Shown here: in pieces, positions 1 to 22,359 of the stretch
How positions within the stretch are numbered: the first letter of the stretch is position 1
Layout of the letters: the number at the start of each line of letters is the position of its first letter
Assembly: GCA_026686805.1 (NCBI GenBank)
Contig: GCA_026686805.1_3949.2
DNA length: 22,359 bases
DNA from: a phage
Reading direction: 5' to 3' (one strand)
Translations under genes and position numbers: made by a program
Notes under the pieces: generated by a model
Seen by the model: the letters and a program-made list of their open reading frames with translations, nothing else
The model's database searches: none
Told to the model about the DNA's origin: nothing

Positions 1-52
1 ATTGTGCACTGGTAAAATCCATCACGATAGAACTCAAGGGCTGCTGCCACAT
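1..52 (-). CDS. Partial ORF, 5' end only (continues past the window start); hypothetical protein
   Basis: Hand translation: minus-strand frame is open from 115 to the window edge, with ATG at 52..50 (MWQQPLSSIVMDFTSAQ...). An alternative GTG at 115..113 overlaps the stop of the upstream gene (GTGA). Not in the ORF track. Confidence 0.3.
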   Translation of the reverse strand, partial: MWQQPLSSIVMDFTSAQ

Positions 53-111
53 CACTACCAGTATTACCTTTGATAGTGAATCTTGAATCTTCTTGAGTGT
101 ACTTATCACTC

Positions 112-459
112 TCACTTACTTGGGAGTTTTTGAATGTACTGTTCACTTTGTTCGTTGAACACCCTGACATAATTATCAGTAACACAAACATTATAAAACT
201 CTGGCTTAGTTTTTTCATACGTTAGTACCTCTTTTGTGTGCTTATTCTTAGCAAGCACATCTTTCAAATCATTTTTGTAATTGGTGCTCAGTGTAGCTAA
301 TCCTTCCTGATAAGCATCTTTAGCAACACTTATCAGCTTCTCATTGTTTAGCTCAGTTTCAGCAACTTGGTAGTCTCTGTAAGAGTATCCTCCCCAGACA
401 CCTGCCCCAACTAAGAAAACAATTATGAAAGTAGCTTGACAGAACTCTTTAAATGTCAT
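112..459 (-). CDS. Hypothetical membrane-anchored protein (115 aa) with one N-terminal hydrophobic helix
   Basis: ATG start confirmed (cat at 457-459). N-terminal hydrophobic stretch FIIVFLVGAGVWGG followed by a polar, charged domain. AGGAG Shine-Dalgarno 8 nt upstream. Same orientation as neighbours. Confidence 0.6.
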   Translation of the reverse strand: MTFKEFCQATFIIVFLVGAGVWGGYSYRDYQVAETELNNEKLISVAKDAYQEGLATLSTNYKNDLKDVLAKNKHTKEVLTYEKTKPEFYNVCVTDNYVRVFNEQSEQYIQKLPSK

Positions 460-473
460 TTAACAATCTCCTG

Positions 474-500
474 AAATGAAAAAGGCTCCCGAAGGAGCCT
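474..500 (-). terminator. Intrinsic terminator hairpin with UUCG tetraloop (minus-strand RNA AGGCUCC-UUCG-GGAGCCU followed by UUUUCAUUU)
   Basis: Plus strand 483-500 is aggctcc-cgaa-ggagcct, a perfect 7-bp inverted repeat; on the minus-strand transcript a U-tract follows. Sits directly after the stop of the 512..976 gene. Confidence 0.6.
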
Positions 501-511
501 GTATCTTAACC

Positions 512-976
512 TTAACCGAGGACTTTAGCAAGGATATTTGCAGCCATCGAAGAAGCTTTTGCAGCAGCAACTACGCCAGCTTTGACAGTGCTATCCTTAA
601 TAGCAGATACCGTTGCAGCATCAGTAAAGAGATAAGTGATTGTTTTGGAACCACTTGTAAAGGAAAGCATAAGGGTAGTTTCCAGATTGAAAGAGCGATA
701 CGGAGCACCTTCTTTAACGATACCTTCAGCACCTAACTCTGAAGCCTTACCCATATCATAGATAGTCATCAGGTTTTCTTTGTGTGCAGTCGTTGAACCA
801 ACACCTTTTACGTGTTTTTTAACATTCAACAATGCACGATATTCACGAATGCTGCCATCAGCTTTTACATTAACAGCACGGAAAATTTTACCTTCAAAGT
901 TACCTTGAATCATTTTACGAACTACTTCAGATTTGTTTGCCGTATCGTCCAGTGCTACCGTAATGATATTGTTCAT
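512..976 (-). CDS. Hypothetical protein (154 aa from ATG; track ORF extends to 991 via a TTG)
   Basis: Track first codon at 991..989 is TTG. Internal ATG at 976..974 (MNNIITVALDD...) is preceded by GAGAGAAG. No recognisable motif. Confidence 0.55.
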   Translation of the reverse strand: MNNIITVALDDTANKSEVVRKMIQGNFEGKIFRAVNVKADGSIREYRALLNVKKHVKGVGSTTAHKENLMTIYDMGKASELGAEGIVKEGAPYRSFNLETTLMLSFTSGSKTITYLFTDAATVSAIKDSTVKAGVVAAAKASSMAANILAKVLG

Positions 977-987
977 AAGTTCTTCTC

Positions 988-1683
988 TCAATGTTTAACT
1001 AACATGGTTTTAATGTGTGGAAGGATTCTGTTTACCTTCTGAACATTCTTCTCTGTGTCTTCTATAAAACATACTATATTAAAGTAAGGCAGAATGCAAG
1101 ACTGAATCATCCTCACTTTCAAACTTTCTGCACTTATAGAGTTAGTTCCAAAACCACGCATAAAAAGCATGTAATCATGCTCTATGTTATGCCTTAAAAA
1201 CATCTCAGTAGGTATTCTCTGAGATTCACCTCTCGCTGTCAAGAGTCCAATGGCAGCATGATTAGCAATTGCATCAATAATACTAAAAACATACGTTGGC
1301 TTTGCTCTTACAGAGTCAAGAAGATTAGTGTACTGTGAGAATGACCCATCAGTCAATTCCGTTGAGCAATCTTCGTGATTAAAATTTGTAAGAACGCCAT
1401 CAATATCTGCTAAGATGAGGTTACCTTTTTCTACAAGGTCTTTATTGACTATGACTAAACTATCACGCCTTACACCTATAGTTTGTCCAGTCTCTTTGTC
1501 CACAACGTTCACAATTGGTTCTGATGTGTGGAACTCTTCCAGTGAACATACAACTTCTCTTGCAGTGTCTTCAAAATCCCTACACTGTTCTGGAGTCCAT
1601 ACACAGGAATCAAGACCTAACTCATGAGGATGTAAGTCGTAAGCATGACACAGTACTTCATCAGACTTTTTTAATTTTTTCAT
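988..1683 (-). CDS. HAD-superfamily hydrolase/phosphatase-like protein (231 aa)
   Basis: ATG start confirmed. Motif ILADIDGVLTNF resembles HAD motif I (DxDGxL), followed by a conserved T (LLTARG), a K and an acidic motif (FIEDTEKN). Substrate not inferable. Overlaps the upstream gene by 23 nt. Confidence 0.5.
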   Translation of the reverse strand: MKKLKKSDEVLCHAYDLHPHELGLDSCVWTPEQCRDFEDTAREVVCSLEEFHTSEPIVNVVDKETGQTIGVRRDSLVIVNKDLVEKGNLILADIDGVLTNFNHEDCSTELTDGSFSQYTNLLDSVRAKPTYVFSIIDAIANHAAIGLLTARGESQRIPTEMFLRHNIEHDYMLFMRGFGTNSISAESLKVRMIQSCILPYFNIVCFIEDTEKNVQKVNRILPHIKTMLVKH

Positions 1684-2209
1684 GGTTTACCTTAGAAATG
1701 TTTGTTGCAAATTCACATTGAGCGATAACTTTCATATTGTTATAGACATCTTGAGAGTATTTCTTAGCTTTAGGGATTTTGTACGAATACCCAGCATTAT
1801 ATGATGCTAAAACTTTTTGTAAAGTCTTCTTTGACTTTGGCTGACCATGCACCTTTGTCCAAAACTCAAGTTCTTTGTGCGTTTCCTTTGCAGCATAGTC
1901 AAAGTCTTTTAAGAGTTTCTTTTTAGCCACATTAGGACTAATTTTGTTACGCTTTACAACAGTCTTCAAGTGATTCTGGAAAATACCATAATCATGTGTC
2001 TTTTTATTCTCTACCTTCAGACCTAACTCTGACTCTTGTAAGGCTATAGCAGCTAGAGTGATACCCCAACCTTTACCCATGTTATTCTCACCATACTGGT
2101 AAGCTTTTAACATGTTTACTTTTTGGCTAATTGATAGCTCTGGGCAGTCAACTGCATAAGATAAGTGTGCTGTAAACATTAAGCACAAACCTAGAATCAA
2201 TTTCTTCAT
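1661..2209 (-). CDS. Secreted lytic transglycosylase / lysozyme-like protein (SLT-domain-like) with N-terminal signal peptide
   Basis: ATG start confirmed. N-terminus MKKLILGLCLMFTAHLSYA looks like a Sec signal peptide. AIALQESELG and YGIFQ resemble the catalytic-Glu E-S motif and the G-L-M-Q motif of SLT-family transglycosylases. AGGAG Shine-Dalgarno upstream. Confidence 0.55.
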   Translation of the reverse strand: MKKLILGLCLMFTAHLSYAVDCPELSISQKVNMLKAYQYGENNMGKGWGITLAAIALQESELGLKVENKKTHDYGIFQNHLKTVVKRNKISPNVAKKKLLKDFDYAAKETHKELEFWTKVHGQPKSKKTLQKVLASYNAGYSYKIPKAKKYSQDVYNNMKVIAQCEFATNISKVNHEKIKKV

Positions 2210-2240
2210 TGGTTCTCCTGTTTAGTTTATCGTGACAACA

Positions 2241-2275
2241 ATTATACAGCACTCTGCACAAAATACAAATAAAAA
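2241..2275 (-). promoter_or_regulatory. Candidate sigma70-like promoter (-10 TATAAT, weak -35 TTTGTA/TTGTAT) upstream of the transglycosylase-like gene
   Basis: Minus strand reads ...tatttgtattttgtgcagagtgctgTATAATtgttgtcacg...; perfect TATAAT at 2246..2241, about 30 nt upstream of the ATG at 2209, immediately after the 2268..2293 terminator. Confidence 0.35.
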
Positions 2276-2293
2276 AAGGCCGCCGAAGCAGCC
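2268..2293 (-). terminator. Intrinsic terminator hairpin with UUCG tetraloop (minus RNA GGCUGC-UUCG-GCGGCC, one G-U wobble, then UUUUUUUAUU)
   Basis: Plus 2278-2293 is ggccgc-cgaa-gcagcc, preceded on plus by a 7-nt A-run (U-tract on the minus transcript). The hairpin pairs better as minus-strand RNA than plus. Directly downstream of rIIB. Confidence 0.6.
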
Positions 2294-2310
2294 TTTTAAG
2301 AAATTACTTA

Positions 2311-3420
2311 TTAGATTTCACGTTTACGTTGAGAGATGAGTTCACCAGCAGTGCCAACGATGACATGCAAAGCTTCAGTCTTACCGTCCCATGCTTTCAG
2401 CACTTTACGTTGATTATCAACGATTGCTGCAACTTCATAACGAGAGGAACGCATCTTCATATCGTTGTAATCAGTTGGAACAGATACAACATCTCGTGGA
2501 TGGACACGAACCTTCAGGATTGTATCACCTGAGAAGCAACGAACATAATCCCAAGCACCAACATGAAGACCTTGAGAGCAAGTTACGTTACGGTTATTAT
2601 CAACCATCCAACGTGGCATTTCTACAATGTTACCCAAATCATTAGGCACTTTGTAGGTGTGAGAGTCAACCAGCTTGCCTTCACGAGTAGATACTTTCTT
2701 CCAACCAATGATGTAGCCTTCTTCATCAATTTCAACATCAAGGTGAGATACAAAGCCCCAAAGTTGTTCTACAGAGTCTTTAGATGGGTTTTCCATCAGT
2801 TTTTCGAAGAACATCACAAGGCGTTCAAAACCTTTATCTCCAGTCTTCATCATGTGAAGAATACGGTCAACCAGAGTAGAACGCATCTCAACAGCACCGT
2901 AGAATAGCTTGTCACCTTTGATTGTGATAGCACCCTGAGTGAAGTTTTCGATAGACTTACGAATATTCATCAGTTCAAAGGCTTTCTTGAACTCACCTTT
3001 CACAACATGAACTACAATCTCTTGATAGTTCGGATGAGTAGACTCAACAATTTCAGATTCTGAACCGTAAGTCATAATTACAGAGTCACCAGTAATCATG
3101 TACTCAATTTTGTCATCTTTCTGCATAGCTTCATGCAGTTTATTTACTGGAGCTTTCTGTACAGCGTCTTTAACGACCTTTTCAACTTGTTTGCCAGATT
3201 TCTTTTTAAAAGTTTTAGCAACTTGTTTCAAAGTCTTCGTAGCTGGTGTAGAAGTCGCCTTCTTATTACCTTTTAAGGTTGCTTCATGACGCTCTACAGC
3301 ACGACCAACTGAACGGGTTGAAGTATTAAATTTCTGTGCAATAGCTGTTTTAGTCAGCTTACCCTCTTTAACCAGTTTGTAAATTTCTGCGTCAATCTGT
3401 GCTTTAGTTTTAGTAGTCAT
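2311..3420 (-). CDS. rIIB: rIIB protein (369 aa)
   Basis: ATG start confirmed. C-terminal half matches the T4 rIIB pattern as I recall it (...VRVHPRDVVSVPTDYNDMKMR..., ...VTCSQGLHV...). Lies directly downstream of the rIIA-like gene in the same orientation, as in T4. Confidence 0.85.
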   Translation of the reverse strand: MTTKTKAQIDAEIYKLVKEGKLTKTAIAQKFNTSTRSVGRAVERHEATLKGNKKATSTPATKTLKQVAKTFKKKSGKQVEKVVKDAVQKAPVNKLHEAMQKDDKIEYMITGDSVIMTYGSESEIVESTHPNYQEIVVHVVKGEFKKAFELMNIRKSIENFTQGAITIKGDKLFYGAVEMRSTLVDRILHMMKTGDKGFERLVMFFEKLMENPSKDSVEQLWGFVSHLDVEIDEEGYIIGWKKVSTREGKLVDSHTYKVPNDLGNIVEMPRWMVDNNRNVTCSQGLHVGAWDYVRCFSGDTILKVRVHPRDVVSVPTDYNDMKMRSSRYEVAAIVDNQRKVLKAWDGKTEALHVIVGTAGELISQRKREI

Positions 3421-3468
3421 CTTATTACTCTCTCTCTCTTGTTAGTTAATAAATCATTTTGTAAGGCT

Positions 3469-3498
3469 ATTCTAAGGGGCTTTGAAGCCCCTTGTCAA
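3469..3498 (-). promoter_or_regulatory. Candidate sigma70-like promoter (TTGACA-N18-TAGAAT) in the rIIA-rIIB intergenic region
   Basis: Minus strand: gtTTGACAaggggcttcaaagccccTTAGAATagcc; -35 at 3498..3493, -10 at 3474..3469, predicted start about 40 nt upstream of the rIIB ATG. The spacer is itself a GC hairpin (separate feature). Confidence 0.35.
3475..3492 (-). other. GC-rich hairpin AGGGGC-UUCAAA-GCCCCU with no U-tract (RNA structural element between rIIA and rIIB)
   Basis: Perfect 6-bp inverted repeat aggggc/gcccct with a 6-nt loop. Not followed by a U-run on either strand, so not called a terminator. Confidence 0.45.
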
Positions 3499-3503
3499 AC
3501 ACT

Positions 3504-5870
3504 TTAATCGTAAACTGTTGTACCTTCTGGAACACATTTTACATCAAAGCCTAAGAACTTACTCACTTCGATGGGTGACACTTTATTCCAATCTAAATGA
3601 GAAAGCAAGAAGTTTTCTTGTTTTCTTTTTGAAAGGTATTTTGTCACCTTAATGACCATACGGTCACCAGCTTTCTTAATTTTCTTGTAAAGCTTTGTAT
3701 CATTGTCAAGACAGTCTTTCAAAGTTTTCAATACACTAATAGTATAAGTGTATGCAAATGGTGCAGCAACGTATTGGATTTTACCGAACATAGCCTCTAC
3801 AGCCTCTTCATTACCTTCTAGGAAGATAGTTTTGCTAGTATCTCGTGAATAGCAATAGCCACGAGAAATCTTCCTGTTATTGAACGTAAAGTTTCTGGCA
3901 ATAATCCAACTGCTTGTAAGGTCGAGGACACCATTCATATAGATACGTGTCATATATCTGTTATGATTAATCCAATGAACATCAGTTAAGCTGTCGTTCA
4001 AGAGTTTCTCATCTACTTCAATCCAGTCTTCTGGTATCTTTTTCCAATTTGCTTTTCGGAAAACATAGACTGTCTTCCCTATAACATTAGCAACTGACTT
4101 GGCTACATCTTCTGGAGATGAGCAAAAACATTCACCATCAACTGTGTCACCAACTGCCTTAATGTAAAGCTGAGGTTCTTCAATTGTATCAAAGTCCTCT
4201 GAAACCTCTTTATAGGAAGCTACACCTTCTGCTGGAACAGCTTTCCAGAGTTTTACAACACCTCTTACAGCTTCTTTACGCTGATAGTGATGTTCCTTAT
4301 CAGACATCTTAACAATCTTTAACAAGCTTTTATCAAGTTTGTGTAGATTGATTAAATCATCTAACTCTTTTTCAGTCGAGAATACAAACACAATACCATT
4401 ATATCTGTGAAACAGACTTGACTCACTGGCGTAGTCTCGACATGCACCACGCAGAATCTGATTGCGGCCTACAGTCTTCTCAGTACCATTTTTATTGCGA
4501 CGGTCATTAATCACGAACAAAAACTGTTCAATTTGGCTTTTACGCATTGCGCCAAAGATATTGAACATACTTGCCTCTTGAGTGTAGGAAAGTGCTGTTG
4601 CACGAATCTTACTCTCTAAAGAGTTGAACTTGACATAAGCAACTGGGTTATAAAGATAATCTACTTTAGGGATATTGTTCCCGTTCCTATCAACCTTAAT
4701 ATTGCCTTTACCGTCACGTTCATAAATGACTGAGCCGTCTTCTGCGTAGATAATTCCACGACGAATGTTTAACAATTCTTCTTCCAGAGAATCAAGCTTA
4801 ACGCCTCCCCACTCTAGCTTTGGACACACAGCATTAAACATCTCTCGTGAGTTCAAACGTAGCTCAGCATAAGCCTGTGCAGCATCCATGAGTGTAGGTT
4901 GACTATTAACTTTCTTGATAACATCCTTTGTAATTGCTTCAGTTATCTTTTTGGTAGCCTCGATGATAACATTTTTTGTCGTGTCATTCATCTGCAATGC
5001 TTCACGAGAAGCTGCAATAGCAACTGAACCAATAGGCATGTAGATGTTTACAAGGTCTACGCTCCTACGGAAAAATTCTGGCAATACTTTGAAGAAGTCA
5101 TCACCAAGTAATGCTTCCATATTAACAGGGTAGGCAATGTTACCCATCACCACATTAAACTCTGTCCTGTTACCACTAGAACGCCAGCTTTGCTTATGAA
5201 TCATGGCATCATAAACACCTTCTTCACGGGCAATGACGTTCATATCTGCTAATACATCGTCGTACTCAATATTACTTTCTGGTTTTACAGTGAAGTATGA
5301 GTACACATTCCCAGCTTCTTCAAAGAACTTTGAGATACGGTGGTCAGCAACTGCCACACGTACAGCTAAACCATTAGGTTCTTTTGTTGGGTTAGTTGTC
5401 AGCTTAGTTACTTGAGGGATACCATTCTCAAGATAAACAGAGTACTTATTAACAACACCGTCAACATAGCTAGATACTGTGAATGACTGAGCAATTGCAA
5501 ATGGTGACTTTGAGCCGATACCCATTGCACCAATGTAGTCATTAGAGTCATTCTTCGTAGAAGCTCCATAGTTTAGGTACAAACTCATAACTTTATCATG
5601 AGTCAATCCAGTTCCAAAATCACGAACTTCAAAGTAAGGCTCAAAACGAGTAGGTAAATGCACATGGAACGGGATGTTCTCTTTTCCAGCTTCTTTCTGA
5701 GCATCTACTGCGTTACATGACAGTTCACGAATCACTGCCCTTTCTTTAAAGGTATACACACCAGAACTCAAAAGGCTGAACATCTCAGGTGTCATTGTAA
5801 TCTGTGCTTGAGACGTCTCTAAAGAAGTTGAACTCTTAATCACTTCTGCGTGGTCATTTACCATGCGCAT
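3504..5870 (-). CDS. rIIA: rIIA protein (788 aa) with N-terminal GHKL/Bergerat-fold ATPase-like N-box
   Basis: ATG start confirmed, with AGAGGAAAG Shine-Dalgarno. ELSCNAVDA near residue 50 fits the GHKL N-box (E-x-x-x-N-A-x-D-A). Size and position immediately upstream of rIIB fit rIIA. Confidence 0.8.
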   Translation of the reverse strand: MRMVNDHAEVIKSSTSLETSQAQITMTPEMFSLLSSGVYTFKERAVIRELSCNAVDAQKEAGKENIPFHVHLPTRFEPYFEVRDFGTGLTHDKVMSLYLNYGASTKNDSNDYIGAMGIGSKSPFAIAQSFTVSSYVDGVVNKYSVYLENGIPQVTKLTTNPTKEPNGLAVRVAVADHRISKFFEEAGNVYSYFTVKPESNIEYDDVLADMNVIAREEGVYDAMIHKQSWRSSGNRTEFNVVMGNIAYPVNMEALLGDDFFKVLPEFFRRSVDLVNIYMPIGSVAIAASREALQMNDTTKNVIIEATKKITEAITKDVIKKVNSQPTLMDAAQAYAELRLNSREMFNAVCPKLEWGGVKLDSLEEELLNIRRGIIYAEDGSVIYERDGKGNIKVDRNGNNIPKVDYLYNPVAYVKFNSLESKIRATALSYTQEASMFNIFGAMRKSQIEQFLFVINDRRNKNGTEKTVGRNQILRGACRDYASESSLFHRYNGIVFVFSTEKELDDLINLHKLDKSLLKIVKMSDKEHHYQRKEAVRGVVKLWKAVPAEGVASYKEVSEDFDTIEEPQLYIKAVGDTVDGECFCSSPEDVAKSVANVIGKTVYVFRKANWKKIPEDWIEVDEKLLNDSLTDVHWINHNRYMTRIYMNGVLDLTSSWIIARNFTFNNRKISRGYCYSRDTSKTIFLEGNEEAVEAMFGKIQYVAAPFAYTYTISVLKTLKDCLDNDTKLYKKIKKAGDRMVIKVTKYLSKRKQENFLLSHLDWNKVSPIEVSKFLGFDVKCVPEGTTVYD

Positions 5871-5898
5871 AATACTTTCCTCTTAGTTTACTGTTAAA

Positions 5899-6075
5899 TT
5901 ACTTATTAAACATTTTACCAGAACCACCACACATAGGGCAACAACCTGCTCTTGTATACCCTTCTCCGTTACAGTAGTCACACTTCTTGTGTTCTGCAAA
6001 GTACTTACAAAGAAGATAAACAAGGACTGCTACACTACCAAGTGACAGTAAAATTTCTACCCAATATGCTTGCAT
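5899..6075 (-). CDS. Small membrane protein with C-terminal DnaJ-type zinc-finger repeats (58 aa); not in ORF track
   Basis: Hand-translated: MQAYWVEILLSLGSVAVLVYLLCKYFAEHKKCDYCNGEGYTRAGCCPMCGGSGKMFNK. One hydrophobic helix, then two CxxCxGxG units (CDYCNGEG, CPMCGGSG). GAGGTGAG Shine-Dalgarno 4-11 nt upstream of the ATG. Overlaps the 3' end of the 6057..6392 ORF by 19 nt in another frame. Confidence 0.45.
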   Translation of the reverse strand: MQAYWVEILLSLGSVAVLVYLLCKYFAEHKKCDYCNGEGYTRAGCCPMCGGSGKMFNK

Positions 6076-6392
6076 GACTCACCTCTCATGTTTTTGTAAA
6101 GGATAAAGCTTCTGTCATGGACGATACTTGTAGATACTGCAAAGTTACTTTCAAGCATCTGTTTGTTTGGATTGTAGAAGCTTTCTTTAAACTCGTCAAG
6201 CGCAAATTGGTGATTGTCTGGAAGACCTTTTACACAAACCTTTATTGTGATTGCTGCTGCAATCTTGCCAGTCAGTTCTTCTTTAGCTGCTACTAAAATT
6301 TTGTTAAGGAACTTTTTACCATCTTCAGGTTTCTTAATGTTCTCCCAACGCTCTTCTAAGACAATGTTGATGTTCATCTCTTTGATTTTCAT
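6057..6392 (-). CDS. Hypothetical protein (111 aa)
   Basis: ATG start confirmed. First gene after the 6404..6431 terminator and candidate promoter. No recognisable motif. Confidence 0.5.
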   Translation of the reverse strand: MKIKEMNINIVLEERWENIKKPEDGKKFLNKILVAAKEELTGKIAAAITIKVCVKGLPDNHQFALDEFKESFYNPNKQMLESNFAVSTSIVHDRSFILYKNMRGESCKHIG

Positions 6393-6403
6393 AATCTTCT
6401 CCA

Positions 6404-6431
6404 GAAATTAAAAAGGCTCCCGTAGGAGCCT
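6404..6431 (-). terminator. Intrinsic terminator hairpin (minus RNA AGGCUCC-UACG-GGAGCCU followed by UUUUUAAUUUC)
   Basis: Plus 6414-6431 is aggctcc-cgta-ggagcct, the same stem as the 483-500 hairpin with a different tetraloop. U-tract follows on the minus transcript. Immediately downstream of the NAMPT-like gene. Confidence 0.6.
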
Positions 6432-6434
6432 CTT

Positions 6435-6462
6435 ATCATATACTTTTAAAGCTGCTTGTCAA
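6435..6462 (-). promoter_or_regulatory. Candidate sigma70-like promoter (TTGACA-N16-TATGAT) overlapping the 3' end of the NAMPT-like gene
   Basis: Minus strand: aatatTGACAagcagctttaaaagtaTATGATaagaggctcc; -35 at 6462..6457, -10 at 6440..6435. The transcript would begin inside the terminator hairpin. Confidence 0.3.
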
Positions 6463-8227
6463 TATTATTTCGAATATCGCCAAGAGTTGTGTAGCCGAAC
6501 TGCTCAGAGTCGCTAAAGACTAAACGTAAAGCACAAGCTGGATGCTCAAGTGCATCTGCAAAACTCTGGAATCCATAGCCATCTACAGCTTTCAGATTCT
6601 CACCATCCCACATAGGGGCTACACCACCAAAAGCAGACTTCTTAACACCACTATCTGTTTTAGGGTCTTTTGCAAGCATAATCTCTTTACCACCAATGCT
6701 TGCAAGAGTTGCTTTGACAGCAAATGCAAAGGTGTCACGAGTCATGTACTGGTAAGTGTAGGAACCTACACCAAACACTACGTTAGAGCTTGCAAAACCC
6801 ATTTCATACAAACGCTTAAGGATTTCGTTTGCACGTTCCAACGTGATAGAGTCACCATAGATAAGGCCAATGTGCTCATCCAGTACCTTAAAACCTTTAG
6901 AGTTGATAGTCCCTCCAAAGATGTTGTACAGTGTCTTAATAGCTCCATCAATCTCAGCTACAGGGCGTGTTACAACGTTTGCAGAACCAACCATATAAGC
7001 GTTCTTCAACATCACTGTATCAGCAACTTCAAAGTCTTCTCTGTCAACAACCATTTCATAGCCTTCTGACAGTAGCCATCCAGCAATACCATAGTTGATG
7101 TTTTCAAGCTTCATGTTCAGAACAGCATTCAACATTGTGTCGCTGGCTTCCAGCTTGCTAAGGTGCTCATAATAAGCCTTTTTAGCACACTCTAAGTGGA
7201 TTGCTTTATAACCTGTGACAATATGTACAGGGTCTCCAGAGTCAGGACGAATTACCAGTTTACCGTCACGTTCCATAATCTCTTTGCGAAGTGCTGGTAA
7301 GATTTCTGACACAGTTCTCCAGAAGTTATAAGTGTCTGAAACAACACTTGCAATACCAGTTGGGTAAGTTTCTGTTAAGAAACGACGGAAGGTTTGTAAC
7401 TCACCTTTAAAGCGTCTTTCTTCTTCAATCAACTCATTACCACCTTCCCAAGCAATGTTTGCACACATTACAGAGTGCTCAGTGGCTGGTACAGAACTAC
7501 CAATATCAGAAATTGGGTAAGACTGTCCATAGATGCGTTTAGCCGTGTATACAGCAGGGAAACTATCAGTTCCTTTAAAGCTGGTTAAGTGACCTACAGC
7601 ATTAAATGCGTCATCGGTAAAGCCGGACATACCACGCATAGCAAAGTCATGGCACTGATAAGGTAAATGTAAGTCATTGTCGCAAGTAAGGTCAGCCCAC
7701 TTCTTACAGATACGTTTGTAGTGCAATGCAATAGTTGCAATGGTACAAGCCTTCCAAATCTCAGCAGAGAAAGCATCTTCCAGATACCCCGCTACCCAAT
7801 GGAAACCTGAAACAGTGTTCTGGAAGACAATTATTGGTACACGCATAGGAACAACTGTGCCTTCTTCTACAGCGTATACTTCAACTGGCAGATAACCTAA
7901 GTCGTGAAGTGCTTCCCAATGCTCTCGACCAATAGCATCTTTACCCAGAACACCGTTCATGACTTCTAATATTTCGTCAATTGCTTCTTTTTTGTCACGT
8001 TCAAAGAAGGTGGCGTTCCAGTGGTCTATCAGGTAATCTTTAACAAAACGTTGAATACCAAAAGCAACTACACCATCAATTGCTAAGGGGCTGTTAAACC
8101 ATTTGTCACTACGTGGTGTCAGGTTGAACATCAAGTACTCTGTTGCGCTAGGATACTGGTAGATGTGACCAGATTTGTAAGCATCTGCGTTTAAACCTGC
8201 TGGTACTGCATAAAGTGATTTAGTCAT
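6446..8227 (-). CDS. Nicotinamide phosphoribosyltransferase-family protein (NAMPT-like; candidate NARP1 Namat), 593 aa
   Basis: ATG start confirmed. N-terminal ...NADAYKSGHIYQYPSATEY...FNLTPR tracks the NAMPT N-terminal signature as I recall it from human NAMPT ([27 protein letters not shown]). Same orientation as, and 45 nt downstream of, the PRPP-synthetase-like gene. Confidence 0.8.
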   Translation of the reverse strand: MTKSLYAVPAGLNADAYKSGHIYQYPSATEYLMFNLTPRSDKWFNSPLAIDGVVAFGIQRFVKDYLIDHWNATFFERDKKEAIDEILEVMNGVLGKDAIGREHWEALHDLGYLPVEVYAVEEGTVVPMRVPIIVFQNTVSGFHWVAGYLEDAFSAEIWKACTIATIALHYKRICKKWADLTCDNDLHLPYQCHDFAMRGMSGFTDDAFNAVGHLTSFKGTDSFPAVYTAKRIYGQSYPISDIGSSVPATEHSVMCANIAWEGGNELIEEERRFKGELQTFRRFLTETYPTGIASVVSDTYNFWRTVSEILPALRKEIMERDGKLVIRPDSGDPVHIVTGYKAIHLECAKKAYYEHLSKLEASDTMLNAVLNMKLENINYGIAGWLLSEGYEMVVDREDFEVADTVMLKNAYMVGSANVVTRPVAEIDGAIKTLYNIFGGTINSKGFKVLDEHIGLIYGDSITLERANEILKRLYEMGFASSNVVFGVGSYTYQYMTRDTFAFAVKATLASIGGKEIMLAKDPKTDSGVKKSAFGGVAPMWDGENLKAVDGYGFQSFADALEHPACALRLVFSDSEQFGYTTLGDIRNNIDKQL

Positions 8228-8247
8228 CTTTTAATCTCTCTCAAAAT

Positions 8248-8263
8248 GGGGCTTTTAAGCCCC
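8248..8263 (-). other. GC-rich hairpin GGGGC-UUAAAA-GCCCC between the PRPS-like and NAMPT-like genes; no clean U-tract
   Basis: Perfect 5-bp inverted repeat ggggc/gcccc with a 6-nt loop. Downstream minus RNA is AUUUUGAGAGAG (the Shine-Dalgarno of the NAMPT-like gene). Same design as the rIIA/rIIB hairpin. Confidence 0.45.
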
Positions 8264-8272
8264 TATAAACTT

Positions 8273-9154
8273 TCAATCAAGGTTTGCTACAGTAACTTGA
8301 CTGTAATGTGTTAAGCCACGGTCTTTAGCTTCGCCTAAAGAGTTTGTAGTGTAAATATGGTCGATACCATTGTCAAGAAGGTTTTCAACATCTTTAGAGA
8401 AGATACCATGTGTTACATAAAGTTCCACACGTTTTGCACCTGCTTCACGAAGATGTTTCGCTGCTTCTATGAAGGTTCGACCACCATCACAGATATCATC
8501 CAGAATCATAACGGTTTTATCTGTCAAATCAACATCATCAAGGATTCGCATACCAGTAATTTCACCAGTCTTAAGGTTACGCACCTTAGACATTGTGATA
8601 TATGGTTTATCCACCTCTTTAGCGGTCTCTGCAACCTTCTTAGCAGCACCTGCATCTGGGGCTACTAAGTAATCAACCAGTGGGTCATTTGCATAGTGGA
8701 CTGCAATCTCCTTTTGAGGAATACTCTGGAAGCAGTTAAACAGGTTATCTGGAACGCAACTGTGAGGGTCAACTGCACAGACTGCACCAAATCCCATTGC
8801 ATTTACCTGTTTAGCAAAAACCTTTAAAGCTGCTGCGTCGCCTTTAAACATGTGACGGTCATATCGTGCATTTGGTAAGTAGTAAAAGATGACAGTCTTT
8901 AAAGCATAATCATGAGGAATTAAATCATCAATTGCTTCTTTAGCAAGTGCCACAGCAAACAAAGTGTCCTTATCATAACCTTTTACAATCATAATCACAT
9001 TGTTGATGGATGATGCTGCATAAGCAGTAAAATCAACAAACTCTGGCGAAAAGTGTCCACCAATCTCACCAGAAGGGAATTGGACGATGTTAAACTCTTC
9101 TTCATGAGTCCCTTTAGTTGGTGAATGAACTGTAACACGGATAGATGTTTTCAT
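8273..9154 (-). CDS. Ribose-phosphate pyrophosphokinase-family protein (PRPP synthetase-like; candidate NARP1 Adps), about 293 aa
   Basis: Track ORF starts at a TTG (9169); ATG at 9154 (MKTSIRVTVH) has a GAGAGAGAAAACT Shine-Dalgarno. PRPS-type motifs present: VDPHS, VAPDAGAAKKV and the PRPP-binding loop ILDDICDGGRT. Confidence 0.8.
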   Translation of the reverse strand: MKTSIRVTVHSPTKGTHEEEFNIVQFPSGEIGGHFSPEFVDFTAYAASSINNVIMIVKGYDKDTLFAVALAKEAIDDLIPHDYALKTVIFYYLPNARYDRHMFKGDAAALKVFAKQVNAMGFGAVCAVDPHSCVPDNLFNCFQSIPQKEIAVHYANDPLVDYLVAPDAGAAKKVAETAKEVDKPYITMSKVRNLKTGEITGMRILDDVDLTDKTVMILDDICDGGRTFIEAAKHLREAGAKRVELYVTHGIFSKDVENLLDNGIDHIYTTNSLGEAKDRGLTHYSQVTVANLD

Positions 9155-9165
9155 AGTTTTCTCTC

Positions 9166-9444
9166 TCAATCAAAAGTTACGTTTGTTACTGCCATTGCAG
9201 ATTTGCATTTTGCAGGGTCTACAACGTGATAAAGTACACTACAGTTACCTGTGCTGTCTGGTACAGGCTTTACCCATTGCTGCTTTATAGTTGGCTCTCC
9301 TAAGTCTTTGTAAGAGCCATCTGTAAAGTTGTTTACCATCTCAAGTGCAATTGGTTCTGGAACATGACCACGTATCATGTACATCTCACAACCATTACCA
9401 CCTTCACTGACTAATGGTAAAATTTCCCACTTTTCTTTAGCCAT
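9166..9444 (-). CDS. Hypothetical protein (92 aa)
   Basis: ATG start confirmed. ATGGCTAA-type 8-nt overlap with the upstream gene; ends 11 nt before the PRPS-like ATG. No recognisable motif. Confidence 0.5.
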   Translation of the reverse strand: MAKEKWEILPLVSEGGNGCEMYMIRGHVPEPIALEMVNNFTDGSYKDLGEPTIKQQWVKPVPDSTGNCSVLYHVVDPAKCKSAMAVTNVTFD

Positions 9445-9952
9445 TATAAGTTGCCCTATAAACTGTCTCGAACTTCAACAGGAGAGATATTGCCAAAGCT
9501 GTATAGTTGTTGTCAAGCACGTCTGGCATATTATTTTTGATATATTTCTCTTGCTCTTCATAGGTCATCTTAGGAATACTTAGGAGGCTATCTCCTTGCT
9601 TCTGGTTATCAGCTTTAGTTTGGATAAACCAGTTCGCACAGTGATGTTCACCACCTTTTGTAACAGGTTTGTGGTGGCCTAGTGTAAATGTTTGCTTACC
9701 CGTATACCTGCAAAGATTGTTCAGTGTTGCAATGGTGTTCTTCACAACACACCATTCATACAGGTTATCTATTGTGTAGTGTGGGTAATAACGGACAAGC
9801 GCTCTTTCACGGAAGTTATCACGATTCCAAAGAACCATGTGATTAGAATTTGAAGGGTCATATTTGTGGGAGTCTATAAATTCTTGACGCTCATCAAAGC
9901 TGAGTCTTAGAACTGACATTGCAACCGAACGTTTCAGGTTTGACAGATACAT
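9437..9952 (-). CDS. Hypothetical protein (171 aa), possible HNH-like nuclease motif
   Basis: ATG start confirmed. GHHKPVTKGGEHHCANW resembles the HH...GG...N core of HNH nucleases, but the final His is not evident. First gene after the 9962..9990 terminator. Confidence 0.5.
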   Translation of the reverse strand: MYLSNLKRSVAMSVLRLSFDERQEFIDSHKYDPSNSNHMVLWNRDNFRERALVRYYPHYTIDNLYEWCVVKNTIATLNNLCRYTGKQTFTLGHHKPVTKGGEHHCANWFIQTKADNQKQGDSLLSIPKMTYEEQEKYIKNNMPDVLDNNYTALAISLLLKFETVYRATYNG

Positions 9953-9961
9953 TTTACCTCC

Positions 9962-9990
9962 AAAATAAAAAGGGAACCTTTACAGTTCCC
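9962..9990 (-). terminator. Intrinsic terminator hairpin (minus RNA GGGAAC-loop-GUUCCC followed by UUUUUAUUUUGG)
   Basis: Plus 9972-9990 is gggaac-ctttaca-gttccc (6-bp stem), preceded on plus by aaaataaaaa. Sits between the stop of the 10004..10324 gene and the 9952 ATG. Confidence 0.55.
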
Positions 9991-10003
9991 CTATAGTATC
10001 TGT

Positions 10004-10324
10004 TTACTGAGCTACTTTCAAGAGGCTTGTGAATGGAATCTCACTCTCATCCATAAGCTCTTTTGCTTTTCCAGTAACTTTTACAAAGTTATCTAGGCAG
10101 ATAATCTTCTTATCTTTCTTGCTGTAGGTCAGTTTCACCTTTTCAATATCTTTCTTAGAGCTTTCCTCTTCATTAAAGAGCTTCACAGCTTCTTTGAATG
10201 GAAGGTATGAGCCATCATCATCACTAATAAAACCTGTGCCGCAATAGTAGAAGTTATATTCTTTAGCCATAAACTGGCACAGTACGAAAATCTGTAATTT
10301 GCGAGTGTTATAAACTTTGCTCAT
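10004..10324 (-). CDS. Hypothetical protein (106 aa)
   Basis: ATG start confirmed. 2-nt gap to the upstream gene. No recognisable motif. Confidence 0.5.
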   Translation of the reverse strand: MSKVYNTRKLQIFVLCQFMAKEYNFYYCGTGFISDDDGSYLPFKEAVKLFNEEESSKKDIEKVKLTYSKKDKKIICLDNFVKVTGKAKELMDESEIPFTSLLKVAQ

Positions 10325-10326
10325 GA

Positions 10327-10593
10327 TTATTTAGCCTTCTTATTGCGTTTACGGTTACGAGCTTTCTTGGCTGCTCGTTTAATAGCTGCTGCACCAGACG
10401 GACGGTGGGCTTGTTTCTTACCACCTTTGCCACGGCCTACATAGATGTAAGGTTGCTGTTCAATTTGGCTTGTAAGAACTTGTGCAACTGCTGAAGCATC
10501 TACACCAACCTGCTTTCCAGTCATAGAAATGATTGCTGCTGCTTTTGCCAGTGCCTTCAAGAAGCCAGCTTTCATATTACCTAAAATTCCCAT
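10327..10593 (-). CDS. Small basic protein (88 aa from second ATG) with Lys/Arg-rich C-terminal tail
   Basis: Track start ATG at 10608 lacks a Shine-Dalgarno; ATG at 10593 (MGILGNMKAG...) has GAGAGG 5 nt upstream. C-terminus GRGKGGKKQAHRPSGAAAIKRAAKKARNRKRNKKAK is strongly basic. Confidence 0.5.
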   Translation of the reverse strand: MGILGNMKAGFLKALAKAAAIISMTGKQVGVDASAVAQVLTSQIEQQPYIYVGRGKGGKKQAHRPSGAAAIKRAAKKARNRKRNKKAK

Positions 10594-10621
10594 TTTAGCC
10601 TCTCTCATTAAAGTTTAATAC

Positions 10622-10638
10622 AGAACTTATGAAGTTCT
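10622..10638. other. Perfect 7-bp inverted repeat agaactt-atg-aagttct in the nrdG-downstream intergenic region
   Basis: Read directly from the sequence. Only a weak U-rich run follows on the minus transcript, so function (attenuator, processing site or binding site) is unknown. Confidence 0.4.
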
Positions 10639-10688
10639 TCTTCAGTGATACCAATTGGAGTTATACCTTAGTCCATTTGCCAGAATAA

Positions 10689-11174
10689 TCACTCTGCTCT
10701 CCACTGACAATCACCTTGCCATCCGTACTCTTTTCTCCAGAGGTTTTGGTTATCTGAACCACGATACGGTTTAACTGTTGGTTTAGATGAATCATACTTA
10801 CCATCAATCACCACGTCAACATATTTCATCACATCTAAGTGGATTTTTTCGTGCAGTTGAAAACCTGTCCAAAGCCATATAGACTTTTCTGGATAAACAG
10901 TTTTAATACGCTTACATATGTTGGTAACCTCTTGAATATTTCTATCATCCAGAGGCTCTCCACCGAGTATTGACAACCCACTGATGGCATCATCATCCAT
11001 TAACTTAATGATACCGTAGAGGTTTGCATAAGTAAACTCTTTACCAGCATTAAACTTCCAAGACTCCCTGTTAAAGCAGCCTTCGCAGTGATGCTTACAA
11101 CCAGCTACGAAGAGGCTTACACGAACCCCTTCACCATTAGCTGTGTCAAATGGCCTAATCTCCATGTAATTCAT
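10689..11174 (-). CDS. nrdG: Anaerobic ribonucleotide reductase activating protein (radical-SAM activase), 161 aa
   Basis: ATG start confirmed, with GAGGT Shine-Dalgarno. CKHHCEGC is a CX3CX2C radical-SAM cluster motif near the N-terminus. Size and position near nrdD fit NrdG. Confidence 0.8.
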   Translation of the reverse strand: MNYMEIRPFDTANGEGVRVSLFVAGCKHHCEGCFNRESWKFNAGKEFTYANLYGIIKLMDDDAISGLSILGGEPLDDRNIQEVTNICKRIKTVYPEKSIWLWTGFQLHEKIHLDVMKYVDVVIDGKYDSSKPTVKPYRGSDNQNLWRKEYGWQGDCQWRAE

Positions 11175-11232
11175 CTAGTTACCTCACCAATAAATATAAA
11201 CGTTCTTTAACCTTTTCTTCGAATTGTTTTAC

Positions 11233-11628
11233 TCATTCAAACACCACCTGACAAGGAACCTGTTTAGTAATAAATTCTTCACAGTGCTCTTTAATGAAGT
11301 TTTGTAATGGTACACAATCTTGTGCGCAAGTCATTAGCATAATGTACTCTGGATTCATGATGTTTTCAAGACTGTAGAAGACAACATTATCAGATAGTTC
11401 GTGACCATCTTCTTCAGACCAAGTTCCAGTGACTACAGCTAATTTGTCAAGCAATTCATTAGGCAATGCTACACCATCTTCTACAGAATCACTTAGAACA
11501 TTGTCGCCAATATACAATGTGAAGACCGTGTGGAATGTTGAGTATCTTACGTGATTCTTTTCACAAGAGCCACACTCTGAGGCATAATCTTTAATCCACT
11601 CTAACTGTTTTTGGCTTAACTTAATCAT
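11233..11628 (-). CDS. Hypothetical protein (131 aa)
   Basis: ATG start confirmed. ATGA start/stop overlap with the upstream 66-aa gene. Several Cys residues but no recognised motif. Confidence 0.5.
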   Translation of the reverse strand: MIKLSQKQLEWIKDYASECGSCEKNHVRYSTFHTVFTLYIGDNVLSDSVEDGVALPNELLDKLAVVTGTWSEEDGHELSDNVVFYSLENIMNPEYIMLMTCAQDCVPLQNFIKEHCEEFITKQVPCQVVFE

Positions 11629-11825
11629 AATTTCACCTTAGTTGGTAATGTACTGAATGCTATAGCTAATCCTAAAAATGGTTTGAAGCATGGCCATAAA
11701 TCCATCTGACCATGATATGAGAAACTCCATTGTGGGTCTGAAAAACCCCATACCATAACGCTAACACCAAAGAAGAAGATTAGAATGTGGAGTATGTATA
11801 TCAACGCTTTTGATATCTTAAACAT
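11625..11825 (-). CDS. Small hydrophobic membrane protein (66 aa)
   Basis: ATG start confirmed. Two hydrophobic stretches (ALIYILHILIFFFGVSVMVWGF and FLGLAIAFSTL). Translationally coupled to the downstream gene. Confidence 0.5.
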   Translation of the reverse strand: MFKISKALIYILHILIFFFGVSVMVWGFSDPQWSFSYHGQMDLWPCFKPFLGLAIAFSTLPTKVKL

Positions 11826-11965
11826 TTTAACTTATCTCTCAATTCACAATAAGAGAGTCCTAAAAAGAACCCTAGTAAGACAGAACCTATGAACAACCCA
11901 ATAATACTATCTGTCATATCTAACATCCAATAAAAAAGGTGATGTAAGCCTATCAAGACCCACAT
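11801..11965 (-). CDS. Possible small hydrophobic ORF (54 aa); not in track
   Basis: Hand-translated: MWVLIGLHHLFYWMLDMTDSIIGLFIGSVLLGFFLGLSYCELRDKLKCLRYQKR. AAGGTG abuts the ATG with no spacer, so the true start is uncertain (TTG at codon 4 or a later ATG possible). Overlaps the next gene by 25 nt. Confidence 0.25.
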   Translation of the reverse strand: MWVLIGLHHLFYWMLDMTDSIIGLFIGSVLLGFFLGLSYCELRDKLKCLRYQKR

Positions 11966-11979
11966 CACCTTGTCAAGTT

Positions 11980-14124
11980 TTACATAGAGACTCTATCACG
12001 AATCTCAGCGATTTTTGCATCGTTCATTCGGGATTCACCTTTAATCTTAGTCCATCCAAGATACCCACACACCCTGTTAATCACAGAGATATCATGTGAA
12101 TGGCAAACCTCGCATTCTTCAACATCAGCCTTTGGTCTGTTACCACAATGTTCACAGATTGCTAAGTCAAAGTTAAGCCCCTGATAGAAACCTTTCAACA
12201 TCCCTCTTGTGATACAACTTTTAAGTGCTGTTAAGTTTTCTGGGTTAGCTACCCTGACATACTGGATTCTCCCACCTCTACAGATATGGAAGAATGGCTC
12301 TTCTAAGTCCTGCTTCTCAAATGGTGAGATGTCTGCTGCAACATTCATATGGAAACTGTTTGTAAAGTATTCCTTATCAGAAACACCTTTGATAACGCCA
12401 AACATATCTCTGAACTGTTTTAGCTGAGTTCCGCAAAGTGATTCTGCTGGAGTACCATAGACGGCATATAAGAAGCCATCTTCATTTTTAAACTCTTCAG
12501 TTTTCATGTTGATGTATGCCAGAACATCGTATGCAAAACTACAGCTTCCAACTTCATGAAGTCGTTTACCTTCAGCAAGAACAGATAGCTCATCAAGCGC
12601 AGTAACCCCAAAAGAAGCTGTGAAGGACTTCACAATATCCCAACCAACCTTGTCAGTAGGTTTCTTAGTTCCTTTGTACAGACCACCTTGTGTGAATGCA
12701 AGAGGGTTAGAACTTGCTGGCATATTAGCAATCATTTCGTAGCGTTTCTTGTGGAAGCTGCGAATCATCTCTAGGTACTTATCAAGCTCTTTCCAGAAAT
12801 CTAAACCACTCTCTCTAGAATACTGGTAAATCATCGGTAAGTTCAAAGATACAGCACCAATGTTAGCACGACCAACATAGAACTCTTCCCCATCCTCATT
12901 AAGATATGGAGATAAGAAGGCTCTGCAACCCATCGGTGAAATTACCTTGCCAGAACGCTCAAAAGCCTCTGCTACAGCACCATGACCAGATACACTTAAG
13001 AAGTCTGGATACATTGCTTTAGAGCAACACTCAATAGCTTTACTGTACAGGTGACCTTGACAGATATTTTCATCATGTCTCTTCTGGTCATAAATATAAA
13101 CCAGTTTAGGAAATACAACAGGCTTCTTGCTCTTACCTTGTCCATTCATACGAACATCTAGGAGAGTACTTGCAATCATGTATTGTAATCGGTTGTCTTC
13201 ATTAGACATGTCTGAGTCAAGTAACCCAAATGTTAAAGTTGTGAATGCAAAATCCCCACGACTACAAGGTACAGTGTTTAGTTTCATTTCAAGTGACTGG
13301 AAACCTTGAGTTAATTCAATCTGTAACTGCTCCATGACATAATTATGGTAATGTTCTTTAGGAATACCATAAGATGTTGCTTTCTCAGCATGATAGCGTA
13401 GAGACTTCTTAGCATACGGTACAAGTACCTTGTCAATCTCTGCTAAAGTAAAGCCACCAAATTGCTGTGCAGTTGCTGAAAGAACTACGTCACCAATAAC
13501 TTGTAAGGCCGACAGCACAGACTTCGGTTCACAATATTCGATGCCAGACATTTCAAAGCCACCTTTCAGTACTTTACCAATGTCAAACAGACAACAGTTA
13601 ATACCACCAAAAATTAGGTCTCTTAAGTCATGGATGTAGATAAACCCTTTTTCAATGGCTTCAAGTTCCTCTGGTGTTAAATGGTACTGTTTAAAGATTT
13701 CTTTAGTCAGATAACCACGAATAATTGAACCTTTTGTAGAAATTAAACTGCTGTCAAAGTTAGCATTCTCTCTGTCACCTAAGAAGAGTGTATCTTTGGT
13801 CTTCTGGTAAAGTTCATCCCAATTTTGAGCAACTTCTTTACGGTAATTTCTATATGTTGAGTAAGACTCATAAATCTCGTGATTGACTTCTGCCAAAGCA
13901 CCCTCAACAATACTGTGAATATCATTTACTGAAATGAGCAAATTATTCTGTTTAGTAGATTTTACCAGAATCCTCATAAATGCTGACTCAAGAGCTTGGG
14001 TAACATCTGGTGGGAGTTCTTTATAACCAACCCTATTAGCTGACTTTGTGACTGCTGCTAAAACTTTTTTGATATCAGGTTCTTCGAGTGAGCCATTCTT
14101 TTTAATAATCTGTACTTTGTTCAT
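11980..14124 (-). CDS. nrdD: Anaerobic ribonucleoside-triphosphate reductase, class III (714 aa)
   Basis: ATG start confirmed. C-terminal glycyl-radical motif RVCGYLG, preceded by a Cys cluster (CEHCGN ... CEVCHSH). Reading frame is contiguous, so no intron is evident. Confidence 0.9.
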   Translation of the reverse strand: MNKVQIIKKNGSLEEPDIKKVLAAVTKSANRVGYKELPPDVTQALESAFMRILVKSTKQNNLLISVNDIHSIVEGALAEVNHEIYESYSTYRNYRKEVAQNWDELYQKTKDTLFLGDRENANFDSSLISTKGSIIRGYLTKEIFKQYHLTPEELEAIEKGFIYIHDLRDLIFGGINCCLFDIGKVLKGGFEMSGIEYCEPKSVLSALQVIGDVVLSATAQQFGGFTLAEIDKVLVPYAKKSLRYHAEKATSYGIPKEHYHNYVMEQLQIELTQGFQSLEMKLNTVPCSRGDFAFTTLTFGLLDSDMSNEDNRLQYMIASTLLDVRMNGQGKSKKPVVFPKLVYIYDQKRHDENICQGHLYSKAIECCSKAMYPDFLSVSGHGAVAEAFERSGKVISPMGCRAFLSPYLNEDGEEFYVGRANIGAVSLNLPMIYQYSRESGLDFWKELDKYLEMIRSFHKKRYEMIANMPASSNPLAFTQGGLYKGTKKPTDKVGWDIVKSFTASFGVTALDELSVLAEGKRLHEVGSCSFAYDVLAYINMKTEEFKNEDGFLYAVYGTPAESLCGTQLKQFRDMFGVIKGVSDKEYFTNSFHMNVAADISPFEKQDLEEPFFHICRGGRIQYVRVANPENLTALKSCITRGMLKGFYQGLNFDLAICEHCGNRPKADVEECEVCHSHDISVINRVCGYLGWTKIKGESRMNDAKIAEIRDRVSM

Positions 14125-14142
14125 TATTGCCCCTTTACATGC

Positions 14143-14164
14143 TAAAAAGGTCTCCGAAGAGACC
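14143..14164 (-). terminator. Intrinsic terminator hairpin with UUCG tetraloop (minus RNA GGUCUC-UUCG-GAGACC followed by UUUUUAGC)
   Basis: Plus 14149-14164 is ggtctc-cgaa-gagacc, preceded on plus by an A-run. Lies between the 68-aa gene and the nrdD start. Confidence 0.55.
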
Positions 14165-14172
14165 CTTTCATT

Positions 14173-14379
14173 TTAAATCTTTTTAGAAAACTTCGCAAAG
14201 AGTTCTCTTAGTTTTTCAGTGATACCTAACTGTATCTCTAATATTTCGAAGATAACCCATAGTAACATGGCTCCAAACAATGAACCTTGTTCAAAGTCAG
14301 TAAATAGGTTAACAATCAGCATACCAATCACAATCGCTGGTGCATCAACAACCAAACCTTCCCAAATGCGTTTAAGCAT
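14173..14379 (-). CDS. Small hydrophobic membrane protein (68 aa)
   Basis: ATG start confirmed. Hydrophobic stretches VVDAPAIVIGMLIVNLF and FGAMLLWVIFEIL. 8-nt overlap with the redoxin gene upstream. Confidence 0.5.
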   Translation of the reverse strand: MLKRIWEGLVVDAPAIVIGMLIVNLFTDFEQGSLFGAMLLWVIFEILEIQLGITEKLRELFAKFSKKI

Positions 14380-14614
14380 TATTCACCTCTGCCATAAAAT
14401 TCTGTAGCGTCCCAACAGGTTTTAGGTTTTGTCCATCAGTTTTCATGATGAATGGCATCTGACGAACTGGCATCTGTGCAATATCCATCAGGTCTGATAG
14501 TTCATAATCCTGCCCTAACATTCTCACAACATGGTCAATACCACGAGCTTTTGCAAAATTCTTTGCAGTCTCACACTGAGGGCATCCAGTTTTGGAGTAA
14601 ATTACATAAGTCAT
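14372..14614 (-). CDS. Glutaredoxin-like small redoxin (NrdH/NrdC-type), 80 aa
   Basis: ATG start confirmed. Active-site CPQC near the N-terminus (YSKTGCPQCETAK). Size and position directly after nrdB (TAATG overlap) fit an RNR electron donor. Confidence 0.7.
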   Translation of the reverse strand: MTYVIYSKTGCPQCETAKNFAKARGIDHVVRMLGQDYELSDLMDIAQMPVRQMPFIMKTDGQNLKPVGTLQNFMAEVNNA

Positions 14615-15687
14615 TAAGGAACCTCTAAAAATCCACTATTCAAATCATCTACAACAGTATTCAACAGGTACGCACCGTTCTGTTGCTCCTGATTAGCATT
14701 CTGCTCTTTATCAATTTCCATCTTCTTAATCATGTACTTCAAAGGTGGTTCTTTAGGAGCTACAAAATCTCTGGGAATGCCAAACATATCATACAGTGGG
14801 GCAGCATTATAGTAAACCCACTCATGAAGAAGCTTTGTATTTAAGCCAACTACAGCACGTCCTTCGGAGAAGATATAATACGACCATTTCTCTTCACTTT
14901 CAACTACTTCATCTAAGATTACTTTAATCTCTGGAAGAATTTGTTGAAAAGCTTTCTGCCACTCATCATCTCTTAAAGTTTCTTTTAAAACTTCAATATC
15001 AATTTTAGTGTGAAGGATTTCATCAAGCATAATTTTCTGGACAGCTTGAGCAATACCCTGAAATTTATCTTGAGCATCAAGTGCAAAAGTACATGCAAAG
15101 GATGCCATAAAAGATATACCTTCAAGTGCAGTCACTGCAAATAGACCTTTTAGAATCACTTTATGGAAGTGTAAAGGGTCTTTGTCCAGAAGTGAATCAC
15201 GGACATAACTCAGCCGATAGTTTATACCTTCATCCAGTAATTCTTCAAGAACACGATTCACAGTTTTTAATCGGTCTTGCACAGCAACATTCTGGTTAAT
15301 CTCATCTAAGATTGTTTCAGGGTTTTTAATACATTGTCTTACAATCTCTGAGTAAGTAAGAGCATGTAGGTTTTCAATCTCAGACTGCTTCATAATTGCA
15401 GTTGCATAGATGTCATCAGAGATAAAGGGTGCAAAGGCAAATGCCAAGCTCTTAGCAACTTGAGTGTCTGCTTCCCATTGCCACTTAAGAATCTCAAGCA
15501 TTACACCTGACATTGATGCTGGGACACTCTCAAAATCAAGACGTGATTGTTCAAAAGGGAACTCATCTTCTGACCAATCTTGTGCTTTTTGTTGTTTATA
15601 AAGCTCAAAGATTTTTGGGTAGTGCTTATTAAGTGAGTCAAAAGTTTTTCTCTCACCACCTAAAAAGATTGGGTGCTGGTTAATCAT
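14614..15687 (-). CDS. nrdB: Ribonucleotide reductase class Ia small (beta) subunit, 357 aa from ATG
   Basis: Track ORF begins at a TTG (15747); ATG at 15687 (MINQHPIFLGG...) forms an ATGA overlap with the upstream small gene and has AAGGAG upstream. Di-iron ligand and tyrosyl-radical motifs present: EIENLHALTY (E-x-x-H...Y) and ALEGISFMASFA...DEILH. Confidence 0.85.
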   Translation of the reverse strand: MINQHPIFLGGERKTFDSLNKHYPKIFELYKQQKAQDWSEDEFPFEQSRLDFESVPASMSGVMLEILKWQWEADTQVAKSLAFAFAPFISDDIYATAIMKQSEIENLHALTYSEIVRQCIKNPETILDEINQNVAVQDRLKTVNRVLEELLDEGINYRLSYVRDSLLDKDPLHFHKVILKGLFAVTALEGISFMASFACTFALDAQDKFQGIAQAVQKIMLDEILHTKIDIEVLKETLRDDEWQKAFQQILPEIKVILDEVVESEEKWSYYIFSEGRAVVGLNTKLLHEWVYYNAAPLYDMFGIPRDFVAPKEPPLKYMIKKMEIDKEQNANQEQQNGAYLLNTVVDDLNSGFLEVP

Positions 15688-15941
15688 AGCGTGATTTCTC
15701 CTTTCTTTATCATTTCTAAGGCTTGTTTTCTGTCTAAAACTTCCCAATTTTCTTTGTTAAACATCTCATAAGGTCTTGCATAGATTTTACCATCTGCTGT
15801 AGAGATGTAAGAAGCTCCAGTGACCCATAAGTCATTATTCTGCTTTATCATGATACCTGTGCTGCTCACATAGTACAATGCTTTGCGGGGTTTGTAGAGC
15901 AAGTATATTGGTCGCTCATGTTTTTCTATTAAATCTTTCAT
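15684..15941 (-). CDS. Hypothetical protein between nrdA and nrdB (85 aa from internal ATG)
   Basis: Track ORF (15684..16025) would overlap the nrdA 3' end by 29 nt and span a perfect hairpin. ATG at 15941 (MKDLIEKHERP...) has GGAGAG 3-4 nt upstream and lies after the hairpin. Confidence 0.5.
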   Translation of the reverse strand: MKDLIEKHERPIYLLYKPRKALYYVSSTGIMIKQNNDLWVTGASYISTADGKIYARPYEMFNKENWEVLDRKQALEMIKKGEITL

Positions 15942-15963
15942 GGTCTCTCCAAAGTTATTTTTA

Positions 15964-15983
15964 GAGGGTCTTTTACGACCCTC
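15964..15983 (-). other. Perfect 7-bp hairpin gagggtc-ttttac-gaccctc just downstream of the nrdA stop
   Basis: Read directly from the sequence. No strong U-tract follows on the minus RNA, so this is a structural or processing element rather than a terminator. Confidence 0.45.
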
Positions 15984-15996
15984 ATAGTTGTTAAAA

Positions 15997-18231
15997 CTAA
16001 ACACCACATCCCTCGCAATAAGCATCTTGCAGTGCAGATTTACCTACACCAATGCGACTGTTAAGGTAGTACATGGTTTTCATACCTACAGAGTTGGCAT
16101 AAATCATGTACTTCAAAGCTTGAGCCAATGATACCTTCTTAGACTTTGCATAGTCAACATAGAAGTCTGAAGAGATAGCTTGACCAGTGAACTTTTGAAC
16201 AATTGCATAACAATCAATCAGGTCAAAGGTGTCAATACCCCAAGCAATTTCATATACATACTTCAACTCTTCATAATCTGGAACAATAAACAGTACGTTA
16301 CCAGTTGCAGACTTTTTAGTTAAAATAAAGTCACGAATTGGGTACAAGCCATTTGTCGTATTAGTTGCTAGTGAAGAACTCTCATTAGGCATGTAAGCTT
16401 CTAATACAGAGTTTCGGATTCCACCATTTTCTTTGATACGCTGTGCTAAGTCATCCCAATCATATCGTAGTTTTGCATCATGCTTTTCATCAATCTTCTT
16501 GTTAGCTGTCTTTGGAGGAACCCAGCCTTCAGGATACTTAGTGAACTTCATGTACTCTGGAACGCCACGCTCTTTAGCAAGTCTCAGAGAGGCTTCATGT
16601 AGATAGTAAGAGTGCATCTCTGCAAGTTCATGAAGCTTCGTTTTACCTGCTCGTGAAGAGTAGTTCACGTAGTTCTTCGCAAGGTAATGAGCCACATTTG
16701 TAAGGCCAATCCCAACAGAACGACGCTTCTGAACATGGTTACGCATCGACGGATACGGATAATCCATAAGGTCAATAACGGAGTCAACCATTGCAAGAGC
16801 ATAATAAGCAACGTCAGCGTATTCATCTTCTGAAATTCTCCCTGCAACCAAACTAGCTAGGAAGCAAAGAGCCACCTCACCATCCTCTTTCACAGCATCG
16901 TCTCTGTAAAGGTCTGTCTCTTTCTCAAAACCATATACTGGCAACACAATTTCCATACAAAGATTTGACATCTTCAATGGTTCTTTAAATGGTGTATGTG
17001 TGTTTGCATTGTTAGTGAAGAATGGGTACACACGACCTGTAGCATAACGCTGTTGAATAAACAGCTTAGCAATTTCACGAGCCTTTACCCGTCTATGCTT
17101 AACACCTGAATGTACTGCATGACCAACTGCCATAGCAAACTCATCAGCAGATGCTGTGTAGAACATGTCATAGAGTTTTGGTGCATCTTTGTAAGAGAAT
17201 AGCAACCAATCTGTATCATACTGAACACACTGCCAGAAATAATCGTTTGTACCGAATGAGTAGTCCATCTCATTAATGCGTTTAGAAGGAACCGTTGTAG
17301 GGTGCTTCAAACGCAATAAATCTTCAATCTGCGGGTCTAGAGCAGTGTAGAAGTTATTAGCTGAACCACCACGACTCTTCTGTTTGTTTGCCTCTACAGA
17401 TGAACGTACAAGCTTGTAATAAGGTAGCTTACCCATGTGCTCAATCGTATTTTGACGGATACCATCACCAATAGTGCGAGTCTCCATCAGCATACCAATA
17501 CCAGCTTGCTTTGTAGTCATATCATAAGCAACCTTTGCAGCAATACCAAGTGATTCAGCAGTATCATTTGCCTTAATCAAACAGCATGACGCATAGCCTG
17601 ATTTAGTTGCTCTTAAACCGTTTAAATAAGGCGTAGGAGCGTTAATCTTCAGGTCAGATAGGTAAGTGTACAGCTTGATAACATCTTGCAGTCTACGGTG
17701 CTTTGGTTGCTTCTCAAAGGCTTTCATAGCCATACCCATAAACATAAATTGTGGTGACTCAAAAAGTCTTCCAGTTTTAATATCACGGATACCATACTTG
17801 TCTCTGAACTGTTTCAATACTGCATAGCCGTAAGAGATATCTTTTGAGTGTACGATGTAACCTTGCAGATATTCAAGCTCTTCCTGTGAATAATCCATCT
17901 TCTCCCAAAGTCCTGCTCTCTCCATATTTTTAACGAAGGTAATCAGCGTAGGAACCTTAGTAAAGCCTCCAAAGGCTTCTTTGTAGATAATCCCCAAAAG
18001 TAGCCGTCCAGCCATATCTGAGTACTCTTGAGTTTGTTTATCAACACAAACATCAATCATGGCTTGGTGCATCTCTTTTGTAGTGCAACCCTCGTAGACA
18101 CGCTTCATGGCTTCCATAGTGACTTCTGACCAGATAATTCCACGCTTGTCTGCCCATGATGCCCACTTATTCAGTCTTTCTGGGTCAAAGCTTACTACTG
18201 TACCGTTTGATTTTTTAATTGTCTTAATCAT
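15997..18231 (-). CDS. nrdA: Ribonucleotide reductase class Ia large (alpha) subunit, 744 aa
   Basis: ATG start confirmed. Catalytic-site motif SNLCMEI and C-terminal redox Cys pair (CEGCGV). Size and adjacency to nrdB fit NrdA. Contiguous frame, no intron or intein evident. Confidence 0.9.
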   Translation of the reverse strand: MIKTIKKSNGTVVSFDPERLNKWASWADKRGIIWSEVTMEAMKRVYEGCTTKEMHQAMIDVCVDKQTQEYSDMAGRLLLGIIYKEAFGGFTKVPTLITFVKNMERAGLWEKMDYSQEELEYLQGYIVHSKDISYGYAVLKQFRDKYGIRDIKTGRLFESPQFMFMGMAMKAFEKQPKHRRLQDVIKLYTYLSDLKINAPTPYLNGLRATKSGYASCCLIKANDTAESLGIAAKVAYDMTTKQAGIGMLMETRTIGDGIRQNTIEHMGKLPYYKLVRSSVEANKQKSRGGSANNFYTALDPQIEDLLRLKHPTTVPSKRINEMDYSFGTNDYFWQCVQYDTDWLLFSYKDAPKLYDMFYTASADEFAMAVGHAVHSGVKHRRVKAREIAKLFIQQRYATGRVYPFFTNNANTHTPFKEPLKMSNLCMEIVLPVYGFEKETDLYRDDAVKEDGEVALCFLASLVAGRISEDEYADVAYYALAMVDSVIDLMDYPYPSMRNHVQKRRSVGIGLTNVAHYLAKNYVNYSSRAGKTKLHELAEMHSYYLHEASLRLAKERGVPEYMKFTKYPEGWVPPKTANKKIDEKHDAKLRYDWDDLAQRIKENGGIRNSVLEAYMPNESSSLATNTTNGLYPIRDFILTKKSATGNVLFIVPDYEELKYVYEIAWGIDTFDLIDCYAIVQKFTGQAISSDFYVDYAKSKKVSLAQALKYMIYANSVGMKTMYYLNSRIGVGKSALQDAYCEGCGV

Positions 18232-18246
18232 TTTTAAATCCTACAG

Positions 18247-18271
18247 ATGAAAAGAGCCTCCGAAGAGGCTC
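18247..18271 (-). terminator. Intrinsic terminator hairpin with UUCG tetraloop (minus RNA GAGCCUC-UUCG-GAGGCUC followed by UUUUCAUCU)
   Basis: Plus 18254-18271 is gagcctc-cgaa-gaggctc, preceded on plus by an A-run. Lies between the 110-aa gene and the nrdA start. Confidence 0.6.
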
Positions 18272-18277
18272 CGTAGT

Positions 18278-18610
18278 TTAAATCTTGAAAATTTGCTCAT
18301 TCTGCCACATATCGTAAAACTTATCACTTACCTTTGTGACTGAAGATGTGTGCATACAATTGACGAACCATGATATATTATTGCTCATAATAATTTCAAG
18401 CTGTTTTGTGACATCAACATTCATGTCTTCAACAACATAATTACCTCGTATCTTGCAAACAACTCTTCCAAACAAGATTGCACTTCTCCCTCTTCGGTCA
18501 TCACAGTACATAACTGTGTCTCCGTGCTTAACGTCTTGTCCGATGCTGTCAACACCTAGCTTAACACCTGAGATAATGTCATCATAAGATAGCTTTTTTG
18601 CTTTAGACAC
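18278..18610 (-). CDS. Hypothetical protein (110 aa), apparent GTG start
   Basis: First codon at 18610..18608 is GTG, with GGAG 8 nt upstream; no in-frame ATG nearby. No recognisable motif. Confidence 0.45.
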   Translation of the reverse strand: MSKAKKLSYDDIISGVKLGVDSIGQDVKHGDTVMYCDDRRGRSAILFGRVVCKIRGNYVVEDMNVDVTKQLEIIMSNNISWFVNCMHTSSVTKVSDKFYDMWQNEQIFKI

Positions 18611-18926
18611 GGTATTTCTCCAAGTTTCTTTTTAGATACAACCAACCATAGTCAGTCCTTTCTACACCCATAAAGAGTGGAGCCATCACAACTTTACCGA
18701 AAGTATTCCTGTGTTGGCAGATTTCAAAGGAATACTCTTTCTCAATATCAATCCCGTATTTGTACAGGACTGCTTTTAAAACTTGTTCATTGTCCAGAAG
18801 TGTATCTGGAGTCTCACCATATTTTTCTAGTAACGGGTCATTCATAAACACCGTCATAGAAATATTGTAGTTTGAGAAGTGGCTCTTCTGAGCCACACCC
18901 TCTTTATTAATGTTCTGTGAATCCAT
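18603..18926 (-). CDS. Hypothetical protein (about 107 aa from ATG)
   Basis: Track start at 18935 is a TTG; ATG at 18926 (MDSQNINKEG...). Weak Shine-Dalgarno, so the start is uncertain. Confidence 0.45.
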   Translation of the reverse strand: MDSQNINKEGVAQKSHFSNYNISMTVFMNDPLLEKYGETPDTLLDNEQVLKAVLYKYGIDIEKEYSFEICQHRNTFGKVVMAPLFMGVERTDYGWLYLKRNLEKYRV

Positions 18927-19662
18927 TATAACCAACCCCTTTTAACCAGCACTTCAGGTTATTAGCATCATAATTCAGTTTCGGGTATGAGGTTACATGG
19001 AACTGCTCACCATCATAGTAGACAATATCTGCAATCCATAGTCCATTCTCTTTACAGAAATCTTTATCTGCTTTAGAGGTAATTGGATTAACTTCTACAA
19101 AACCATCTACACCCAAATCCTTTAAGCTACCTACAATACCTTTGCAGATAACGCATGTGTCAGATACTACCACAAAAAGTTCTTGGCTTTCAAGCTCTAC
19201 AATGTATTCACCAAGCTGCACTTTAGGGAGATTAGACTGTTTCATAATCTTCCCATCAGCTTCACGAACAATCGCATACCACTCTTTACCATCAACTACT
19301 GACATTCTAATAATACACTCTTGACCAGTGCGCTTTTCAATGTCTGCAAGACGTTTTAAAGCTTCTTCATAGTTATCTGTGTACTTCAGGTCATTATTAT
19401 GGCAAACAGCTTCCATAGCACCATTATGGTCATGTTGTGACAGATAAATCAAACCGTCAAGAACATATTGCAAATCTGCCTGAGCATCCAGTGTCTCAAT
19501 GGGGTCTTTCTCTTCAATTGCTTTTACAAGCTCTTTTGCTTCTTCAAGCATACATAGAGATTGAGATTTCAAAGATTCCCAATACTCATCACTGTAAGGT
19601 TGCTTTTGAGTTTTTCCACAACGAAGATTCCAGTTTTTTACTGATTCTCTTGAGTTAAACAT
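18907..19662 (-). CDS. MazG-like nucleotide pyrophosphohydrolase domain protein with C-terminal CxxC (thioredoxin-fold-like) extension, 251 aa
   Basis: ATG start confirmed, with AAGGAG 5 nt upstream. N-terminal half has MazG/HisE-like acidic helix motifs (LEEAKELVKAIEE ... DAQADLQYVLDGLIYL). C-terminal half has FVVVSDTCVICKGIVGSL, a redoxin-like CxxC after a beta-strand. Confidence 0.45.
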   Translation of the reverse strand: MFNSRESVKNWNLRCGKTQKQPYSDEYWESLKSQSLCMLEEAKELVKAIEEKDPIETLDAQADLQYVLDGLIYLSQHDHNGAMEAVCHNNDLKYTDNYEEALKRLADIEKRTGQECIIRMSVVDGKEWYAIVREADGKIMKQSNLPKVQLGEYIVELESQELFVVVSDTCVICKGIVGSLKDLGVDGFVEVNPITSKADKDFCKENGLWIADIVYYDGEQFHVTSYPKLNYDANNLKCWLKGVGYNGFTEH

Positions 19663-19886
19663 TCGGACTCCTTAAAATATCTGTTAACCTTTAGCTCTCG
19701 CGTTTCAATATATTCCAGATGCTCACGTAGCTCTTGACGTTTAAGCATTAGGTGCTGCATTTGAGATTCAACAGCTTCAACCTCTTTAATTATTGACTCT
19801 CTGGCATTTGCAAGAATGCGCTCAAGTTCTTCAATCTTGCTGTCAACTTTTGCTACATGACTCACAGCTTTACTTTTGTTAAACAT
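19638..19886 (-). CDS. Small coiled-coil protein (82 aa from ATG)
   Basis: Track start at 19901 is a TTG; ATG at 19886 (MFNKSKAV...). Sequence is rich in E/K/R/L heptad-like repeats. Confidence 0.45.
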   Translation of the reverse strand: MFNKSKAVSHVAKVDSKIEELERILANARESIIKEVEAVESQMQHLMLKRQELREHLEYIETRELKVNRYFKESECLTQENQ

Positions 19887-19907
19887 TTTATTCTCTCTCA
19901 ATAGTTA

Positions 19908-20405
19908 TTAAGCACAATTTGCTTTCATTACCTTATGGATTCTTTTTTCAGCATCTTCATAAGTTTCTTTAGTAATAAACTTAATTGCTGCAATATTGGC
20001 ATTGTAGAAGAGTCTGAGCTTCGAGTCAATCCTTTTTGTCATTACATCGAATTTATGTTGAAGGTTTGCTTCACCATAGACTAGGCCACCTTTTGTGTAG
20101 TAGGTTTGAATAATGTAAAAGTCAAAAAATTCTTTTCCAAAGCTCTCAATATCTTTTTTAATATACTCAGAAGAAGTCTCGTAAGTCATCCAATCACTTT
20201 CCTTAGTGACTACCTTCTTCCGAGTCTTACCAGCAACTTTTCTTTTGGTCACACTGTTAAGCTGTTTCTTTCCGATATAATATTGTCCAGTCTTCTTACA
20301 GTGTACTAAATAGACAAAGCCAAAATGTTTAGTGGGGTCAACTTCCCCACATAAAGATACCCAATGACCATAGGTGGGGCAATTGCCAAATCCTTTAATC
20401 TTCAT
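19908..20405 (-). CDS. GIY-YIG-like nuclease domain protein (165 aa)
   Basis: ATG start confirmed. FGFVYLVHCKKTGQYYIGKK matches the GIY-(x10-11)-YIG architecture; downstream basic stretch and conserved Glu/Asn candidates. Too short for a typical Seg-type homing endonuclease with DNA-binding domain. Confidence 0.45.
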   Translation of the reverse strand: MKIKGFGNCPTYGHWVSLCGEVDPTKHFGFVYLVHCKKTGQYYIGKKQLNSVTKRKVAGKTRKKVVTKESDWMTYETSSEYIKKDIESFGKEFFDFYIIQTYYTKGGLVYGEANLQHKFDVMTKRIDSKLRLFYNANIAAIKFITKETYEDAEKRIHKVMKANCA

Positions 20406-21435
20406 TCATACACGGCTCCCAATTATATTTCTTGAAAGAGAAATTATCTTTTGGATTTCTCTCTTGATATGCTATCCAGAAATGCTGTTCCATTAACTCT
20501 AACGGTGTCTTTGTAACAGTCTGTCCATCCCATGACACATAGGTATAAGAGTCTTTTTTAGCATAGAGTTCATAGATAGCGTCAAGACACTCTTTATAGG
20601 TCTCTTTACCATCTAAAGCATTCATCACAGCTACTTTTCCAGCACCTTTAAGGCCGAAGTAGTTGTCTGCATTATCTCCAGCAACAGCCTGATAGCACAA
20701 GAATTTAAAACCTACACCAACTGTTTTTGCAGCTTTTGGTTTTGACTTGATAGGGCAATCCCAGATATCACCAACATTATTGTCAGCAATAAAGATTAGT
20801 GGTGATTTTTCATAAGTCATATCAATACAATAAGTCCCTTCAGCTTGTCGAAGGTCTTTGTCAATACTCATAAGAGCAGCTTTCTTACCCATCTTTTCAG
20901 CTTTAGCGATTACGATTGAATCGGCTTCGAAGCCACCCTTTAAAAGTTTGAACTCTGGTCTTGACAGAAGATACTCACGACAAGCAACTAAGTGTGTTGG
21001 TGTGACAGCATCTTTACGGTTACCTTGATATTGGTGCTCAAGACCTTTAATGTCTTTATGTTTATGTACACCCTTCTCTGTTAAATAACCTACCCAAGTT
21101 CTTTCTTTACCAACAACCTTAAGCCATTCCTGAAGCACCTGTTGAGTAGCCATGATAGCTTCTTTTTCACTCTTGGCTTCTTTCCAAGTTTGTCTTTCCC
21201 ATTCATCTTCATCAAATGTCAGGCCAAGCTCTTCCACGAGGATTCTCTGGTCTGCTAACCATCTTGCAGCATCTTTTGCATTATCAAATGGTTCAGACTC
21301 TTCTGCTGTGAGTTTATTGATATATTTATATTTTGCTTTCTCAACTACACAAGCACCTTTATAGGCAATACTATCGGAGTCAATAAAGACATGTGTAACT
21401 GAATCTGGAAGTTTTGTTAGCGTATACTGCTCCAT
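20395..21435 (-). CDS. RNase H / 5'-3' flap exonuclease family protein (T4 rnh-like), 346 aa
   Basis: ATG start confirmed, with GGAGAG Shine-Dalgarno. HVFIDSDSIAYKG near the N-terminus and EADSIVIAKAE...ALMSIDKDLRQ resemble the acidic metal-site motifs I recall from T4 RNase H (EADDHIAVL...ISSDGDFTQ). Confidence 0.5.
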   Translation of the reverse strand: MEQYTLTKLPDSVTHVFIDSDSIAYKGACVVEKAKYKYINKLTAEESEPFDNAKDAARWLADQRILVEELGLTFDEDEWERQTWKEAKSEKEAIMATQQVLQEWLKVVGKERTWVGYLTEKGVHKHKDIKGLEHQYQGNRKDAVTPTHLVACREYLLSRPEFKLLKGGFEADSIVIAKAEKMGKKAALMSIDKDLRQAEGTYCIDMTYEKSPLIFIADNNVGDIWDCPIKSKPKAAKTVGVGFKFLCYQAVAGDNADNYFGLKGAGKVAVMNALDGKETYKECLDAIYELYAKKDSYTYVSWDGQTVTKTPLELMEQHFWIAYQERNPKDNFSFKKYNWEPCMNED

Positions 21436-21453
21436 TATGACTCTCCATATGAA

Positions 21454-21480
21454 AAAGCCCCATACTAAGTACAGGGCTTT
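21454..21480 (-). terminator. Weak terminator-like hairpin (minus RNA AAAGCCC-13 nt loop-GGGCUUU followed by UU)
   Basis: Plus 21454-21480 is aaagccc-catactaagtaca-gggcttt. Large loop and short GC stem. Lies between the acidic-tail gene and the RNase H-like gene. Confidence 0.35.
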
Positions 21481-21497
21481 AAAGTAACTTTTAGGGA

Positions 21498-22355
21498 TTA
21501 GTCTTCTGTATCGAAGTCTTCATCTTCTTCGTCATCTGGGTCTGGCAAGTCTTCATCGTCACCATCATCAGAATCATTCGAAGGTTTGTGGTCTTTTGCG
21601 TCTTCTTCAGTGATTTCACCATTATCTTCAACACCGTCAAGACCAAGCATAGCCAGTTCGTCTTCATCCAGTTCAGGTTCACCGTTAGCACCGTTACCAC
21701 CAGTGTAAGGTACAAGAGTATCAATGATAAACTGTTCCTGAATAGGTTTTGTCAGAACATTGTTCTCAAAAGTGTAGAAGTGAGTAGAAAGAATCACACT
21801 ACCAAAAGAACCGTTACCAACTGCAATGTCTGGATGAATTACATCATAGTTCTTGTCATCTTCATGTTTGTCAGATGTTTGAGCTTTGATTTTCTTCATC
21901 GGCTGTTTAACAGCTACGCGCTTACCATTTACTTCTTCAATCAGCATTACAGGGAATGACTGTTTAGCTGTCCACACAGCACCATCTTTATAAGCTGCTG
22001 CACGACTTACTTTCAAGATGTAGTAAGTGTCTGCTTCAAATGGTGGTTTGCAACCAAACTTCTCTTCGAAGTCATCTGCATCAACTGCTTCAGTAGTAAC
22101 TTTATCCCAACCTTCTGGGTTTTTCTTAGACTTAGTAAACTCTTTAAATAGTTTATTACCATCTTCTGCCAGAATTGAAACACTGTAGTTACAGTCTTTG
22201 CCTGGGAATTTCTTGTCAATGGATTTACCTTTTCCCGGACGTGGTGAAGTGTTCAGGTAATAAAACCAAACATCTTTCAGAAGGTAACGCAGAGTTTGAC
22301 GTTCAGTACCATTGTACTTCTCTACCGGAGCTTTCATTTTAACAACTTTAGACAT
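21498..22355 (-). CDS. Hypothetical protein with strongly acidic C-terminal tail (285 aa); possibly ssDNA-binding-like
   Basis: ATG start confirmed (Shine-Dalgarno would lie outside the window). C-terminal 60 residues are dominated by D/E (…DSDDGDDEDLPDPDDEEDEDFDTED), as in phage SSB-type proteins; no zinc motif seen. Confidence 0.4.
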   Translation of the reverse strand: MSKVVKMKAPVEKYNGTERQTLRYLLKDVWFYYLNTSPRPGKGKSIDKKFPGKDCNYSVSILAEDGNKLFKEFTKSKKNPEGWDKVTTEAVDADDFEEKFGCKPPFEADTYYILKVSRAAAYKDGAVWTAKQSFPVMLIEEVNGKRVAVKQPMKKIKAQTSDKHEDDKNYDVIHPDIAVGNGSFGSVILSTHFYTFENNVLTKPIQEQFIIDTLVPYTGGNGANGEPELDEDELAMLGLDGVEDNGEITEEDAKDHKPSNDSDDGDDEDLPDPDDEEDEDFDTED

Positions 22356-22359
22356 TATT

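Follow-up and report, generated by a model that had tools for sequence, protein, structure and literature searches.

Known hairpins and terminators in phages

In the phages f1, M13 and fd (Inoviridae), the gap that separates gene VIII from gene III carries a hairpin, AAAGGCUCC-UUUU-GGAGCCUUU, that is followed by a U-run and then by GGAG and a start codon. We take this gap to be, in f1, an experimentally characterised and functional terminator. Intercistronic hairpins with the CUUCGG sequence were first described in T4 (Tuerk et al. 1988), and passages of PMC4371310 and PMC8948821 tie them to the termination of reverse transcription, to mRNA stability and to the nucleation of folding. The PeSLs of T4-type phages (Arbiol et al. 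2010; Comeau et al. 2014) are intergenic units with a sigma70-like promoter, a terminator stem-loop, a Shine-Dalgarno (SD) sequence and a start codon; their stems follow a lineage-specific consensus, and they lie at places where accessory genes have been inserted or deleted. For phage Felix O1, a TransTerm-based table of predicted terminators is available (Whichard et al. 2010, Table 2); these authors made no comment on the UNCG tetraloop that several of the listed terminators share, and left as an open question how transcription gets past the terminators.

The DNA studied here (hereafter the window, 22,359 nt) comes from a Felixounavirus with ~96% identity to KhF2 and LF82P3 and represents its early and nucleotide-metabolism region; all genes in the window are carried by the minus strand. 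An earlier note on this sequence had singled out five intergenic hairpins as probable terminators and mRNA-stability elements. The five hairpins are correct but ordinary, since four of them had already been published as predicted terminators: sites 1, 2, 4 and 5 correspond to t5, t2, t116 and t111 of Felix O1, which are essentially the same elements (ggctccttcgggagcc, ggctgcttcggcggcc, ggtctcttcggagacc and gagcctcttcggaggctc, each followed by a T-run). In addition, sites 1, 2 and 4 are annotated as Rho-independent terminators in the GenBank record of KhF2, where site 1 appears as the 'early terminator TE'. Site 3, with its UACG loop, is absent from both the Felix O1 table and the KhF2 annotation, and represents one added, previously unannotated site. 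Transcript 3'-end mapping or in vitro transcription at these hairpins was not found in the literature on Ounavirinae.

Sequence and folding of the five hairpins

All five hairpins are present on the minus strand. Site 1 (AGGCUCC-UUCG-GGAGCCU, 483..500) overlaps a U-run at 479-483 and is followed by the SD sequence AGGAG (468-472) and the ATG of the i-spanin gene (457-459). Site 2 (AAAAGGCUGC-UUCG-GCGGCCUUUU, 2274..2297) lies downstream of rIIB; its core, GGCUGC-UUCG-GCGGCC (2278-2293), contains one G.U pair and is extended to 10 bp by A-U pairs, with the U-run at 2271-2277. Downstream of nadV, site 3 (AGGCUCC-UACG-GGAGCCU) spans 6411..6434, with its core at 6414-6431 and its U-run at 6410-6414. 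The two remaining hairpins are located upstream of nrd genes, site 4 (GGUCUC-UUCG-GAGACC, 14143..14170, core 14149-14164, U-run 14144-14148) upstream of nrdD and site 5 (GAGCCUC-UUCG-GAGGCUC, 18253..18272, core 18254-18271, U-run 18250-18253) upstream of nrdA.

All five lie at the positions given in the earlier note. Each site consists of a GC-rich stem (6-8 bp) with a C(UNCG)G cap, four of them C(UUCG)G and one C(UACG)G, and in 5/5 cases the loop is closed by the C-G pair that characterises the stable cUNCGg motif; an A-U extension lengthens the stems to 10-12 bp. The U-tract begins at the stem end and comprises U5, U7, U5, U5 and U4 for sites 1 to 5, respectively. The stem AGGCUCC/GGAGCCU is indeed identical in sites 1 and 3, and the similarity between these two sites extends over a 34-nt repeat (91% identity) that spans the U-tract up to the Shine-Dalgarno sequence; no longer unit is shared within the window. 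Between hairpin copies in general, similarity extends just 22-34 nt. At sites 1, 3, 4 and 5 just 21-24 nt separate the stem from the start codon that follows, and the 3' arm contains GGAG (4/5 sites).

Sites 1 and 3 have the same 6-bp stem (GGCUCC/GGAGCC) as the hairpin of the f1/M13/fd gap, with flanking A and U runs and a start codon within ~20 nt, and both systems follow the same compact order of stop codon, hairpin, U-run, SD and start codon. On the other hand, the f1/M13/fd loop is UUUU instead of UNCG, a longer U-run (U9) follows the stem and the viruses are unrelated. The likeness to the T4 hairpins, as far as these are presented in the passages cited above, resides in short C(UUCG)G-capped stems, mostly intergenic, in the genome of a large virulent coliphage; however, the phage of the window belongs to the Ounavirinae and is not T4-like, and every copy in the window is followed by a U-run, which gives it the look of a canonical terminator.

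RNA folding and terminator prediction had been proposed as checks in the earlier note, and both gave results in line with it. Folding of the minus strand in a 41-nt context yielded minimum free energies (MFE) of −14.0 to −16.6 kcal/mol (z −3.9 to −4.9), with 0/200 shuffled sequences folding as well as the five sites; the values for the bare hairpins were −12.1 to −14.2 kcal/mol. A scan with a terminator consensus ranked four of the sites among the top minus-strand matches, site 4 being listed on the plus strand only. No match to Rfam was obtained in the whole window at the curated gathering score. To assess the contribution of chance, cUNCGg hairpins with at least 5 bp and at least 3 GC pairs were counted in the window and in 1000 dinucleotide-preserving shuffles. 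The minus strand contained five, in comparison with a mean of 0.024 (maximum 1) in the shuffles, so chance does not explain them. The plus strand of the window contained 0, and all five minus-strand copies fall within the 984 nt of intergenic sequence.

Conservation in related phages

In the orthologous gaps of four Ounavirinae genera, the cUUCGg hairpin and its U-tract are kept and the stem sequence is swapped. In the gap upstream of nrdA the stem is GAGCCUC in Felixounavirus, GGGGUCUC in Suspvirus and Mooglevirus, and GGGACUC in Kolesnikvirus; the UUCG loop and the U-run are present in every case. The G.U pair of site 2 is an A-U pair in the relatives, the loop of site 1 changes from UUCG to UACG in SUSP1, where only the free N position is altered, and the site 3 hairpin is identical in six genomes of three genera. 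Among 16 distinct copies, the loop, the closing pair and the first four U (T20-T23) are invariant or at least 90% conserved, and double changes are observed at 5/7 stem pairs; the percentage of paired cells in the stem alignment is partly circular, because the sequences were gathered through a hairpin filter. Across paralogous and orthologous copies, conservation of the U-tract equals that of the loop, and in 48 related copies the loop varies only at the N position, which is U or A. The exchange of stems with retention of hairpin and U-tract indicates selection on RNA structure and U-tract, the signature of intrinsic terminators.

The complete KhF2 genome contains 7 cUNCGg hairpins of four stem types, all of them (7/7) oriented with the local genes, including two plus-strand copies located behind plus-strand genes. 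The same orientation is shown in the Kolesnikvirus loci by all copies bearing a U-tract, two of them on the plus strand, and hairpin orientation likewise follows the local genes in Fifi318. One identical stem is present at no fewer than nine sites in Kolesnikvirus, and many unrelated phage contigs contain an exact copy of the site 1 22-mer. The recurring family proposed in the earlier note is not specific to this phage, and corresponds to the generic class of cUNCGg terminators.

Proposed function as terminators

We consider it highly probable that the five elements are Rho-independent terminators of early minus-strand transcripts in this Felix O1-like myovirus, a role to which the GC-rich stem, the tetraloop, the adjacent U-tract, the position after the stop codon and the orientation in the sense of the genes all point. 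According to this model, host RNA polymerase would pass the stop codon and the nascent RNA would fold into a very stable C(UNCG)G-capped hairpin of 6-10 bp, after which the weak rU:dA hybrid of the U4-U7 run would allow release of the transcript 7-9 nt past the stem. The hairpin remaining at the 3' end could then shield the upstream message from 3'-to-5' exonucleases, and the 3' mRNA-stability role suggested earlier is plausible.

As regards the proposal that the hairpins partition the gene array into expression units, site 2, with its U7, its A-tract and a TATAAT promoter downstream, looks from its sequence like the sole clear unit boundary, with a terminator followed by a conserved promoter. 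At sites 1, 3, 4 and 5 the start codon is 21-24 nt away, which leaves no room for a promoter, and these sites would therefore be leaky attenuators or be bypassed by overlapping promoters. Furthermore, the essential nrdA, nrdD and spanin genes begin at this distance from the stems, so that strong termination there would be harmful. The U-runs at four of the five sites are also short, broken after 4-5 U, a modest length that counts against the terminator reading, and site 5 has just U4. Sites 1, 3, 4 and 5 most likely act as partial terminators and not as absolute stops, and would step expression down along the array.

Promoters adjacent to the hairpins

Analysis of the sequences flanking the hairpins revealed several sigma70-like promoters on the minus strand. 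Downstream of site 2 and before the gene at 1661-2209, a candidate TTGTAT-16-TATAAT was found at 2241..2268; its TATAAT is invariant in six genomes, and it reads TTGAAA-16-TATAAT in Mooglevirus. Directly upstream of hairpin 3, a candidate TTGACA-16-TATGAT (6435..6462) with 11/12 matches stops 3 nt short of the stem, placing the predicted start inside the 5' arm (~6428-6430); both hexamers are kept in three genera and the spacer varies. Weaker promoter-like sequences were found 2 nt before hairpin 1 (TTGCTA-17-TAAGAT, 503..531), with a −10 hexamer that is TATGAT or TATTAT in other genera, and directly upstream of hairpin 4 (TTGCGA-17-TAAAAT, 14170..14198), which is TTGAAA-17-TAATAT in Mooglevirus and SUSP1. 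Sites 2 and 5 were found to have no directly upstream promoter. A further conserved promoter, TTGACA-18-TAGAAT, is located between rIIA and rIIB (3469..3498), with a hairpin (3476-3491) in its spacer. Against a null made up of all genome positions, uncorrected for the AT-rich and stop-codon-rich nature of intergenic sequence, p was 0.0004 for the site 3 promoter, about 0.05 for those at sites 1 and 4, and no higher than 0.003 for the promoter found at each of the KhF2 terminators 9950, 12007 and 31804. The pairing of promoter and stem-loop is uneven among the sites: it stands out at site 3, in the rIIA/rIIB gap and at site 2 (with the promoter downstream), the promoter candidates of sites 1 and 4 are weak, and site 5 has none.

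Alternative and additional readings

These promoters raise the possibility, which we regard as rather doubtful, of a PeSL-like composite in which the hairpin stops upstream transcription, the adjacent sigma70 promoter restarts it within the 5' arm and the unit serves as a recombination joint. The new transcript would have a crippled hairpin and read through it, or would bear a 5'-terminal stabilising stem; this reading would supplement termination and not replace it. Besides the conserved promoter at site 3 and those at the three KhF2 terminators, it is favoured by the calculated loss of hairpin stability in a transcript beginning at the predicted +1 (−9.2 to −5.4 kcal/mol instead of −13.4 kcal/mol) and by the rIIA/rIIB gap, where a hairpin within the promoter spacer reproduces one of the two commonest PeSL layouts (Arbiol et al. 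2010). Among the hairpin-bearing gaps compared, hairpins also flank accessory genes inserted or deleted between close relatives: in LNA1, a 1.7-kb module with a Dam-like methyltransferase has a copy of the site 1 unit on either side, and the crossover falls within this unit; in GEP101 and EcF-vB, a 2.2-kb module at site 2 is bounded by two cUUCGg hairpins, and homology to the window ends at the 5' edge of hairpin 2; and inserts are found immediately 3' of site 3 in EcF-vB and SUSP1. However, indels fall in intergenic DNA anyway, and several of these are homing-endonuclease insertions. Each genus has its own homogenised stem, a trait also reported for PeSLs, but copies are alike over 22-34 nt instead of ~100 bp (Arbiol et al. 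2010), and in contrast to a PeSL motif with many genomic repeats, the cUNCGg hairpins number just 7 in KhF2. The promoter is present at some sites only, with its −35 hexamers inside coding sequence, so that their conservation may reflect the protein; the stem-loop mostly follows just after the −10 hexamer and is not placed between −35 and −10, and the phage lineage is another. Our tentative suggestion, then, is that the tetraloop terminators of Ounavirinae might be PeSL-like cassettes (hairpin, U-run and SD, often with a sigma70 promoter upstream), homogenised within each genus and used as joints for swapping accessory modules such as DNA methyltransferases.

The proximity of downstream genes, too near at four sites for promoters of their own, could also fit purely post-transcriptional hairpins with little or no termination. 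Their role would be to stop 3' exonucleases once a long polycistronic RNA has been cut by endonucleases, or to act as nuclei for folding. Passages of PMC4371310 and PMC8948821 linking the T4 CUUCGG hairpins to mRNA stability and folding nucleation agree with this, yet the U-run, needless for an exonuclease barrier, is conserved as strongly as the loop, both TransTerm and the consensus scan score the hairpins as terminators, and the same stem and U-run occur in the f1 gene VIII-gene III gap, presumably a terminator; we consider this explanation unlikely. Recognition by a specific factor, be it RNase III processing of the kind known from the T7 early region, use as a translational operator or RegB-like cleavage at GGAG, appears very improbable. 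The GGAG that sites 1, 3, 4 and 5 carry in the 3' arm speaks for it, and the single stem repeated in Kolesnikvirus could suggest sequence-specific recognition, but this GGAG is base-paired, stem sequences vary from one of the five sites to another and, at orthologous positions, from genus to genus, and UUCG loops have been described as not bound by proteins. As for a hairpin of the T7 early-region type, RNase III requires roughly 20 bp or more of stem, and the stems of 6-12 bp found here are far shorter.

As intrinsic terminators, the five hairpins have a value limited to routine annotation, marking likely steps of early gene expression in Felix O1-like phages, which serve in typing and biocontrol of Salmonella and E. 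coli. The PeSL-like picture, if true, would extend regulatory cassettes acting as recombination joints beyond T4-like phages and would bear on the 2010 question of how transcription in Felix O1 gets past so many terminators; phage genomicists would find it moderately interesting if it were confirmed by experiment.

Other hairpins in the window

Further minus-strand hairpins resembling terminators, with loops of other sequence, were absent from the earlier list. The one at 9972..9991 (GGGGAAC-UGUAAAG-GUUCCC followed by U5) corresponds to t124 of Felix O1 and has z=−2.0. Downstream of nrdD, a 16-bp hairpin with U6 (11936..11971; MFE −23.5, z=−6.1) is annotated as a terminator in KhF2. A third one, AAAGCCC...GGGGCUUU with a U-run (21454..21480), is t104 of Felix O1, is also annotated in KhF2, and occupies the gap between the ORF at 21498-22355 and the exonuclease gene at 20395-21435. 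The earlier list also omitted two GGGGCU/AGCCCC hairpins that lack a good U-tract, located at 8248-8263 and at 3476-3491, the latter being the GGGGCU-UCAA-AGCCCC hairpin of the rIIA/rIIB promoter spacer.

Five extra-stable hairpins in a minus-strand gene array

A megablast search with the whole window matched 285 phage records, the best matches being the Felixounavirus genomes LF82P3, MET-P1-301 and KhF1-3 (ca. 96% identity over 100% of the length). Judged from the annotated KhF2 genome, the window corresponds to the early and nucleotide-metabolism region, with all genes on the minus strand in the order i-spanin, polynucleotide kinase, rIIB, rIIA, nadV, prs, nrdG, nrdD, glutaredoxin, nrdB, nrdA and exonuclease. 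Scanning the whole window against Rfam gave no family matches.

Five minus-strand hairpins with a UUCG or UACG loop and a U-tract had been described in the earlier note, and all of them read as claimed: site 1 (483-500), AGGCUCC-UUCG-GGAGCCU plus U5; site 2 (2278-2293), GGCUGC-UUCG-GCGGCC with one G.U pair, its stem lengthened to 10 bp by an A-tract/U-tract, plus U7; site 3 (6414-6431), AGGCUCC-UACG-GGAGCCU plus U5; site 4 (14149-14164), GGUCUC-UUCG-GAGACC plus U5; and site 5 (18254-18271), GAGCCUC-UUCG-GAGGCUC plus U4. The identity of the stems at sites 1 and 3 was correct, and the shared unit is in fact 34 nt long (91% identity), taking in the hairpin, the U-run and the stretch up to the Shine-Dalgarno sequence. 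The closing pair is C-G at all five sites, which is the defining feature of the extra-stable cUNCGg motif. Minimum free energies predicted in a 41-nt context lay between -14.0 and -16.6 kcal/mol (z-scores between -3.9 and -4.9), a stability that no shuffle out of 200 equalled. In our own motif scan the minus strand had five cUNCGg hairpins and the plus strand had none, in comparison with a mean of 0.024 expected from 1000 dinucleotide-preserving shuffles of the window, and all five fall within its 984 nt of intergenic sequence. A generic terminator scan placed four sites among the strongest minus-strand matches; its only listing of site 4 was on the plus strand.

Conservation of the hairpins in Ounavirinae

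Orthologous gaps were taken from KhF2 (Felixounavirus), PC79-13 and SUSP1 (Suspvirus), KMM4 and Sf19 (Mooglevirus), and SPARTY and Fifi318 (Kolesnikvirus). Overall identity is about 80%; the flanks of the hairpins have diverged, but the hairpins themselves are kept. Sites 3 and 4 are unchanged across the three closer genera, relatives carry A-U at the G.U pair of site 2, and the site 1 loop of SUSP1 is UACG, differing solely at the free position of the UNCG motif. In the gap upstream of nrdA (site 5), three lineages have three unrelated stems (GAGCCUC, GGGGUCUC and GGGACUC), all capped by UUCG and followed by a U-run. In Kolesnikvirus a single unit, (A)GGGACUC-UUCG-GAGUCCU-U4-5, recurs unchanged at no fewer than nine gaps, including the orthologs of sites 1, 3 and 5 (examples in SPARTY: 28624-28641, 24336-24353, 23053-23070, 18614-18631, 13552-13569, 10798-10815 and 9530-9545); this reuse points either to homogenisation, through recombination or gene conversion, or to convergent selection that is strong.

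In a comparison of 16 distinct copies, conservation was complete or reached at least 90% at the loop, at the closing pair and at the first four U. Stem positions show 98% pairing, a percentage that is partly circular since the copies were gathered with a hairpin filter, and both sides had changed in five of seven pairs; for that reason we prefer the stem swaps at orthologous gaps as evidence over the covariation count. The complete KhF2 genome contains seven cUNCGg hairpins, each oriented with the genes around it, including two plus-strand hairpins that follow plus-strand genes.

The hairpins as probable intrinsic terminators

Orientation with the genes, selection on structure instead of sequence and a conserved U-run are, taken together, the marks of an intrinsic terminator, and at the sequence level they support the reading of sites 1 to 5 as Rho-independent terminators proposed in the earlier note. 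Host RNA polymerase would terminate at these hairpins, and the freed RNA would keep a 3' hairpin likely to resist exonucleases. A role in mRNA stability alone is disfavoured, as the conserved U-run counts against it. The hairpins are also unlikely to be operators for a specific protein, given that the stems vary among sites and between orthologs and that UUCG loops are described in the cited literature as binding no proteins. The GGAG in the 3' arms of four of the five sites raised the question of RegB-type cleavage or SD/anti-SD mimicry, which is disfavoured because the stems differ and site 2 has no GGAG. RNase III processing sites were excluded because the stems are too short, and bidirectional termination is irrelevant in the window, which has no plus-strand genes.

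These elements belong to a generic terminator class that is already in the literature, and the present data confirm that the hairpins are there. In Whichard et al. 2010 (PMC3185647), the Felix O1 counterparts of sites 1, 2, 4 and 5 appear as terminators t5, t2, t116 and t111, predicted by TransTerm with an MFOLD check, and the same table contains t124 and t104, corresponding to window 9972-9991 and 21454-21480. Sites 1, 2 and 4 are annotated as Rho-independent terminators in the GenBank record of KhF2, together with a 16-bp hairpin (window 11936-11971) and a hairpin near 21460. Site 3 thus appears to be the only unreported one of the five. Two papers (PMC4371310, PMC8948821) place the discovery of the tetraloop class in T4 mRNA and describe hairpins of this type as frequent between the genes of many phages. 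IMG/VR contigs contain the exact 22-mer of site 1, AGGCTCCTTCGGGAGCCTTTTT, in at least 120 stretches, and 64 of the 80 stretches fetched had no other similarity to KhF2, with GC contents of 33% to 63%. The contigs of these 64 measure from 4 to 225 kb, and many copies of the 22-mer have a promoter-like sequence after them. The gap between genes VIII and III of phage f1 has the identical GGCUCC/GGAGCC stem followed by a U-run, in the same compact order of stop codon, hairpin, U-run, GGAG and start codon as sites 1 and 3. The presence of AGGCTCCTTCGGGAGCCTTTTT in unrelated contigs and of the same stem in f1 indicates that the stem common to sites 1 and 3 represents a generic design of terminator that is widespread, not peculiar to this phage.

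Possible partition into expression units

The next start codon follows the stem after 23 nt at site 1, 21 nt at site 3, 24 nt at site 4 and 22 nt at site 5, a space that holds the U-run and a Shine-Dalgarno sequence but is too short for a promoter. This geometry suggests leaky terminators at these four sites, since the genes that follow (spanin, nrdD, nrdA) still need to be expressed. Site 2 has the longest U-run, an A-tract and a 68-nt spacer with a TATAAT promoter kept in six of six genomes of the three closer genera, and it would be the sole clear unit boundary among the five. Whichard et al. (PMC3185647) stated that it 'is not known' if read-through or secondary promoters carry transcription past the Felix O1 terminators, and their end-point RT-PCR timing table is too coarse for placing unit boundaries. 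The searchable literature on Felix O1-like phages yielded no usable RNA-seq, term-seq, start-site or 3'-end mapping.

Putative promoters beside the hairpins

A new feature is the presence of predicted sigma70-like promoters directly upstream of several hairpins. At site 3, TTGACA-16-TATGAT ends 3 nt ahead of the stem, and three genera keep both hexamers with a varying spacer. The third AGGCUCC copy of KhF2 has TTGACA-17-TATCTT at the same offset, and TTGCCG-16-TATAAT lies upstream of the KhF2 terminator at 12007. For these three cases the adjacency had p values of at most 0.003, with weaker values at sites 1 and 4 (p ~0.05), against a genome-wide null that takes in all positions instead of just AT-rich, stop-codon-proximal sequence; on account of this null, we regard the adjacency as suggestive only. 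Starting at the predicted +1 would delete part of the 5' arm and leave a hairpin with a calculated stability of only -9.2 to -5.4 kcal/mol, in place of -13.4 kcal/mol, so that locally started transcripts could escape the terminator.

Between rIIA and rIIB, a candidate minus-strand promoter (TTGACA-18-TAGAAT, 3469-3498) has as its spacer a hairpin without a U-tract, GGGGCU-UCAA-AGCCCC (3476-3491); hexamers and stem core are conserved over three genera, and the loop is variable. A hairpin in the prs/nadV gap (8248-8263) repeats this GGGGCU/AGCCCC stem, and the U-run after it (AUUUUG) is weak; radambza and SUSP1 have a gene for an HNH homing endonuclease in this gap.

Insertions and deletions at the hairpins

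A further new observation is that indels in close relatives lie precisely at the hairpins. In LNA1, a 1.7-kb module is inserted at site 1 between two exact copies of AGGCTCCTTCGGGAGCCTTTTT (L010 483-500 and 2236-2253), encoding a Dam-like D12-class adenine methyltransferase (Pfam, E=3e-23) and a 270-aa unknown protein. The left hairpin copy carries the left flank of the window and the right copy its right flank, so a crossover appears to have occurred inside the terminator unit. GEP101 (L013 2296-4509) and EcF-vB (L011 2295-4518) have at site 2 a 2.2-kb three-gene module with one weak N6-methylase match, bounded upstream by another cUUCGg hairpin (AGGCUAC-UUCG-GUAGCCU-U6); homology to the window stops where hairpin 2 has its 5' edge (2298). 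Inserts immediately 3' of site 3 were found in EcF-vB and SUSP1.

Both new observations recall the PeSL cassettes of T4-type phages (Arbiol et al. 2010; Comeau et al. 2014), which combine promoter and terminator, have stems specific to the lineage and mediate the shuffling of modules. The comparison is mixed, in that the composite layout is present at some sites only and the repeat unit is 22-34 nt, in comparison with about 100 bp for PeSL. The tetraloop terminators could be PeSL-like cassettes of Ounavirinae, a reading we hold as tentative and rather doubtful; it is a lead and not a finding, because the layout is partial, the unit short, and the indels are individual cases instead of a rate compared with other gaps.

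Other elements of the region

The 154-nt gap after nrdD (11826-11979) contains the 16-bp hairpin terminator (11936-11971) with TTGACA ahead of it and a weaker hairpin (11854-11873); beside this gap, at 11981-11986, relatives have an inserted homing endonuclease. The nrdD gene is annotated as two pieces in several relatives. In LNA1 it bears a 744-nt insertion (L010 15367-16112, window 12924-12927), absent from the window, with a sub-threshold match to the group I intron family RF00028 (38.3 bits vs a gathering score of 50, E=7e-8). Two unusually long gaps have no hairpins (10609-10688 and 11175-11232); relatives have extra coding sequence at both (157-446 and 234-242 nt, respectively), so that the window seems to have suffered deletions or to retain ORF remnants at these places. 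Outside the window, KhF2 has five copies of GGGGAAGGTCATTCCCTCCCC (at 16846, 18005, 19563, 20428 and 23077) with conserved flanks, annotated as plus-strand terminators among minus-strand genes and having no U-tract, which are probably a different repeated regulatory element.

Follow-up and report, generated by a model that had tools for sequence, protein, structure and literature searches.

GC-rich intergenic stem-loops resembling PeSL cassettes in a Felixounavirus

The window analysed here, a 22,359-nucleotide stretch of a Felixounavirus genome (contig GCA_026686805.1_3949.2), carries two near-identical GC-rich stem-loops on its minus strand, one between rIIA and rIIB (site 1) and the other between the PRPS and NAMPT genes (site 2). 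We propose that both are dispersed copies of a cassette like the PeSLs (promoter-early stem-loops) of T4-type phages, in which a promoter is combined with an attenuating stem-loop, and we give this model as a whole a probability of about 50%. Its parts carry different weights. The architecture alone is, with high confidence, that of a PeSL-type cassette, which we take to consist of a G4C/GC4 stem-loop set against a sigma-70 −35 hexamer. Promoter activity for rIIB at site 1 is probable, and attenuation as the role of the hairpin is an even call, with read-through attenuation plus re-initiation the most likely function. This kind of element is already known, and the two sites are pre-annotated as a predicted promoter and terminator in at least one GenBank record.

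Two stem-loops between adjacent genes

Hairpin 1 (3475–3492, minus strand), A-GGGGCU-UCAA-AGCCCC-U, lies between the rIIA stop codon TAA (3504–3506, minus strand; ORF 3504–5870, PHROG RIIA, E = 2e-189) and the rIIB ATG (3420). Hairpin 2 (8248–8263, minus strand), GGGGCU-UAAA-AGCCCC, lies between the PRPS stop codon TGA (8273–8275, minus strand; ORF 8273–9169, Pfam PF00156 and PF14572) and the NAMPT ATG (8227). Each begins 9–11 nt past the upstream stop codon, and the stop-to-start distances are 83 nt for rIIA/rIIB and 45 nt for PRPS/NAMPT. The sequences, coordinates and placement of the hairpins agree with the initial annotation of this DNA, and the gene identities that it proposed are upheld by Pfam and PHROGs. 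Both structures are better described as a stem of 6–7 bp capped by a tetraloop than as a 5-bp stem with a 6-nt loop. Two copies of GGGGC-N6-GCCCC (3476–3491 and 8248–8263) occur in the window against 0.01 expected, and none of 100 shuffles contained two or more. The minus-strand RNAs fold at −11.6 kcal/mol (hairpin 1, 3492–3475) and −10.0 kcal/mol (hairpin 2, 8263–8248), and folding of the intergenic RNAs beats dinucleotide shuffles, with z = −2.4 at site 1 and z = −3.0 at site 2. An Rfam scan of the whole window at the gathering threshold returned 0 matches.

At site 1, the hairpin constitutes the entire spacer of a predicted rIIB promoter, TTGACA-N18-TAGAAT, which scores 11/12 matches in a promoter scan; all three matches of at least 11/12 in the window fall on the coding strand, with an expectation of 0.67. 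The −35 hexamer TTGACA (3493–3498, minus strand) is separated from the rIIA stop codon by only 5 nt (AGTGT), and the −10 hexamer TAGAAT (3469–3474, minus strand) directly follows the hairpin. The relative NC_028825.1 carries the annotation ‘promoter’ at this position. Judging from the usual sigma-70 spacing, transcription would start at an A located 7 nt past the −10 hexamer (3462, minus strand), giving a predicted 5′UTR of ~42 nt, longer than that of phage RB49. A (GA)6 Shine-Dalgarno-like tract (3428–3439, minus strand) precedes the rIIB ATG by 8 nt. Site 1 is a complete cassette of TTGACA, an 18-nt hairpin spacer and TAGAAT.

Site 2 is less complete. The hexamer touching hairpin 2, TTTATA (8264–8269, minus strand), is a degenerate −35-like sequence, whereas the same position in other copies of the family reads TTGACAa, cTTTACAa or TTTACA. 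The hairpin is followed by a short tail, AUUUU (8243–8247, minus strand; ACUUU in Susp- and Mooglevirus), and by a GAGAGAG Shine-Dalgarno-like tract for NAMPT (8236–8242, minus strand). A promoter at site 2 was considered and rejected: whether TTTATA, TTGAAA or a hexamer within the loop is taken as the −35, no acceptable −10 lies 16–18 nt away.

The initial annotation described both hairpins as lacking a U-tract. This holds for site 1, where the tail UUAGAAUA has 3/8 U, and only partly for site 2, where the tail AUUUUGAG contains four U (4/8). A terminator scan that demands at least 5 T in 8 reports neither hairpin but does report the canonical U-tract terminators of the window. A bidirectional terminator was rejected at both sites, the plus-strand tails (TATAAACTTT and TGTCAAACAC) having no U-tract.

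Two further hairpins had been suggested as possible functional relatives, and only one of them withstands analysis. The post-nrdA hairpin GAGGGUC-GUAAAA-GACCCUC (15964–15983, minus strand; tail UAAAAAUA) is a real intra-operon GC hairpin without a U-tract, folding at −12.6 kcal/mol (region z = −3.3). Its position is conserved: the nrdA junction carries a hairpin of identical sequence in Mooglevirus and hairpins of differing sequences in a Hafnia phage and Kolesnikvirus. The AU-rich post-nrdG hairpin (10622–10638, minus strand) folds at −4.2 kcal/mol; its region (z = +0.46) is matched by 132/200 shuffles that fold equally well, and the hairpin was rejected as a feature.

Conservation and the genome-wide family

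Hairpins 1 and 2 recur at the same junctions in related phages, so the absence or lack of conservation that the initial annotation had named as speaking against it is not what is found. At site 1, TTGACA or TTGACT is present in 29/29 close IMG/VR loci, and the arms of hairpin 1 are unbroken in 27/29, with a loop that varies; the −10 hexamer varies among relatives at position 3 only (TAGAAT/TAAAAT). Across Felixouna-, Susp- and Mooglevirus, the −35 hexamer, stem arms and −10 hexamer are retained, while the loop and 5′UTR diverge and the promoter spacer is N17 in the latter two genera. Site 1 is invariant and free of indels across three genera, flanked by two conserved genes, and shows promoter-like constraint. 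In Kolesnikvirus, the rIIA/rIIB junction has a hairpin and no recognisable promoter, which argues that the role of the hairpin is independent of the promoter. Kolesnikvirus and the Hafnia phage have hairpins of different sequence at these shared junctions.

Hairpin 2 is kept in Felixouna-, Susp- and Mooglevirus wherever the junction has no inserted gene, and its counterpart in NC_028825.1 (84904–84924) is annotated ‘terminator’ (WebGeSTer). In Felix O1 and ~15–25% of relatives, an HNH endonuclease gene replaces it; the insertion removes the hairpin and is not flanked by hairpin copies. Hairpin 2 is dispensable, and this replacement indicates that its contribution is small. In the Hafnia phage and L038, the PRPS/NAMPT junction holds two ORFs with repeated hairpin modules at their flanks.

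The division into two hairpin families made in the initial annotation is borne out across Felixouna-, Susp-, Moogle- and Kolesnikvirus. In all four genera, hairpins with UUCG/UACG loops are always followed by U4–7; in G4C-stem hairpins, the loop is GNRA or A/U-rich and the U run is absent or short. The complete genome of the relative AYO145A contains 10 GGGGC..GCCCC hairpins versus 0.035 expected, 9/10 of them outside annotated genes. TTGACA, TTTACA or TTTATA directly precedes 8/10, and all 10 are beside or near a −35-like hexamer. Five copies belong to modules of ~88 nt that lie between early ORFans and have the arrangement TTTACA-N17-TAAAGT or a related one.

The family also bears signs of selection at the RNA level: wherever Susp-, Moogle- and Kolesnikvirus and the Hafnia phage have a GNRA loop, it is the sense strand that carries it, and the Hafnia stems contain G.U pairs, which are A.C mismatches on the antisense strand. 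RNAalifold analysis of a multi-genus site 2 alignment recovered 4 pairs, one with a compensatory change from C-G to U-A; MAFFT misregistered the longer Hafnia stems, and per-sequence folds were therefore used instead.

Read-through attenuation and alternative readings

In the proposed mechanism, RNA polymerase reading past rIIA would make the hairpin RNA and may pause or in part dissociate on reaching the −10 region, and host RNA polymerase would re-initiate ~7 nt past TAGAAT. Because the new rIIB mRNA would not contain the hairpin, it would not be attenuated. Expression of rIIB would then be uncoupled in part from that of rIIA, and its promoter would be shielded from read-through occlusion. 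Site 2 would be a half-cassette, composed of the TTTATA remnant, the hairpin and AUUUU with no −10 hexamer, and its action would be limited to weak intrinsic termination or attenuation between PRPS and NAMPT, in an operon bounded by strong UUCG/U-tract terminators. RT-PCR of Felix O1 placed the rIIB peak at 10 min and the rIIA peak at 25 min (PMC3185647, Table 3). A literature search for transcriptome, TSS or 3′-end data on Felixounavirus or Ounavirinae found none.

Termination by E. coli RNA polymerase normally requires a U-tract. Neither hairpin has a canonical one, which counts against attenuation, and the existence of clean UUCG/U-tract terminators elsewhere, from which the G4C class is kept distinct, may point to some other function. 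In the initial annotation, the hairpins looked unlike terminators. That exclusion is not established: the stem-loop of RB49 PeSL211/210, also without a U-tract, cut downstream lacZ expression to the same extent as rrnB T1 in a study that also found PeSL promoters to be active (PMC2839356, section 14). In that RB49 lacZ reporter, termination is not separable from other effects on the mRNA.

Two of the functions suggested at the outset are implausible. An RNase III site is a double-stranded RNA of at least ~20 bp; the stems here are only 6–7 bp, with no longer helix in the minimum-free-energy folds, and processing by this enzyme is for that reason not expected. Translational coupling is hard to reconcile with the 83 and 45 nt that separate stop from start codon, and neither hairpin masks the Shine-Dalgarno sequence.

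A live rival, raised in the initial annotation and in our view less likely, is that the hairpins do not stop polymerase and instead act as barriers to RNA decay, blocking 3′-to-5′ exonucleases after downstream cleavage or protecting the new 5′ end left by an RNase E cut in the AU-rich flank. Unequal half-lives of rIIA versus rIIB and of PRPS versus NAMPT would then arise within one operon. Such a role would fit the absence of a canonical U-tract and the separation of the G4C class from the phage's U-tract terminators across genera, the AU-rich flanks, and the Kolesnikvirus hairpins that have neither promoter nor U-tract. It would also suit the location of all three GC hairpins of this kind inside operons bounded by canonical terminators, directly past long enzyme or rII genes, and has a precedent in the stabilising hairpins of E. 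coli (REP, malE-malF). However, a pure barrier would not reduce a reporter to the rrnB T1 level, as the RB49 stem-loop did (PMC2839356), and the genome-wide joining of hairpins to −35 hexamers is left unexplained. It is unlikely that the G4C/GNRA hairpins form an RNA signal of their own, set apart from the UUCG/U-tract terminators and read by a phage or host factor, for instance in hairpin-dependent, U-tract-independent termination, anti-termination or RNA-stability control. If true, Ounavirinae and the RB49 group, two myovirus lineages that are not related, would share this signal and gain from it a second, tunable layer of intra-operon control.

The remaining readings have lower standing. 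Recognition by an RNA-binding regulator, either for boxB-like antitermination past canonical terminators or for translational or stability control, is very unlikely. The short GC stem, U-A closing pair and GAAA/GCAA loop of the relatives recall lambda boxB, and identical hairpins stand at several junctions per genome; the authors of the Felix O1 study leave the passage of transcription through the numerous terminators unexplained (PMC3185647, section 2.5). However, no boxA-like match was found on the coding strand near or upstream of either hairpin, the copies per operon are too many for nut-type sites, and no candidate protein was found. The window's loops UCAA and UAAA drift freely among close relatives, so loop identity is unconstrained, which also speaks against such a regulator. 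Equally, the sequence GGGGCT-N4-AGCCCC could be read as a DNA palindrome, bound as an operator by a dimeric protein of phage or host that controls the rIIB promoter or forms a roadblock. The invariant arms and variable centre within three genera, the position of the site 1 copy inside a promoter, and a Felixounavirus loop that flips freely between reverse complements, as if the strand were irrelevant, count in its favour. This reading is nonetheless highly improbable: outside Felixounavirus, GNRA loops occur on the sense strand only and G.U pairs become mismatches on the other strand, family loop lengths of 4 to 19 nt are incompatible with fixed half-site spacing, and the hairpin kept by other lineages at this junction has arms unrelated to these. 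We attach as little credence to the notion that the hairpins are selfish or recombinational repeats, persisting as hot spots of cassette exchange with little regulatory effect at these two junctions. PeSLs have been proposed as mediators of modular shuffling (PMC2839356, PMC4122927), and site 2 is an indel hot spot, as seen from the HNH replacement and from the ORFs between hairpin modules in the Hafnia phage and L038; against this stand the promoter-like constraint on site 1 and an HNH insertion that deletes the hairpin and has no copies of it on either side.

The reading as promoter/stem-loop cassettes would take a type so far described only in T4-like phages into another subfamily. FelixO1-like phages are widely used in Salmonella and E. 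coli typing and biocontrol, and PeSL-type cassettes in them would yield a map of internal promoters and attenuators that can be put to the test, and would flag likely sites of gene gain and loss.

Comparison with known systems

The lambda nut boxB has a short GC stem and a purine-rich, GNRA-like loop, as in the GGGGCU-GAAA-AGCCCC hairpins of relatives. Unlike boxB, these have a tetraloop rather than a pentaloop, a loop that is unconserved in the window's genus, and many copies per operon. E. coli has well-established intercistronic hairpins that stabilise mRNA, such as REP at malE-malF in the malEFG operon. Hairpins 1 and 2 share with them the character of an intra-operon GC hairpin without a U-tract, immediately past the upstream cistron; they differ in being fused to promoter hexamers, and the nearest tested analogue, from RB49, lowered downstream expression. 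Intrinsic terminators, including the phage's own UUCG/UACG family, are likewise GC-rich hairpins, 9–13 nt past a stop codon and ahead of the next Shine-Dalgarno sequence, and site 2 approaches them in its U4 tail and in the WebGeSTer call in a relative. The two hairpins nevertheless depart from intrinsic terminators in falling short of the U-tract threshold and in a stem and loop type that differs systematically across genera.

The closest resemblance is to the PeSL cassettes of the T4-type phages RB49/phi1, PST/T4 and nt-1/KVP40 (Arbiol et al. 2010, PMC2839356; Comeau et al. 2014, PMC4122927); a literature search found no PeSL paper that mentions FelixO1-like phages. The host lineages are different, Ounavirinae here versus Straboviridae for the PeSL phages, and the stems differ (GGGGCU/AGCCCC versus GGGGAUC/GAUCCCC in RB49), so no homology is inferred. 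Sites 1 and 2 are located between conserved core genes, whereas PeSLs lie between ORFans; in RB49, placement beside core genes is the rarer case (PMC2839356, section 15). The shared features concern design. In PeSLs as at site 1, a near-consensus sigma-70 promoter with hexamers about 17 nt apart is combined with a stable polyG/polyC stem-loop, which in PeSLs most often lies between the hexamers, and a Shine-Dalgarno sequence and ATG follow. [quoted passage not shown] In the RB49 genome, PeSL211/210 reads TTGACA-GGGGATCACGTATCCCC-TATACT, with a G4..C4 spacer hairpin and no U-tract in its context, and matches TTGACA-aGGGGCTTCAAAGCCCCt-TAGAAT of site 1 element for element, the spacer being 17 nt in RB49 and 18 nt here. 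Six further RB49 PeSLs have the PeSL211/210 design, and the same genome holds stand-alone G-stem hairpins with a UUUU tail or no U tail; the hairpin-in-promoter layout of site 1 is common to PeSL187/186, 191/190, 206/205, 210/209 and 211/210 (NC_005066.1). Like PeSLs, the FelixO1-like family is multi-copy, intergenic, concentrated among early ORFans and perhaps associated with indels. Compared with a full PeSL, site 2 lacks the −10 hexamer and has only the TTTATA remnant of a −35; ‘half’ copies, in which a −35 hexamer and stem-loop occur without a −10, are present in both families.

Hairpins and hairpin classes

Both elements appear, from their layout, to be promoter/stem-loop cassettes of the PeSL type (promoter-early stem-loops of T4-type phages such as RB49) and not a new kind of processing signal. 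The hairpins were located where the initial annotation had placed them: in the coding (minus) strand RNA, site 1 at the rIIA/rIIB junction (3492–3475) reads A-GGGGCU-UCAA-AGCCCC-U (−11.6 kcal/mol), and site 2 at the PRPS/NAMPT junction (8263–8248) reads GGGGCU-UAAA-AGCCCC (−10.0 kcal/mol). GGGGC-N6-GCCCC occurs twice in the window versus 0.01 expected, folding of both intergenic RNAs beats shuffles (z = −2.4 and −3.0), and an Rfam scan of the window gave zero matches. The proposed lack of a U-tract holds for site 1, with its tail UUAGAAUA, but only partly for site 2, because the tail there is AUUUUGAG; neither site passes the U-tract criterion of the terminator scan.

Over 6.9 kb, the window shares ~96% identity with many Escherichia and Salmonella phage genomes of the genus Felixounavirus (FelixO1-like, subfamily Ounavirinae). 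All genes around both hairpins lie on the minus strand: rIIA (phrog_612, E = 2e-189), rIIB (phrog_609, E = 5e-89), PRPS (PF00156 and PF14572) and NAMPT (PF04095 and PF18127); domain and profile checks confirmed nrdA and the radical-SAM nrdG-type activase. Positions 31–299 of phrog_609 (‘RIIB’, 1055 positions) are matched by rIIA and 755–1048 by rIIB (window 2314–5870), so the profile seems to have been built from fused rIIA–rIIB proteins.

Every 6-bp/tetraloop hairpin with at least four GC pairs was enumerated in eleven sequences (the window, the complete relative genome AYO145A with accession NC_028825.1, and nine relative loci), and the idea of two separate hairpin families proved sound, the classes differing in stem, loop and tail. 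Class 1 stems are of the GGCUCC, GGCUGC, AGCCUC, GGUCUC or GGACUC type, with UUCG/UACG loops and U4–7 always next; of the eight canonical U-tract terminators counted in the window, five have UUCG/UACG-type tetraloops. Class 2 stems are GGGGCU/AGCCCC, or GGGCUG/CAGCCC in Kolesnikvirus and GGGUCU/AGACCC in a Hafnia phage, with GNRA or A/U-rich loops and tails UUAGAAUA, A(U/C)UUUGAG, AUCUUAAAC or CUUUUAAAAG. All class 2 hairpins in the window, including that after nrdA, sit within operons bounded by class 1 terminators.

The hairpin after nrdA (15983–15964, minus strand; GAGGGUC-GUAAAA-GACCCUC), suggested to be related to the other two, is real (z = −3.3) and probably belongs functionally with class 2. 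Mooglevirus keeps the identical hairpin at this junction; hairpins also stand there in the Hafnia phage, as GGGGUCU-GAAA-AGACCCC, and in Kolesnikvirus, where AACUUUUUU follows. The same suggestion fails for the AU-rich hairpin after nrdG (10638–10622; −4.2 kcal/mol), whose region folds no better than shuffles.

Judged by comparison, the hairpins show constraints on the sense-strand RNA. Outside Felixounavirus, both junctions have GAAA or GCAA loops, always on the sense strand and never in the reverse orientation; stems of the Hafnia phage hold U·G pairs, which would be A·C mismatches on the opposite strand; and in Kolesnikvirus and the Hafnia phage, the rIIA/rIIB and nrdA junctions still carry hairpins, built from different arms.

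Conservation at the two junctions

At site 1, TTGACA (3498–3493) and TAGAAT (3474–3469) are separated by exactly the 18 nt of the hairpin, A and U flanks included. The promoter scan scored this sigma-70 match at 11/12; three matches of at least 11/12 occur in the window, all on the coding strand (0.67 expected), and the AYO145A GenBank record carries a ‘promoter’ at the equivalent position. The comparison of site 1 took in 29 close IMG/VR loci together with several GenBank phages of Felixouna-, Susp- and Mooglevirus (rIIB identity 77–99%). The −35 is TTGACA with a single exception (TTGACT), and the −10 reads either TAGAAT or TAAAAT. The conservation check proposed in the initial annotation turns out in favor of the hairpin here, the GGGGC/GCCCC arms being unbroken at 27 of 29 IMG/VR loci and present also in Susp- and Mooglevirus; the loop (UUCAAA, UUUGAA, UGAAAA, UGCAAA) and the stretch between −10 and SD diverge. 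Felix O1 has the site 1 element, which is missing from its published terminator table (PMC3185647).

Conservation also extends to site 2, where the hairpin, with differing loops, is kept in all Felixouna-, Susp- and Mooglevirus loci without an inserted gene; in one pair of loci a UGGGC..GACCCA variant leaves a shifted 4-bp stem. A degenerate −35, TTTATA (8269–8264), lies immediately 5′ of the hairpin, and no usable −10 was found near it. AYO145A annotates site 2 as a WebGeSTer terminator; in a relative, both sites had already been annotated as predicted promoter or terminator. An HNH endonuclease gene takes the place of the whole spacer in Felix O1 (ORF128), which lacks the hairpin, in 4/28 loci examined and in 11/60 sampled GenBank hits; the site 2 hairpin is therefore dispensable. 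This free-standing gene (~490 nt) replaces the spacer from stop codon to (GA)n SD (window equivalent 8228–8272) in roughly 15–25% of relatives and Felix O1 (loci L017, L019, L028, L034; L045 1207–1723), with no hairpin duplicates at its borders.

An unusual (GA)n tract stands in for a GGAG-type SD at rIIB (3428–3439) and NAMPT (8236–8242), both downstream of G4C hairpins. Before rIIB it is (GA)6 in the window, (GA)4 in most relatives and (GA)5 in one; this microsatellite of polymorphic length lies 8 nt from the start codon.

In phages more than 95% identical, loop alleles are exact reverse complements (window 3481–3486 and 8253–8258; relative loci L002–L037): TTCAAA vs TTTGAA at site 1 (central CA vs TG), and TTAAAA vs TTTTAA or TTGAAA vs TTTCAA at site 2. 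From these flips, loop identity is unconstrained within Felixounavirus. The flips interleave with flanking SNP haplotypes and suggest either that inversion or template switching, mediated by the palindrome, has recurred or that two alleles recombine.

Dispersed copies and other composite sites

The AYO145A genome contains ten GGGGC-N3..20-GCCCC hairpins versus 0.035 expected, nine outside annotated genes and eight with a −35-like hexamer directly 5′: TTGACAa at rIIA/rIIB; cTTTACAa or cTTTACAc in five modules of ~88 nt that separate early ORFans; TTTACA at a tail-fibre junction (tail UUUUAAG, annotated terminator); and TTTATA at PRPS/NAMPT. The remaining two, at 14825 and 23115, lack an obvious −35-like hexamer. 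The ~88-nt modules, recorded merely as 57-bp direct repeats in the Felix O1 paper (PMC3185647), carry a −10 (TAAAGT, TATGAT) within the hairpin loop, and the scan detected their promoters. In the AYO145A early region (L007 9224–14565), nearly every early ORFan is flanked by two alternating ~65–90-nt intergenic modules, type A, TTTACA-a-GGGGCTTA-(loop with −10 TAAAGT)-TAAGCCCC-AGATAAAGAGC, and type B, TTGACA-N17-TAAATT followed by GGGGAGGG-AAUGA-CCUUCCCC.

Other sites in the window combine similar parts. At the NAMPT 3′ end (6462–6411), TTGACA-N16-TATGAT (11/12) directly adjoins a canonical terminator hairpin, AAGAGGCUCC-UACG-GGAGCCUUUU, within which its transcript would start; this is a putative further composite promoter/terminator, matching the PeSL subclass whose stem-loop follows the −10, and a relative has both annotated. 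At 11976–11936, TTGACA (11976–11971) leads directly into a 16-bp terminator hairpin (11971–11936) through the junction TTGACAAGG, which site 1 shares; with no −10 at usable distance, it looks like another half cassette (−35 and stem-loop). After rIIB (2297–2210), a strong terminator, AAAAGGCUGC-UUCG-GCGGCCUUUUUUU, has an extended −10, TGTATAAT, within the next 25 nt; a relative has a terminator plus promoter annotated.

Hafnia phage SarahDanielle, and an IMG/VR relative at the PRPS/NAMPT junction, repeat a module, UUUUGUAAAGGGGUUUG(C/A)AAAGACCCC, that contains a GNRA loop and a U·G pair (loci L039 1866–2898 and 4672–4726, L042 ~855–902, L038 1331–2302). In SarahDanielle it follows PRPS, two inserted small ORFs, NAMPT and nrdA, with promoter-like TTGCAA/TTGAAA (in the loop)-N17-TAATAT/TAAGAT; the two extra ORFs are bracketed by near-identical modules.

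Function and comparison with PeSLs

The architecture, copy number and conservation of the cassettes, and the constraints on their sense-strand RNA, are directly visible in the genomes. A polymerase coming from rIIA would make the hairpin RNA and pause or partly release at the −10 region; host polymerase would re-initiate ~7 nt past TAGAAT, yielding a new rIIB mRNA without the hairpin. The site 2 hairpin, lying between PRPS and NAMPT, would attenuate transcription weakly. Felix O1 end-point RT-PCR (PMC3185647, Table 3), with peaks at 10 min for rIIB, 25 min for rIIA and 5 min for early ORFs 16, 20, 21 and 22 among the cassette modules, is weakly compatible with pausing and re-initiation.

The initial annotation preferred processing or protection elements to terminators, and a decay-barrier or processing-associated role is indeed the main rival: the missing U-tract, the strict distinction between class 2 and the U-tract hairpins, and Kolesnikvirus hairpins that have no promoter all favor it, but the fusion of hairpins to −35 hexamers and the RB49 reporter result (PMC2839356) speak against its being the full explanation. 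RNase III processing finds no support, the stems being just 6–7 bp, nor does the suggested modulation of translational coupling, across gaps of 83 and 45 nt. A DNA operator is a weak candidate, given GNRA loops on the sense strand only, G·U pairs and variable loop length; so is a boxB-like site, with no boxA and unconstrained loops. Another weak candidate, a selfish repeat and nothing more, is disfavored because site 1 shows promoter-like constraint.

PeSLs recur among ORFans and have been linked to indels, and ‘half’ PeSLs that have a −35 and stem-loop and lack a −10 have been described (PMC2839356; PMC4122927); the papers mentioning PeSLs that our literature search found do not treat FelixO1-like phages. 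Read from the RB49 genome, PeSL211/210 is TTGACA-GGGGATCACGTATCCCC-TATACT, its stem-loop having no U-tract in genomic context, and six further RB49 PeSLs share the layout. The PeSL211/210 stem-loop cut lacZ as strongly as rrnB T1, and high activity was seen for PeSL promoters (PMC2839356). Site 1 is therefore identical in architecture to a PeSL that has been tested. Stand-alone hairpins occur in RB49 too: GGGGGC-GAAA-GCCCCC-AAUAUGG, which lies between td and nrdA, and GGGGGGC-GUUAA-GCCCC-UUUUAAUC, which resembles site 2. Site 2 is the counterpart of a promoter-less half copy.

Follow-up and report, generated by a model that had tools for sequence, protein, structure and literature searches.

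The Cys-rich domain of the DnaJ/Hsp40 proteins (PF00684; PDB 1exk for the E. coli protein) contains four CxxCxGxG repeats forming two zinc centers, in which repeats that are adjacent in sequence do not share a zinc. In these proteins, the domain is set between the J domain and G/F region and the C-terminal substrate-binding domains. Anti-TRAP (RtpA) of Bacillus (PF15777; PDB 2bx9, 3lcz and 3ld0) is a protein of ~53 aa with a single Cys4 knuckle (CxxC-10-CxxC), described in its PDB titles as a zinc-knuckle inhibitor of TRAP, and works purely by binding and blocking another protein. It is soluble, has no transmembrane (TM) helix and oligomerizes, as a trimer or dodecamer, via a C-terminal helix. 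To our knowledge, Enterobacteria have no TRAP. In Arabidopsis, the FtsH5-Interacting Protein (FIP, At5g02160) consists of a membrane helix and a C4 zinc finger with two CXXCXGXG repeats, lacks a J domain, and binds the membrane protease FtsH5; its N-terminus is lumenal and its finger stromal (PMC5915565). Homologs of FIP have been reported only in mosses and higher plants (PMC5915565), and FIP is grouped with further plant DnaJ-like zinc-finger membrane proteins that have no J domain: LQY1, CYO1/SCO2 and OR. Anti-TRAP and FIP are both precedents for the use of a zinc knuckle as a binding module.

Here, we describe a phage gene that encodes a knuckle of this kind on a membrane anchor. It is located in 22,359 nt of Felixounavirus DNA (the whole stretch analyzed, hereafter the window), which shares 96–98% identity with phages such as LF82P3 and the E. 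coli O157 typing phages 1 and 15, and in which all genes are on the minus strand. An ATG at position 6075 opens a 58-codon ORF that ends with a TAA at 5899–5901 (gene at 5899–6075 on the minus strand, stop included), and its translation is MQAYWVEILLSLGSVAVLVYLLCKYFAEHKKCDYCNGEGYTRAGCCPMCGGSGKMFNK. A strong Shine-Dalgarno sequence, GAGGTGAG, can be read at 6078–6085 on the same strand, 2 nt 5′ of the ATG and within the coding sequence of a 111-aa ORF (6057–6392), the 3′ end of which, including its stop, shares 19 nt with the start of the 58-aa ORF. A sequence-only reading of the window had already pointed to this ORF, its Shine-Dalgarno and its overlap with the end of the 111-aa ORF, and its hand translation is identical to the program translation of 5899–6075. 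The same reading called the ORF unannotated, which is true of the ORF track that it used and of nothing else, as the gene has public records. It is the ortholog of FelixO1 ORF131 (NP_945023.1, "hypothetical membrane protein"; 95% identity), of FDI04_gp080 in typing phage 1, and of bas63_0083 ("putative membrane protein") in phage Bas63. Some GenBank records name members of the family "heat shock protein" or "chaperone protein DnaJ".

The protein belongs to PHROG 3931, a family with no assigned function, which it matches over its full length (residues 1–58 versus 1–59 of the 59-residue profile, E = 4e-33). This family, which includes FelixO1 ORF131 and RB49p046, is simply its own: the match is full-length, the orthologs are syntenic and there is no difference to report. 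Orthologs are found in Mooglevirus (54% identity), Suspvirus (47%), Kolesnikvirus and Pectobacterium phage Wc4-1, and a homolog outside the subfamily is ORF046 of the Krischvirus phages RB49 and Phi1; the similarity to RB49p046 is already flagged in the record of phage phiEa21-4. The biggest sequence cluster of the family has 262 member sequences. An exhaustive HMMER search of 1.84 billion representatives adds a few more small full-length members (P0029, P0030, P0038, P0072, P0125 and P0153), while the remainder of its 1,920 hits are multi-repeat CxxCxGxG proteins and canonical DnaJs. A scan of genome contigs, the reach of which is limited to close relatives, yielded no full-length cellular or prophage homolog and only motif-level matches (residues ~25–58) in unrelated MAGs. 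Matches in Synechococcus phage S-RIM2, Pbunavirus, Lak phages and Q antiterminators were rejected as homologs, being confined to the motif and lying inside larger, unrelated proteins. None of the known anti-phage-defense families in PADLOC matches the protein (0 families at E ≤ 10), and our literature search found no publication on it or on any homolog, experiments included.

The length of the ORF is not significant by itself, since several antisense ORFs of 60–68 aa lie close by. A short ORF that arose by chance and is not translated would look much the same in this respect, and spurious ORFs of like length do exist on the opposite strand. Its evolution, however, is that of a coding sequence. 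The ORF is intact, with start and stop kept, in all 33 related loci. Among 25 Felixounavirus loci (21 distinct nucleotide sequences), the variable sites number 7, 5 and 29 at codon positions 1, 2 and 3, respectively, and dN/dS is 0.076 in its own frame versus 1.84 and 0.99 in the two shifted frames that served as controls. For eight Moogle/Suspvirus loci, the corresponding counts are 14, 3 and 31, with a dN/dS of 0.094 in the own frame versus 0.96 and 2.14 in the shifted frames. When the whole window is translated in six frames, the pattern C..C.G.G is seen at two places only, both of them within the 58-aa ORF; shuffled controls averaged 0.023 single motifs, and none of 300 shuffles contained the paired motif. 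The Cys and Gly residues of the motifs, moreover, are invariant down to 30% identity. The sequence-only reading had named conservation of the frame and of the Cys pattern in relatives as the check on its proposal: both are kept, and substitutions are mostly synonymous. Together with the strong Shine-Dalgarno, the dN/dS values, conservation and motif shuffles rule out a chance ORF, the probability of which is negligible. On the strength of its conservation, the 58-aa ORF is a real, strongly constrained phage gene, present in the Ounavirinae and in Krischvirus.

The encoded protein has an N-terminal hydrophobic helix followed by two CxxCxGxG motifs, in agreement with the architecture originally proposed. 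The hydrophobic TM segment covers residues 6–22 (6010–6060, minus strand) within an AlphaFold2 (AF2) helix spanning residues 3–27, flanked by Y4/W5/E7 and K24/Y25/F26. Over the helix (~5–24), the Kyte-Doolittle mean is 2.3 for 17 residues, and the values across the family range from 2.1 to 3.2 in a 17-residue window. The first motif is C32-D-Y-C35-N-G37-E-G39 (5959–5982, minus strand) and the second is C46-P-M-C49-G-G51-S-G53 (5917–5940, minus strand), resulting in a CxxCxGxG-x6-CxxCxGxG layout over residues 32–53. Seven scaffold positions (C32, C35, G37, C46, C49, G51 and G53) are invariant in Felixouna-, Moogle-, Susp- and Kolesnikvirus, Wc4-1 and Krischvirus. C45, just before the second motif, is not conserved across lineages, and from genus to genus the residues that lie between the scaffold Cys and Gly vary.

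Structure prediction, which had been suggested as a further check on the zinc module, results in an AF2 model with a pLDDT of 77, in which the helix is followed by β-hairpins. The best Foldseek matches in the PDB are the Anti-TRAP structures 3ld0, 3lcz and 2bx9 (rmsd 1.0–2.0 Å over 23–29 residues; probability 0.92–0.97), with E-values of 0.17–0.43 that are not significant alone for a module so small. At the sequence level, the Anti-TRAP of B. licheniformis aligns with the motifs without gaps and with identical Cys spacing, at ~34% identity over the module. The family profile matches the Cys-rich domain of E. coli DnaJ (1exk) with E = 2.6e-9, 2ctt with 1.7e-6 and 6jzb with 5.3e-6, and Anti-TRAP with E = 0.007–0.017. 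From the model and these matches, we infer with good support that the two motifs together form one predicted Cys4 zinc center. The product is very probably a bitopic inner-membrane protein, with one TM helix and a single zinc knuckle at residues 32–53, a module that corresponds to one of the two zinc centers in DnaJ and to nearly all of Anti-TRAP.

Whether the shared module makes this protein a DnaJ or an Anti-TRAP can be judged from what accompanies it. The names in some GenBank records imply a DnaJ-type co-chaperone or heat shock protein, and the motifs are indeed those of the DnaJ Cys-rich domain. The phage protein, however, has no J domain (the HPD-containing domain has no match in Pfam or NCBIfam) and lacks both the G/F region and the C-terminal substrate-binding domains of DnaJ; it is also membrane-anchored. 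Its repeats, at residues 32–39 and 46–53, are two rather than four, predicting one zinc center instead of two. It scores 17.1 bits against PF00684 (cut-off 32.7) and 17.3 against TIGR02349 (cut-off 377). With all curated cut-offs missed, we reject a true DnaJ or heat-shock protein, a reading to which we give hardly any credence. Anti-TRAP is the closest in size and fold, but differs in being soluble, in the C-terminal oligomerization helix that the phage protein lacks, and in organism and target; the corresponding scores are likewise below the cut-offs (9.3 versus 32 bits for PF15777 and 11 versus 65 for NF058604). The same applies to DUF5351 (PF17302), with 18.6 bits versus a gathering threshold of 27. 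The protein shares the DnaJ/Anti-TRAP zinc-knuckle module, yet belongs to neither family. In overall design it is most like mature FIP, whose stromal finger is topologically equivalent to a cytoplasmic one. FIP is a eukaryotic, plastid-targeted protein with a transit peptide, however, and the likeness is one of architecture by description that does not imply homology. The sequence-only reading regarded a membrane-anchored mini zinc ribbon as unusual. It is uncommon among characterized proteins, but FIP has the same layout, and BFVD contains many small uncharacterized phage proteins with the same zinc knuckle.

The orientation of the protein can be predicted from its charges. In each of the 12 family members examined, K/R residues are absent ahead of the TM segment and number 1–4 in the 15 residues that follow it, and there is no positively charged n-region of the Sec-signal type. 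The arrangement is reversed in the multi-repeat relatives from bacteria, which carry K-rich signal peptides or lipoboxes. Following the positive-inside rule, which relates K/R bias to membrane orientation, this distribution predicts an external N-terminus and a cytoplasmic zinc knuckle. The short acidic or neutral N-terminus is therefore predicted to be periplasmic, with the knuckle probably held against the cytoplasmic side of the inner membrane. In the Moogle/Suspvirus and Wc4-1 members, the single K/R that follows the TM segment is accompanied by several acidic residues, so that the bias is weak and some room is left for a periplasmic knuckle.

A periplasmic knuckle would suit a different function, in which the CxxC motifs are redox-active and the protein acts as a thiol-disulfide oxidoreductase or redox sensor instead of holding a structural zinc. 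Papers cited by PMC5915565 report oxidoreductase activity for the DnaJ Zn2 center and disulfide isomerase activity for CYO1, and LQY1 is another reported case from the plant DnaJ-like zinc-finger group; these precedents are in vitro. In two diverged lineages of Krischvirus-like phages, the gene for the homolog and the end of an NrdH/glutaredoxin gene overlap, and the extra, partly conserved Cys45 and Cys23 could join in thiol exchange. These points and the ambiguous charge bias of some members have to be weighed against the clear K/R excess on the C-terminal side in most members, none of which has a signal-peptide-like n-region, and against the invariant Gly pattern, which is the one that shapes zinc knuckles. 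Moreover, the gene has no redox neighbor in the Ounavirinae. We considered a Felixounavirus paralog beside the phage's own glutaredoxin gene and rejected it, as the ORF that follows that gene (14173–14379) encodes an unrelated, Cys-free protein with two TM segments. A redox function is quite improbable on balance, and a structural zinc knuckle remains the preferred reading.

The surroundings of the gene in the window are as follows. Downstream, 28 nt separate the end of the ORF from the ATG (5870) of a 788-aa gene (3504–5870, minus strand), the product of which is 32% identical to T4 RIIA over ~300 residues (E = 6e-37). This confirms the original placement of the ORF directly upstream of rIIA. 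Beyond it lies rIIB (2311–3420, minus strand), named after the annotation of relatives; it has no Pfam match at E ≤ 0.001, and one ortholog (L047) carries PF26926. Upstream, the overlapping 111-aa gene (minus strand; PHROG 4262, unknown function) encodes a protein whose model (pLDDT 67) has non-significant matches to the IF3 C-terminal fold. The overlap of the two genes suggests that their translation is coupled, and it recurs in Mooglevirus, Suspvirus and FelixO1. On its upstream side, the block has a conserved boundary in nadV (6446–8227, minus strand), encoding a nicotinamide phosphoribosyltransferase. Just after nadV, on the minus strand, are a sigma-70-like promoter (TTGACA-16-TATGAT, 6462–6435) and, adjoining it, a terminator-like hairpin (6434–6411), both recognized as consensus matches; a terminator is annotated at the equivalent place in phiEa21-4. 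The putative promoter may mark the start of a transcription unit comprising the 111-aa gene, the 58-aa gene and rIIA, between which a consensus scan revealed no terminator-like site.

For a member of this genus, Bas63, gene essentiality has been mapped by PhageMaP. The main text of that study describes the segment between ~46 and 66 kb as non-essential throughout when tested on four E. coli hosts, and reports that g79/g80 (Prs and NAMPT) counter Sir2-HerA, while g84/g85 (rIIA/B) counter QatABCD and are co-essential against it (PMC11482910). The Bas63 ortholog of our gene, bas63_0083 (g83), is at 56,175–56,351, inside the non-essential segment, and sits between these two validated counter-defense modules. 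The sequence-only reading had noted that small phage proteins of this type are often host-takeover or anti-defense factors, and the flanking counter-defense genes and the non-essential segment make such a role compatible with the context. The main text of the PhageMaP report does not name g83 among the counter-defense hits (PMC11482910). Frameshift alleles that destroy the zinc module also occur in nature, one in phage phiWec177 (a 1-nt deletion) and three more with frameshifts at different positions, and may be real losses or sequencing errors. Both the non-essential segment of Bas63 and these alleles are points for an accessory or conditional role.

The position next to rIIA raises the question of whether the protein is part of the RII system. 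As an accessory to RIIA/RIIB membrane protection, it might anchor or regulate these proteins at the inner membrane and help to counter membrane-depolarizing abortive infection (RexAB-like systems, QatABCD). The order nadV – variable genes – zinc-finger gene – rIIA is kept in every Ounavirinae lineage checked, with the gene directly upstream of rIIA at a distance of 21–75 nt in Felixouna-, Moogle-, Susp- and Kolesnikvirus and in Wc4-1. Even metagenomic relatives with no more than 37% identity in RIIA retain the order, while other genes of the interval vary; among relatives, the interval may have an extra ~115-aa gene, a ProQ-annotated gene or an HNH endonuclease, or may lack the 111-aa gene. 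The absence of a terminator-like site before rIIA and the validated action of Bas63 rIIA/rIIB against QatABCD fit such an accessory role as well. As Ounavirinae genomes are highly syntenic overall, however, adjacency to rIIA is weak functional evidence. Krischvirus phages also have rII genes, yet their homolog adjoins nrdH, and the rIIA/B genes of T4 and other Tevenvirinae are functional with no homolog of the 58-aa protein in these phages. A general rule of a small zinc or membrane protein upstream of rIIA had to be rejected on the same grounds, T4 rIIA.1 being soluble, Cys-free and unrelated. For QatABCD, the main text of the PhageMaP report names g84 and g85, not g83 (PMC11482910). An RII accessory seems unlikely, though not unreasonable. 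The different neighbors in the two lineages, rIIA and nrdH, argue instead for a protein that acts autonomously and is not an obligate subunit of either neighbor.

Because rII genes have historically been called 'lysis inhibitors', a small single-pass membrane protein beside them might also be suspected of setting the time of lysis or excluding superinfecting phages, as a holin, antiholin, Imm or Sp protein does, with the helix as the active part and the knuckle as a regulatory tail. The T4 rII genes affect lysis inhibition indirectly. Spanin genes are present ~5 kb away, but no holin or endolysin gene is adjacent, and we reject membership of a lysis cassette. In Pfam, PHROGs and NCBIfam, the protein matches no known holin, antiholin or Imm, and the part that is most conserved is the zinc scaffold, not the helix. 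We consider a lysis or exclusion effector decidedly improbable.

The explanation that we favor, with a probability of roughly 45%, is that the gene encodes a dispensable early accessory protein, in which a membrane-tethered zinc knuckle serves as a partner-binding module. Early in infection, the 58-aa gene would be co-expressed with its neighbors, the 111-aa gene and rIIA. At the cytoplasmic surface of the membrane, the tethered knuckle would function as a protein–protein interaction module, thereby sequestering, inhibiting or recruiting a bound partner, for which a host protein or a defense protein is a candidate. The benefit would be a conditional advantage, in host takeover or counter-defense, rather than an essential function. 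The variability of the residues between the scaffold positions from genus to genus argues against a single universal binding surface or partner. Zinc binding, membrane insertion, topology and partner are all predictions here, drawn from sequence and models. By analogy, the favored reading can be sharpened into a more specific one that is doubtful as it stands: the protein could be a phage counterpart of plant FIP or Anti-TRAP, an inhibitor or adaptor that docks on a specific inner-membrane-associated target (FtsH or another host factor, or a defense effector that acts at membranes), and thus a third, hitherto unrecognized component of the counter-defense island between the NadV/Prs NAD-salvage module and rIIA/rIIB.

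Much of this was already known in parts: the gene and its family have been catalogued as hypothetical, the knuckle fold is known, and the combination of a TM helix with two repeats has a plant precedent. What is new is the recognition of a phage-restricted, membrane-anchored, single-center variant, with a topology prediction and a position in a counter-defense island. To specialists, this would seem plausible but hardly a surprise, and no question of long standing turns on it. A practical outcome is that family members should be annotated as "membrane-anchored DnaJ/Anti-TRAP-type zinc-ribbon protein", not as "heat shock protein/DnaJ". Placed between two experimentally validated counter-defense modules, the gene is a cheap candidate to test. 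The Ounavirinae include phages used for typing, biocontrol and therapy of Salmonella and E. coli O157. If a partner were identified, the protein would be among the smallest defined phage effectors, consisting of a membrane anchor and a 22-residue zinc knuckle, and a function would become available for a family that is present in essentially all Ounavirinae and in the RB49-like phages.

The interval between nadV and rIIA is an indel hotspot, as seen when window positions 6393..6445 are compared with the related loci L002 (834-1178), L004 (1972-2187), L010 (2170-2960), and L006 and L045 (884-1378). Depending on the relative, the interval contains an additional gene of ~115 aa (bas63_0081), an additional 72-aa gene, a gene annotated as ProQ or an HNH endonuclease, or lacks the 111-aa gene altogether. 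Despite these indels, the small zinc-finger gene (window 5899..6075, minus strand) is kept in every compared relative. Four independent frameshift alleles of this gene were found, in which the transmembrane helix is intact and an out-of-frame tail takes the place of the zinc module (phiWec177, L058 401-592; proteins P0003, P0005, P0006 and P0015); in phiWec177, codon 38 has lost 1 nt. Such alleles reflect either loss of function, arisen in nature or in the laboratory, or errors in sequencing. In GenBank, the orthologue goes under the names 'heat shock protein' and 'chaperone protein DnaJ' (Mushroom, EcoM2, Rouille/Tian, SP22, GEC_vB_BS), and in two records a 'baseplate distal hub' label is also found under the match. 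These names are over-annotations or mis-annotations, given to a protein of 54-58 aa that lacks a J domain.

Directly upstream lies the 111-aa gene (6057..6392, minus strand; PHROG 4262, function unassigned), whose product has a Mooglevirus counterpart with 59% identity, while no clear homologue was found in Kolesnikvirus. Its AF2 model (pLDDT 67) only weakly resembles the IF3 C-terminal-domain fold (E >= 0.13), and residues 103-111, a disordered tail, are encoded by nucleotides that also carry the Shine-Dalgarno sequence and the opening codons of the 58-aa gene. Further upstream, just past the nadV stop, consensus matching places a near-consensus sigma-70-like promoter candidate (TTGACA-16-TATGAT, 11/12 consensus positions) immediately abutting a terminator-like hairpin (6411..6462, minus strand), such that any transcript from this predicted promoter would start within the 5′ arm of the hairpin. 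The equivalent position in the phiEa21-4 record is annotated as a terminator.

Between its prs and nadV genes, FelixO1 has a gene for an HNH endonuclease (L001 339-830) that is absent from the window, where the gap is just 45 nt (8228..8272), and the nrdD gene of Bas63 is split with a homing endonuclease inside, whereas that of the window (11980..14124) is a single 714-aa ORF. For RIIA (3504..5870, minus strand), identity to the T4 protein (L048 12-2189) is just 32% and confined to the N-terminal ~300 residues, in contrast to the more than 80% homology to T4 RIIA/B stated for Bas63 g84/g85 in the PhageMaP text (PMC11482910).

In Krischvirus, the zinc-finger gene occupies the position held in the window by a Cys-free 68-aa ORF with two hydrophobic segments (14173..14379, minus strand), to which it has no sequence relationship; this ORF shares 8 nt with the end of the glutaredoxin gene (14372..14614).

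CxxCxGxG repeats also occur in a large class of uncharacterised proteins from bacteria and metagenomes. At the N-terminus these have a signal peptide, lipobox or anchor, after which come paired repeats numbering from 2 to more than 10 (e.g. P0035, P0042, P0050, P0137, P0091, P0049 and P0147). Judging by the K-rich n-regions of these proteins, the Cys-rich repeats would be extracytoplasmic, opposite to the location predicted for the Cys-rich part of the phage 58-aa family.

Follow-up and report, generated by a model that had tools for sequence, protein, structure and literature searches.

Three probably separable modules, NARP1 among them, between two conserved terminator hairpins of a Felixounavirus

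The NARP1 genes of a Felixounavirus are preceded by two small genes within the same pair of terminator-like hairpins, and these two genes, coding for proteins of 171 and 92 residues, probably lie outside the NARP1 pathway, the cluster consisting of three separable modules. This reading draws on the established identities of the modules, on their demonstrated separability in nature and on the published knockout phenotypes of phage Bas63. The locus belongs to the window, the 22,359-nt stretch of phage DNA analysed here, which is 96-97% identical to sequenced Felixounaviruses. The minus strand holds every gene across positions 5000-11500. In this FelixO1-like phage the Prs/NAMPT pair is NARP1 (Adps/Namat), as in Bas63, and the locus is ordinary and largely known already.

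The first gene of the cluster (9952..9437, minus strand, phrog_3500) codes for the 171-aa protein, which is helical and contains an HNH-like beta-beta-alpha-metal motif (H93, N107, N116). It overlaps by 8 nt (ATGGCTAA) the gene of the 92-aa protein, an orphan of phrog_4726 (9444..9166, minus strand), and this overlap suggests translational coupling. After an 11-nt gap comes Adps (minus strand, ATG 9154 to 8273), the PRPS-like ADP-ribose pyrophosphokinase that is enzyme 1 of NARP1, and after a further 45 nt Namat (8227..6446, minus strand), the NAMPT-like nicotinamide ADP-ribose transferase that is enzyme 2. The earlier note had described two terminators bracketing these four tightly packed genes, with the 8-nt overlap and the 11-nt gap; all this was confirmed, the genes being all on the minus strand and the hairpin coordinates in agreement. 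The 11-nt gap holds for the Adps ATG at 9154, while an alternative in-frame TTG at 9169 would turn it into a 4-nt overlap. The 171-aa and 92-aa ORFs are real genes, since their Ka/Ks against diverged relatives is 0.08-0.26.

The NARP1 system of Bas63 (JohannRWettstein; Osterman et al., 10.1101/2024.02.11.579819) has the same genes, in the same order and genus, as the window. Its flanks are common to the window too, nrdG, DUF7390, gp77 and gp78 preceding the pair and the 111-aa gene and rIIA following it. The genes bas63_0077 and bas63_0078 are located directly upstream of bas63_0079 and bas63_0080, and identity to the window proteins is mosaic gene by gene: 88% over the full length for bas63_0077 and the 171-aa protein, whose positions in the genome match, 100% for bas63_0078 and the 92-aa protein, 78% for bas63_0079 and Adps, and 98% for bas63_0080 and Namat. 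NARP1 was published as a two-gene operon in Bas63, was reconstituted in vitro with the two SpbetaL1 enzymes and was active when knocked into SBSphiJ (10.1101/2024.02.11.579819). The unit in the window extends upstream by two genes that are not implicated in the published genetics; otherwise nothing substantive differs.

The contribution of each gene can be read from the Bas63 knockout scores obtained by PhageMaP (10.1101/2024.10.10.617714). On Sir2-HerA, g79 (-2.1/-2.7/-3.0) and g80 (-3.0/-3.1/-3.3) were depleted, whereas g77 (+0.79/0.75/0.87) and g78 (+0.38/0.24/0.10) were not; among the four genes, only g79 and g80 are needed for Sir2-HerA resistance. On retron Ec67, g77 scored -0.29/-0.63/-0.51 and g78, g79 and g80 about +0.7 to +1.1 (10.1101/2024.10.10.617714). 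Only g77 matters there, and g78 is without phenotype on either host. A clean deletion of g77 lowered the plating efficiency 10-fold and could be complemented (10.1101/2024.10.10.617714). The protection by gp77 against Ec67 (Eco2), approximately 10-fold, is a modest effect, reported in a single preprint and for Bas63 rather than for the present phage. There gp77 is called a 'GIY-YIG catalytic domain protein' and cleavage of msDNA is proposed as its action, whereas the analysis of the 171-aa protein points to HNH. The cleavage model is in conflict with later work, in which msDNA degradation is reported to activate Eco2 rather than to inactivate it (PMC12916289).

The modules also come apart in natural phages. 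The Felixounaviruses S19cd and GEP101 retain the Prs/NAMPT pair; ahead of it, a DNA methylase has taken the place of the greater part of the 171-aa gene and of codons 1-58 of the 92-aa gene. The 92-aa gene is absent from L030, which keeps the 171-aa gene and NARP1. Both small genes are present in L020, where NARP1 has been cleanly deleted at a TATGAAAA microhomology, and L010, L011 and P0028 carry the 171-aa gene and a 92-aa::111-aa fusion, NARP1 being absent. Among phage records, a Prs-like gene occurs in about 1260, a member of the 171-aa family in 429 and one of the 92-aa family in 231. Within the Ounavirinae, the 171-aa gene is found near Prs in three lineages; in Felix-like phages and Kolesnikvirus it immediately precedes the 92-aa slot, and in Hafnia phage Zyzzx it lies two genes upstream of Prs. 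In Stephanstirmvirinae (phi92/phAPEC8-like), its homolog lies upstream of a DNA helicase, and in PD06 some 75 kb from a stand-alone NARP1. The two small genes thus do not always travel with the pair, and the earlier proposal that they are accessory to the NAD+ module is not supported. The earlier note had named relatives carrying the pair without these two genes as evidence against it, and S19cd and GEP101, with neither gene intact, are such relatives.

Such an accessory role would make of the two upstream proteins parts of an extended NARP1 that either regulate it or supply it with ADPR, derived from immune signals or from alternative products of NAD+ breakdown, in the manner of Adpp or RyDEP. 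Precedents exist: Adpp is found in 15% of NARP1 operons (10.64898/2026.01.28.702374) and a NARP1 operon of a mycobacteriophage carries an inserted RyDEP gene (10.64898/2026.05.28.727677). The systems concerned are NARP1-AP of Vibrio phage Gary, whose Adpp is a Macro-domain ADPR-1P phosphatase, and the NARP1 of mycobacteriophage DyoEdafos, whose RyDEP is a RyR-domain glycosidase. They resemble the window in having extra small genes in or next to Adps/Namat, probably co-transcribed with them. The tight co-directional layout also speaks for the idea, as does the recurrence in Kolesnikvirus of the order 171-aa homolog, small gene, Prs, NAMPT, at 44% identity, although the protein encoded by the small gene in the Kolesnikvirus 92-aa slot is unrelated and Cys-rich, with CxxC and CxCC motifs. 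The rather low score of g78 on Sir2-HerA (+0.1 to +0.4) could be taken in the same sense, but it is equally variable on unrelated hosts. Adpp and RyDEP possess ADPR-binding folds and were experimentally found to feed ADPR into NARP1 (10.64898/2026.01.28.702374; 10.64898/2026.05.28.727677). In contrast, domain and profile searches detected no Macro, RyR, Nudix or other ADPR-handling domain in the 171-aa and 92-aa proteins, whose Bas63 counterparts are dispensable on Sir2-HerA. Moreover, the modules separate in every combination among natural phages, up to the distance seen in Stephanstirmvirinae, and two-gene NARP1 suffices in vitro and in a heterologous phage. The accessory role is therefore unsupported and very improbable. 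A conditional one against other NAD+-cleaving systems is conceivable, since the Bas63 defence tests covered Sir2-HerA and a limited defence panel.

The HNH-like motif that had been noticed in the 171-aa protein is real. Residues H93, G100, G101, H103 and N107 are invariant among 27 homologs and N116 is nearly so. The motif, H-x13-N-x8-N (H93, N107, N116), is carried by a predicted strand-strand-helix element, with strands at 89-93 and 108-112 and a helix at 113-119 in the AF2 model (pLDDT 92). Its spacing equals that of H840, N854 and N863 in the HNH domain of SpCas9. The protein matches the PHROG HNH family (E 2.6e-6), HNH domains are 12 of its 13 top Foldseek matches in the PDB, and Pfam HNH is weakly matched by four of the 27 family members. 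In fold and profile searches it came closest, if only weakly, to HNH/beta-beta-alpha-metal nucleases, i.e. the Cas9/IscB HNH domain, the Gme HNH nickase and McrA. The protein is thus HNH-like by its conserved H-N-N motif and predicted beta-beta-alpha fold, and it may act as a nuclease. GIY-YIG, the earlier annotation, was rejected: motif, predicted fold, and profile and fold matches indicate HNH, and the Pfam search of the 27 members gave no GIY-YIG match. The family is conserved, syntenic and under purifying selection (Ka/Ks ~0.1).

An HNH-like motif in a Felix-like phage could also betray a free-standing homing endonuclease, a selfish gene inserted beside the NAD+ genes and of no benefit to the phage. 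Felix-like phages are rich in homing endonuclease genes (PMC3185647), and HNH-endonuclease annotations exist nearby in wV8 (gene 132, a neighbourhood-level match) and heid (a label on the upstream DUF7390 gene). Their AP2-HNH homing endonucleases are, like the 171-aa protein, phage-encoded, HNH-containing and similar in size, and one of them, a 163-aa protein (HNH_3, E 9e-20; sub-threshold AP2, E 0.004), separates Adps from Namat as an insertion in some relatives. However, this true homing endonuclease of the same operon behaves otherwise, being sporadic (6 of 29 Felix-like IMG/VR loci), whereas the 171-aa gene is near-universal: at >=60% identity it occurs in 247 records, while a Felix-like Adps or Namat is present in about 253-261. 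Its position is constant, its divergence tracks that of the phages at a Ka/Ks of ~0.1, and its family is kept in Kolesnikvirus and Stephanstirmvirinae as well. The 171-aa protein matched neither Pfam HNH_3 nor AP2, NUMOD or any other DNA-binding module, and deletion of its Bas63 homolog g77 has a complementable, host-dependent fitness phenotype. A homing-endonuclease identity is not borne out and is even less likely than the accessory role. The earlier suggestion of an unrelated nuclease that had landed there comes nearer the truth than the accessory role as to the unrelated nuclease, but not as to a recent landing, given the conservation, synteny and purifying selection seen in the family.

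The 92-aa protein remains an orphan. Residues H27, C68, H73 and C80 are invariant in an alignment of seven full-length homologs. The only remote relative is found in P0057, an unrelated phage contig, where the 8.3 kb retrieved on its flanks contained no NARP1.

On both sides the cluster is delimited by a minus-strand hairpin followed by a T-tract, resembling an intrinsic terminator. The upstream one (9992..9962; 9-bp stem-loop 9992-9970, then TTTTATTTT to ~9962) has a folding energy of -12.1 kcal/mol (z -2.6) and is terminator t124 in Table 2 of the Felix O1 genome paper (PMC3185647); the downstream one (6434..6404; 10-bp stem-loop 6434-6411, then TTTTTAATTT to ~6404) has a folding energy of -16.6 kcal/mol (z -5.3). 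Both are kept in Felix-, Moogle- and Susp-like relatives, and Kolesnikvirus has a hairpin of other sequence at the matching site upstream of the 171-aa gene. Each is abutted by a sigma-70-like promoter candidate on the minus strand. The upstream candidate, TTGAAA-17-TACTAT (10021..9993, 9/12 matches), lies within the 3' end and stop codon of the DUF7390 gene, its -10 box ending one base before the hairpin; its boxes are kept across the Felix/Moogle/Susp lineages, where the -10 box is TATGAT, and its Kolesnikvirus counterpart is TTGCAA-17-TAGTAT. The strong downstream candidate, TTGACA-16-TATGAT (6462..6435, 11/12 matches), lies within the end of the Namat gene, is kept at all Felix/Moogle/Susp loci examined and would be the promoter of the following unit (111-aa gene, 58-aa gene, rIIA). 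A third hairpin, GGGGC-N6-GCCCC followed by AUUUUG (8263..8243, minus strand; stem-loop 8263-8248), separates Adps from Namat. Its folding energy of -11.5 kcal/mol (z -2.5) gives it a stability similar to that of the upstream terminator; in relatives the stem is conserved and the loop variable, and it is missing where the AP2-HNH gene is inserted. It may act as an attenuator or in RNA stability. Neither this conserved hairpin nor the promoters abutting both terminators figured in the earlier note.

Co-expression of the four genes, possibly as a single transcript, is plausible from their same orientation, the overlap coupling two of them and the conserved flanking terminators. In Felix O1, RT-PCR assigned ORFs 124-130 all to the 'middle' class (PMC3185647), and ORFs 125-128 would be these four genes, judging by the position of terminator t124. 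The transcript may nevertheless be longer, shorter or multiple because of the internal hairpin, of further promoter-like sites within the unit (e.g. 9471-9443) and of flanking genes of the same temporal class. It is possible, though on balance doubtful, that the four genes are not one discrete unit, the hairpins being leaky attenuators or RNA-stability elements in a long nrd-to-rIIA middle transcript, or the unit being split by the internal hairpin and promoters. The shared temporal class and the comparable stability of the internal hairpin are in keeping with this, and the Felix O1 authors could not say how transcription gets past many terminators (PMC3185647). Neither terminator leaves space for a promoter before the following start codon, the next ribosome-binding site lying within 10-25 nt, and terminator-like sites are little above the shuffle expectation (18 observed vs 12.2, sd 3.1). 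Against it, the conserved -35/-10 boxes abut both bracketing hairpins, so placed that new transcripts could begin within the 5' arm; those of the promoter at the upstream hairpin would then escape termination, while transcripts arriving from upstream would stop. Furthermore, hairpin and T-tract persist across genera despite sequence change, and the strong coding-strand hairpins are all located in intergenic gaps.

Taken as a compact Felixounavirus middle-gene cassette, the locus would comprise, within its pair of conserved terminator hairpins, three modules that can each be exchanged independently. Adps and Namat form the known two-enzyme NARP1, which rebuilds NAD+ from ADP-ribose and nicotinamide once NAD+-depleting defences fire. 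The 171-aa gene would provide a conserved HNH-type putative nucleic-acid enzyme or binder independent of NARP1, and the 92-aa gene a lineage-restricted orphan, translationally coupled to it, with no detectable role in the Sir2-HerA or Ec67 phenotype. The proximity of these genes to NARP1 would then reflect common siting in the variable region of auxiliary and counter-defence genes from nrdG to rIIA rather than a common pathway.

On sequence grounds, the Prs/NAMPT pair of the window is NARP1, with predicted activity in this phage. The first gene gives Pfam Pribosyl_synth and Pribosyltran matches and the second NAPRTase and NAMPT_N matches, in a region 96-97% identical to many Felixounavirus genomes. 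The Adps and Namat of Bas63 (JohannRWettstein, MZ501086), products of genes 79 and 80, restore NAD+ using ADP-ribose and nicotinamide and overcome Sir2-HerA (10.1101/2024.02.11.579819). The route from ADPR through ADPR-PP to NAD+ was shown for the SpbetaL1 homologs and inferred for Bas63 via metabolomics (10.1101/2024.02.11.579819). NARP1 was described as a two-gene operon: the two purified SpbetaL1 enzymes reconstitute the pathway, and the system works once transferred to phage SBSphiJ (10.1101/2024.02.11.579819). The Bas63 record carries bas63_0077 (171 aa) and bas63_0078 (92 aa) directly upstream of bas63_0079 and bas63_0080, the same gene order as in the window. Protein identities between the two phages are mosaic by gene, at 88, 100, 78 and 98% for the 171-aa protein, the 92-aa protein, Adps and Namat, respectively. 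Window Namat (6446-8227) is 593 aa long and aligns end to end with the 500-position PHROG NAMPT profile, and therefore has roughly 90-100 extra residues. Its Pfam NAPRTase match falls in two separated stretches and its tblastn alignments to many relatives break in two pieces, a pattern that suggests a lineage-specific insertion.

Every gene between 5000 and 11500 lies on the minus strand. The 171-aa gene (9952..9437) overlaps the 92-aa gene (9444..9166) by 8 nt (ATGGCTAA). The Adps gene follows after an 11-nt gap (ATG 9154..8273, with an in-frame TTG at 9169), and the Namat gene (8227..6446) after a further 45 nt. A consensus scan places terminator-like hairpins followed by T-tracts on the same strand at 9992-9970 and 6434-6411. 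These agree, as do the open reading frames, the 8-nt overlap and the 11-nt gap, with the earlier note's observation that two hairpins bracket exactly these four genes. Both are intergenic GC-rich stem-loops with a U-tract on the coding strand, with energies of -12.1 kcal/mol (upstream; z -2.6 relative to shuffled sequence) and -16.6 kcal/mol (downstream; z -5.3); six comparable coding-strand hairpins in the window all fall in intergenic gaps. The two structures are kept in relatives, the upstream one being present in Kolesnikvirus at the same position with another hairpin sequence. It was named terminator t124 in the Felix O1 genome paper of 2010 (PMC3185647).

Sigma-70-like boxes abut both hairpins on the minus strand, TTGAAA-17-TACTAT at 10021-9993 upstream and TTGACA-16-TATGAT (11/12 matches) at 6462-6435 downstream. 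They are conserved despite diverged overlapping coding sequence, and Kolesnikvirus has the same box-plus-hairpin layout upstream of its 171-aa gene with a different hairpin sequence. There is no space for a promoter 3' of either bracketing terminator, because the next ribosome-binding site comes only 10-25 nt on. A transcript starting about 7 nt past the -10 box would begin within the hairpin's 5' arm, so that the terminator could not form on that RNA, while it would form on read-through RNA from upstream. We infer this way of escaping termination, a model that fits the layout. In these composite elements (window 10021-9970 and 6462-6411, and fetched phage loci L006 and L019-L048), the -35/-10 pair ends 1-2 nt ahead of the hairpin, and the layout is kept across Ounavirinae genera with differing hairpin sequences. 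A further composite element in the window has TTGCTA-17-TAAGAT upstream of a hairpin at 500-483.

All four genes are plausibly carried on one transcript. By RT-PCR, Felix O1 ORFs 124-130 all belong to the 'middle' class (PMC3185647), a timing that is compatible with the co-expression proposed in the earlier note and is not specific to these four genes; it is on layout together with timing that the proposal stays plausible. The unit also holds an internal hairpin in the Prs/NAMPT gap (8263-8248, minus strand, within the element 8243-8263; GGGGC-N6-GCCCC, then AUUUUG). At -11.5 kcal/mol its stability is on par with that of the upstream terminator, and it is kept in Felix-, Moogle- and Susp-like phages with varying loops. 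It could be an attenuator setting the Adps:Namat ratio, or an RNA-stability element. A hairpin likewise follows Adps in Hafnia phage Zyzzx, and in the Prs-NAMPT spacer of phage PHB05 (L017 6917-6989) a hairpin is overlapped by a promoter-like sequence, TTGACA...TAAGAT.

The earlier note went on to suggest that the 171-aa and 92-aa genes might be accessory to the NAD+ module. The idea was reasonable beforehand because in some other NARP1 operons the pathway is fed by the Macro-domain ADPR-1''-phosphate phosphatase Adpp or by the RyR-domain cADPR glycosidase RyDEP. Neither the 171-aa nor the 92-aa protein has a Pfam or NCBIfam match to an ADPR-handling domain (Macro, RyR, Nudix or similar). In the PhageMaP screen of Bas63 on Sir2-HerA, knockout scores were -2.1/-2.7/-3.0 for g79 and -3.0/-3.1/-3.3 for g80, against +0.79/0.75/0.87 for g77 and +0.38/0.24/0.10 for g78, the g78 score being similarly variable on unrelated hosts (10.1101/2024.10.10.617714). 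Thus g77 and g78 are not required against NAD+ depletion in this screen, in which that defence was represented by Sir2-HerA only. On retron Ec67 (Eco2) the pattern is reversed, with -0.29/-0.63/-0.51 for g77 and about +0.7 to +1.1 for g78, g79 and g80 (10.1101/2024.10.10.617714). A clean g77 deletion causes a 10-fold loss of plating efficiency on Ec67, which was complemented (10.1101/2024.10.10.617714).

Natural variation, followed by tblastn on 52 fetched loci and in annotated records, separates the small genes from NARP1 in both directions. Salmonella phage S19cd and Escherichia phage GEP101 keep NARP1, an N6/N4 DNA methylase having taken the place of the 171-aa gene beyond residue 38 and of codons 1-58 of the 92-aa gene. 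Conversely, in locus L020 both small genes remain and a clean deletion at a TATGAAAA microhomology (8784-8800) has removed Adps and Namat. Loci L010 and L011 and protein P0028 represent phages in which the 171-aa gene is kept, NARP1 is gone and the N-terminus of the 92-aa protein is fused to the C-terminus of a downstream 111-aa protein. NARP1 was lost independently in the L020 deletion and the L010-type fusion, both in Felix-like phages. In locus L030, it is the 92-aa gene that was lost, via AATGGC microhomology. As side observations, the methylase cassette (L007 5196-5918 in S19cd; L008 4211-4932 in GEP101, where it is annotated as two ORFs) exchanges the HNH-like gene for a DNA methylase and leaves a 58-aa chimeric ORF. 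The fusion is in-frame and recurrent (L010 6001-6243; P0028 and P0033): in two lineages (97% and 67% identity), about 34 codons from the start of the 92-aa gene run on into the 3' portion of the 111-aa gene, with 'IAL(E/D)' at the join.

The wider distribution follows the same line. Phage records number 1260 for the Prs-like gene, 429 for the 171-aa family and 231 for the 92-aa family. Association of the small genes with Adps/Namat is confined to Ounavirinae and does not recur across unrelated phage lineages; in Stephanstirmvirinae they are unlinked. The 171-aa homolog of phi92- and phAPEC8-like phages is found among nrd genes, upstream of a DNA helicase; in the genome of phage PD06 it stands at 22.6 kb, and a stand-alone NARP1 occupies 98.7-101.4 kb. 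Within Ounavirinae, Kolesnikvirus and Zyzzx have the 171-aa gene near Prs. The 92-aa slot is filled in Kolesnikvirus by an unrelated Cys-rich 98-aa protein bearing no similarity to the 92-aa protein, and Zyzzx has no 92-aa counterpart there, its DUF7390 gene separating the 171-aa homolog from Prs. The NARP1 of phi92-like phages is a two-gene unit standing on its own, divergent from its upstream neighbours. The accessory role therefore fails on Bas63 genetics, natural variation and distribution: the two genes do not always travel with Prs/NAMPT, as S19cd and GEP101, which keep NARP1 without them intact, illustrate.

What the 171-aa protein is instead can be narrowed down. It belongs to the function-unknown family phrog_3500, with a secondary PHROG match to an HNH family (E 2.6e-6). 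Across 27 homologs, down to 34% identity, there is no variation at H93, G100, G101, H103, N107 or Q111 and little at N116 (conserved in at least 90%), which gives a His...Asn...His/Asn motif. The spacing H-x13-N-x8-N equals that of H840, N854 and N863 in the Cas9 HNH domain. In the AlphaFold (AF2) model (mean pLDDT 91.9), strands 89-93 and 108-112 and helix 113-119 carry the motif residues, and the modelled motif region is a beta-beta-alpha-metal element in a helical scaffold. HNH domains (Cas9, Gme nickase, McrA) account for 12 of the 13 top Foldseek PDB matches, none significant (E 0.35-2). Pfam HNH is matched weakly by 4/27 family members, and sub-threshold matches are found to Pfam DUF7167 (E 0.026) and to NCBIfam IscB (E 0.026), the latter consistent with HNH. 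The protein has no acidic residue ahead of the catalytic His and no zinc-binding cysteines. PhageMaP labelled Bas63 g77 a 'GIY-YIG catalytic domain protein'; no GIY-YIG signal appears in the family profile or fold searches. That label looks wrong, since the motif, the model and the profile and fold matches favour HNH and none favours GIY-YIG. The better-supported class for the 171-aa protein is HNH-like, making it a putative enzyme. A PDB sequence profile search also returned the staphylococcal protein A repeat (E 1e-8) at residues 15-66, covering only the N-terminal helices (LSFEDRDEFI..YDPSNSN); this E-value is inflated by repeats, each stretch having an i-Evalue >1, so the match is most likely due to chance.

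An HNH-like protein between phage genes could be a homing endonuclease, as the earlier note had considered. The 171-aa gene, however, occupies the same position in 29/29 Felix-like IMG/VR loci, with 247 records at 60% identity or more, and does not show sporadic presence and absence at a conserved site. It diverges along with the phages (Ka/Ks about 0.1), and its product matches no AP2, NUMOD, IENR or HTH DNA-binding module. Constant position, co-divergence, the lack of such a module and the host-dependent deletion phenotype refute this identity. The region does contain an element of that kind for comparison: unlike the 171-aa gene, a 163-aa AP2-HNH homing endonuclease (HNH_3 E 9e-20; sub-threshold AP2 E 0.004) is present in 6/29 Felix-like loci (L019 9689-10180; also L025, L027, L037, L043 and L047), where it sits exactly between Adps and Namat and displaces the internal hairpin. 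Just upstream of the unit, a 106-aa gene (10004-10324, minus strand) matches Pfam DUF7390 (E 1.2e-16) and exists in close relatives in two divergent allelic forms (about 90% and about 50% identity). Phage heid has it annotated as 'putative HNH homing endonuclease' and PhageMaP as 'HNH endonuclease*' (g76), probably through annotation drift.

The 92-aa gene is real (Ka/Ks 0.08-0.26) and its family, restricted to Felix-, Moogle- and Susp-like phages, is a true orphan. Across 1.84 billion representative proteins, a profile search yielded a single credible distant homolog, P0057 (84 aa, E 1.7e-5), encoded on an unrelated phage contig whose 8.3 kb of retrieved surrounding sequence has no homolog of Adps or Namat; two other candidates, P0056 and P0058, are repetitive proteins and were set aside as low-complexity artefacts. 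H27, C68, H73 and C80 are invariant in seven full-length homologs, and P0057, by eye, apparently retains all four. This tetrad hints at a metal site. The AF2 model is of low confidence (pLDDT 64) and its weak trigger-factor/uL23-like fold matches are uninterpretable. Given the conserved 8-nt overlap, translation of the 92-aa gene may be coupled to that of the 171-aa gene. The g78 knockout lacks a g77-type phenotype on Ec67, and no g78 phenotype was reported (10.1101/2024.10.10.617714).

The Bas63 data leave the HNH-like 171-aa protein with a modest anti-retron role independent of NARP1. The PhageMaP preprint proposed that gp77 cleaves retron msDNA (10.1101/2024.10.10.617714). According to later structural work, however, phage nucleases that degrade msDNA activate Eco2, freeing its TOPRIM nuclease for tRNA cutting (PMC12916289). 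As msDNA degradation activates Eco2, an msDNA-cleavage mechanism for gp77 is doubtful. The 171-aa protein may rather blunt Eco2 as a nucleic-acid enzyme or binder of the HNH type. A bolder reading, which we consider unlikely, is that it forms with the translationally coupled 92-aa protein an undescribed two-gene anti-retron or anti-defence module, acting on Eco2-type retrons otherwise than by msDNA destruction and using the 92-aa protein with its His/Cys tetrad as regulator or specificity factor. Such a module might, for instance, shield or process msDNA, or its target might be the TOPRIM effector or the tRNAs that this effector attacks. If so, the terminator-bounded unit would be a small 'counter-defence island' whose single transcript would serve against both retrons and NAD+ depletion.

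The four genes are best read as a mosaic cassette, placed in the variable nrdG-to-rIIA region and combining the NARP1 pair with a conserved HNH-like protein and an orphan. Almost everything here has already been published for a near-identical phage, the NAD+ module being the published NARP1 and its neighbours having knockout data. The negative result on the small genes is a clean one, and both families can be discounted when NARP1 neighbourhoods are mined for accessory enzymes. The annotation of Bas63 gp77 and its family is corrected, in that they look HNH-like and not GIY-YIG, and the published msDNA-cleavage idea for gp77 is at odds with the current model of Eco2 activation (PMC12916289). 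What novelty remains is in how the HNH-like protein works, in the orphan 92-aa protein and in the arrangement of promoters abutting terminators. The Felix O1 paper left the passage of transcription through many terminators unexplained and considered intergenic promoter candidates only (PMC3185647); the conserved abutment of promoter and terminator may answer its question of terminator passage (PMC3185647).

Follow-up and report, generated by a model that had tools for sequence, protein, structure and literature searches.

The gene pair at positions 6446 to 9154 of the analysed phage DNA, a stretch of 22,359 nucleotides (hereafter the window), is very likely a Felix O1-type copy of NARP1, an NAD+-rebuilding pathway formed by an Adps of the Prs family and a Namat of the NAMPT family. 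The lineage of this operon is the founding example of NARP1, and its recognition here is thus a rediscovery, a point that was missed in the preliminary description of the sequence. The NARP1 preprint of Osterman et al. reportedly appeared later in Nature (2024). The pair is already known from Tables S1/S2 of the discovery paper, which list the near-identical alleles of wV8 and HY02, Adps being entered with a Namat neighbour and Namat as “Adps-associated” (10.1101/2024.02.11.579819). Based on the order of a Prs-like and a NAMPT-like gene and on the lack of an NMNAT, the preliminary description had proposed Adps and Namat, and this proposal is supported by collinearity with phage Bas63, by protein identities of 98% (Namat) and 78% (Adps), by the clamp residues and by the tabulated alleles.

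Both open reading frames and their coordinates were reproduced (Table 1), and the Prs-like gene does lie upstream, as described, when the sequence is read from right to left, both ORFs being on the minus strand. The two genes directly adjoin each other on the same strand, separated by the 45-nt spacer reported before; the neighbourhood criterion of the discovery paper is within 10 genes. The same 3-kb arrangement was found in 258 phage records (228 at a coverage of at least 80%), so the pairing of adps and namat is not due to chance. The window is a Felixounavirus sequence with 96.8% nucleotide identity to HY02, and it is collinear with Bas63 (JohannRWettstein; genus Felixounavirus, accession MZ501086) at 91–97% nucleotide identity. 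As in Bas63, the operon is located between the nrdG side and rIIA, and the ORFs flanking it fall into the unknown-function PHROGs 4726, 3500 and 4262. Scans of the window for tRNAs and against Rfam gave no hits. Genes of nucleotide metabolism (nrdAB, nrdDG, MazG-like) surround the operon.

Table 1. Features of the adps-namat locus in window coordinates.
Feature	Position	Strand	Details
adps	8273-9154	minus	293 aa; predicted ADP-ribose pyrophosphokinase, Prs family
Divergent allele patch, Adps N-terminal domain	8662-9141	minus	aa ~5-165; nucleotide comparison with Bas63
Adps Lys190, catalytic-loop lysine	8585-8587	minus	alignment column of SpβL1 Adps K162
Adps DDICDGGRT, phosphoribosyl-binding loop	8474-8500	minus	aa 219-227; sequence motif
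Intergenic spacer	8228-8272	minus	45 nt; hairpin 8248-8263, U-tract 8243-8246, namat ribosome-binding site 8235-8242
namat	6446-8227	minus	593 aa; predicted nicotinamide ADP-ribose transferase, NAMPT family
Namat selectivity-clamp loop (SCL) with K42-W43	8072-8119	minus	aa 37-52; aligns with SpβL1 T35-E42
Namat His251, catalytic histidine in ATEHSVM	7475-7477	minus	invariant in two alignments
Second, smaller variable Namat insertion	7409-7453	minus	~14 aa, aa ~259-273; after catalytic-His helix; alignment
Namat R327-P-D329, ribose-binding catalytic residues	7241-7249	minus	align with SpβL1 R306/D308
Inserted α/β mini-domain of Namat	6947-7210	minus	aa ~340-427, about 85 aa; after RPDSGDP strand
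Namat selectivity-clamp helix motif (SCH) GSYTYQYMTRD	6734-6766	minus	aa 488-498; published Namat signature
Intrinsic terminator at operon end	6411-6434	minus	10-bp stem then UUUUUAAUUU

The adps gene starts with ATG at 9154 (ribosome-binding site GAGAGAGA), and its product contains the previously described motifs VDPHS (aa 128–132) and DDICDGGRT. Its assignment to the Prs family stands (Pfam Pribosyltran/Pribosyl_synth; PHROG 619, 3e-96; NCBIfam TIGR01251). Taken together with the GenBank annotations and the Pfam, PHROG and NCBIfam names of both proteins, this would imply ordinary salvage, in which a true PRPP synthetase feeds a true Nampt, and the resulting NMN is turned into NAD+ by the host through NadR or PncC. 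Against such a role, the protein passes only the subfamily-level model TIGR01251 (124 bits, cut-off 113) and falls short of each of the nine Prs equivalog cut-offs by about 3-fold or more, the best score reaching 104.7 bits where 296 would be required. Its identity is 78% to Bas63_0079 (293/293 aa) and 97.9% to the Adps of HY02, and the wV8 sequence is nearly the same; by its identity to listed Adps and its failure against the Prs equivalogs, the predicted protein belongs to the phage Adps clade. Lys190 aligns with K162 of SpβL1 Adps, of which the K162A mutant served as inactive enzyme. The DDICDGGRT loop is common to the Adps of Bas63 and of Klebsiella 0507-KN2-1, and the corresponding loop reads DDLSSFGGT in SpβL1 Adps and DDMIDTGGT in E. 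coli Prs. We rejected its arginine as a universal Adps signature, since the loop reads SSFGGT in SpβL1 Adps and DGGAT in a Pseudomonas Adps. Among PDB entries, 4TWB, a class III Prs from archaea, is the best relative by sequence (E 3.5e-18); the sequence search of the PDB returned no Adps structure, and the literature search gave no structural paper on Adps.

The partner protein was correctly placed in the NAMPT family (Pfam NAPRTase and NAMPT_N; PHROG 448, 7e-202; NCBIfam PRK09198) and is 98% identical (582/593) to Bas63_0080. Its best PDB sequence matches are the SpβL1 Namat entries 9W5W/9W5X (E 3e-127), which are also the top Foldseek matches of its AF2 model (pLDDT 93.5) at a TM of 0.95. 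A comparison of both proteins by profile or structure with Prs/NAMPT and with Adps/Namat had been suggested, and it came out on the side of the latter, with failed Prs equivalogs and SpβL1 Namat as the top structural match. Namat enzymes have been described with an extended SCL with an adenine-stacking Arg at the third position, or with Lys/Tyr followed by a stacking residue. Here, K42-W43 occupy the loop, with K42 at the position of SpβL1 R40; this Lys-then-stacking-residue arrangement is the same as that described for Bas63 Namat. In the alignment, the SCL of Nampt-type phage enzymes is 7–10 residues shorter, and Nampt-type sequences at the SCH read GGGLLQQSDRD or GGGLLQEVTRD; the Namat SCH motif was absent from the Nampts of the Vibrio phage K575 and the Klebsiella phage Roth26, which have no Adps neighbour. 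Judged by these alignments, the clamp signature is of the Namat and not of the Nampt type, which again argues against ordinary salvage. Namat F195, R198 and D221 match SpβL1 F189, R192 and D215, and the exchanges R306G and R306A abolished the activity of SpβL1 Namat. The predicted catalytic core is intact in both proteins (Adps K190; Namat F195, R198, D221, H251, R327 and D329). For the pair, the comparisons thus show orthology, synteny and the retention of all functional residues named here.

As stated in the preliminary description, the window lacks an NMNAT: a Pfam scan of every ORF of at least 70 aa detected no CTP_transf_like, Nudix, Macro or RyR domain, and all ORFs of at least 80 aa are devoid of an HxGH motif. 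The genome-wide search for an NMNAT, which would have spoken for NMN synthesis, was run on the complete relatives Bas63 and HY02, and tblastn found none when queried with NadD and NadR of E. coli and with a NadR homologue from a KVP40-like phage (no hit better than E 1.1; 6e-13 for the positive control). The predicted operon is the basic two-gene NARP1, with no Macro-phosphatase or RyR accessory gene in the window. We also considered the ORF at 19908–20405, labelled “NAD synthetase” in HY02 (PHROG 447), as a third NAD gene and rejected it: it encodes a SegE-type GIY-YIG endonuclease (Pfam 9e-28; GFVYLV…YYIGKK motif), and no NadE signal was found in it.

The function of the pair can be projected from published work. 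NARP1 was discovered by deleting genes 79–80 of Bas63 (Osterman et al., 10.1101/2024.02.11.579819), which lowered plating on SIR2-HerA about 20-fold, whereas the wild-type phage restores NAD+ (10.1101/2024.02.11.579819). ADPR-PP was detected only with wild-type Bas63 plus the defence system, and SpβL1 Adps converted ADPR and ATP to ADPR-PP (10.1101/2024.02.11.579819). Enzymology of Adps and Namat has been published for the SpβL1, DyoEdafos and Paenibacillus homologues. Bas63 Adps could not be purified (10.1101/2024.02.11.579819), so its chemistry is derived from metabolomics in vivo and from a homologue sharing 30% identity with the window Adps. By homology with the SpβL1 enzymes, we infer the following activities for the window pair. 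A NADase defence such as SIR2-HerA, DSR, Thoeris or similar would cleave NAD+ to ADP-ribose and nicotinamide. Adps would then use ATP to attach pyrophosphate at C1'' of the ribose in ADP-ribose, yielding ADPR-pyrophosphate (ADPR-PP), and Namat would join ADPR-PP and nicotinamide to NAD+ and pyrophosphate, with neither an NMN intermediate nor an NMNAT. The preference of Namat for ADPR-PP over PRPP would be brought about by a clamp stacking on the adenine ring, to which one protomer contributes the loop K42-W43 and the other Y490/Y494 from its GSYTYQYMTRD helix. Relief of defence and formation of the ADPR-PP metabolite, published for the Bas63 orthologue, are expected of the window pair by orthology.

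The same literature bears on the two alternative functions. Ordinary salvage would draw on the observation that Namat in vitro still turns PRPP and nicotinamide into NMN. However, Bas63 overcomes SIR2-HerA even in a ΔpncC ΔnadR host (10.1101/2024.02.11.579819), the SpβL1 Adps homologue yielded no Prs-type product in the assay, and neither the window nor the complete Bas63 and HY02 genomes revealed a phage NMNAT, making salvage highly improbable. A dual role, in which NARP1 dominates under NADase attack and Namat additionally uses host PRPP for NMN to raise NAD+ during normal infection, is unlikely, if clearly less so. The residual PRPP-dependent NMN synthesis of wild-type Namat reaches about half the level of human Nampt in vitro and is unaffected by clamp mutations, and the position of the operon among nucleotide-metabolism genes would also fit. 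On the other hand, Namat strongly prefers ADPR-PP when given both substrates, ADPR-PP was seen only in the presence of the defence system, and NMN production has not been linked to any phenotype. NAD+ rebuilding by NARP1 is our preferred reading.

The two genes are probably co-transcribed, and their transcription appears to end at the terminator that closes the operon, which is kept in Bas63 and HY02. The spacer does contain the previously noted hairpin, although a modest one (GGGGCU-UUAA-AGCCCC with UUUU after it; centroid energy −11.5 kcal/mol; z relative to shuffled sequences −2.0). Bas63 and HY02 have the identical stem, and a single loop base is changed in Bas63; the FADO spacer is without such a hairpin. 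We infer a possible role of the hairpin and U-tract in partial attenuation or in stabilisation.

The extra length of about 100 aa described before was confirmed, SpβL1 Namat having 491 aa and the window protein 593 aa. The excess is mainly composed of a ~72-aa insertion following the RPDSGDP strand and the ~14-aa insertion following the catalytic His. Most of it belongs to an ordered mini-domain of about 85 aa, which is also present in Bas63 Namat; SpβL1 Namat has neither insertion. No fold relative of the mini-domain was detectable, and we found no discussion of it in the literature consulted. Since it is inserted right after the ribose-binding RPD strand of a (β/α)-barrel topology, it should be situated on the catalytic face. 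It is conceivable, albeit quite unlikely, that it represents a functional module that docks Adps to channel labile ADPR-PP, gates the active-site entrance or shields Namat from a host inhibitor. SpβL1 Namat, the only one studied for structure and Adps interaction, showed no stable Adps-Namat complex.

The N-terminal domain of Adps differs markedly from that of Bas63. The divergent patch shows 45–77% nucleotide identity to Bas63 between flanks of 90–100%, with sharp boundaries, and aa 1–165 are 66% identical. Over 254 phage records, patch identity is bimodal, with 152 records at ≥90%, 98 at 60–80% and four in between. By this comparison, the domain is a second, old allele, distinct from the experimentally studied Bas63 allele. 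The co-circulation of two discrete classes in otherwise similar genomes, with hardly any intermediates, and the sharp edges of the patch could point to an allele that differs in function (regulation, partner contacts, or escape from an Adps-targeting host factor). We consider this a long shot, because a dN/dS of 0.10 with a saturated dS of 2.56 indicates old divergence under purifying selection and not an arms-race signature, and because both alleles retain every residue that does not vary among Adps and Prs (F26, G29, E30, R97, D99, R100 and H131). If the mini-domain does act as a module, it would, together with the two-allele Adps N-terminal domain, make coliphage NARP1 a physically coupled variant of the pathway.

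Overall, gene order alone, a Prs-like beside a NAMPT-like gene with no NMNAT, correctly picked out a real anti-defence pathway, and standard annotations still mislead (“ribose-phosphate pyrophosphokinase”, “nicotinamide phosphoribosyltransferase”, even “nadR”). A phage with the two-gene form should resist defences that release unmodified ADP-ribose, such as SIR2-HerA, DSR and Thoeris effectors. No rescue is expected from aRES-type defence, which leaves ADPR-1''-phosphate (ADPR-1P), because the operon has neither a Macro-phosphatase nor a RyR gene. This predicted range could guide the selection of Felix O1-like phages for therapeutic or diagnostic use. The current understanding is unchanged, with the Adps allele and the Namat mini-domain as modest follow-ups.

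Comparing the operon to known systems, the closest is NARP1 of Bas63 (bas63_0079-0080), with the same genus, genomic position, gene lengths (293 and 593 aa), 45-nt spacer, hairpin stem, terminator, clamp residues and Namat mini-domain. It differs in the Adps N-terminal domain, which is of the other allele class, and in the extra 345-nt ORF bas63_0081 just downstream of namat, which is missing from the window. SpβL1 NARP1 (9W5X, 9W5W; NAR 2026, PMC12774641) is likewise a two-gene adps-namat operon with a matching Namat fold, and the catalytic Lys (K162/K190), the Arg (R306/R327) and the SCH motif GS-aromatic-T-Y-Q-Y-x-TRD are conserved. However, identities are only ~30% for Adps and ~38–45% for Namat, the SCL of SpβL1 stacks with R40 instead of K42-W43, and the Adps loops differ (DDLSSFGGT versus DDICDGGRT). 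The extended pathways NARP1-AP (Adps-Adpp-Namat, Vibrio phage Gary) and RyDEP-extended NARP1 (phage DyoEdafos) share the core Adps and Namat, but the window lacks the Macro-domain phosphatase of the former and the RyR-domain glycosidase of the latter. In NARP2 (Nampt and bifunctional Nmnat, Vibrio phage KVP40 type), a phage NAMPT-family enzyme also restores NAD+ against depletion defences. In contrast to the window and its complete relatives, which have no NMNAT, NARP2 requires NMNAT and PRPP, and, unlike in the window Namat, the clamp of KVP40-like Nampt reads GGGLLQ and the SCL is short. Finally, cellular Prs (class I of E. coli, class III of archaea) and Nampt/NadV share the folds and the phosphoribosyl/pyrophosphoryl transfer chemistry, whereas E. 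coli Prs is only 24% identical to the window Adps and differs in its motifs (DLHA versus DPHS; catalytic loop DKRRPRANVSQV versus K-x-R-N-x-x-TGEI; DTGGT versus DGGRT) and, according to published work on homologues, in its substrate, which is ribose-5-phosphate for Prs and would be ADP-ribose for Adps.

Both proteins of the gene pair can be assigned unambiguously to their families by profile matches, the first to the Prs family (Pfam Pribosyltran/Pribosyl_synth; PHROG 619; NCBIfam TIGR01251) and the second to the NAMPT family (Pfam NAPRTase/NAMPT_N; PHROG 448; NCBIfam PRK09198). In the preliminary description, this pair had been proposed as NARP1, the phage pathway in which Adps and Namat rebuild NAD+, and the ORFs and coordinates agree with its account of adjacent same-strand genes and a hairpin-bearing spacer; the motifs quoted for the Prs-like protein are likewise present (VDPHS, aa 128-132; DDICDGGRT, aa 219-227). 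The ORF list extends adps to a TTG at 9169, but the ATG at 9154 agrees with the starts annotated in the phages Bas63 and HY02. The spacer hairpin is modest, folding little better than shuffled controls (z = −2.0). Both its stem and the terminator after namat are conserved in these two phages. The two small ORFs upstream of adps, which may be co-transcribed with NARP1, are conserved there as well.

Coordinates of the NARP1 operon and of other features discussed (window positions)
Feature	Position	Strand	Description
58-aa ORF	5899-6075	minus	zinc-ribbon motif
Terminator after namat	6411-6434	minus	10-bp stem and U-run; far stronger than spacer hairpin
namat	6446-8227	minus	ORF; NAMPT family, 593 aa
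Namat mini-domain	6947-7210	minus	ordered, ~85 aa
Spacer	8228-8272	minus	45 nt; 6-bp GC-rich hairpin 8248-8263, then UUUU and GAGAGAGA ribosome-binding site
adps	8273-9154	minus	ORF; Prs family, 293 aa; ATG start at 9154 preceded by GAGAGAGA
Divergent adps patch	8662-9141	minus	
Small ORF, PHROG 4726	9166-9444	minus	ends 11 nt before adps start
Small ORF, PHROG 3500	9437-9952	minus	weak HNH-like match (2.6e-6)
Terminator-like site	9970-9992		upstream of both small ORFs
nrdD	11980-14124	minus	714 aa, uninterrupted
MazG-like ORF	18907-19662	minus	251 aa
SegE-type ORF	19908-20405	minus	165 aa

The 3-kb adps-namat region matches 258 phage records, nearly all of them Felix O1-like (from E. coli, Salmonella, Shigella and Citrobacter), with HY02 as the closest (96.8% nucleotide identity). 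NARP1 itself was discovered by deleting "genes 79-80" of the BASEL phage Bas63 (JohannRWettstein), a Felixounavirus (bioRxiv 10.1101/2024.02.11.579819). In Bas63 (MZ501086), bas63_0079 (882 nt), bas63_0080 (1782 nt) and the 45-nt spacer have exactly the lengths found here, and the entire 22-kb window is collinear with this genome in reverse orientation (91-97% nucleotide identity), from the rIIA/rIIB side through nrdG, nrdD, nrdB and nrdA to the exonuclease. Without any gaps, Namat is 98% (582/593) and Adps 78% (228/293) identical between the two. The window-type proteins of wV8 and HY02 are already listed in the discovery paper, Adps in Table S1 ("Namat within 10 genes: Yes") and Namat in Table S2 ("Adps-associated").

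For Bas63, loss of both genes reduces plating on SIR2-HerA about 20-fold; the wild-type phage restores NAD+, ADPR-pyrophosphate (m/z 720.010) was detected only when wild-type phage and defence system were combined, and the effect remains in a ΔpncC ΔnadR host (bioRxiv 10.1101/2024.02.11.579819). The SpβL1 homologues convert ADPR and ATP to ADPR-PP (Adps), and ADPR-PP and nicotinamide to NAD+ (Namat) (bioRxiv 10.1101/2024.02.11.579819). NARP1 of phage FADO was also validated by deletion.

The alternative, ordinary PRPP and NMN synthesis by a Prs and a Nampt, was weighed using the features that separate Namat from Nampt in the 2026 structural paper (PMC12774641). The window protein carries GSYTYQYMTRD (aa 488-498), and its K42-W43 sits at the position of SpβL1 R40 in the selectivity-clamp loop (SCL), the same Lys-then-stacker arrangement as described for Bas63 Namat. 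As a contrast set, we used the phage Nampt genes of Vibrio K575 (KVP40-like) and Klebsiella Roth26, neither of which has a Prs/Adps within 6 kb; these have GGGLLQQSDRD and GGGLLQEVTRD, respectively, and an SCL 7-10 residues shorter. Because these Adps-less Nampts differ and FADO Namat carries the signature (GSFTYQYNTRD), the clamp test discriminates between the two enzymes, and by sequence the window protein falls on the Namat side. All Namat catalytic residues are conserved (F195, R198, D221, H251, R327, D329), and the AF2 model (pLDDT 93.5) best matches the SpβL1 Namat crystals (TM 0.95, E 1.8e-51), with H. ducreyi NadV and mammalian NAMPT ranking lower. The Prs-like protein passed only the broad TIGR01251 subfamily model, falling short of all Prs equivalog cut-offs by at least threefold, and its K190 aligns with K162 of SpβL1 Adps, whose mutation was used to inactivate that enzyme.

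Ordinary NMN synthesis was further addressed by searching for an NMNAT. As the preliminary description had noted, the window contains none: Pfam scans of all ORFs of at least 70 aa detected no nucleotidyltransferase, Nudix, Macro or RyR domain, and no HxGH motif occurs in ORFs of at least 80 aa. The check was extended to full genomes: used as tblastn queries, NadD and NadR from E. coli and a KVP40-like phage NadR homologue reached no better than E = 1.1 in the window, Bas63 or HY02, both genomes being complete (positive control, 6e-13). Taken together, Bas63 orthology, the clamp signature and the missing NMNAT support the proposed NARP1 over PRPP and NMN synthesis. The SegE-type ORF is labelled "NAD synthetase" in HY02 ("putative") and PHROG 447; this function was ruled out, as the ORF shows no NadE signal and is a GIY-YIG endonuclease (PF19835, 9e-28; GFVYLV…YYIGKK). 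The label looks like a propagated mis-annotation and could mislead NAD-gene counts in these phages.

The lower identity of Adps is concentrated in an N-terminal patch with 45-77% nucleotide identity to Bas63, flanked by 90-100%. Across 254 phage records, patch identity is bimodal: 152 show at least 90% (window type), 98 show 60-80% (Bas63/Felix O1 type) and four lie between. Synonymous divergence is saturated (dS 2.56; flanks 0.23-0.34), dN/dS is 0.10, the recombination boundaries are sharp, and no residue invariant across Adps and Prs is lost. We interpret the patch as an old allele moved by recombination under purifying selection rather than as fast diversification. Bas63, the phage tested genetically, has the minority allele; the dimorphism is absent from the NARP1 papers compared here.

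Namat contains a mini-domain, lacking in the crystallised SpβL1 Namat and in FADO Namat, for which no sequence or fold relative was detected; at its site, other phage lineages hold insertions of differing length and sequence. This mini-domain, possibly with the dimorphic Adps domain, might provide coupling or regulation in the coliphage pathway that the SpβL1 model system lacks, but this seems unlikely.

Regarding the surroundings, bas63_0081 (hypothetical, 345 nt; 25509-25853 in the compared Bas63 sequence, L006) directly follows Bas63 namat and is missing from the window (~6390-6395), and Bas63 nrdD (joined CDS, L006 16631-19517) is split by the homing-endonuclease gene bas63_0068, while the window nrdD is uninterrupted. 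The 58-aa ORF (CDYCNGEGY…CPMCGGSG, CxxCxGxG-like; weak DnaJ central-domain match, 6.5e-3) has a Bas63 counterpart annotated as putative membrane protein, and a MazG-like nucleotide pyrophosphohydrolase (PHROG 2144, 6e-101; Pfam PRA-PH, 6e-6) adjoins the nrd genes. Namat-type proteins of ~496 aa with GS[FY]TYQYNTRD and Adps-like proteins of ~285 aa are encoded on Mb-scale contigs of enterobacterial chromosomes, among them Cronobacter, Klebsiella michiganensis, Phytobacter and Superficieibacter (database matches P0069-P0120, P0191-P0240). These matches suggest chromosomal NARP1 in Enterobacteriaceae; in bacteria, the pathway has to date been demonstrated in Paenibacillus (NAR 2026).

Since no NMNAT, Macro or RyR was found, the operon is the basic two-gene NARP1, which, going by the NARP1-AP work, is predicted to give no protection against aRES-type defence. 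It differs from NARP2 (Nampt and Nmnat), an identity we reject, as well as from the phosphatase-extended NARP1-AP and the RyDEP-extended form. Judged from its sequence, it is a same-genus orthologue of the founding NARP1 operon and, as its alleles are also catalogued, the feature is already known.

Follow-up and report, generated by a model that had tools for sequence, protein, structure and literature searches.

The window, a 22,359-nt stretch of phage DNA, encodes NrdA, NrdB, a glutaredoxin-like redoxin, NrdD and NrdG within positions 10689-18231 (7,543 bp), all on the minus strand. The original prediction had placed these five genes in about 7.5 kb of that strand, and the Pfam and NCBIfam matches agree; the motifs it had listed (SNLCMEI, the di-iron and tyrosyl-radical residues, CPQC, RVCGYLG and CX3CX2C) were all located in the predicted proteins. 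The five proteins are full-length, their family and domain E-values lie far outside the chance range, and each catalytic or radical-transfer residue examined is retained. Five smaller ORFs are interleaved with the nrd genes; every gene of the block lies on the same strand, and intergenic gaps are short (≤58 nt).

The aerobic reductase is encoded by nrdA (15997..18231) and nrdB (14614..15687). NrdA, the class Ia alpha subunit (744 aa), comprises an ATP-cone, an all-alpha domain and a barrel domain (Pfam PF02867, 1.9e-90; PF00317; ATP-cone) and scores 578 bits against the NCBIfam model TIGR02506 (cutoff 341). Its SNLCMEI motif occupies residues 422 to 428 (window 16948-16968), and a CEGC cysteine pair is present at the C-terminus. 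The protein is colinear with E. coli NrdA at only 35% identity, with no gap longer than 8 aa, and nine of nine E. coli functional residues are kept (C225, N437, C439, E441, C462, Y730, Y731, C754 and C759). For nrdB, the ATG at 15687, which yields the 357-aa beta subunit, is the likely start rather than a TTG at 15747. NrdB matches Ribonuc_red_sm (PF00268, 2.3e-34), and its top NCBIfam match is the class Ia beta model NF006576 (3.1e-38), at 131.6 bits and thus below the equivalog cutoff of 346. It is colinear with E. coli NrdB at only 25% identity and keeps all equivalents of W48, D84, E115, H118, Y122, E204, E238, H241 and Y356, including the di-iron ligands and the tyrosyl-radical residue, with ENLHALTY at residues 105 to 112. 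It is on this residue conservation and on the pairing with a class Ia-like NrdA that the probable class Ia assignment of NrdB rests.

The anaerobic reductase is encoded by nrdD (11980..14124, 714 aa), and its radical-SAM activase by nrdG (10689..11174, 161 aa). NrdD matches the Pfam NRDD family (PF13597, 1.9e-113) together with ATP-cone and Gly_radical domains, and scores 483 bits against TIGR02487 (NCBIfam cutoff 326). It carries NCCL (residues 176 to 179), the thiyl-loop motif PMGCR with Cys400 (residues 397 to 401), four zinc-site cysteines (residues 657 to 674) and the glycyl-radical motif RVCGYLG (residues 684 to 690), and is colinear with the T4 NrdD structure 1H78 (about 31% identity) and with 9d3x. 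NrdG matches Fer4_12 (PF13353, 2.6e-43) and PF04055, scores 197.8 bits against TIGR02491 (cutoff 126.1), and presents its CX3CX2C motif as CKHHCEGC (residues 26 to 33). The residues kept relative to E. coli NrdA and NrdB, together with the colinear NrdD, bear out the proposal of a complete class Ia and class III complement accompanied by a redoxin.

That redoxin (14372..14614) is an 80-aa protein with its CPQC active site at residues 11 to 14. It matches PF00462 (30.5 bits, Pfam cutoff 22.9) and phrog_22 (5e-14, PHROGs), and gives weak, sub-threshold matches to the NCBIfam NrdH, Grx3 and YruB models and to Grx1, NrdH and Grx2 structures in the PDB; outside the active site, similarity to T4 NrdH and NrdC was undetectable. 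It scores under the cutoff of each specific NCBIfam subfamily, so these matches leave room for a Grx, an NrdH-like protein or another type of redoxin, and for more than one partner.

The interleaved small and membrane genes that had been anticipated are indeed present. Between nrdA and nrdB, orf85 (15684..15941) encodes a small soluble protein with a predicted DUF1653-like beta-barrel: the fold search of its AlphaFold model (pLDDT 87.7) against BFVD gave matches that include DUF1653 proteins (E 5e-5 to 5e-8), and the search against the PDB gave no significant match and no nuclease fold. A 113-aa version from the mechanical ORF list, reaching 16025, is an over-extension; phrog_2652 matches only its residues 29 to 113, and the short form is annotated in Felix O1 (ORF113), EF202P1 and EcSzw-2. 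Three small ORFs contain a hydrophobic 19-residue window with a Kyte-Doolittle score >2 and are predicted membrane proteins: orf68 (14173..14379; phrog_4532, 3.9e-42), with two hydrophobic segments (maxima 2.14 and 1.82) and a counterpart annotated as a hypothetical membrane protein in Felix O1; orf41 (11801..11926; phrog_20082, 2.5e-39; 2.16), a predicted single-pass peptide; and orf66 (11625..11825; phrog_11929, 4.6e-46; 2.55). A 55-aa GTG version of orf41 (start 11968) would start within the terminator hairpin that follows nrdD; the 41-aa form is annotated in JohannRWettstein and UAB_Phi87. The soluble orf131 product (11233..11628; phrog_4382, 1.1e-63), with invariant C101, C105 and C116, has no Pfam or NCBIfam match even at E ≤ 10, and its tblastn matches fall nearly all in Ounavirinae records; its predicted structure is poor (pLDDT 61.9), and a fold search with it gave no match.

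By nucleotide identity, the window belongs to Felixounavirus and matches many sequenced phages at about 96-97.5%: as a whole it is ∼96% identical to many Felixounavirus genomes, the block itself reaches 97.5% with phage HY02, and at least 80% of the block is covered in 246 phage records. Felix O1 (NC_005282, ORF112-ORF121) shows the same gene order, strand, gene lengths and interleaved small ORFs. Eight proteins aligned with their Felix O1 counterparts are equal in length, 91-100% identical and free of gaps (NrdA 99.6%, NrdB 100%, NrdD 98.2%, NrdG 91.3%), and where the two genomes differ, it is by small indels that lie outside the nrd genes. Two HNH genes of Felix O1, ORF106 and ORF128, are absent from the window, and so is its ORF122, which overlaps the 3′ end of nrdG and is like a 157-bp insertion that maps to window 10669/10670. 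Whichard et al. 2010 (PMC3185647) described the Felix O1 ‘nrdABDG cluster’, in which an 80-aa glutaredoxin is encoded and the nrd genes contain neither insertions nor introns, so nothing in the arrangement is novel; the block is an ordinary, already described Felix O1-type cluster of E. coli and Salmonella phages, intact here.

The same cluster is invaded in some close relatives. JohannRWettstein (MZ501086), Andreotti, UAB_Phi87, Mushroom and radambza share it at 94-97% nucleotide identity and carry an nrdD intron, an endonuclease gene after nrdD, or both, whereas the window has neither. The empty intron site lies at 12925..12926 on the minus strand, inside the codon for the catalytic Cys400 of nrdD (GGT|TGC). 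At the equivalent position, 61 phage records hold a full-length 742-nt group I intron that contains an HNH endonuclease ORF (HNH_3, 2.6e-10); the intron matches RF00028 at 38.9 bits (E 3e-8), under the gathering score of 50. Its breakpoints were taken from comparison with JohannRWettstein and Andreotti, and MZ501086 has a joined CDS. Intron-bearing alleles show clustered, mostly synonymous changes in exon 2 beside the site. A free-standing endonuclease gene that directly follows the nrdD stop (∼11981-11986), mapped in radambza (185 aa, NUMOD3 5.8e-5), is carried as 569 bp by 49 records, and a third endonuclease insertion point lies at 20396/20419, outside the block. Two further insertions in relatives, at 11196-11199 and 10669/10670, gave no endonuclease in a domain scan. 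Split nrdD or fragmented nrdB genes are annotated in some relatives. Near the block, the window does contain the expected GIY-YIG ORF, of SegE type (19908-20405; PF19835 SegE_GIY-YIG, 9.4e-28); the proposed HNH-like ORF (9437-9952) is a weak candidate, with a weak match to phrog_2214 (2.6e-6) and none in Pfam.

Hairpins on the minus strand punctuate the block. A scan found one upstream of nrdA at the 5′ boundary (18253..18272; GGAGCCUC-UUCG-GAGGCUCU then UUUC; -16.1 kcal/mol, z = -3.1). A stem-loop (15964..15983; GAGGGUC-GUAAAA-GACCCUC; -16.4 kcal/mol, z = -3.2) follows the nrdA stop and precedes the GGAG ribosome-binding site of orf85; it is nucleotide-identical across Felixounavirus and Mooglevirus and is replaced by a different GC-rich hairpin in Suspvirus EcSzw-2. 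A terminator-like hairpin separates orf68 from the nrdD ribosome-binding site (14149..14164; GGUCUC-UUCG-GAGACC then UUUUU; -15.9 kcal/mol, z = -3.1; none of 200 shuffles equally stable), and the scan places an intrinsic-terminator-like hairpin 8 nt past the nrdD stop (11936..11971; 16-bp stem then UUUUUU; -23.5 kcal/mol, z = -6.1). In the run orf85-nrdB-redoxin-orf68, consecutive genes overlap by 4 nt (orf85 stop and nrdB start), 1 nt (nrdB stop and redoxin start) and 8 nt. The hairpins suggest several transcription units: nrdA, orf85-nrdB-redoxin-orf68, nrdD, orf41-orf66-orf131 and nrdG. Since promoter-like matches are not enriched over shuffles (31 versus 24.7 +/- 5.1), this model takes its boundaries from the hairpins alone.

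A single 7.5-kb operon with one polycistronic mRNA, its hairpins serving merely as RNA-stability elements, is rather unlikely. The uniform strand, the gaps of ≤58 nt throughout, the scan's lack of convincing internal sigma-70-like promoters and the weak U-runs of the hairpins before and after nrdA would all suit it; the hairpins before (U5) and after (U6) nrdD, however, resemble intrinsic terminators, and the scan covered sigma-70-like promoters, not the middle and late types of phages. With strong hairpins on either side of nrdD, one same-strand block is not to be equated with one operon. One of these hairpins also stands between the redoxin gene and nrdD, which, with the 1-nt overlap that couples the redoxin start to the nrdB stop, makes it improbable that the redoxin serves the anaerobic reductase, as in a thioredoxin-dependent class III enzyme, instead of NrdAB. 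The redoxin gene does sit between nrdB and nrdD, some class III RNRs use thioredoxin-type reductants, and the T4 glutaredoxin gene nrdH adjoins nrdG; yet an Erwinia Kolesnikvirus relative lacking nrdD and nrdG still has nrdA-nrdB-glutaredoxin, and the NrdD of the window is nearest to T4-type and E. coli-type enzymes, which are formate-dependent.

The small ORFs are very unlikely to be decayed remnants of invading homing endonuclease genes. Searches of Pfam (even at E ≤ 10), PHROGs and NCBIfam gave no endonuclease family for any of the five, the predicted orf85 fold is a DUF1653-like beta-barrel, three of the others are predicted hydrophobic membrane peptides, and all five hold fixed positions across Felixounavirus. 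Relatives do have endonuclease genes at several block junctions, and T4 has mobC between nrdD and nrdG, but those of the relatives are sporadic and inserted at other points (12925/12926, ∼11981-11986 and 20396/20419). A truncated, frameshifted or interrupted nrd gene, leaving the complement incomplete, was tested and rejected, and its probability is negligible: nothing in the window supported it, every ORF runs its full length and aligns colinearly with the references, and lengths match those in Felix O1. Within 10689-18231, neither an intron nor an intein nor a homing-endonuclease gene was found, the alignment of NrdD to T4 (1H78) is colinear, and those of eight proteins to Felix O1 have no gaps; the prediction of uninterrupted genes therefore stands.

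In phage T4 the functional complement is the same (class Ia and class III RNR, activase and small redoxins) but differently laid out. On its genome map, nrdA and nrdB lie in a region apart from nrdD, nrdG, nrdH and nrdC. In the T4 region compared here (nrdD-nrdC), nrdG has a small membrane ORF and a glutaredoxin gene in its vicinity, and nrdD holds a group I intron with the GIY-YIG endonuclease I-TevII, ∼120 codons upstream of the site used in Felixounavirus. The orf68 protein of the window is unrelated to T4 55.8. E. coli nrdAB-yfaE and nrdDG encode the same enzyme classes and share catalytic, radical-transfer and metal-ligand residues with the window, which lacks the YfaE-like ferredoxin and has the phage redoxin and the DUF1653-like ORF instead.

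No evidence contradicts the identification of the block, which is almost certainly the usual module for deoxynucleotide supply in a Felixounavirus, one of the Felix O1-like myoviruses that infect E. coli and Salmonella. The NrdA and NrdB subunits would make up an oxygen-dependent ribonucleoside-diphosphate reductase of class Ia that carries a di-iron tyrosyl radical, and the CPQC redoxin, probably coupled translationally to nrdB, would most likely re-reduce the C-terminal cysteine pair of NrdA. NrdD would act as a glycyl-radical class III ribonucleoside-triphosphate reductase under anoxic conditions, its glycyl radical installed by the radical-SAM enzyme NrdG and its reductant probably formate, as the resemblance of NrdD to its T4 and E. 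coli counterparts suggests. Together, the two reductases would allow phage dNTP synthesis whether the host is in the oxic or the anoxic gut state.

Over its full 22.4-kb length the window shares ~96% identity with several Felixounavirus genomes, none of them identical to it, and it is syntenic with the Escherichia phage HY02 and with Felix O1 (NC_005282). Identity and gene order together assign the sequence to the genus Felixounavirus (Ounavirinae). Across the region holding the ribonucleotide reductase (RNR) genes (10500-18400), HY02 shares 97.5% nucleotide identity, and 264 phage records match, 246 of them with at least 80% coverage; almost all belong to Felixounavirus or other Ounavirinae, with Escherichia, Salmonella, Shigella and Citrobacter as hosts. 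The original prediction had placed nrdA, nrdB, a redoxin gene, nrdD and nrdG in one minus-strand block at 10689-18231, and Pfam and NCBIfam searches recover all five there. The motifs it quoted are also in place: SNLCMEI at residues 422 to 428 of NrdA, RVCGYLG at residues 684 to 690 of NrdD, CPQC at residues 11 to 14 of the redoxin and CKHHCEGC at residues 26 to 33 of NrdG.

The first gene of the block, nrdA (15997-18231, minus strand), encodes a protein matching TIGR02506 (578 bits) and the ten-stranded barrel domain PF02867 (1.9e-90), in which C216, C456, N423, C425 and E427 correspond to E. coli C225, C462, N437, C439 and E441. The radical-transfer pair Y721 and Y722 and the C-terminal shuttle pair C739 and C742 are conserved as well (E. 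coli Y730, Y731, C754 and C759). The ATP-cone match is weak and lies below its cutoff of 25.8 bits (20.5 bits, 7.3e-4); nevertheless, the alignment with the E. coli protein starts at residue 6. Globally, the phage protein is 35% identical to E. coli K-12 NrdA, with a longest gap of 8 residues, and its catalytic, ATP-cone, radical-transfer and shuttle-cysteine features predict a class Ia RNR alpha subunit. Its partner NrdB (14614-15687, minus strand), of ferritin-like fold by its PF00268 match (2.3e-34), is only 25% identical to the E. coli protein, and its score on NF006576 (131.6) falls under the equivalog cutoff of 346, which marks it as a divergent member. Residues D74, E105, H108, E189, E223 and H226 nonetheless align with the E. 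coli di-iron ligands D84, E115, H118, E204, E238 and H241, as does Y112 with the radical Y122, and the radical-transfer residues W38 and Y340 align with W48 and Y356. NrdB is thus a predicted, divergent class Ia beta subunit by its di-iron and radical-transfer residues. Both subunits are colinear with solved structures.

The 80-residue redoxin (14372-14614, minus strand) belongs to the glutaredoxin/NrdH-redoxin group by its thioredoxin-fold family (PF00462, 30.5 bits against a cutoff of 22.9) and its N-terminal CxxC motif, here CPQC. Assignment to a subfamily, sought through the marks of Grx1/3 (CPYC and a GSH-binding site) or of NrdH (C[V/M]QC and WSGFRP), was not obtained, as all NCBIfam subfamily models score far under cutoff (NrdH model, 23.3 against 85.75; Grx3 model, 20.2 against 90). 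Since PDB matches are weak too (E >= 0.019), the protein is best named ‘glutaredoxin-like’ rather than Grx or NrdH. Homology to T4 NrdH or NrdC was considered and rejected, no similarity to either being detected. The gene is coupled to nrdB and is kept beside nrdAB in the Erwinia Kolesnikvirus relative, a phage that lacks nrdD and nrdG, so the redoxin probably serves the class Ia enzyme, a partnership also suggested for the Felix O1 glutaredoxin by Whichard et al. (PMC3185647).

The anaerobic half of the complement consists of nrdD (11980-14124, minus strand) and nrdG (10689-11174, minus strand). NrdD matches PF13597 (1.9e-113), the ATP-cone and Gly_radical families, the last narrowly (22.6 bits against a cutoff of 22.2), and TIGR02487 (483 bits), and it is colinear with 9d3x and with the sequence of the T4 NrdD crystal structure 1H78. 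Its RVCGYLG segment aligns with T4 RRTC(G580A)YLG, giving the equivalent of G580, while C400 of PMGCR, C177 of NCCL and the asparagine of RANIG are the counterparts of T4 C290, C79 and N311; the four Zn-site cysteines, CEHC...CEVC, likewise align with T4 residues. These glycyl-radical, thiyl-cysteine and Zn-site residues identify NrdD as a putative class III RNR. Its closest similarity is to the T4-type and E. coli-type enzymes, suggesting that it would use formate as reductant and be strictly oxygen-sensitive. NrdG (PF13353, 2.6e-43) scores 197.8 bits on TIGR02491, above the equivalog cutoff of 126.1, and its CKHHCEGC segment supplies the CX3CX2C (4Fe-4S/SAM) motif; both features predict a radical-SAM activase.

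The reading frames had also been described as contiguous, and alignment bears this out. Evidence for an intron or endonuclease insertion would have been an endonuclease ORF, a core resembling RF00028 or an intervening sequence that interrupts the alignment with homologues lacking introns, and for an intein an in-frame insertion of at least about 130 residues with splicing motifs. Neither a group I intron nor a homing endonuclease was found in the nrd genes, whose gaps relative to the references are at most 8 residues; NrdA, NrdB and NrdD align colinearly, NrdD with its T4 counterpart included, and 8 residues is also their largest insertion, leaving no room for an intein. No Rfam family reaches its gathering score in the window or in three relatives. 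All eight proteins compared with Felix O1 are equal in length to their counterparts and align in a single gap-free block at 91.3-100% identity. The block is therefore free of introns, inteins, frameshifts and truncations. The original prediction had proposed to check the interleaved ORFs for homing-endonuclease homology; searches of PHROGs, NCBIfam and Pfam, the last extended to E <= 10, assign none of the five to an endonuclease family.

Breakpoint mapping against four relatives reveals where other members of the group do carry insertions, given here in window coordinates. The first, a 742-nt insertion in JohannRWettstein, Andreotti and phiWec177, falls at 12925/12926, within the codon of the nrdD cysteine C400. 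The last base of the 5' exon is U and that of the insert is G; with the insert removed, the sequence reads ATG GGT TGT AGA (M-G-C-R) again. The insert (3329-4072 of the intron-bearing relative sequence L002) scores 38.9 bits on RF00028 (E 3e-8) against a gathering score of 50, so it was recovered only in the permissive E-value mode of the Rfam search, with nothing at the gathering threshold; the low score is probably due to the ORF that interrupts the intron, which encodes a 154-residue HNH_3 endonuclease. The full 742-nt intron is present in 61 phage records, with partial matches in records of Tequatrovirus, Vibrio and Proteus phages. Beside the insertion site, the differences in exon 2 of the intron-bearing alleles are clustered and mostly synonymous, a pattern that co-conversion or target immunity would produce. 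T4 also has an intron in nrdD, with the GIY-YIG endonuclease I-TevII, but it lies about 120 codons further upstream, and this difference in position indicates independent insertions. A ‘split’ nrdD has been noted in some Felix O1-like phages (PMC4837284, PMC4392139), and several genome papers treat the element not as an intron but as a free-standing homing endonuclease or a split gene.

At the second site (~11981-11986), directly after the nrdD stop codon, a free-standing gene for a 185-residue NUMOD3 endonuclease is found in radambza and in 48 further records, an arrangement paralleled in T4 by mobC between nrdD and nrdG. The third (~11196-11199) holds a 300-bp ORF weakly matching DUF5499 in HY02, JohannRWettstein and the Escherichia phage MET-P1-301, and the fourth (10669/10670) a 157-bp insertion in several relatives that creates a small ORF overlapping the 3' end of nrdG. 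Outside the block, HY02 and Felix O1 carry an HNH gene at 20396/20419 that the window lacks. Felix O1-like phages have been described as differing mainly in endonuclease indels (PMC3728262). The MET-P1-301 record divides nrdB into two overlapping annotated fragments (4761-5647) and has a shortened nrdD, which probably reflects a frameshift or assembly error and not biology.

Of the endonuclease-like ORFs anticipated near the block, the GIY-YIG candidate is well founded and the HNH candidate weak. The former (19908-20405, minus strand) is a SegE-type GIY-YIG domain protein (PF19835, 9.4e-28; phrog_7363, 1.2e-15), whose homologue is labelled ‘NAD synthetase’ in Felix O1 and HY02, probably a propagated misannotation. 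The latter (9437-9952) has a visible HHxPxxxGG...N...N pattern and a PHROG HNH match of 2.6e-6, with no match in Pfam. In radambza and Andreotti, the homologues of a neighboring DUF7390 protein (10004-10324, minus strand; 1.2e-16) bear the label ‘putative HNH homing endonuclease’, which Pfam does not support, and HY02 lacks most of this gene (10094-10303).

Among the interleaved ORFs, the one between nrdA and nrdB required the most careful reading. Felixounavirus genomes usually annotate it as a protein of 113 residues (orf113, 15684-16025), whose invariant N-terminus could be taken for a conserved peptide. The first 28 codons (15941-16025), however, comprise a conserved intergenic stem-loop (15983-15964), after which come a GGAG ribosome-binding site and, at 15941, an ATG. 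In Suspvirus this place is taken by a different, GC-rich hairpin, and the downstream ATG is the start used in several annotations. The peptide reading was therefore rejected in favor of a non-coding hairpin and ribosome-binding site. The real protein is the 85-residue product starting at 15941 (orf85), and Felix O1, EF202P1, EcSzw-2 and MET-P1-301 are annotated with an 85- or 91-residue form. The presence of a different hairpin at the equivalent position in Suspvirus suggests a conserved structural role after nrdA, for example in RNA stability, processing or attenuation.

The orf85 model (pLDDT 87.7) resembles the DUF1653-type small beta-barrels of many phages in the fold library BFVD (E 5e-8 to 1e-3); against the PDB it yields no significant match and no nuclease fold. 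Kinship with Tudor/SH3-like barrels, such as the CarD N-terminal domain, is not claimed, the PDB matches being non-significant (E >= 0.14). One could picture orf85 as an accessory protein dedicated to the class Ia reductase of the phage, since its position between nrdA and nrdB is kept in three Ounavirinae genera and it is translationally coupled to nrdB. It might act in cofactor assembly or maintenance, as does YfaE, encoded beside E. coli nrdB, or might tether the enzyme to the replication machinery, and the three small membrane peptides of the block might anchor dNTP-synthesis enzymes. The evidence leans against this picture, which we regard as very improbable. Distant homologues in Vibrio phages adjoin DNA polymerase genes and not RNR genes, the Erwinia Kolesnikvirus homologue lies ~2 kb beyond nrdB rather than between nrdA and nrdB, and a search for an orf85-RNR link outside Ounavirinae found none. 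Given the Vibrio neighborhoods, no RNR-linked role is assigned to orf85.

The other small ORFs, all on the minus strand, give nothing meaningful in Pfam at E <= 10, and orf131, orf68 and orf113 have no NCBIfam match. Three are hydrophobic, with maximal Kyte-Doolittle scores over 19 residues of 2.1-2.6: orf68 (14173-14379), a membrane protein by Felix O1 annotation, which shows no similarity to T4 55.8; orf66 (11625-11825), so labelled in PHROGs; and orf41 (11801-11926), so labelled in both. The hairpin downstream of nrdD overlaps the GTG from which a 55-residue version of orf41 would start, and this favors the 41-residue form. The fourth, orf131 (11233-11628), is almost confined to Ounavirinae records; its structure model is unreliable (pLDDT 61.9; the other four models, 34-40) and returns only noise from the PDB (TM <= 0.3). 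Homologue searches yielded shallow alignments, with 6 close clusters for orf113 and 9 for orf131.

Overlapping ORFs form two runs in the block, orf85-nrdB-grx-orf68 (where neighbors share 4, 1 and 8 nt, grx being the redoxin gene) and orf41-orf66-orf131, and the runs are separated by stable minus-strand hairpins. These lie before nrdA (18272-18253, z = -3.1), after nrdA (15983-15964, z = -3.2), before nrdD (14164-14149, z = -3.1, followed by UUUUU) and after nrdD (11971-11936, a 16-bp stem of -23.5 kcal/mol, z = -6.1, followed by UUUUUU), so that terminator-like structures bracket nrdD. This layout suggests that the block is transcribed in several units and that nrdD is insulated at either side. 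A scan showed no enrichment of promoter-like matches.

Genomic neighborhood analysis places the block among genes for nicotinamide phosphoribosyltransferase (NAMPT), PRPP synthetase, a MazG-like protein and an exonuclease, with rIIA and rIIB around it by annotation of the matching genomes; Felix O1 has the same layout. Pfam supports NAMPT (PF04095, 6.8e-35), PRPP synthetase-like (PF00156, PF14572) and MazG-like (PRA-PH, 6.3e-6) proteins at 6446-9169 and 18907-19662 (minus strand), which with the RNR block form one large nucleotide/NAD metabolism region, as in Felix O1. A tRNA scan of the window found none. The Kolesnikvirus Erwinia phage vEam_PM_27, a plant-pathogen relative of the same subfamily, carries nrdA-nrdB-glutaredoxin and, further on, PRPP synthetase and NAMPT; nrdD and nrdG are absent, and the anaerobic module thus appears limited to genera with enteric hosts. 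Records named as Campylobacter phages, MG065668.1 (‘Campylobacter phage A126’) among them, carry Felixounavirus genes at 90% identity and the nrdD intron; they are apparently Felixounavirus sequences submitted with Campylobacter named as the host.

The original prediction is right both in what it observed and in how it interpreted it, but the RNR cluster itself is already known and ordinary for the genus: the Felix O1 cluster, its redoxin and its absence of introns were published in 2010 (Whichard et al., PMC3185647), and hundreds of near-identical genomes are public. The practical use of the window is as a clean reference allele, uninterrupted at three or four sites that hold mobile elements in relatives. 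Its by-products are a map of these empty sites, at one of which relatives have a group I intron that targets the codon of the catalytic nrdD cysteine, and a few corrections to annotations within the genus, namely the start of the nrdA-nrdB intergenic ORF and the ‘NAD synthetase’ label on the SegE-type GIY-YIG protein.

Follow-up and report, generated by a model that had tools for sequence, protein, structure and literature searches.

The dCTPase of phages T2 and T4 is a member of the all-alpha NTP pyrophosphatase (NTP-PPase) superfamily (PMC12524310). DR2231 from Deinococcus radiodurans (PDB 2yeu, 2yf3, 5hva and others) reportedly acts exclusively on dUTP (Mota 2016, as cited in PMC10014863). 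Hydrolysis of ppGpp and protection against TIR effectors have been reported for Atd1 from Pectobacterium phage PcCB7V, a MazG-like phage enzyme with demonstrated pyrophosphatase activity (bioRxiv 10.1101/2022.06.09.495361). In thioredoxin-fold proteins, a cis-proline is more conserved across groups than the CxxC motif (PMC2757866) and its substitution in DsbA abolishes turnover (PMC13269488). According to Su et al. 2007, as cited in PMC2757866, cis-proline has been proposed to preclude metal binding by the CxxC thiolates of the thioredoxin family. Here we describe a phage protein in which a DR2231-like module is followed by a predicted thioredoxin-fold domain that lacks this proline.

The window, that is, the whole stretch of DNA analysed (22,359 nucleotides), belongs to a Felixounavirus and shows 96-98% identity to many Felix O1-like phages. 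Phages of the Felix O1 type are classic tools for typing and therapy in Salmonella and E. coli. The gene of the fusion protein (251 residues, two domains; positions 18907-19662; all features given below are on the minus strand) begins with ATG and ends with a stop codon at 18907-18909. The Shine-Dalgarno sequence AAGGAG is located 5 nt upstream of the ATG (19668-19673). The ORF is a genuine gene with a strong ribosome binding site. Database labels for it are "MazG-like", "phosphoribosyl-ATP pyrophosphohydrolase" or hypothetical, and phrog_2144 ("MazG-like pyrophosphatase") matches the protein over its full length (E 6e-101). A tblastn search found the protein in 304 phage records, with at least 80% query coverage in 302 of them. 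All 258 phage records with a DNA-level match to this part of the window have the gene, as do other Ounavirinae. Conservation was counted on 31 full-length sequences of the fusion family. Their mean pairwise identity is 52% in the N-terminal domain and 47% in the C-terminal one, which is therefore almost as conserved. The motifs and their conservation are far beyond chance.

The N-terminal module (residues 1-150; 19213-19662) belongs, according to profile matches and a predicted model, to the all-alpha NTP pyrophosphohydrolase superfamily (MazG/HisE/dimeric dUTPase). In the AlphaFold2 model, it is composed of four helices (25-50, 54-75, 79-93 and 98-112; pLDDT 94-98) and a beta-hairpin (116-133). 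Pfam PRA-PH (PF01503) matches residues 25-85 with 27 bits, above the cutoff of 21.3. A function in histidine biosynthesis, as for HisE, was rejected because HisE is here the name of the Pfam model only and the context is that of dNTP metabolism. A profile of the module matches DR2231 (E 1.1e-5), 3nl9 and HisE, with EExxE, D63, NxxK and DGKxxK aligned. DR2231 chains are the top PDB matches of this profile (E 1.1e-5 to 3e-4), and Foldseek superimposes the predicted model on DR2231 with a probability of 1.00 over ~165 aligned columns.

The putative metal-binding motif E40-E41-x-x-E44 (19531-19545) is found in all 31 sequences and aligns with "EESAE" of DR2231. Conservation and the DR2231 alignment define a second acidic helix motif, E56-x-x-D59-x-x-x-D63 (19474-19497). 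D63 (31/31) aligns with the aspartate of "ELAD" in DR2231; D59 is kept in 30 sequences and E56 in 28. The N90-x-x-K93 motif (19384-19395; 31/31) corresponds to "NLSK". The beta-hairpin, as assigned by DSSP on the model, and the following D136-G-K138-x-x-K141 span 19240-19317, the latter being aligned with "DGKQLKP". Thus, E40, E41, E44, D63, N90, K93, K138 and K141 are invariant in the family, and D59 is lost once. The same nine residues are invariant across 30 relatives with identities down to 27%. The sequence-only reading had noticed acidic helix motifs of MazG/HisE type in this half of the protein. These are indeed present, with intact metal-binding acidic residues and PF01503 above its cutoff.

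A linker (residues 151-157; 19192-19212) connects the two domains and lies within residues 141-160, where the internal pLDDT is lowest (blocks of 86 and 79). For the whole model, the mean pLDDT is 92 and the pTM only 0.60. The C-terminal domain (residues 158-245; 18928-19191) is predicted with high confidence to adopt a minimal thioredoxin fold in which helix 1 carries the CxxC at its N-terminus. Its predicted topology, a four-stranded mixed sheet and three helices in the order b-a-b-a-b-b-a, is that of the thioredoxin fold (b1 161-165, a1 171-182, b2 188-191, a2 197-205, b3 212-216, b4 221-225, a3 233-242). The C170-V-I-C173 motif (19144-19155; codons TGC GTT ATC TGC) forms the N-cap and first turn of a1, which begins at residue 171 and carries C173 in its first turn. 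The string FVVVSDTCVICKGIVGSL, quoted earlier for the CxxC region, corresponds to residues 163-180. The thioredoxin fold proposed on that basis holds as a prediction, as does the placement of the CxxC, except that the domain has ~88 residues instead of ~120. Neither of the two outcomes named beforehand as speaking against the proposal, no thioredoxin-fold prediction or missing EExxE/D residues, was observed. Both cysteines are kept in 30 of the 31 sequences and, from this alignment, the CxxC appears to be under strict selection. The relative P0037 has lost both cysteines and retains the domain, which hints at a non-thiol role, at least in the P0037 lineage. The fusion protein also has cysteines C15, C87 and C203.

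Sequence models did not see this domain. Pfam searches with residues 115-251 and with residues 160-251 gave no relevant match at E-values as high as 10, and no NCBIfam model matched the domain. Searching PDB sequences with its profile gave nothing significant (E 0.085 or worse), small thioredoxin-fold redoxins being found at 0.15-1.4. Among the sub-threshold matches, several Dsb, thioredoxin or glutaredoxin sequences have their CxxC in register with that of the domain, which we take as a hint only. With hhalign, the profile of the domain aligned with the phage's own glutaredoxin with 36% probability over 29 columns. The values were 1.4% with E. coli NrdH and 2.7% with MTH895, both of these sequences being approximate. 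In a profile search of 1.84 billion protein representatives, the domain was found only within the fusion, with no stand-alone or differently fused copy. Four long matches (370-1254 residues, with 5-8 short stretches each) were read as repeat noise, the one inspected, P0128, being a tandem-repeat protein, and a 2508-residue match, P0123, for which no matched stretch was reported, was left out of this reading. The fusion had been called unusual beforehand, and it is confined to one lineage with a C-terminal domain devoid of annotation. We propose, on the basis of the model, that about a third of the fusion protein is an orphan thioredoxin-fold domain.

The site of cis-proline in thioredoxin-fold oxidoreductases, at the start of b3, is occupied by A211-D212 (19027-19032). 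Column 211 contains A, G or S and column 212 D, S, V, C or Q; proline is never found in the 31 sequences. Asp is present at 212 in 26 of them; distant members have S, C, Q or V instead. A HMMER alignment with the thioredoxin-like protein 4euy places D212 on the proline of "TGPTV" and the CxxC on "CGVC", with an E-value of 0.21 that makes it usable for the register only. Hence, of the hallmarks of thioredoxin-superfamily oxidoreductases, the domain has the CxxC at helix 1 and lacks both cis-proline and a match to a curated model.

The fusion gene is located two small ORFs away from nrdA, in a phage that has aerobic (NrdAB) and anaerobic (NrdDG) ribonucleotide reductases (RNRs). Besides the RNRs, the genome encodes thymidylate synthase, DHFR and a dNMP kinase. 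No dUTPase, dCTPase or dCMP deaminase was found in the genome annotation, and no trimeric Dut homolog by annotation or by tblastn with an approximate Dut probe. A stand-alone glutaredoxin with a CPQC motif is encoded directly downstream of nrdB (14372-14614). It matches PF00462 with 30.5 bits (cutoff 22.9), as well as NCBIfam glutaredoxin/NrdH models including TIGR02190 and TIGR02194, all of these below their curated cutoffs. Downstream, a conserved partner gene of 110 residues (18603-18935; phrog_4007) overlaps the 3' end of the fusion gene. The window also holds a NAMPT-like and PRS-like gene pair that may be related to NAD counter-defence.

Phages and bacteria also have single-domain relatives of ~136-175 residues (e.g. 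P0038-P0120), annotated as "nucleoside triphosphate pyrophosphohydrolase family" proteins. They are homologous to residues 1-~150 of the fusion protein and have the same nine invariant residues. Unlike the fusion, they lack a CxxC domain and end near residue 155. Residues 95-150 (helix, beta-hairpin and D-G-K-x-x-K) are common to the fusion and single-domain relatives and thus belong to the pyrophosphatase module; the shortest bacterial relatives are devoid of the helix and beta-hairpin insert (residues ~95-133). Phage single-domain relatives also adjoin NrdA, NrdB, glutaredoxin or ThyX genes, and one short relative is located one small gene upstream of ThyX. It is therefore the enzyme family, not the fusion, that is characterised by proximity to RNR genes. 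A "split" ancestor, with a small CxxC gene downstream of a short relative, was looked for, and the downstream ORFs are not thioredoxin-like. Some of them are homologs of the 110-residue partner, as for the ORF following the short single-domain relative in contig L009 (BLASTP E 3e-14).

These data lead us to a reading in which the protein would be a DR2231-like (d)NTP pyrophosphatase carrying an accessory, minimal, cis-proline-less thioredoxin-fold module, and not a general hydrogen donor for RNR; we give it somewhat better than even chances. The fusion protein would be a two-domain enzyme of the nucleotide-supply block of the phage. Its N-terminal module would cleave (d)NTP into (d)NMP and PPi, E40, E41, E44, D59 and D63 holding divalent metals and N90, K93, K138 and K141 contacting the phosphates or the nucleotide. 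With DxxxD as its second acidic motif, where DR2231 has ExxD, the module may hold its metals in a different geometry. The likeliest substrate would be dUTP, as inferred from DR2231, a relative only ~15% identical, possibly with dCTP or non-canonical dNTPs in addition. A counterpoint to the dUTP model comes from other MazG-like enzymes of phages, whose substrates are quite different. By cleaving dUTP, the enzyme would prevent uracil from entering phage DNA and provide the phage thymidylate synthase with dUMP. The fusion protein is not a HisE and is probably the missing dUTPase-type activity of the phage upstream of thymidylate synthase, which corrects the annotation. The C-terminal module, which has the size of a glutaredoxin, may be an accessory to the pyrophosphatase, either as a dithiol/disulfide or metal-liganding switch or as a docking element tuning or localising the enzyme. 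It would define a small new domain family and offer a natural system in which to probe what cis-proline does in thioredoxin-fold chemistry.

The sequence-only reading had suggested that the fusion links dNTP sanitation to the redox supply of RNR. In its strong form, the C-terminal domain would be a working dithiol redoxin, similar to NrdH or T4 glutaredoxin, feeding the class Ia RNR of the phage (NrdAB) or of the host. If so, dNTP sanitation would be physically coupled to ribonucleotide reduction. The predicted fold with its CxxC in canonical position, the short distance to nrdA and the viral thioredoxins and glutaredoxins that come as next-best BFVD matches are consistent with this idea. So is the motif itself, since CVIC resembles CVQC of NrdH and CVYC of T4 glutaredoxin, and a true redox carrier would also show the strict CxxC conservation observed in 30 of 31 sequences. 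However, a dedicated glutaredoxin already abuts nrdB and short relatives without the C-terminal domain are equally linked to RNR genes. Moreover, Pectobacterium phage Wc4 has the fusion with its CxxC, whereas tblastn at E up to 0.1 found no NrdA, NrdB or glutaredoxin in Wc4, only NrdD and NrdG being present. Thus, the fusion co-occurs with a thiol-dependent (class I/II) RNR in Felixounavirus and Kolesnikvirus and not in Wc4, although the Wc4 domain could be used with the RNR of the host. The domain also lacks cis-proline, described as required for turnover, in every member. No glutaredoxin, NrdH or thioredoxin model matches it, though the phage glutaredoxin matches such models and is itself only weakly aligned with the domain by hhalign. 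By inspection of the alignment, the glutathione-binding TVP and GG-DD motifs of glutaredoxins and the WSGFRP motif of NrdH are absent. We consider a redoxin for RNR unlikely, and the observations temper an attractive but unsupported story of direct redox coupling.

Equally doubtful in our view is a metal site, in which the CxxC and the Asp at the cis-proline position would ligate Zn, Fe or a dimer-bridging [2Fe-2S] cluster, for structure or sensing and not for disulfide exchange. The residue proposed to preclude metal binding, in the work cited in PMC2757866, is absent from all members, and Asp replaces it in 26 of 31. An oligomeric NTP-PPase would bring two CxxC domains together; DR2231 PDB entries contain up to 6 chains. 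To our knowledge, all-alpha NTP-PPases are obligate oligomers. On the other hand, each chain offers just two thiols under strict conservation (C203 is kept in 25 of 31), D212 gives way in distant members to S, C, Q or V, and sequence searches matched the domain to no family of Fe-S or Zn redoxins. An extension of this idea, which we regard as decidedly improbable, is that the cis-proline-less CxxC(+Asp) domain represents a sensor of a new class (metal, Fe-S or redox) that gates the dUTP/dNTP pyrophosphatase. Aerobic and anaerobic RNRs are both encoded by the phage, which would give a sensor of O2 or redox state a target to control. Depending on oxygen or redox conditions in the infected cell, a phage with NrdAB and NrdDG would then adjust its supply of dUMP/dTTP or the sanitation of its pools, and the domain would be a natural example of a thioredoxin active site after loss of the cis-proline "lock". 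Finally, the fusion might be an anti-defence or host-takeover pyrophosphatase removing alarmones or immune nucleotides, e.g. (p)ppGpp, instead of cleaning dUTP or dNTPs. The activities of Atd1 and the presence of the NAMPT-like and PRS-like pair in the same window point that way. But the closest solved relative by profile and fold is DR2231, not E. coli-type MazG, and the fusion gene and its short relatives sit among dNTP-synthesis and replication genes. In addition, a cyanophage MazG is reported to be unable to hydrolyse magic-spot nucleotides (PMC6850273). PcCB7V is not one of the 303 phage records with the fusion protein (tblastn with the Wc4 ortholog as query), so that Atd1 was rejected as a member of the fusion family and represents a different lineage. 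We hold the anti-defence role to be very unlikely.

The favoured reading, a DR2231-like pyrophosphatase with an accessory module, can be set against the known systems. Compared with small redoxins (glutaredoxins, NrdH, BC3987, XCC2852/DUF836 and thioredoxins), the C-terminal domain differs by the replacement of cis-proline by G/A-D, by the lack of significant sequence similarity and by never being free-standing. The description of Atd1, another MazG-superfamily enzyme encoded by a phage, equates it with the catalytic domain of E. coli-type MazG and reports no redoxin domain. T4 gp56 dCTPase/dUTPase, likened by function and superfamily, is a proposed functional analog of the fusion, as it supplies dUMP and excludes unwanted dNTPs. 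We know of no use of modified cytosine by Felix O1-type phages, so that exclusion of dCTP would not be expected here. DR2231 is the best solved match for the N-terminal domain, by profile and by fold. It differs by its low identity to the fusion (~15%), by ExxD in place of DxxxD and by the absence of a thioredoxin-like domain, and the phage protein has in addition the helix and beta-hairpin insert (~95-133). The two proteins share EExxE, the Asp of the second helix, NxxK and DGKxxKP, and in both the helical bundle is followed by a C-terminal segment.

The fusion gene occupies 18907..19662, as placed by the sequence-only reading, and lies on the minus strand. It encodes 251 residues from an ATG start and is preceded, 5 nt upstream on the same strand, by a ribosome-binding site, AAGGAG. 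The window comes from a myovirus resembling Felix O1, in the genus Felixounavirus of the subfamily Ounavirinae. Identity to many Felix O1-like phages is 96-97% over the 2.5 kb surrounding the gene, and tblastn gives 98% identity between the fusion protein and its Felix O1 counterpart. By tblastn, 304 phage records encode the protein, with query coverage of at least 80% in 302. Carriers at 75-98% identity are Felixounaviruses of Escherichia, Salmonella, Shigella and Citrobacter and their relatives; those at 37-39% identity are Erwinia and Pectobacterium Ounavirinae. When 5.8 billion proteins were searched with a profile, about 35 clusters showed the complete ~250-residue architecture. Deposited names are “MazG-like pyrophosphatase”, “phosphoribosyl-ATP pyrophosphohydrolase” or “hypothetical”, and PHROG family 2144, labeled MazG-like, spans the whole protein from end to end. 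Neither the fusion nor its C-terminal domain (C-domain, residues 158 to ~245) was found described in the literature searched. The gene itself has long been known and is annotated after its N-terminal domain (N-domain, residues 1 to ~150). What is new is an unrecognised, lineage-restricted and atypical thioredoxin-fold appendage, carried by a phage nucleotide pyrophosphatase of familiar type.

Residues 152-251 have no match in Pfam or NCBIfam and only sub-threshold matches among PDB sequences. The C-domain is predicted confidently in the full-length context and in isolation (pLDDT 88.3 and pTM 0.78 for the isolated domain). Its predicted elements are strand 161-165, helix 171-182, strand 188-191, helix 197-205, strands 212-216 and 221-225 and helix 233-242. 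In the model, the domain is a minimal, glutaredoxin-sized thioredoxin fold. Foldseek searches of the PDB and of the viral BFVD library agree on this fold; the sole significant BFVD match is the uncharacterized ortholog of Pectobacterium phage Wc4. In the predicted structure, C170 immediately precedes helix 1, whose first turn contains C173, as in canonical active sites. Both cysteines are kept in 30 of the 31 full-length family members. The CxxC redoxin-like domain proposed by the sequence-only reading is therefore retained as a confidently predicted thioredoxin fold, with Foldseek concurring, and its size is reduced from ~120 to ~88 residues.

Three features set the C-domain apart. The first is its distribution. 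With a HMMER profile searched against 1.84 billion representative proteins, only proteins of 244-251 residues were recovered, always with the domain C-terminal at the same position. Among the matches other than P0123 (2508 residues), the domain neither stands alone nor is joined to a different partner. Four other long matches, made of 5-8 short stretches, were taken as repeat noise (one was checked). The second feature is the active site. None of the 31 full-length sequences has the cis-proline expected where strand 3 begins; residue 211 is A, G or S in them, and residue 212 is mostly D (26/31), otherwise S, V, C or Q. The single HMMER alignment spanning both sites, with the Trx-like protein 4euy (E 0.21, used for register only), places D212 on the proline of “TGPTV” and the CxxC on “CGVC”. 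Across thioredoxin-fold groups, the cis-Pro is described as exceeding even the CxxC in conservation, as belonging to the substrate-binding site and as possibly preventing metal binding by the thiolates (PMC2757866). Its substitution in DsbA abolished turnover (PMC13269488). The third feature is conservation: mean pairwise identity in the full-length family is 47% for the C-domain versus 52% for the N-domain. The C-domain's rate of evolution is therefore only slightly above that of the enzyme domain, which places it under purifying selection. A divergent relative of 230 residues (P0037, 6001..6693 of L008, Logan contig SRR26541456_2395) has a shortened C-domain with neither CxxC cysteine. DnaB, PolA, RNase H-like and rIIB genes surround it, and the 12.7 kb viewed contain no RNR.

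The N-domain belongs to the all-alpha NTP pyrophosphohydrolase superfamily, within which it is specifically DR2231-like. PF01503 (PRA-PH, MazG/HisE clan) matches residues 25-85 above the gathering score. Far more numerous proteins of 136-175 residues, from phages and Alphaproteobacteria, span only residues 1 to ~150 (profile search, 5.8 billion proteins). E40, E41, E44, D59, D63, N90, K93, K138 and K141 are unchanged in 30 of these short relatives, at identities down to 27%. In the full-length family, eight of the nine residues are found in 31/31 sequences, and D59 in 30/31. Among solved structures, the N-domain profile matches the Deinococcus radiodurans enzyme DR2231 best (E 1.1e-5), then 3nl9 and HisE. 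E40/E41/E44 align with “EESAE” of DR2231, D63 with the Asp of “ELAD”, N90/K93 with “NLSK” and K138/K141 with “DGKQLKP”. The second acidic motif differs, being D59-x-x-x-D63 (with E56-x-x-D59) in the phage protein and ExxD in DR2231. In the AlphaFold model of the fusion protein (mean pLDDT 92.2), the helical bundle is present as expected, with a helix/beta-hairpin insert, and Foldseek matches it to DR2231 chains over ~165 columns. The Pfam match, the invariant acidic residues and the DR2231 alignment bear out a MazG-like N-terminal half that has kept its metal-binding residues. Two more cysteines of this domain, C15 (28/31) and C87 (30/31), are nearly invariant in the full-length family and common in short phage relatives too.

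As the most likely function, we propose that the N-domain serves the phage as a pyrophosphatase for dUTP (or for dUTP/dCTP or non-canonical dNTPs), the substrate being inferred. DR2231, the nearest characterised relative, is reported to act exclusively on dUTP (Mota et al. 2016). Dimeric dUTPases and the T2/T4 dCTPase belong to the superfamily (PMC12524310). Genes for thymidylate synthase, DHFR and dNMP kinase are present in a complete RefSeq Felixounavirus genome, whose annotation lists no dUTPase, dCTPase or dCMP deaminase and in which tblastn with a Dut sequence found no homolog. A single small gene separates one short relative from ThyX, which lies downstream of it. MazG-like enzymes of phages are a diverse group. 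Atd1 hydrolyses (p)ppGpp (bioRxiv 10.1101/2022.06.09.495361), and its source phage is absent among carriers of the fusion family. Cyanophage MazG is reported to be unable to hydrolyse magic-spot nucleotides (PMC6850273).

A 110-residue ORF (18603..18935, minus strand; phrog_4007, function unknown) follows the fusion gene and overlaps its 3' end. It gives a weaker match to a PHROG labeled “thymidylate synthase”. It is also homologous (BLASTP E 3e-14) to an ORF overlapping the 3' end of a short single-domain MazG-like gene in the unrelated metagenomic contigs L009 and L010, suggesting that the two genes form a conserved, possibly translationally coupled, pair. Elsewhere in the window, a SegE-type GIY-YIG homing endonuclease of 165 residues (19908..20405, minus strand; PF19835, E 9e-28) is called “NAD synthetase” in many Felixounavirus and Kolesnikvirus records, probably a propagated mis-annotation. 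Adjacent minus-strand genes encode a NAMPT/NAPRTase-like protein (6446..8227, 593 residues) and a ribose-phosphate-pyrophosphokinase-like protein (8273..9169, 298 residues), a pair that we take to resemble the two-enzyme phage NAD+ reconstitution pathway countering NAD-depleting defence. nrdD is a single intact gene (11980..14124, minus strand, 714 residues). In phage UAB_Phi87 (L001, 13239..16125) it is annotated in two pieces with a homing endonuclease gene between them, so the intron/endonuclease insertion is polymorphic within the genus.

The fusion gene lies in a nucleotide-metabolism block. On one strand, the order is nrdG, nrdD, glutaredoxin, nrdB, nrdA, two small ORFs, the fusion gene, a small ORF, the GIY-YIG endonuclease and an exonuclease. 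Related genomes continue with primase-helicase, dNMP kinase, DNA polymerase, ligase, DHFR and thymidylate synthase. The proposal of the sequence-only reading, that the fusion could link dNTP sanitation to RNR redox supply, is not supported, and four observations speak against a dedicated link. The window encodes its own canonical glutaredoxin (80 residues, CPQC, PF00462 above cutoff), whose gene immediately follows nrdB. In other phage contigs, short relatives adjoin NT5C, ThyX, NrdA, NrdB and Grx; as these lack the C-domain, RNR proximity is a trait of the pyrophosphatase family. The Ounavirinae phage Wc4 carries the fusion at 39% identity with its CxxC intact, plus NrdD and NrdG, and tblastn with the window proteins found no NrdA, NrdB or Grx in its 92-kb genome (MN270891.1). 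The C-domain also lacks the cis-Pro and sequence signatures of Grx/NrdH-type donors. An interaction of the C-domain with host RNR is possible. With no NrdA, NrdB or glutaredoxin detected, Wc4 is unlike Felixounavirus and Kolesnikvirus; it encodes a thymidylate synthase as well as the fusion.

We favor an accessory role for the C-domain, either as a switch (dithiol/disulfide or metal-liganding) or for docking, rather than a free-turnover redoxin. The fusion model has a pTM of only 0.60 despite high pLDDT, and its linker is of lower confidence, which suggests a flexible tether between the two domains. The structural assignment is solid and amends current annotations, and a CxxC without cis-Pro is a genuine oddity. 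The C-domain shares its fold with glutaredoxin, NrdH and thioredoxin; because it shows neither their cis-Pro nor their sequence signatures, it should not be classed with any of the three.

Follow-up and report, generated by a model that had tools for sequence, protein, structure and literature searches.

The window analysed here, meaning the whole stretch of 22,359 nt (contig GCA_026686805.1_3949.2 of the NCBI GenBank assembly GCA_026686805.1), carries at positions 19908..20405, stop codon included, on its minus strand, a gene for a 165-aa protein whose identity as a GIY-YIG nuclease domain standing alone is supported by profile matches, invariant residues and a predicted fold. It is part of the fixed core of the Ounavirinae, is inherited vertically within their operon for replication and nucleotide metabolism, and is under strong purifying selection. 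The reading that we favour, and hold to be reasonably probable, is that of a domesticated SegE-type GIY-YIG domain that acts as an endonuclease of low specificity, probably together with the 5'-3' exonuclease encoded just upstream. The source of the window is a Felixounavirus (Felix O1-like), the region being about 97% identical to many Felixounavirus genomes, and the protein is 100% identical to gp57 (bas63_0057) of the E. coli phage Bas63. Sequence 92–97% identical to this Felixounavirus region is also found in GU169904 Staphylococcus phage SA1, in Campylobacter phage A126 and, partially, in Methanobrevibacter gottschalkii; these records are ascribed to unrelated hosts and are probably contaminated or chimeric assemblies.

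The ORF call runs from an ATG start to a TAA stop, and all the features described below lie, like the gene itself, on the minus strand. A Shine-Dalgarno sequence, GGGAG, can be read directly 10 nt upstream of the ATG (20416..20420), inside the 3' end of the exonuclease gene, and the end of the exonuclease ORF, which terminates in CMNED and a stop codon, overlaps the start of the GIY-YIG ORF by 11 nt (20395..20405), an arrangement of the translational-coupling kind. This upstream neighbour (20395..21435), the proposed functional partner, is a 346-aa 5'-3' exonuclease that is annotated in relatives as exodeoxyribonuclease, gene 6 or RNaseH. The junction between the two genes stays tight in other lineages, with an 11-nt overlap in Mooglevirus, an 8-nt overlap in Erwinia phage Prophecy and a 2-nt gap in Hafnia phage Zyzzx. 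On the other side, 6 nt separate the GIY-YIG stop from the next ORF, of 87 aa.

The transcription unit appears to be delimited by two terminator-like hairpins, and a terminator is annotated at the place of each in phage Michonne. One (18253..18272, found by a scan) closes the unit formed by the exonuclease, the GIY-YIG gene, the 87-aa ORF, a MazG-like gene and two small ORFs, just before nrdA. The other, AAAGCCC…GGGCTTT followed by a T-run (21451..21480), lies between a gene for a 285-aa protein and the exonuclease gene, and was read by eye, its loop exceeding the length that the scan allows. Between the exonuclease and GIY-YIG genes neither a promoter nor a terminator was found, and promoter-like sites that could give the GIY-YIG gene a promoter of its own are no commoner than in shuffled sequence. 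The downstream 87-aa ORF (19638..19901) has weak coiled-coil-like Pfam matches and evolves fast, with a dN/dS of 0.48 against tootiki and 43% identity in Mooglevirus; its ortholog is undetectable by sequence in Erwinia and Hafnia phages, yet the slot is always filled by a small ORF.

Regarding the family, the protein matches the Pfam profile PF19835 (SegE_GIY-YIG) with an E-value of 9.4e-28 and 97.4 bits against a cutoff of 25, over profile positions 10–123 of 123, and PHROG 447, a 148-position family of compact phage proteins, with an E-value of 4e-48. The ORF is real and the family match is well beyond chance, so that the HMM search put forward in the initial annotation as a check bears out its assignment to the GIY-YIG nucleases. 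An exhaustive profile search returned 2,266 homolog clusters (50% identity) at E<=1e-3, and the counts of conservation, domains and lengths that follow refer to the best 150 of these. All 150 match PF19835 and carry the domain at the N-terminus; 68 are of at most 200 aa and 82 of 220–393 aa. The extra modules found in the long homologs are NUMOD3 (n=32), I-HmuI NUMOD-like (n=5), NUMOD1 (n=2) and several HTH, about half of the relatives in this set carry added NUMOD3 or HTH DNA-binding tails, and the long PF19835 members are, judging by their sequences, classical modular homing endonucleases. In the 165-aa protein the conserved domain occupies residues ~8–146, the NUMOD3 and HTH modules of the long relatives start beyond it, and 19 residues remain; no NUMOD or HTH was detected in it by Pfam at E<=10. 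The earlier remark that the protein is too small for the DNA-binding domain of Seg-type homing endonucleases is therefore correct.

The fold is predicted with high scores. An AlphaFold2 model built from the 150-sequence alignment (pLDDT 94.7, pTM 0.85) has the GIY-YIG fold, an alpha/beta arrangement with a three-stranded sheet in the predicted structure, and gives no sign of the different fold that the initial annotation had considered; it replaces an earlier run with 12 close homologs, in which the pLDDT was below 50 over the region of the Glu and Asn residues. A sequence search of the PDB gave no match, and a search of NCBIfam gave only a sub-threshold match, to a group I intron endonuclease model. 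Both the fold and the family are already catalogued (PF19835; UniProt, as "SegE-like GIY-YIG domain-containing protein"), and nothing about the protein is categorically new in this respect.

Five hallmarks define the GIY-YIG superfamily (PMC1564403): the GIY and YIG motifs, a central Arg, a Glu and an Asn, the last of these in the UvrC/homing-endonuclease lineage. The 165-aa protein has four of them unambiguously, namely GIY, YIG, Glu and Asn. The first two lie in the peptide FGFVYLVHCKKTGQYYIGKK (residues 28–47), which contains the "GIY" motif G29-F30-V31-Y32 (20310..20321), with G29, F30 and Y32 conserved in at least 90% of the 150 homologs, and the "YIG" motif with its basic pair, Y43-I44-G45-K46-K47 (20265..20279), in which Y43, G45 and K47 never vary and only K or R occurs at position 46. 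The spacing from Y32 to Y43 is of 11 positions, equal to that from Y6 to Y17 in I-TevI, and together with the PF19835 match it confirms the core spacing that had been noticed at the outset. These motifs are followed by W72-x-x-Y75-x-x-S78-S79 (20169..20192), with W72, Y75 and S78 invariant, which aligns with "Y-L-G-S-G" of T4 SegE and "H-S-S" of I-TevI; by E112 (20070..20072), the candidate catalytic, metal-binding Glu, which is invariant (150/150) and sits on helix 105–118; and by N135 (20001..20003), the invariant Asn of "YYN" and the counterpart of the C-terminal Asn in the UvrC/homing-endonuclease lineage. In all, Y43, G45, K47, W72, Y75, S78, E112 and N135 are invariant across the short and long classes of the 150 homologs, W15, G29, F30, Y32, I86, G90, F94, F96, V121 and Y134 are conserved in more than 90%, and the 165-aa protein has every one of them.

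The fifth hallmark is a different matter. The counterpart of I-TevI R27 is R62 in one profile alignment and V52 in another, so that the alignments disagree, and position 62 is R or N across the family, which leaves the canonical Arg without an invariant counterpart. The conserved basic residues that are candidates for its role are the invariant basic pair K46/K47 and K/R105. In a deep-profile alignment T4 SegE likewise has no Arg at the position of I-TevI R27. T4 SegE is said to have been found experimentally, by Kadyrov et al. in 1997, to be an active site-specific endonuclease. Since this active enzyme also does without the Arg, its lack seems to be characteristic of the subfamily rather than the mark of an inactive protein. 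The alignment of the catalytic Arg, Glu and Asn suggested earlier thus places the Glu and Asn firmly and does not place the Arg; the absence of Arg or Glu, named there as grounds for refutation, therefore applies to the Arg alone, and only formally.

A second feature of the family lies between the YIG and W72 motifs, where the model and the alignment both have a very basic, family-specific beta-hairpin insert at residues 48–69 (20199..20264), with strands at 50–56 and 63–69. The net charge of residues 46–69 is +9 and is the same in short and long forms, and the hairpin is absent from T4 SegE and I-TevI, SegE lacking a 19-residue insert in the deep-profile alignment. The pI of the whole protein is 9.5. 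Compared with long-form domains, those of the short form are somewhat more basic (+9.4 versus +7.4, in samples that are not independent). As modelled, the hairpin may well contact DNA. At the other end of the protein, a C-terminal helix (residues 150–164; 19914..19958) occupies the position of the first NUMOD3 repeat of the long relatives. That this helix might be a vestigial NUMOD3 was considered and rejected, as an independent NUMOD3-repeat HMM scored it at -1.0 and 651 of 1000 shuffles did equally well or better.

The distribution of the gene is that of a core gene. A tblastn search found it in 253 phage records with at least 80% identity and in 44 with 60–80%, next to 257 and 47 records for the neighbouring exonuclease; it is thus present in ~297 of 304 exonuclease-carrying phage records, a co-occurrence of ~98%. 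Four lineages (Felixounavirus, Mooglevirus, a Hafnia phage and Erwinia phages) share the same order of genes: primase/helicase, 285-aa protein, exonuclease, GIY-YIG, small ORF, MazG-like and nrdA. Three comparisons gave dN/dS values of 0.041, 0.075 and 0.033 for the GIY-YIG gene, while those of the exonuclease are 0.02–0.08 and those of NrdA 0.005–0.057. Against an Erwinia phage its dN, 0.308, is the lowest in the cluster, and its product retains 62% amino-acid identity to those of Erwinia phages, compared with 56% for NrdA, 54% for the exonuclease and 37% for MazG. Because of this near-universal presence, the constant position, the overlap with the exonuclease gene and the low dN/dS, we regard the gene as part of the core and as neither mobile nor decaying. 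The insertion polymorphism across related phages that the initial annotation had proposed to look for was not seen for this gene in these records, and its suggestion of a degenerate homing endonuclease gives way to that of a domesticated one, which fits better a gene with dN/dS of 0.03–0.08 that is among the best conserved of its cluster. One record stands apart: in phage EC6 (BFVD entries K4IC63 and K4I3J2) the annotation splits the ortholog into two ORFs, one of 87 aa and 90% identity and one of 91 aa and 96% identity, owing to a frameshift or a sequencing error.

Mobile genes do occur around the locus. An HNH_3+AP2 homing-endonuclease gene sits exactly at the exonuclease/GIY-YIG junction in FelixO1 (3996–4520 of its locus) and in ~40 other records, and its occurrence is sporadic; a different HNH lineage, 53% identical, is found at the same junction in other phages, bumzen among them. 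The dS of FelixO1 against the source stretch is raised near the HNH insertion (0.73 for the exonuclease and 0.41 for the GIY-YIG gene, next to 0.13–0.24 in the flanks), and these values look like a co-conversion tract. Elsewhere in the window nrdD (11980..14124) is one uninterrupted ORF of 714 aa, as in tootiki; that of Bas63 is annotated as two joined pieces with a homing-endonuclease gene inside (21631–24517 of its locus), another insertion polymorphism in the same cluster. In the distant Nitrincola phage 1M3-16, whose exonuclease is 30% identical, a 144-aa NADAR-domain protein (E 2e-20) is encoded directly after the exonuclease (4520–4954), followed by an HNH endonuclease and a MazG-like gene.

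The ancestry of the domain can be followed to some extent within the family. In a neighbour-joining tree, which carries no support values, the 12 Ounavirinae-type proteins group in a clade without any long form, and the sister of this clade is a protein of 267 aa that carries NUMOD3. The short and long states change 39 times on this tree, against a mean of 54 and a minimum of 44 in shuffled data. This is only suggestive, but it would fit a DNA-binding tail that has been lost or gained several times, the Ounavirinae lineage being stably without one. Short-form homologs are also present in most records of T4-like cyanophages, namely in 327 of 377 Synechococcus-phage records with NrdB, and they sit downstream of nrdA-nrdB.

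From these data a mode of action can be outlined. The protein would have a common ancestry, within one family, with the modular Seg-like phage homing endonucleases, the DNA-recognition module being absent from it. It would be an active DNA endonuclease of low sequence specificity, whose affinity for DNA would come from the built-in basic hairpin (residues 48–69) and from its overall charge, and the nicks or breaks that it makes would then be enlarged by the co-translated 5'-3' exonuclease. The purpose would be either the breakdown of DNA to nucleotides for the adjacent MazG/Nrd pathway, or the processing of replication or recombination intermediates. For the partnership with the exonuclease, which we infer, the evidence is of one kind only, namely the adjacency and overlap of the two genes; the NADAR protein in the same slot of the Nitrincola phage counts against it, and so does the HNH gene that parts the two genes in ~40 Felixounaviruses with no apparent harm. 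Moreover, a non-specific nuclease would threaten the phage's own DNA, which in Felix O1-like phages we take to be unmodified, and some mechanism of discrimination is therefore needed; we know of no mark that distinguishes self from non-self DNA in these phages.

A broader proposal, which is tentative and to our mind rather unlikely, brings the cyanophages in. According to it, a domesticated nuclease that has shed its tail would serve in two unrelated groups, the Ounavirinae and the T4-like cyanophages, as the endonuclease, so far missing, that starts the breakdown or processing of DNA; it would be a non-orthologous counterpart of EndoII and T7 gp3, would act with a 5'-3' exonuclease and would tell its substrate apart by something other than DNA modification. 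Should the protein prove to initiate the breakdown of host DNA, or to be a nuclease for processing, a step that is so far unassigned would be accounted for in the biology of marine cyanophages and of a phage genus with therapeutic uses. The gene is a clean candidate for a domesticated nuclease of a selfish element, and one that is directly testable, as gene 57 of Bas63 is identical and a knockout platform exists for this phage.

The data available for Bas63 bear on one of the rival explanations. The text on the Bas63 essentiality screen does not take up gene 57, and where it deals with 12 defence strains it names this gene neither as a counter nor as a trigger. The PhageMaP preprint describes gp77 of Bas63 as a "GIY-YIG" anti-retron protein that counters retron Ec67. 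This description was followed up as a functional lead for the present gene and set aside: paper numbers equal locus tags, the present gene is gp57, and gp77 is a separate gene with no similarity to it. The ortholog of gene 77 in the window, a 171-aa ORF (9437..9952), has no Pfam match at E<=0.01, matches PHROG 3500 (unknown function) and shows weak similarities to HNH endonucleases (E 2.6e-6) and to endonuclease VII (E 0.04), so that its description as GIY-YIG may be mistaken.

Among the alternatives, the one closest to the preferred reading, and in fact a sub-case of it, is that the protein is a functional analogue of T4 endonuclease II and T7 gp3, which would start the breakdown of the host chromosome, leaving a T7-gp6-like exonuclease to finish it and the nucleotides to feed phage DNA synthesis. 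We consider it unlikely. The position of the cyanophage short homologs downstream of nrdA-nrdB speaks for it, as T4 denA follows nrdB, although nrd neighbourhoods are also typical of homing endonucleases; further support comes from a tblastn search with DenA, in which neither Felixounaviruses nor cyanophages were among the organism groups returned and homologs appeared only in T4-like phages of enterobacteria and Aeromonas. Homology to DenA itself does not go beyond the superfamily level (hhalign probability 0.3–0.5%, no detectable sequence relationship), so that the earlier comparison with a stand-alone nuclease like T4 endonuclease II holds for the domain-only architecture and fails for descent. 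Furthermore, EndoII depends on the modification of phage DNA for self-protection, T4 DNA carrying hydroxymethylcytosine, and to our knowledge Felix O1-like phages have no such mark. The Felix O1 and Felixounavirus literature yielded no functional data on the gene or on any ortholog, and no report of host-DNA degradation. A role against host defences or competitors, in which the nuclease would destroy either an immune nucleic acid of the host (retron msDNA, for instance) or DNA that belongs to competing elements, appears more doubtful still and is in our judgement improbable. Nucleases of the homing-endonuclease type have been domesticated by phages for conflict, of which the title of PMC8263062 gives an example, another small nuclease-like gene of Bas63 (g77) is the one reported in the preprint to counter the retron, and the post-exonuclease slot of the Nitrincola phage holds a NADAR protein, a domain linked with the reversal of DNA ADP-ribosylation and so possibly with anti-defence; all three count for this role. 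Against it stand the place of gene 57 outside the counters and triggers discussed for Bas63, the lack of a match in a PADLOC search with the 165-aa protein, and the fact that genes of this kind are usually variable and not the slowest-evolving of a replication operon.

The remaining alternatives fare worse. A free-standing homing endonuclease that is still selfish, cutting a specific site in related phages that lack the gene, would agree with the modular Seg-like homing endonucleases among the closest relatives (including the tree sister), with the abundance of homing endonucleases in Felix O1-like genomes and with the name "GIY-YIG homing endonuclease" given in several genome records. It is nevertheless very improbable: the DNA-binding domain is absent, no empty sites were seen among the exonuclease-carrying records, the gene has no promoter of its own and starts within the exonuclease gene, its order is constant across genera whose exonucleases share only 54% identity, and selection on it is as strong as on replication enzymes, whereas the HNH gene at the neighbouring junction, which is truly mobile, occurs only sporadically. 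That the gene is what remains, inactive and in decay, of a homing endonuclease deprived of its C-terminal half is less probable again, to the point of being hardly credible; the domain-only architecture, the frequent interchange of short and long forms on the tree and the split ORF of phage EC6 could be taken in its favour, but the low dN/dS, the retention of all family-invariant residues and a conservation that, against Erwinia phages, exceeds those of the exonuclease and NrdA contradict it. Finally, the gene goes under three names in public records, "NAD synthetase", "GIY-YIG homing endonuclease" and "hypothetical protein". An actual NAD synthetase has next to no chance of being the product, as the label itself, in PHROG 447, in RefSeq FelixO1 and in many Felixounavirus and cyanophage GenBank/RefSeq records, is its sole support; neither Pfam nor NCBIfam finds a NAD-synthase or ATP-pyrophosphatase domain at E<=10, the only Pfam match being SegE_GIY-YIG, the fold is GIY-YIG, and the Michonne record, so named, itself carries the note "contains GIY-YIG domain". 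The name is thus refuted at the level of domain and fold, and it is unsupported and should be replaced wherever it stands, in RefSeq, in PHROGs and in the hundreds of genomes of Felix O1-like phages and cyanophages. To call the members of this ortholog group homing endonucleases misleads as well, since the gene is a fixed and strongly selected core gene with no targeting domain.

Returning to the preferred reading, that of a domesticated SegE-type domain, we can compare the protein with the GIY-YIG nucleases already known. T4 endonuclease II (DenA, PDB 2WSH), whose role is described in PMC1564403, matches PF01541 only, a Pfam family other than that of the 165-aa protein. The GIY-YIG type IV restriction enzyme PD-T4-3/CMoRE (PDB 9U75) differs in belonging to bacterial defence, in its C-terminal 5hmC-sensing domain, in its tetrameric state and in its conserved catalytic Arg. 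The catalytic domain of I-TevI (PDB 1LN0) is 15% identical and has helix alpha-1, with R27 and H31, where the PF19835 family has the beta-hairpin; moreover, I-TevI is intron-encoded and tethered to a DNA-binding region made of a zinc finger, NUMOD3 and HTH. BLASTP and single-sequence hhalign against T4 SegE, DenA and I-TevI were uninformative, and the link to SegE is seen only with a deep profile, which finds T4 SegE with 96% probability (hhalign, E 1.6e-9) and the common pattern YIGK…Y-x-G-S-G…E…YYN.

Within PF19835 the likeness is closer. For T4 SegE and SegD the match to the profile is confined to its C-terminal half, and they have no beta-hairpin. In the long class, that of the modular Seg-like homing endonucleases, the catalytic domain is homologous to the 165-aa protein and shares its invariant residues, but these proteins carry a C-terminal DNA-binding region of 100–230 aa and are sporadic mobile genes, neither of which holds for the protein described here. 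The short SegE-type proteins of cyanophages ACG-2014f and Syn9 (146–155 aa) match the full profile with 176–180 bits, compared with 36 bits over half of it for T4 SegE, and since they outscore it so far, PF19835 is named after an atypical member. The nearest counterparts in architecture are these short forms, represented by cyanophage Syn9 gp202 (155 aa), ACG-2014f gp209, a 134-aa protein of Stenotrophomonas phage IME-SM1, whose gene lies among structural genes, and a protein of Pectobacterium phage Arno18; they are 30–49% identical to the 165-aa protein and have, as it does, a full-length domain with an N-terminal G-H-W and the basic hairpin, and no tail.
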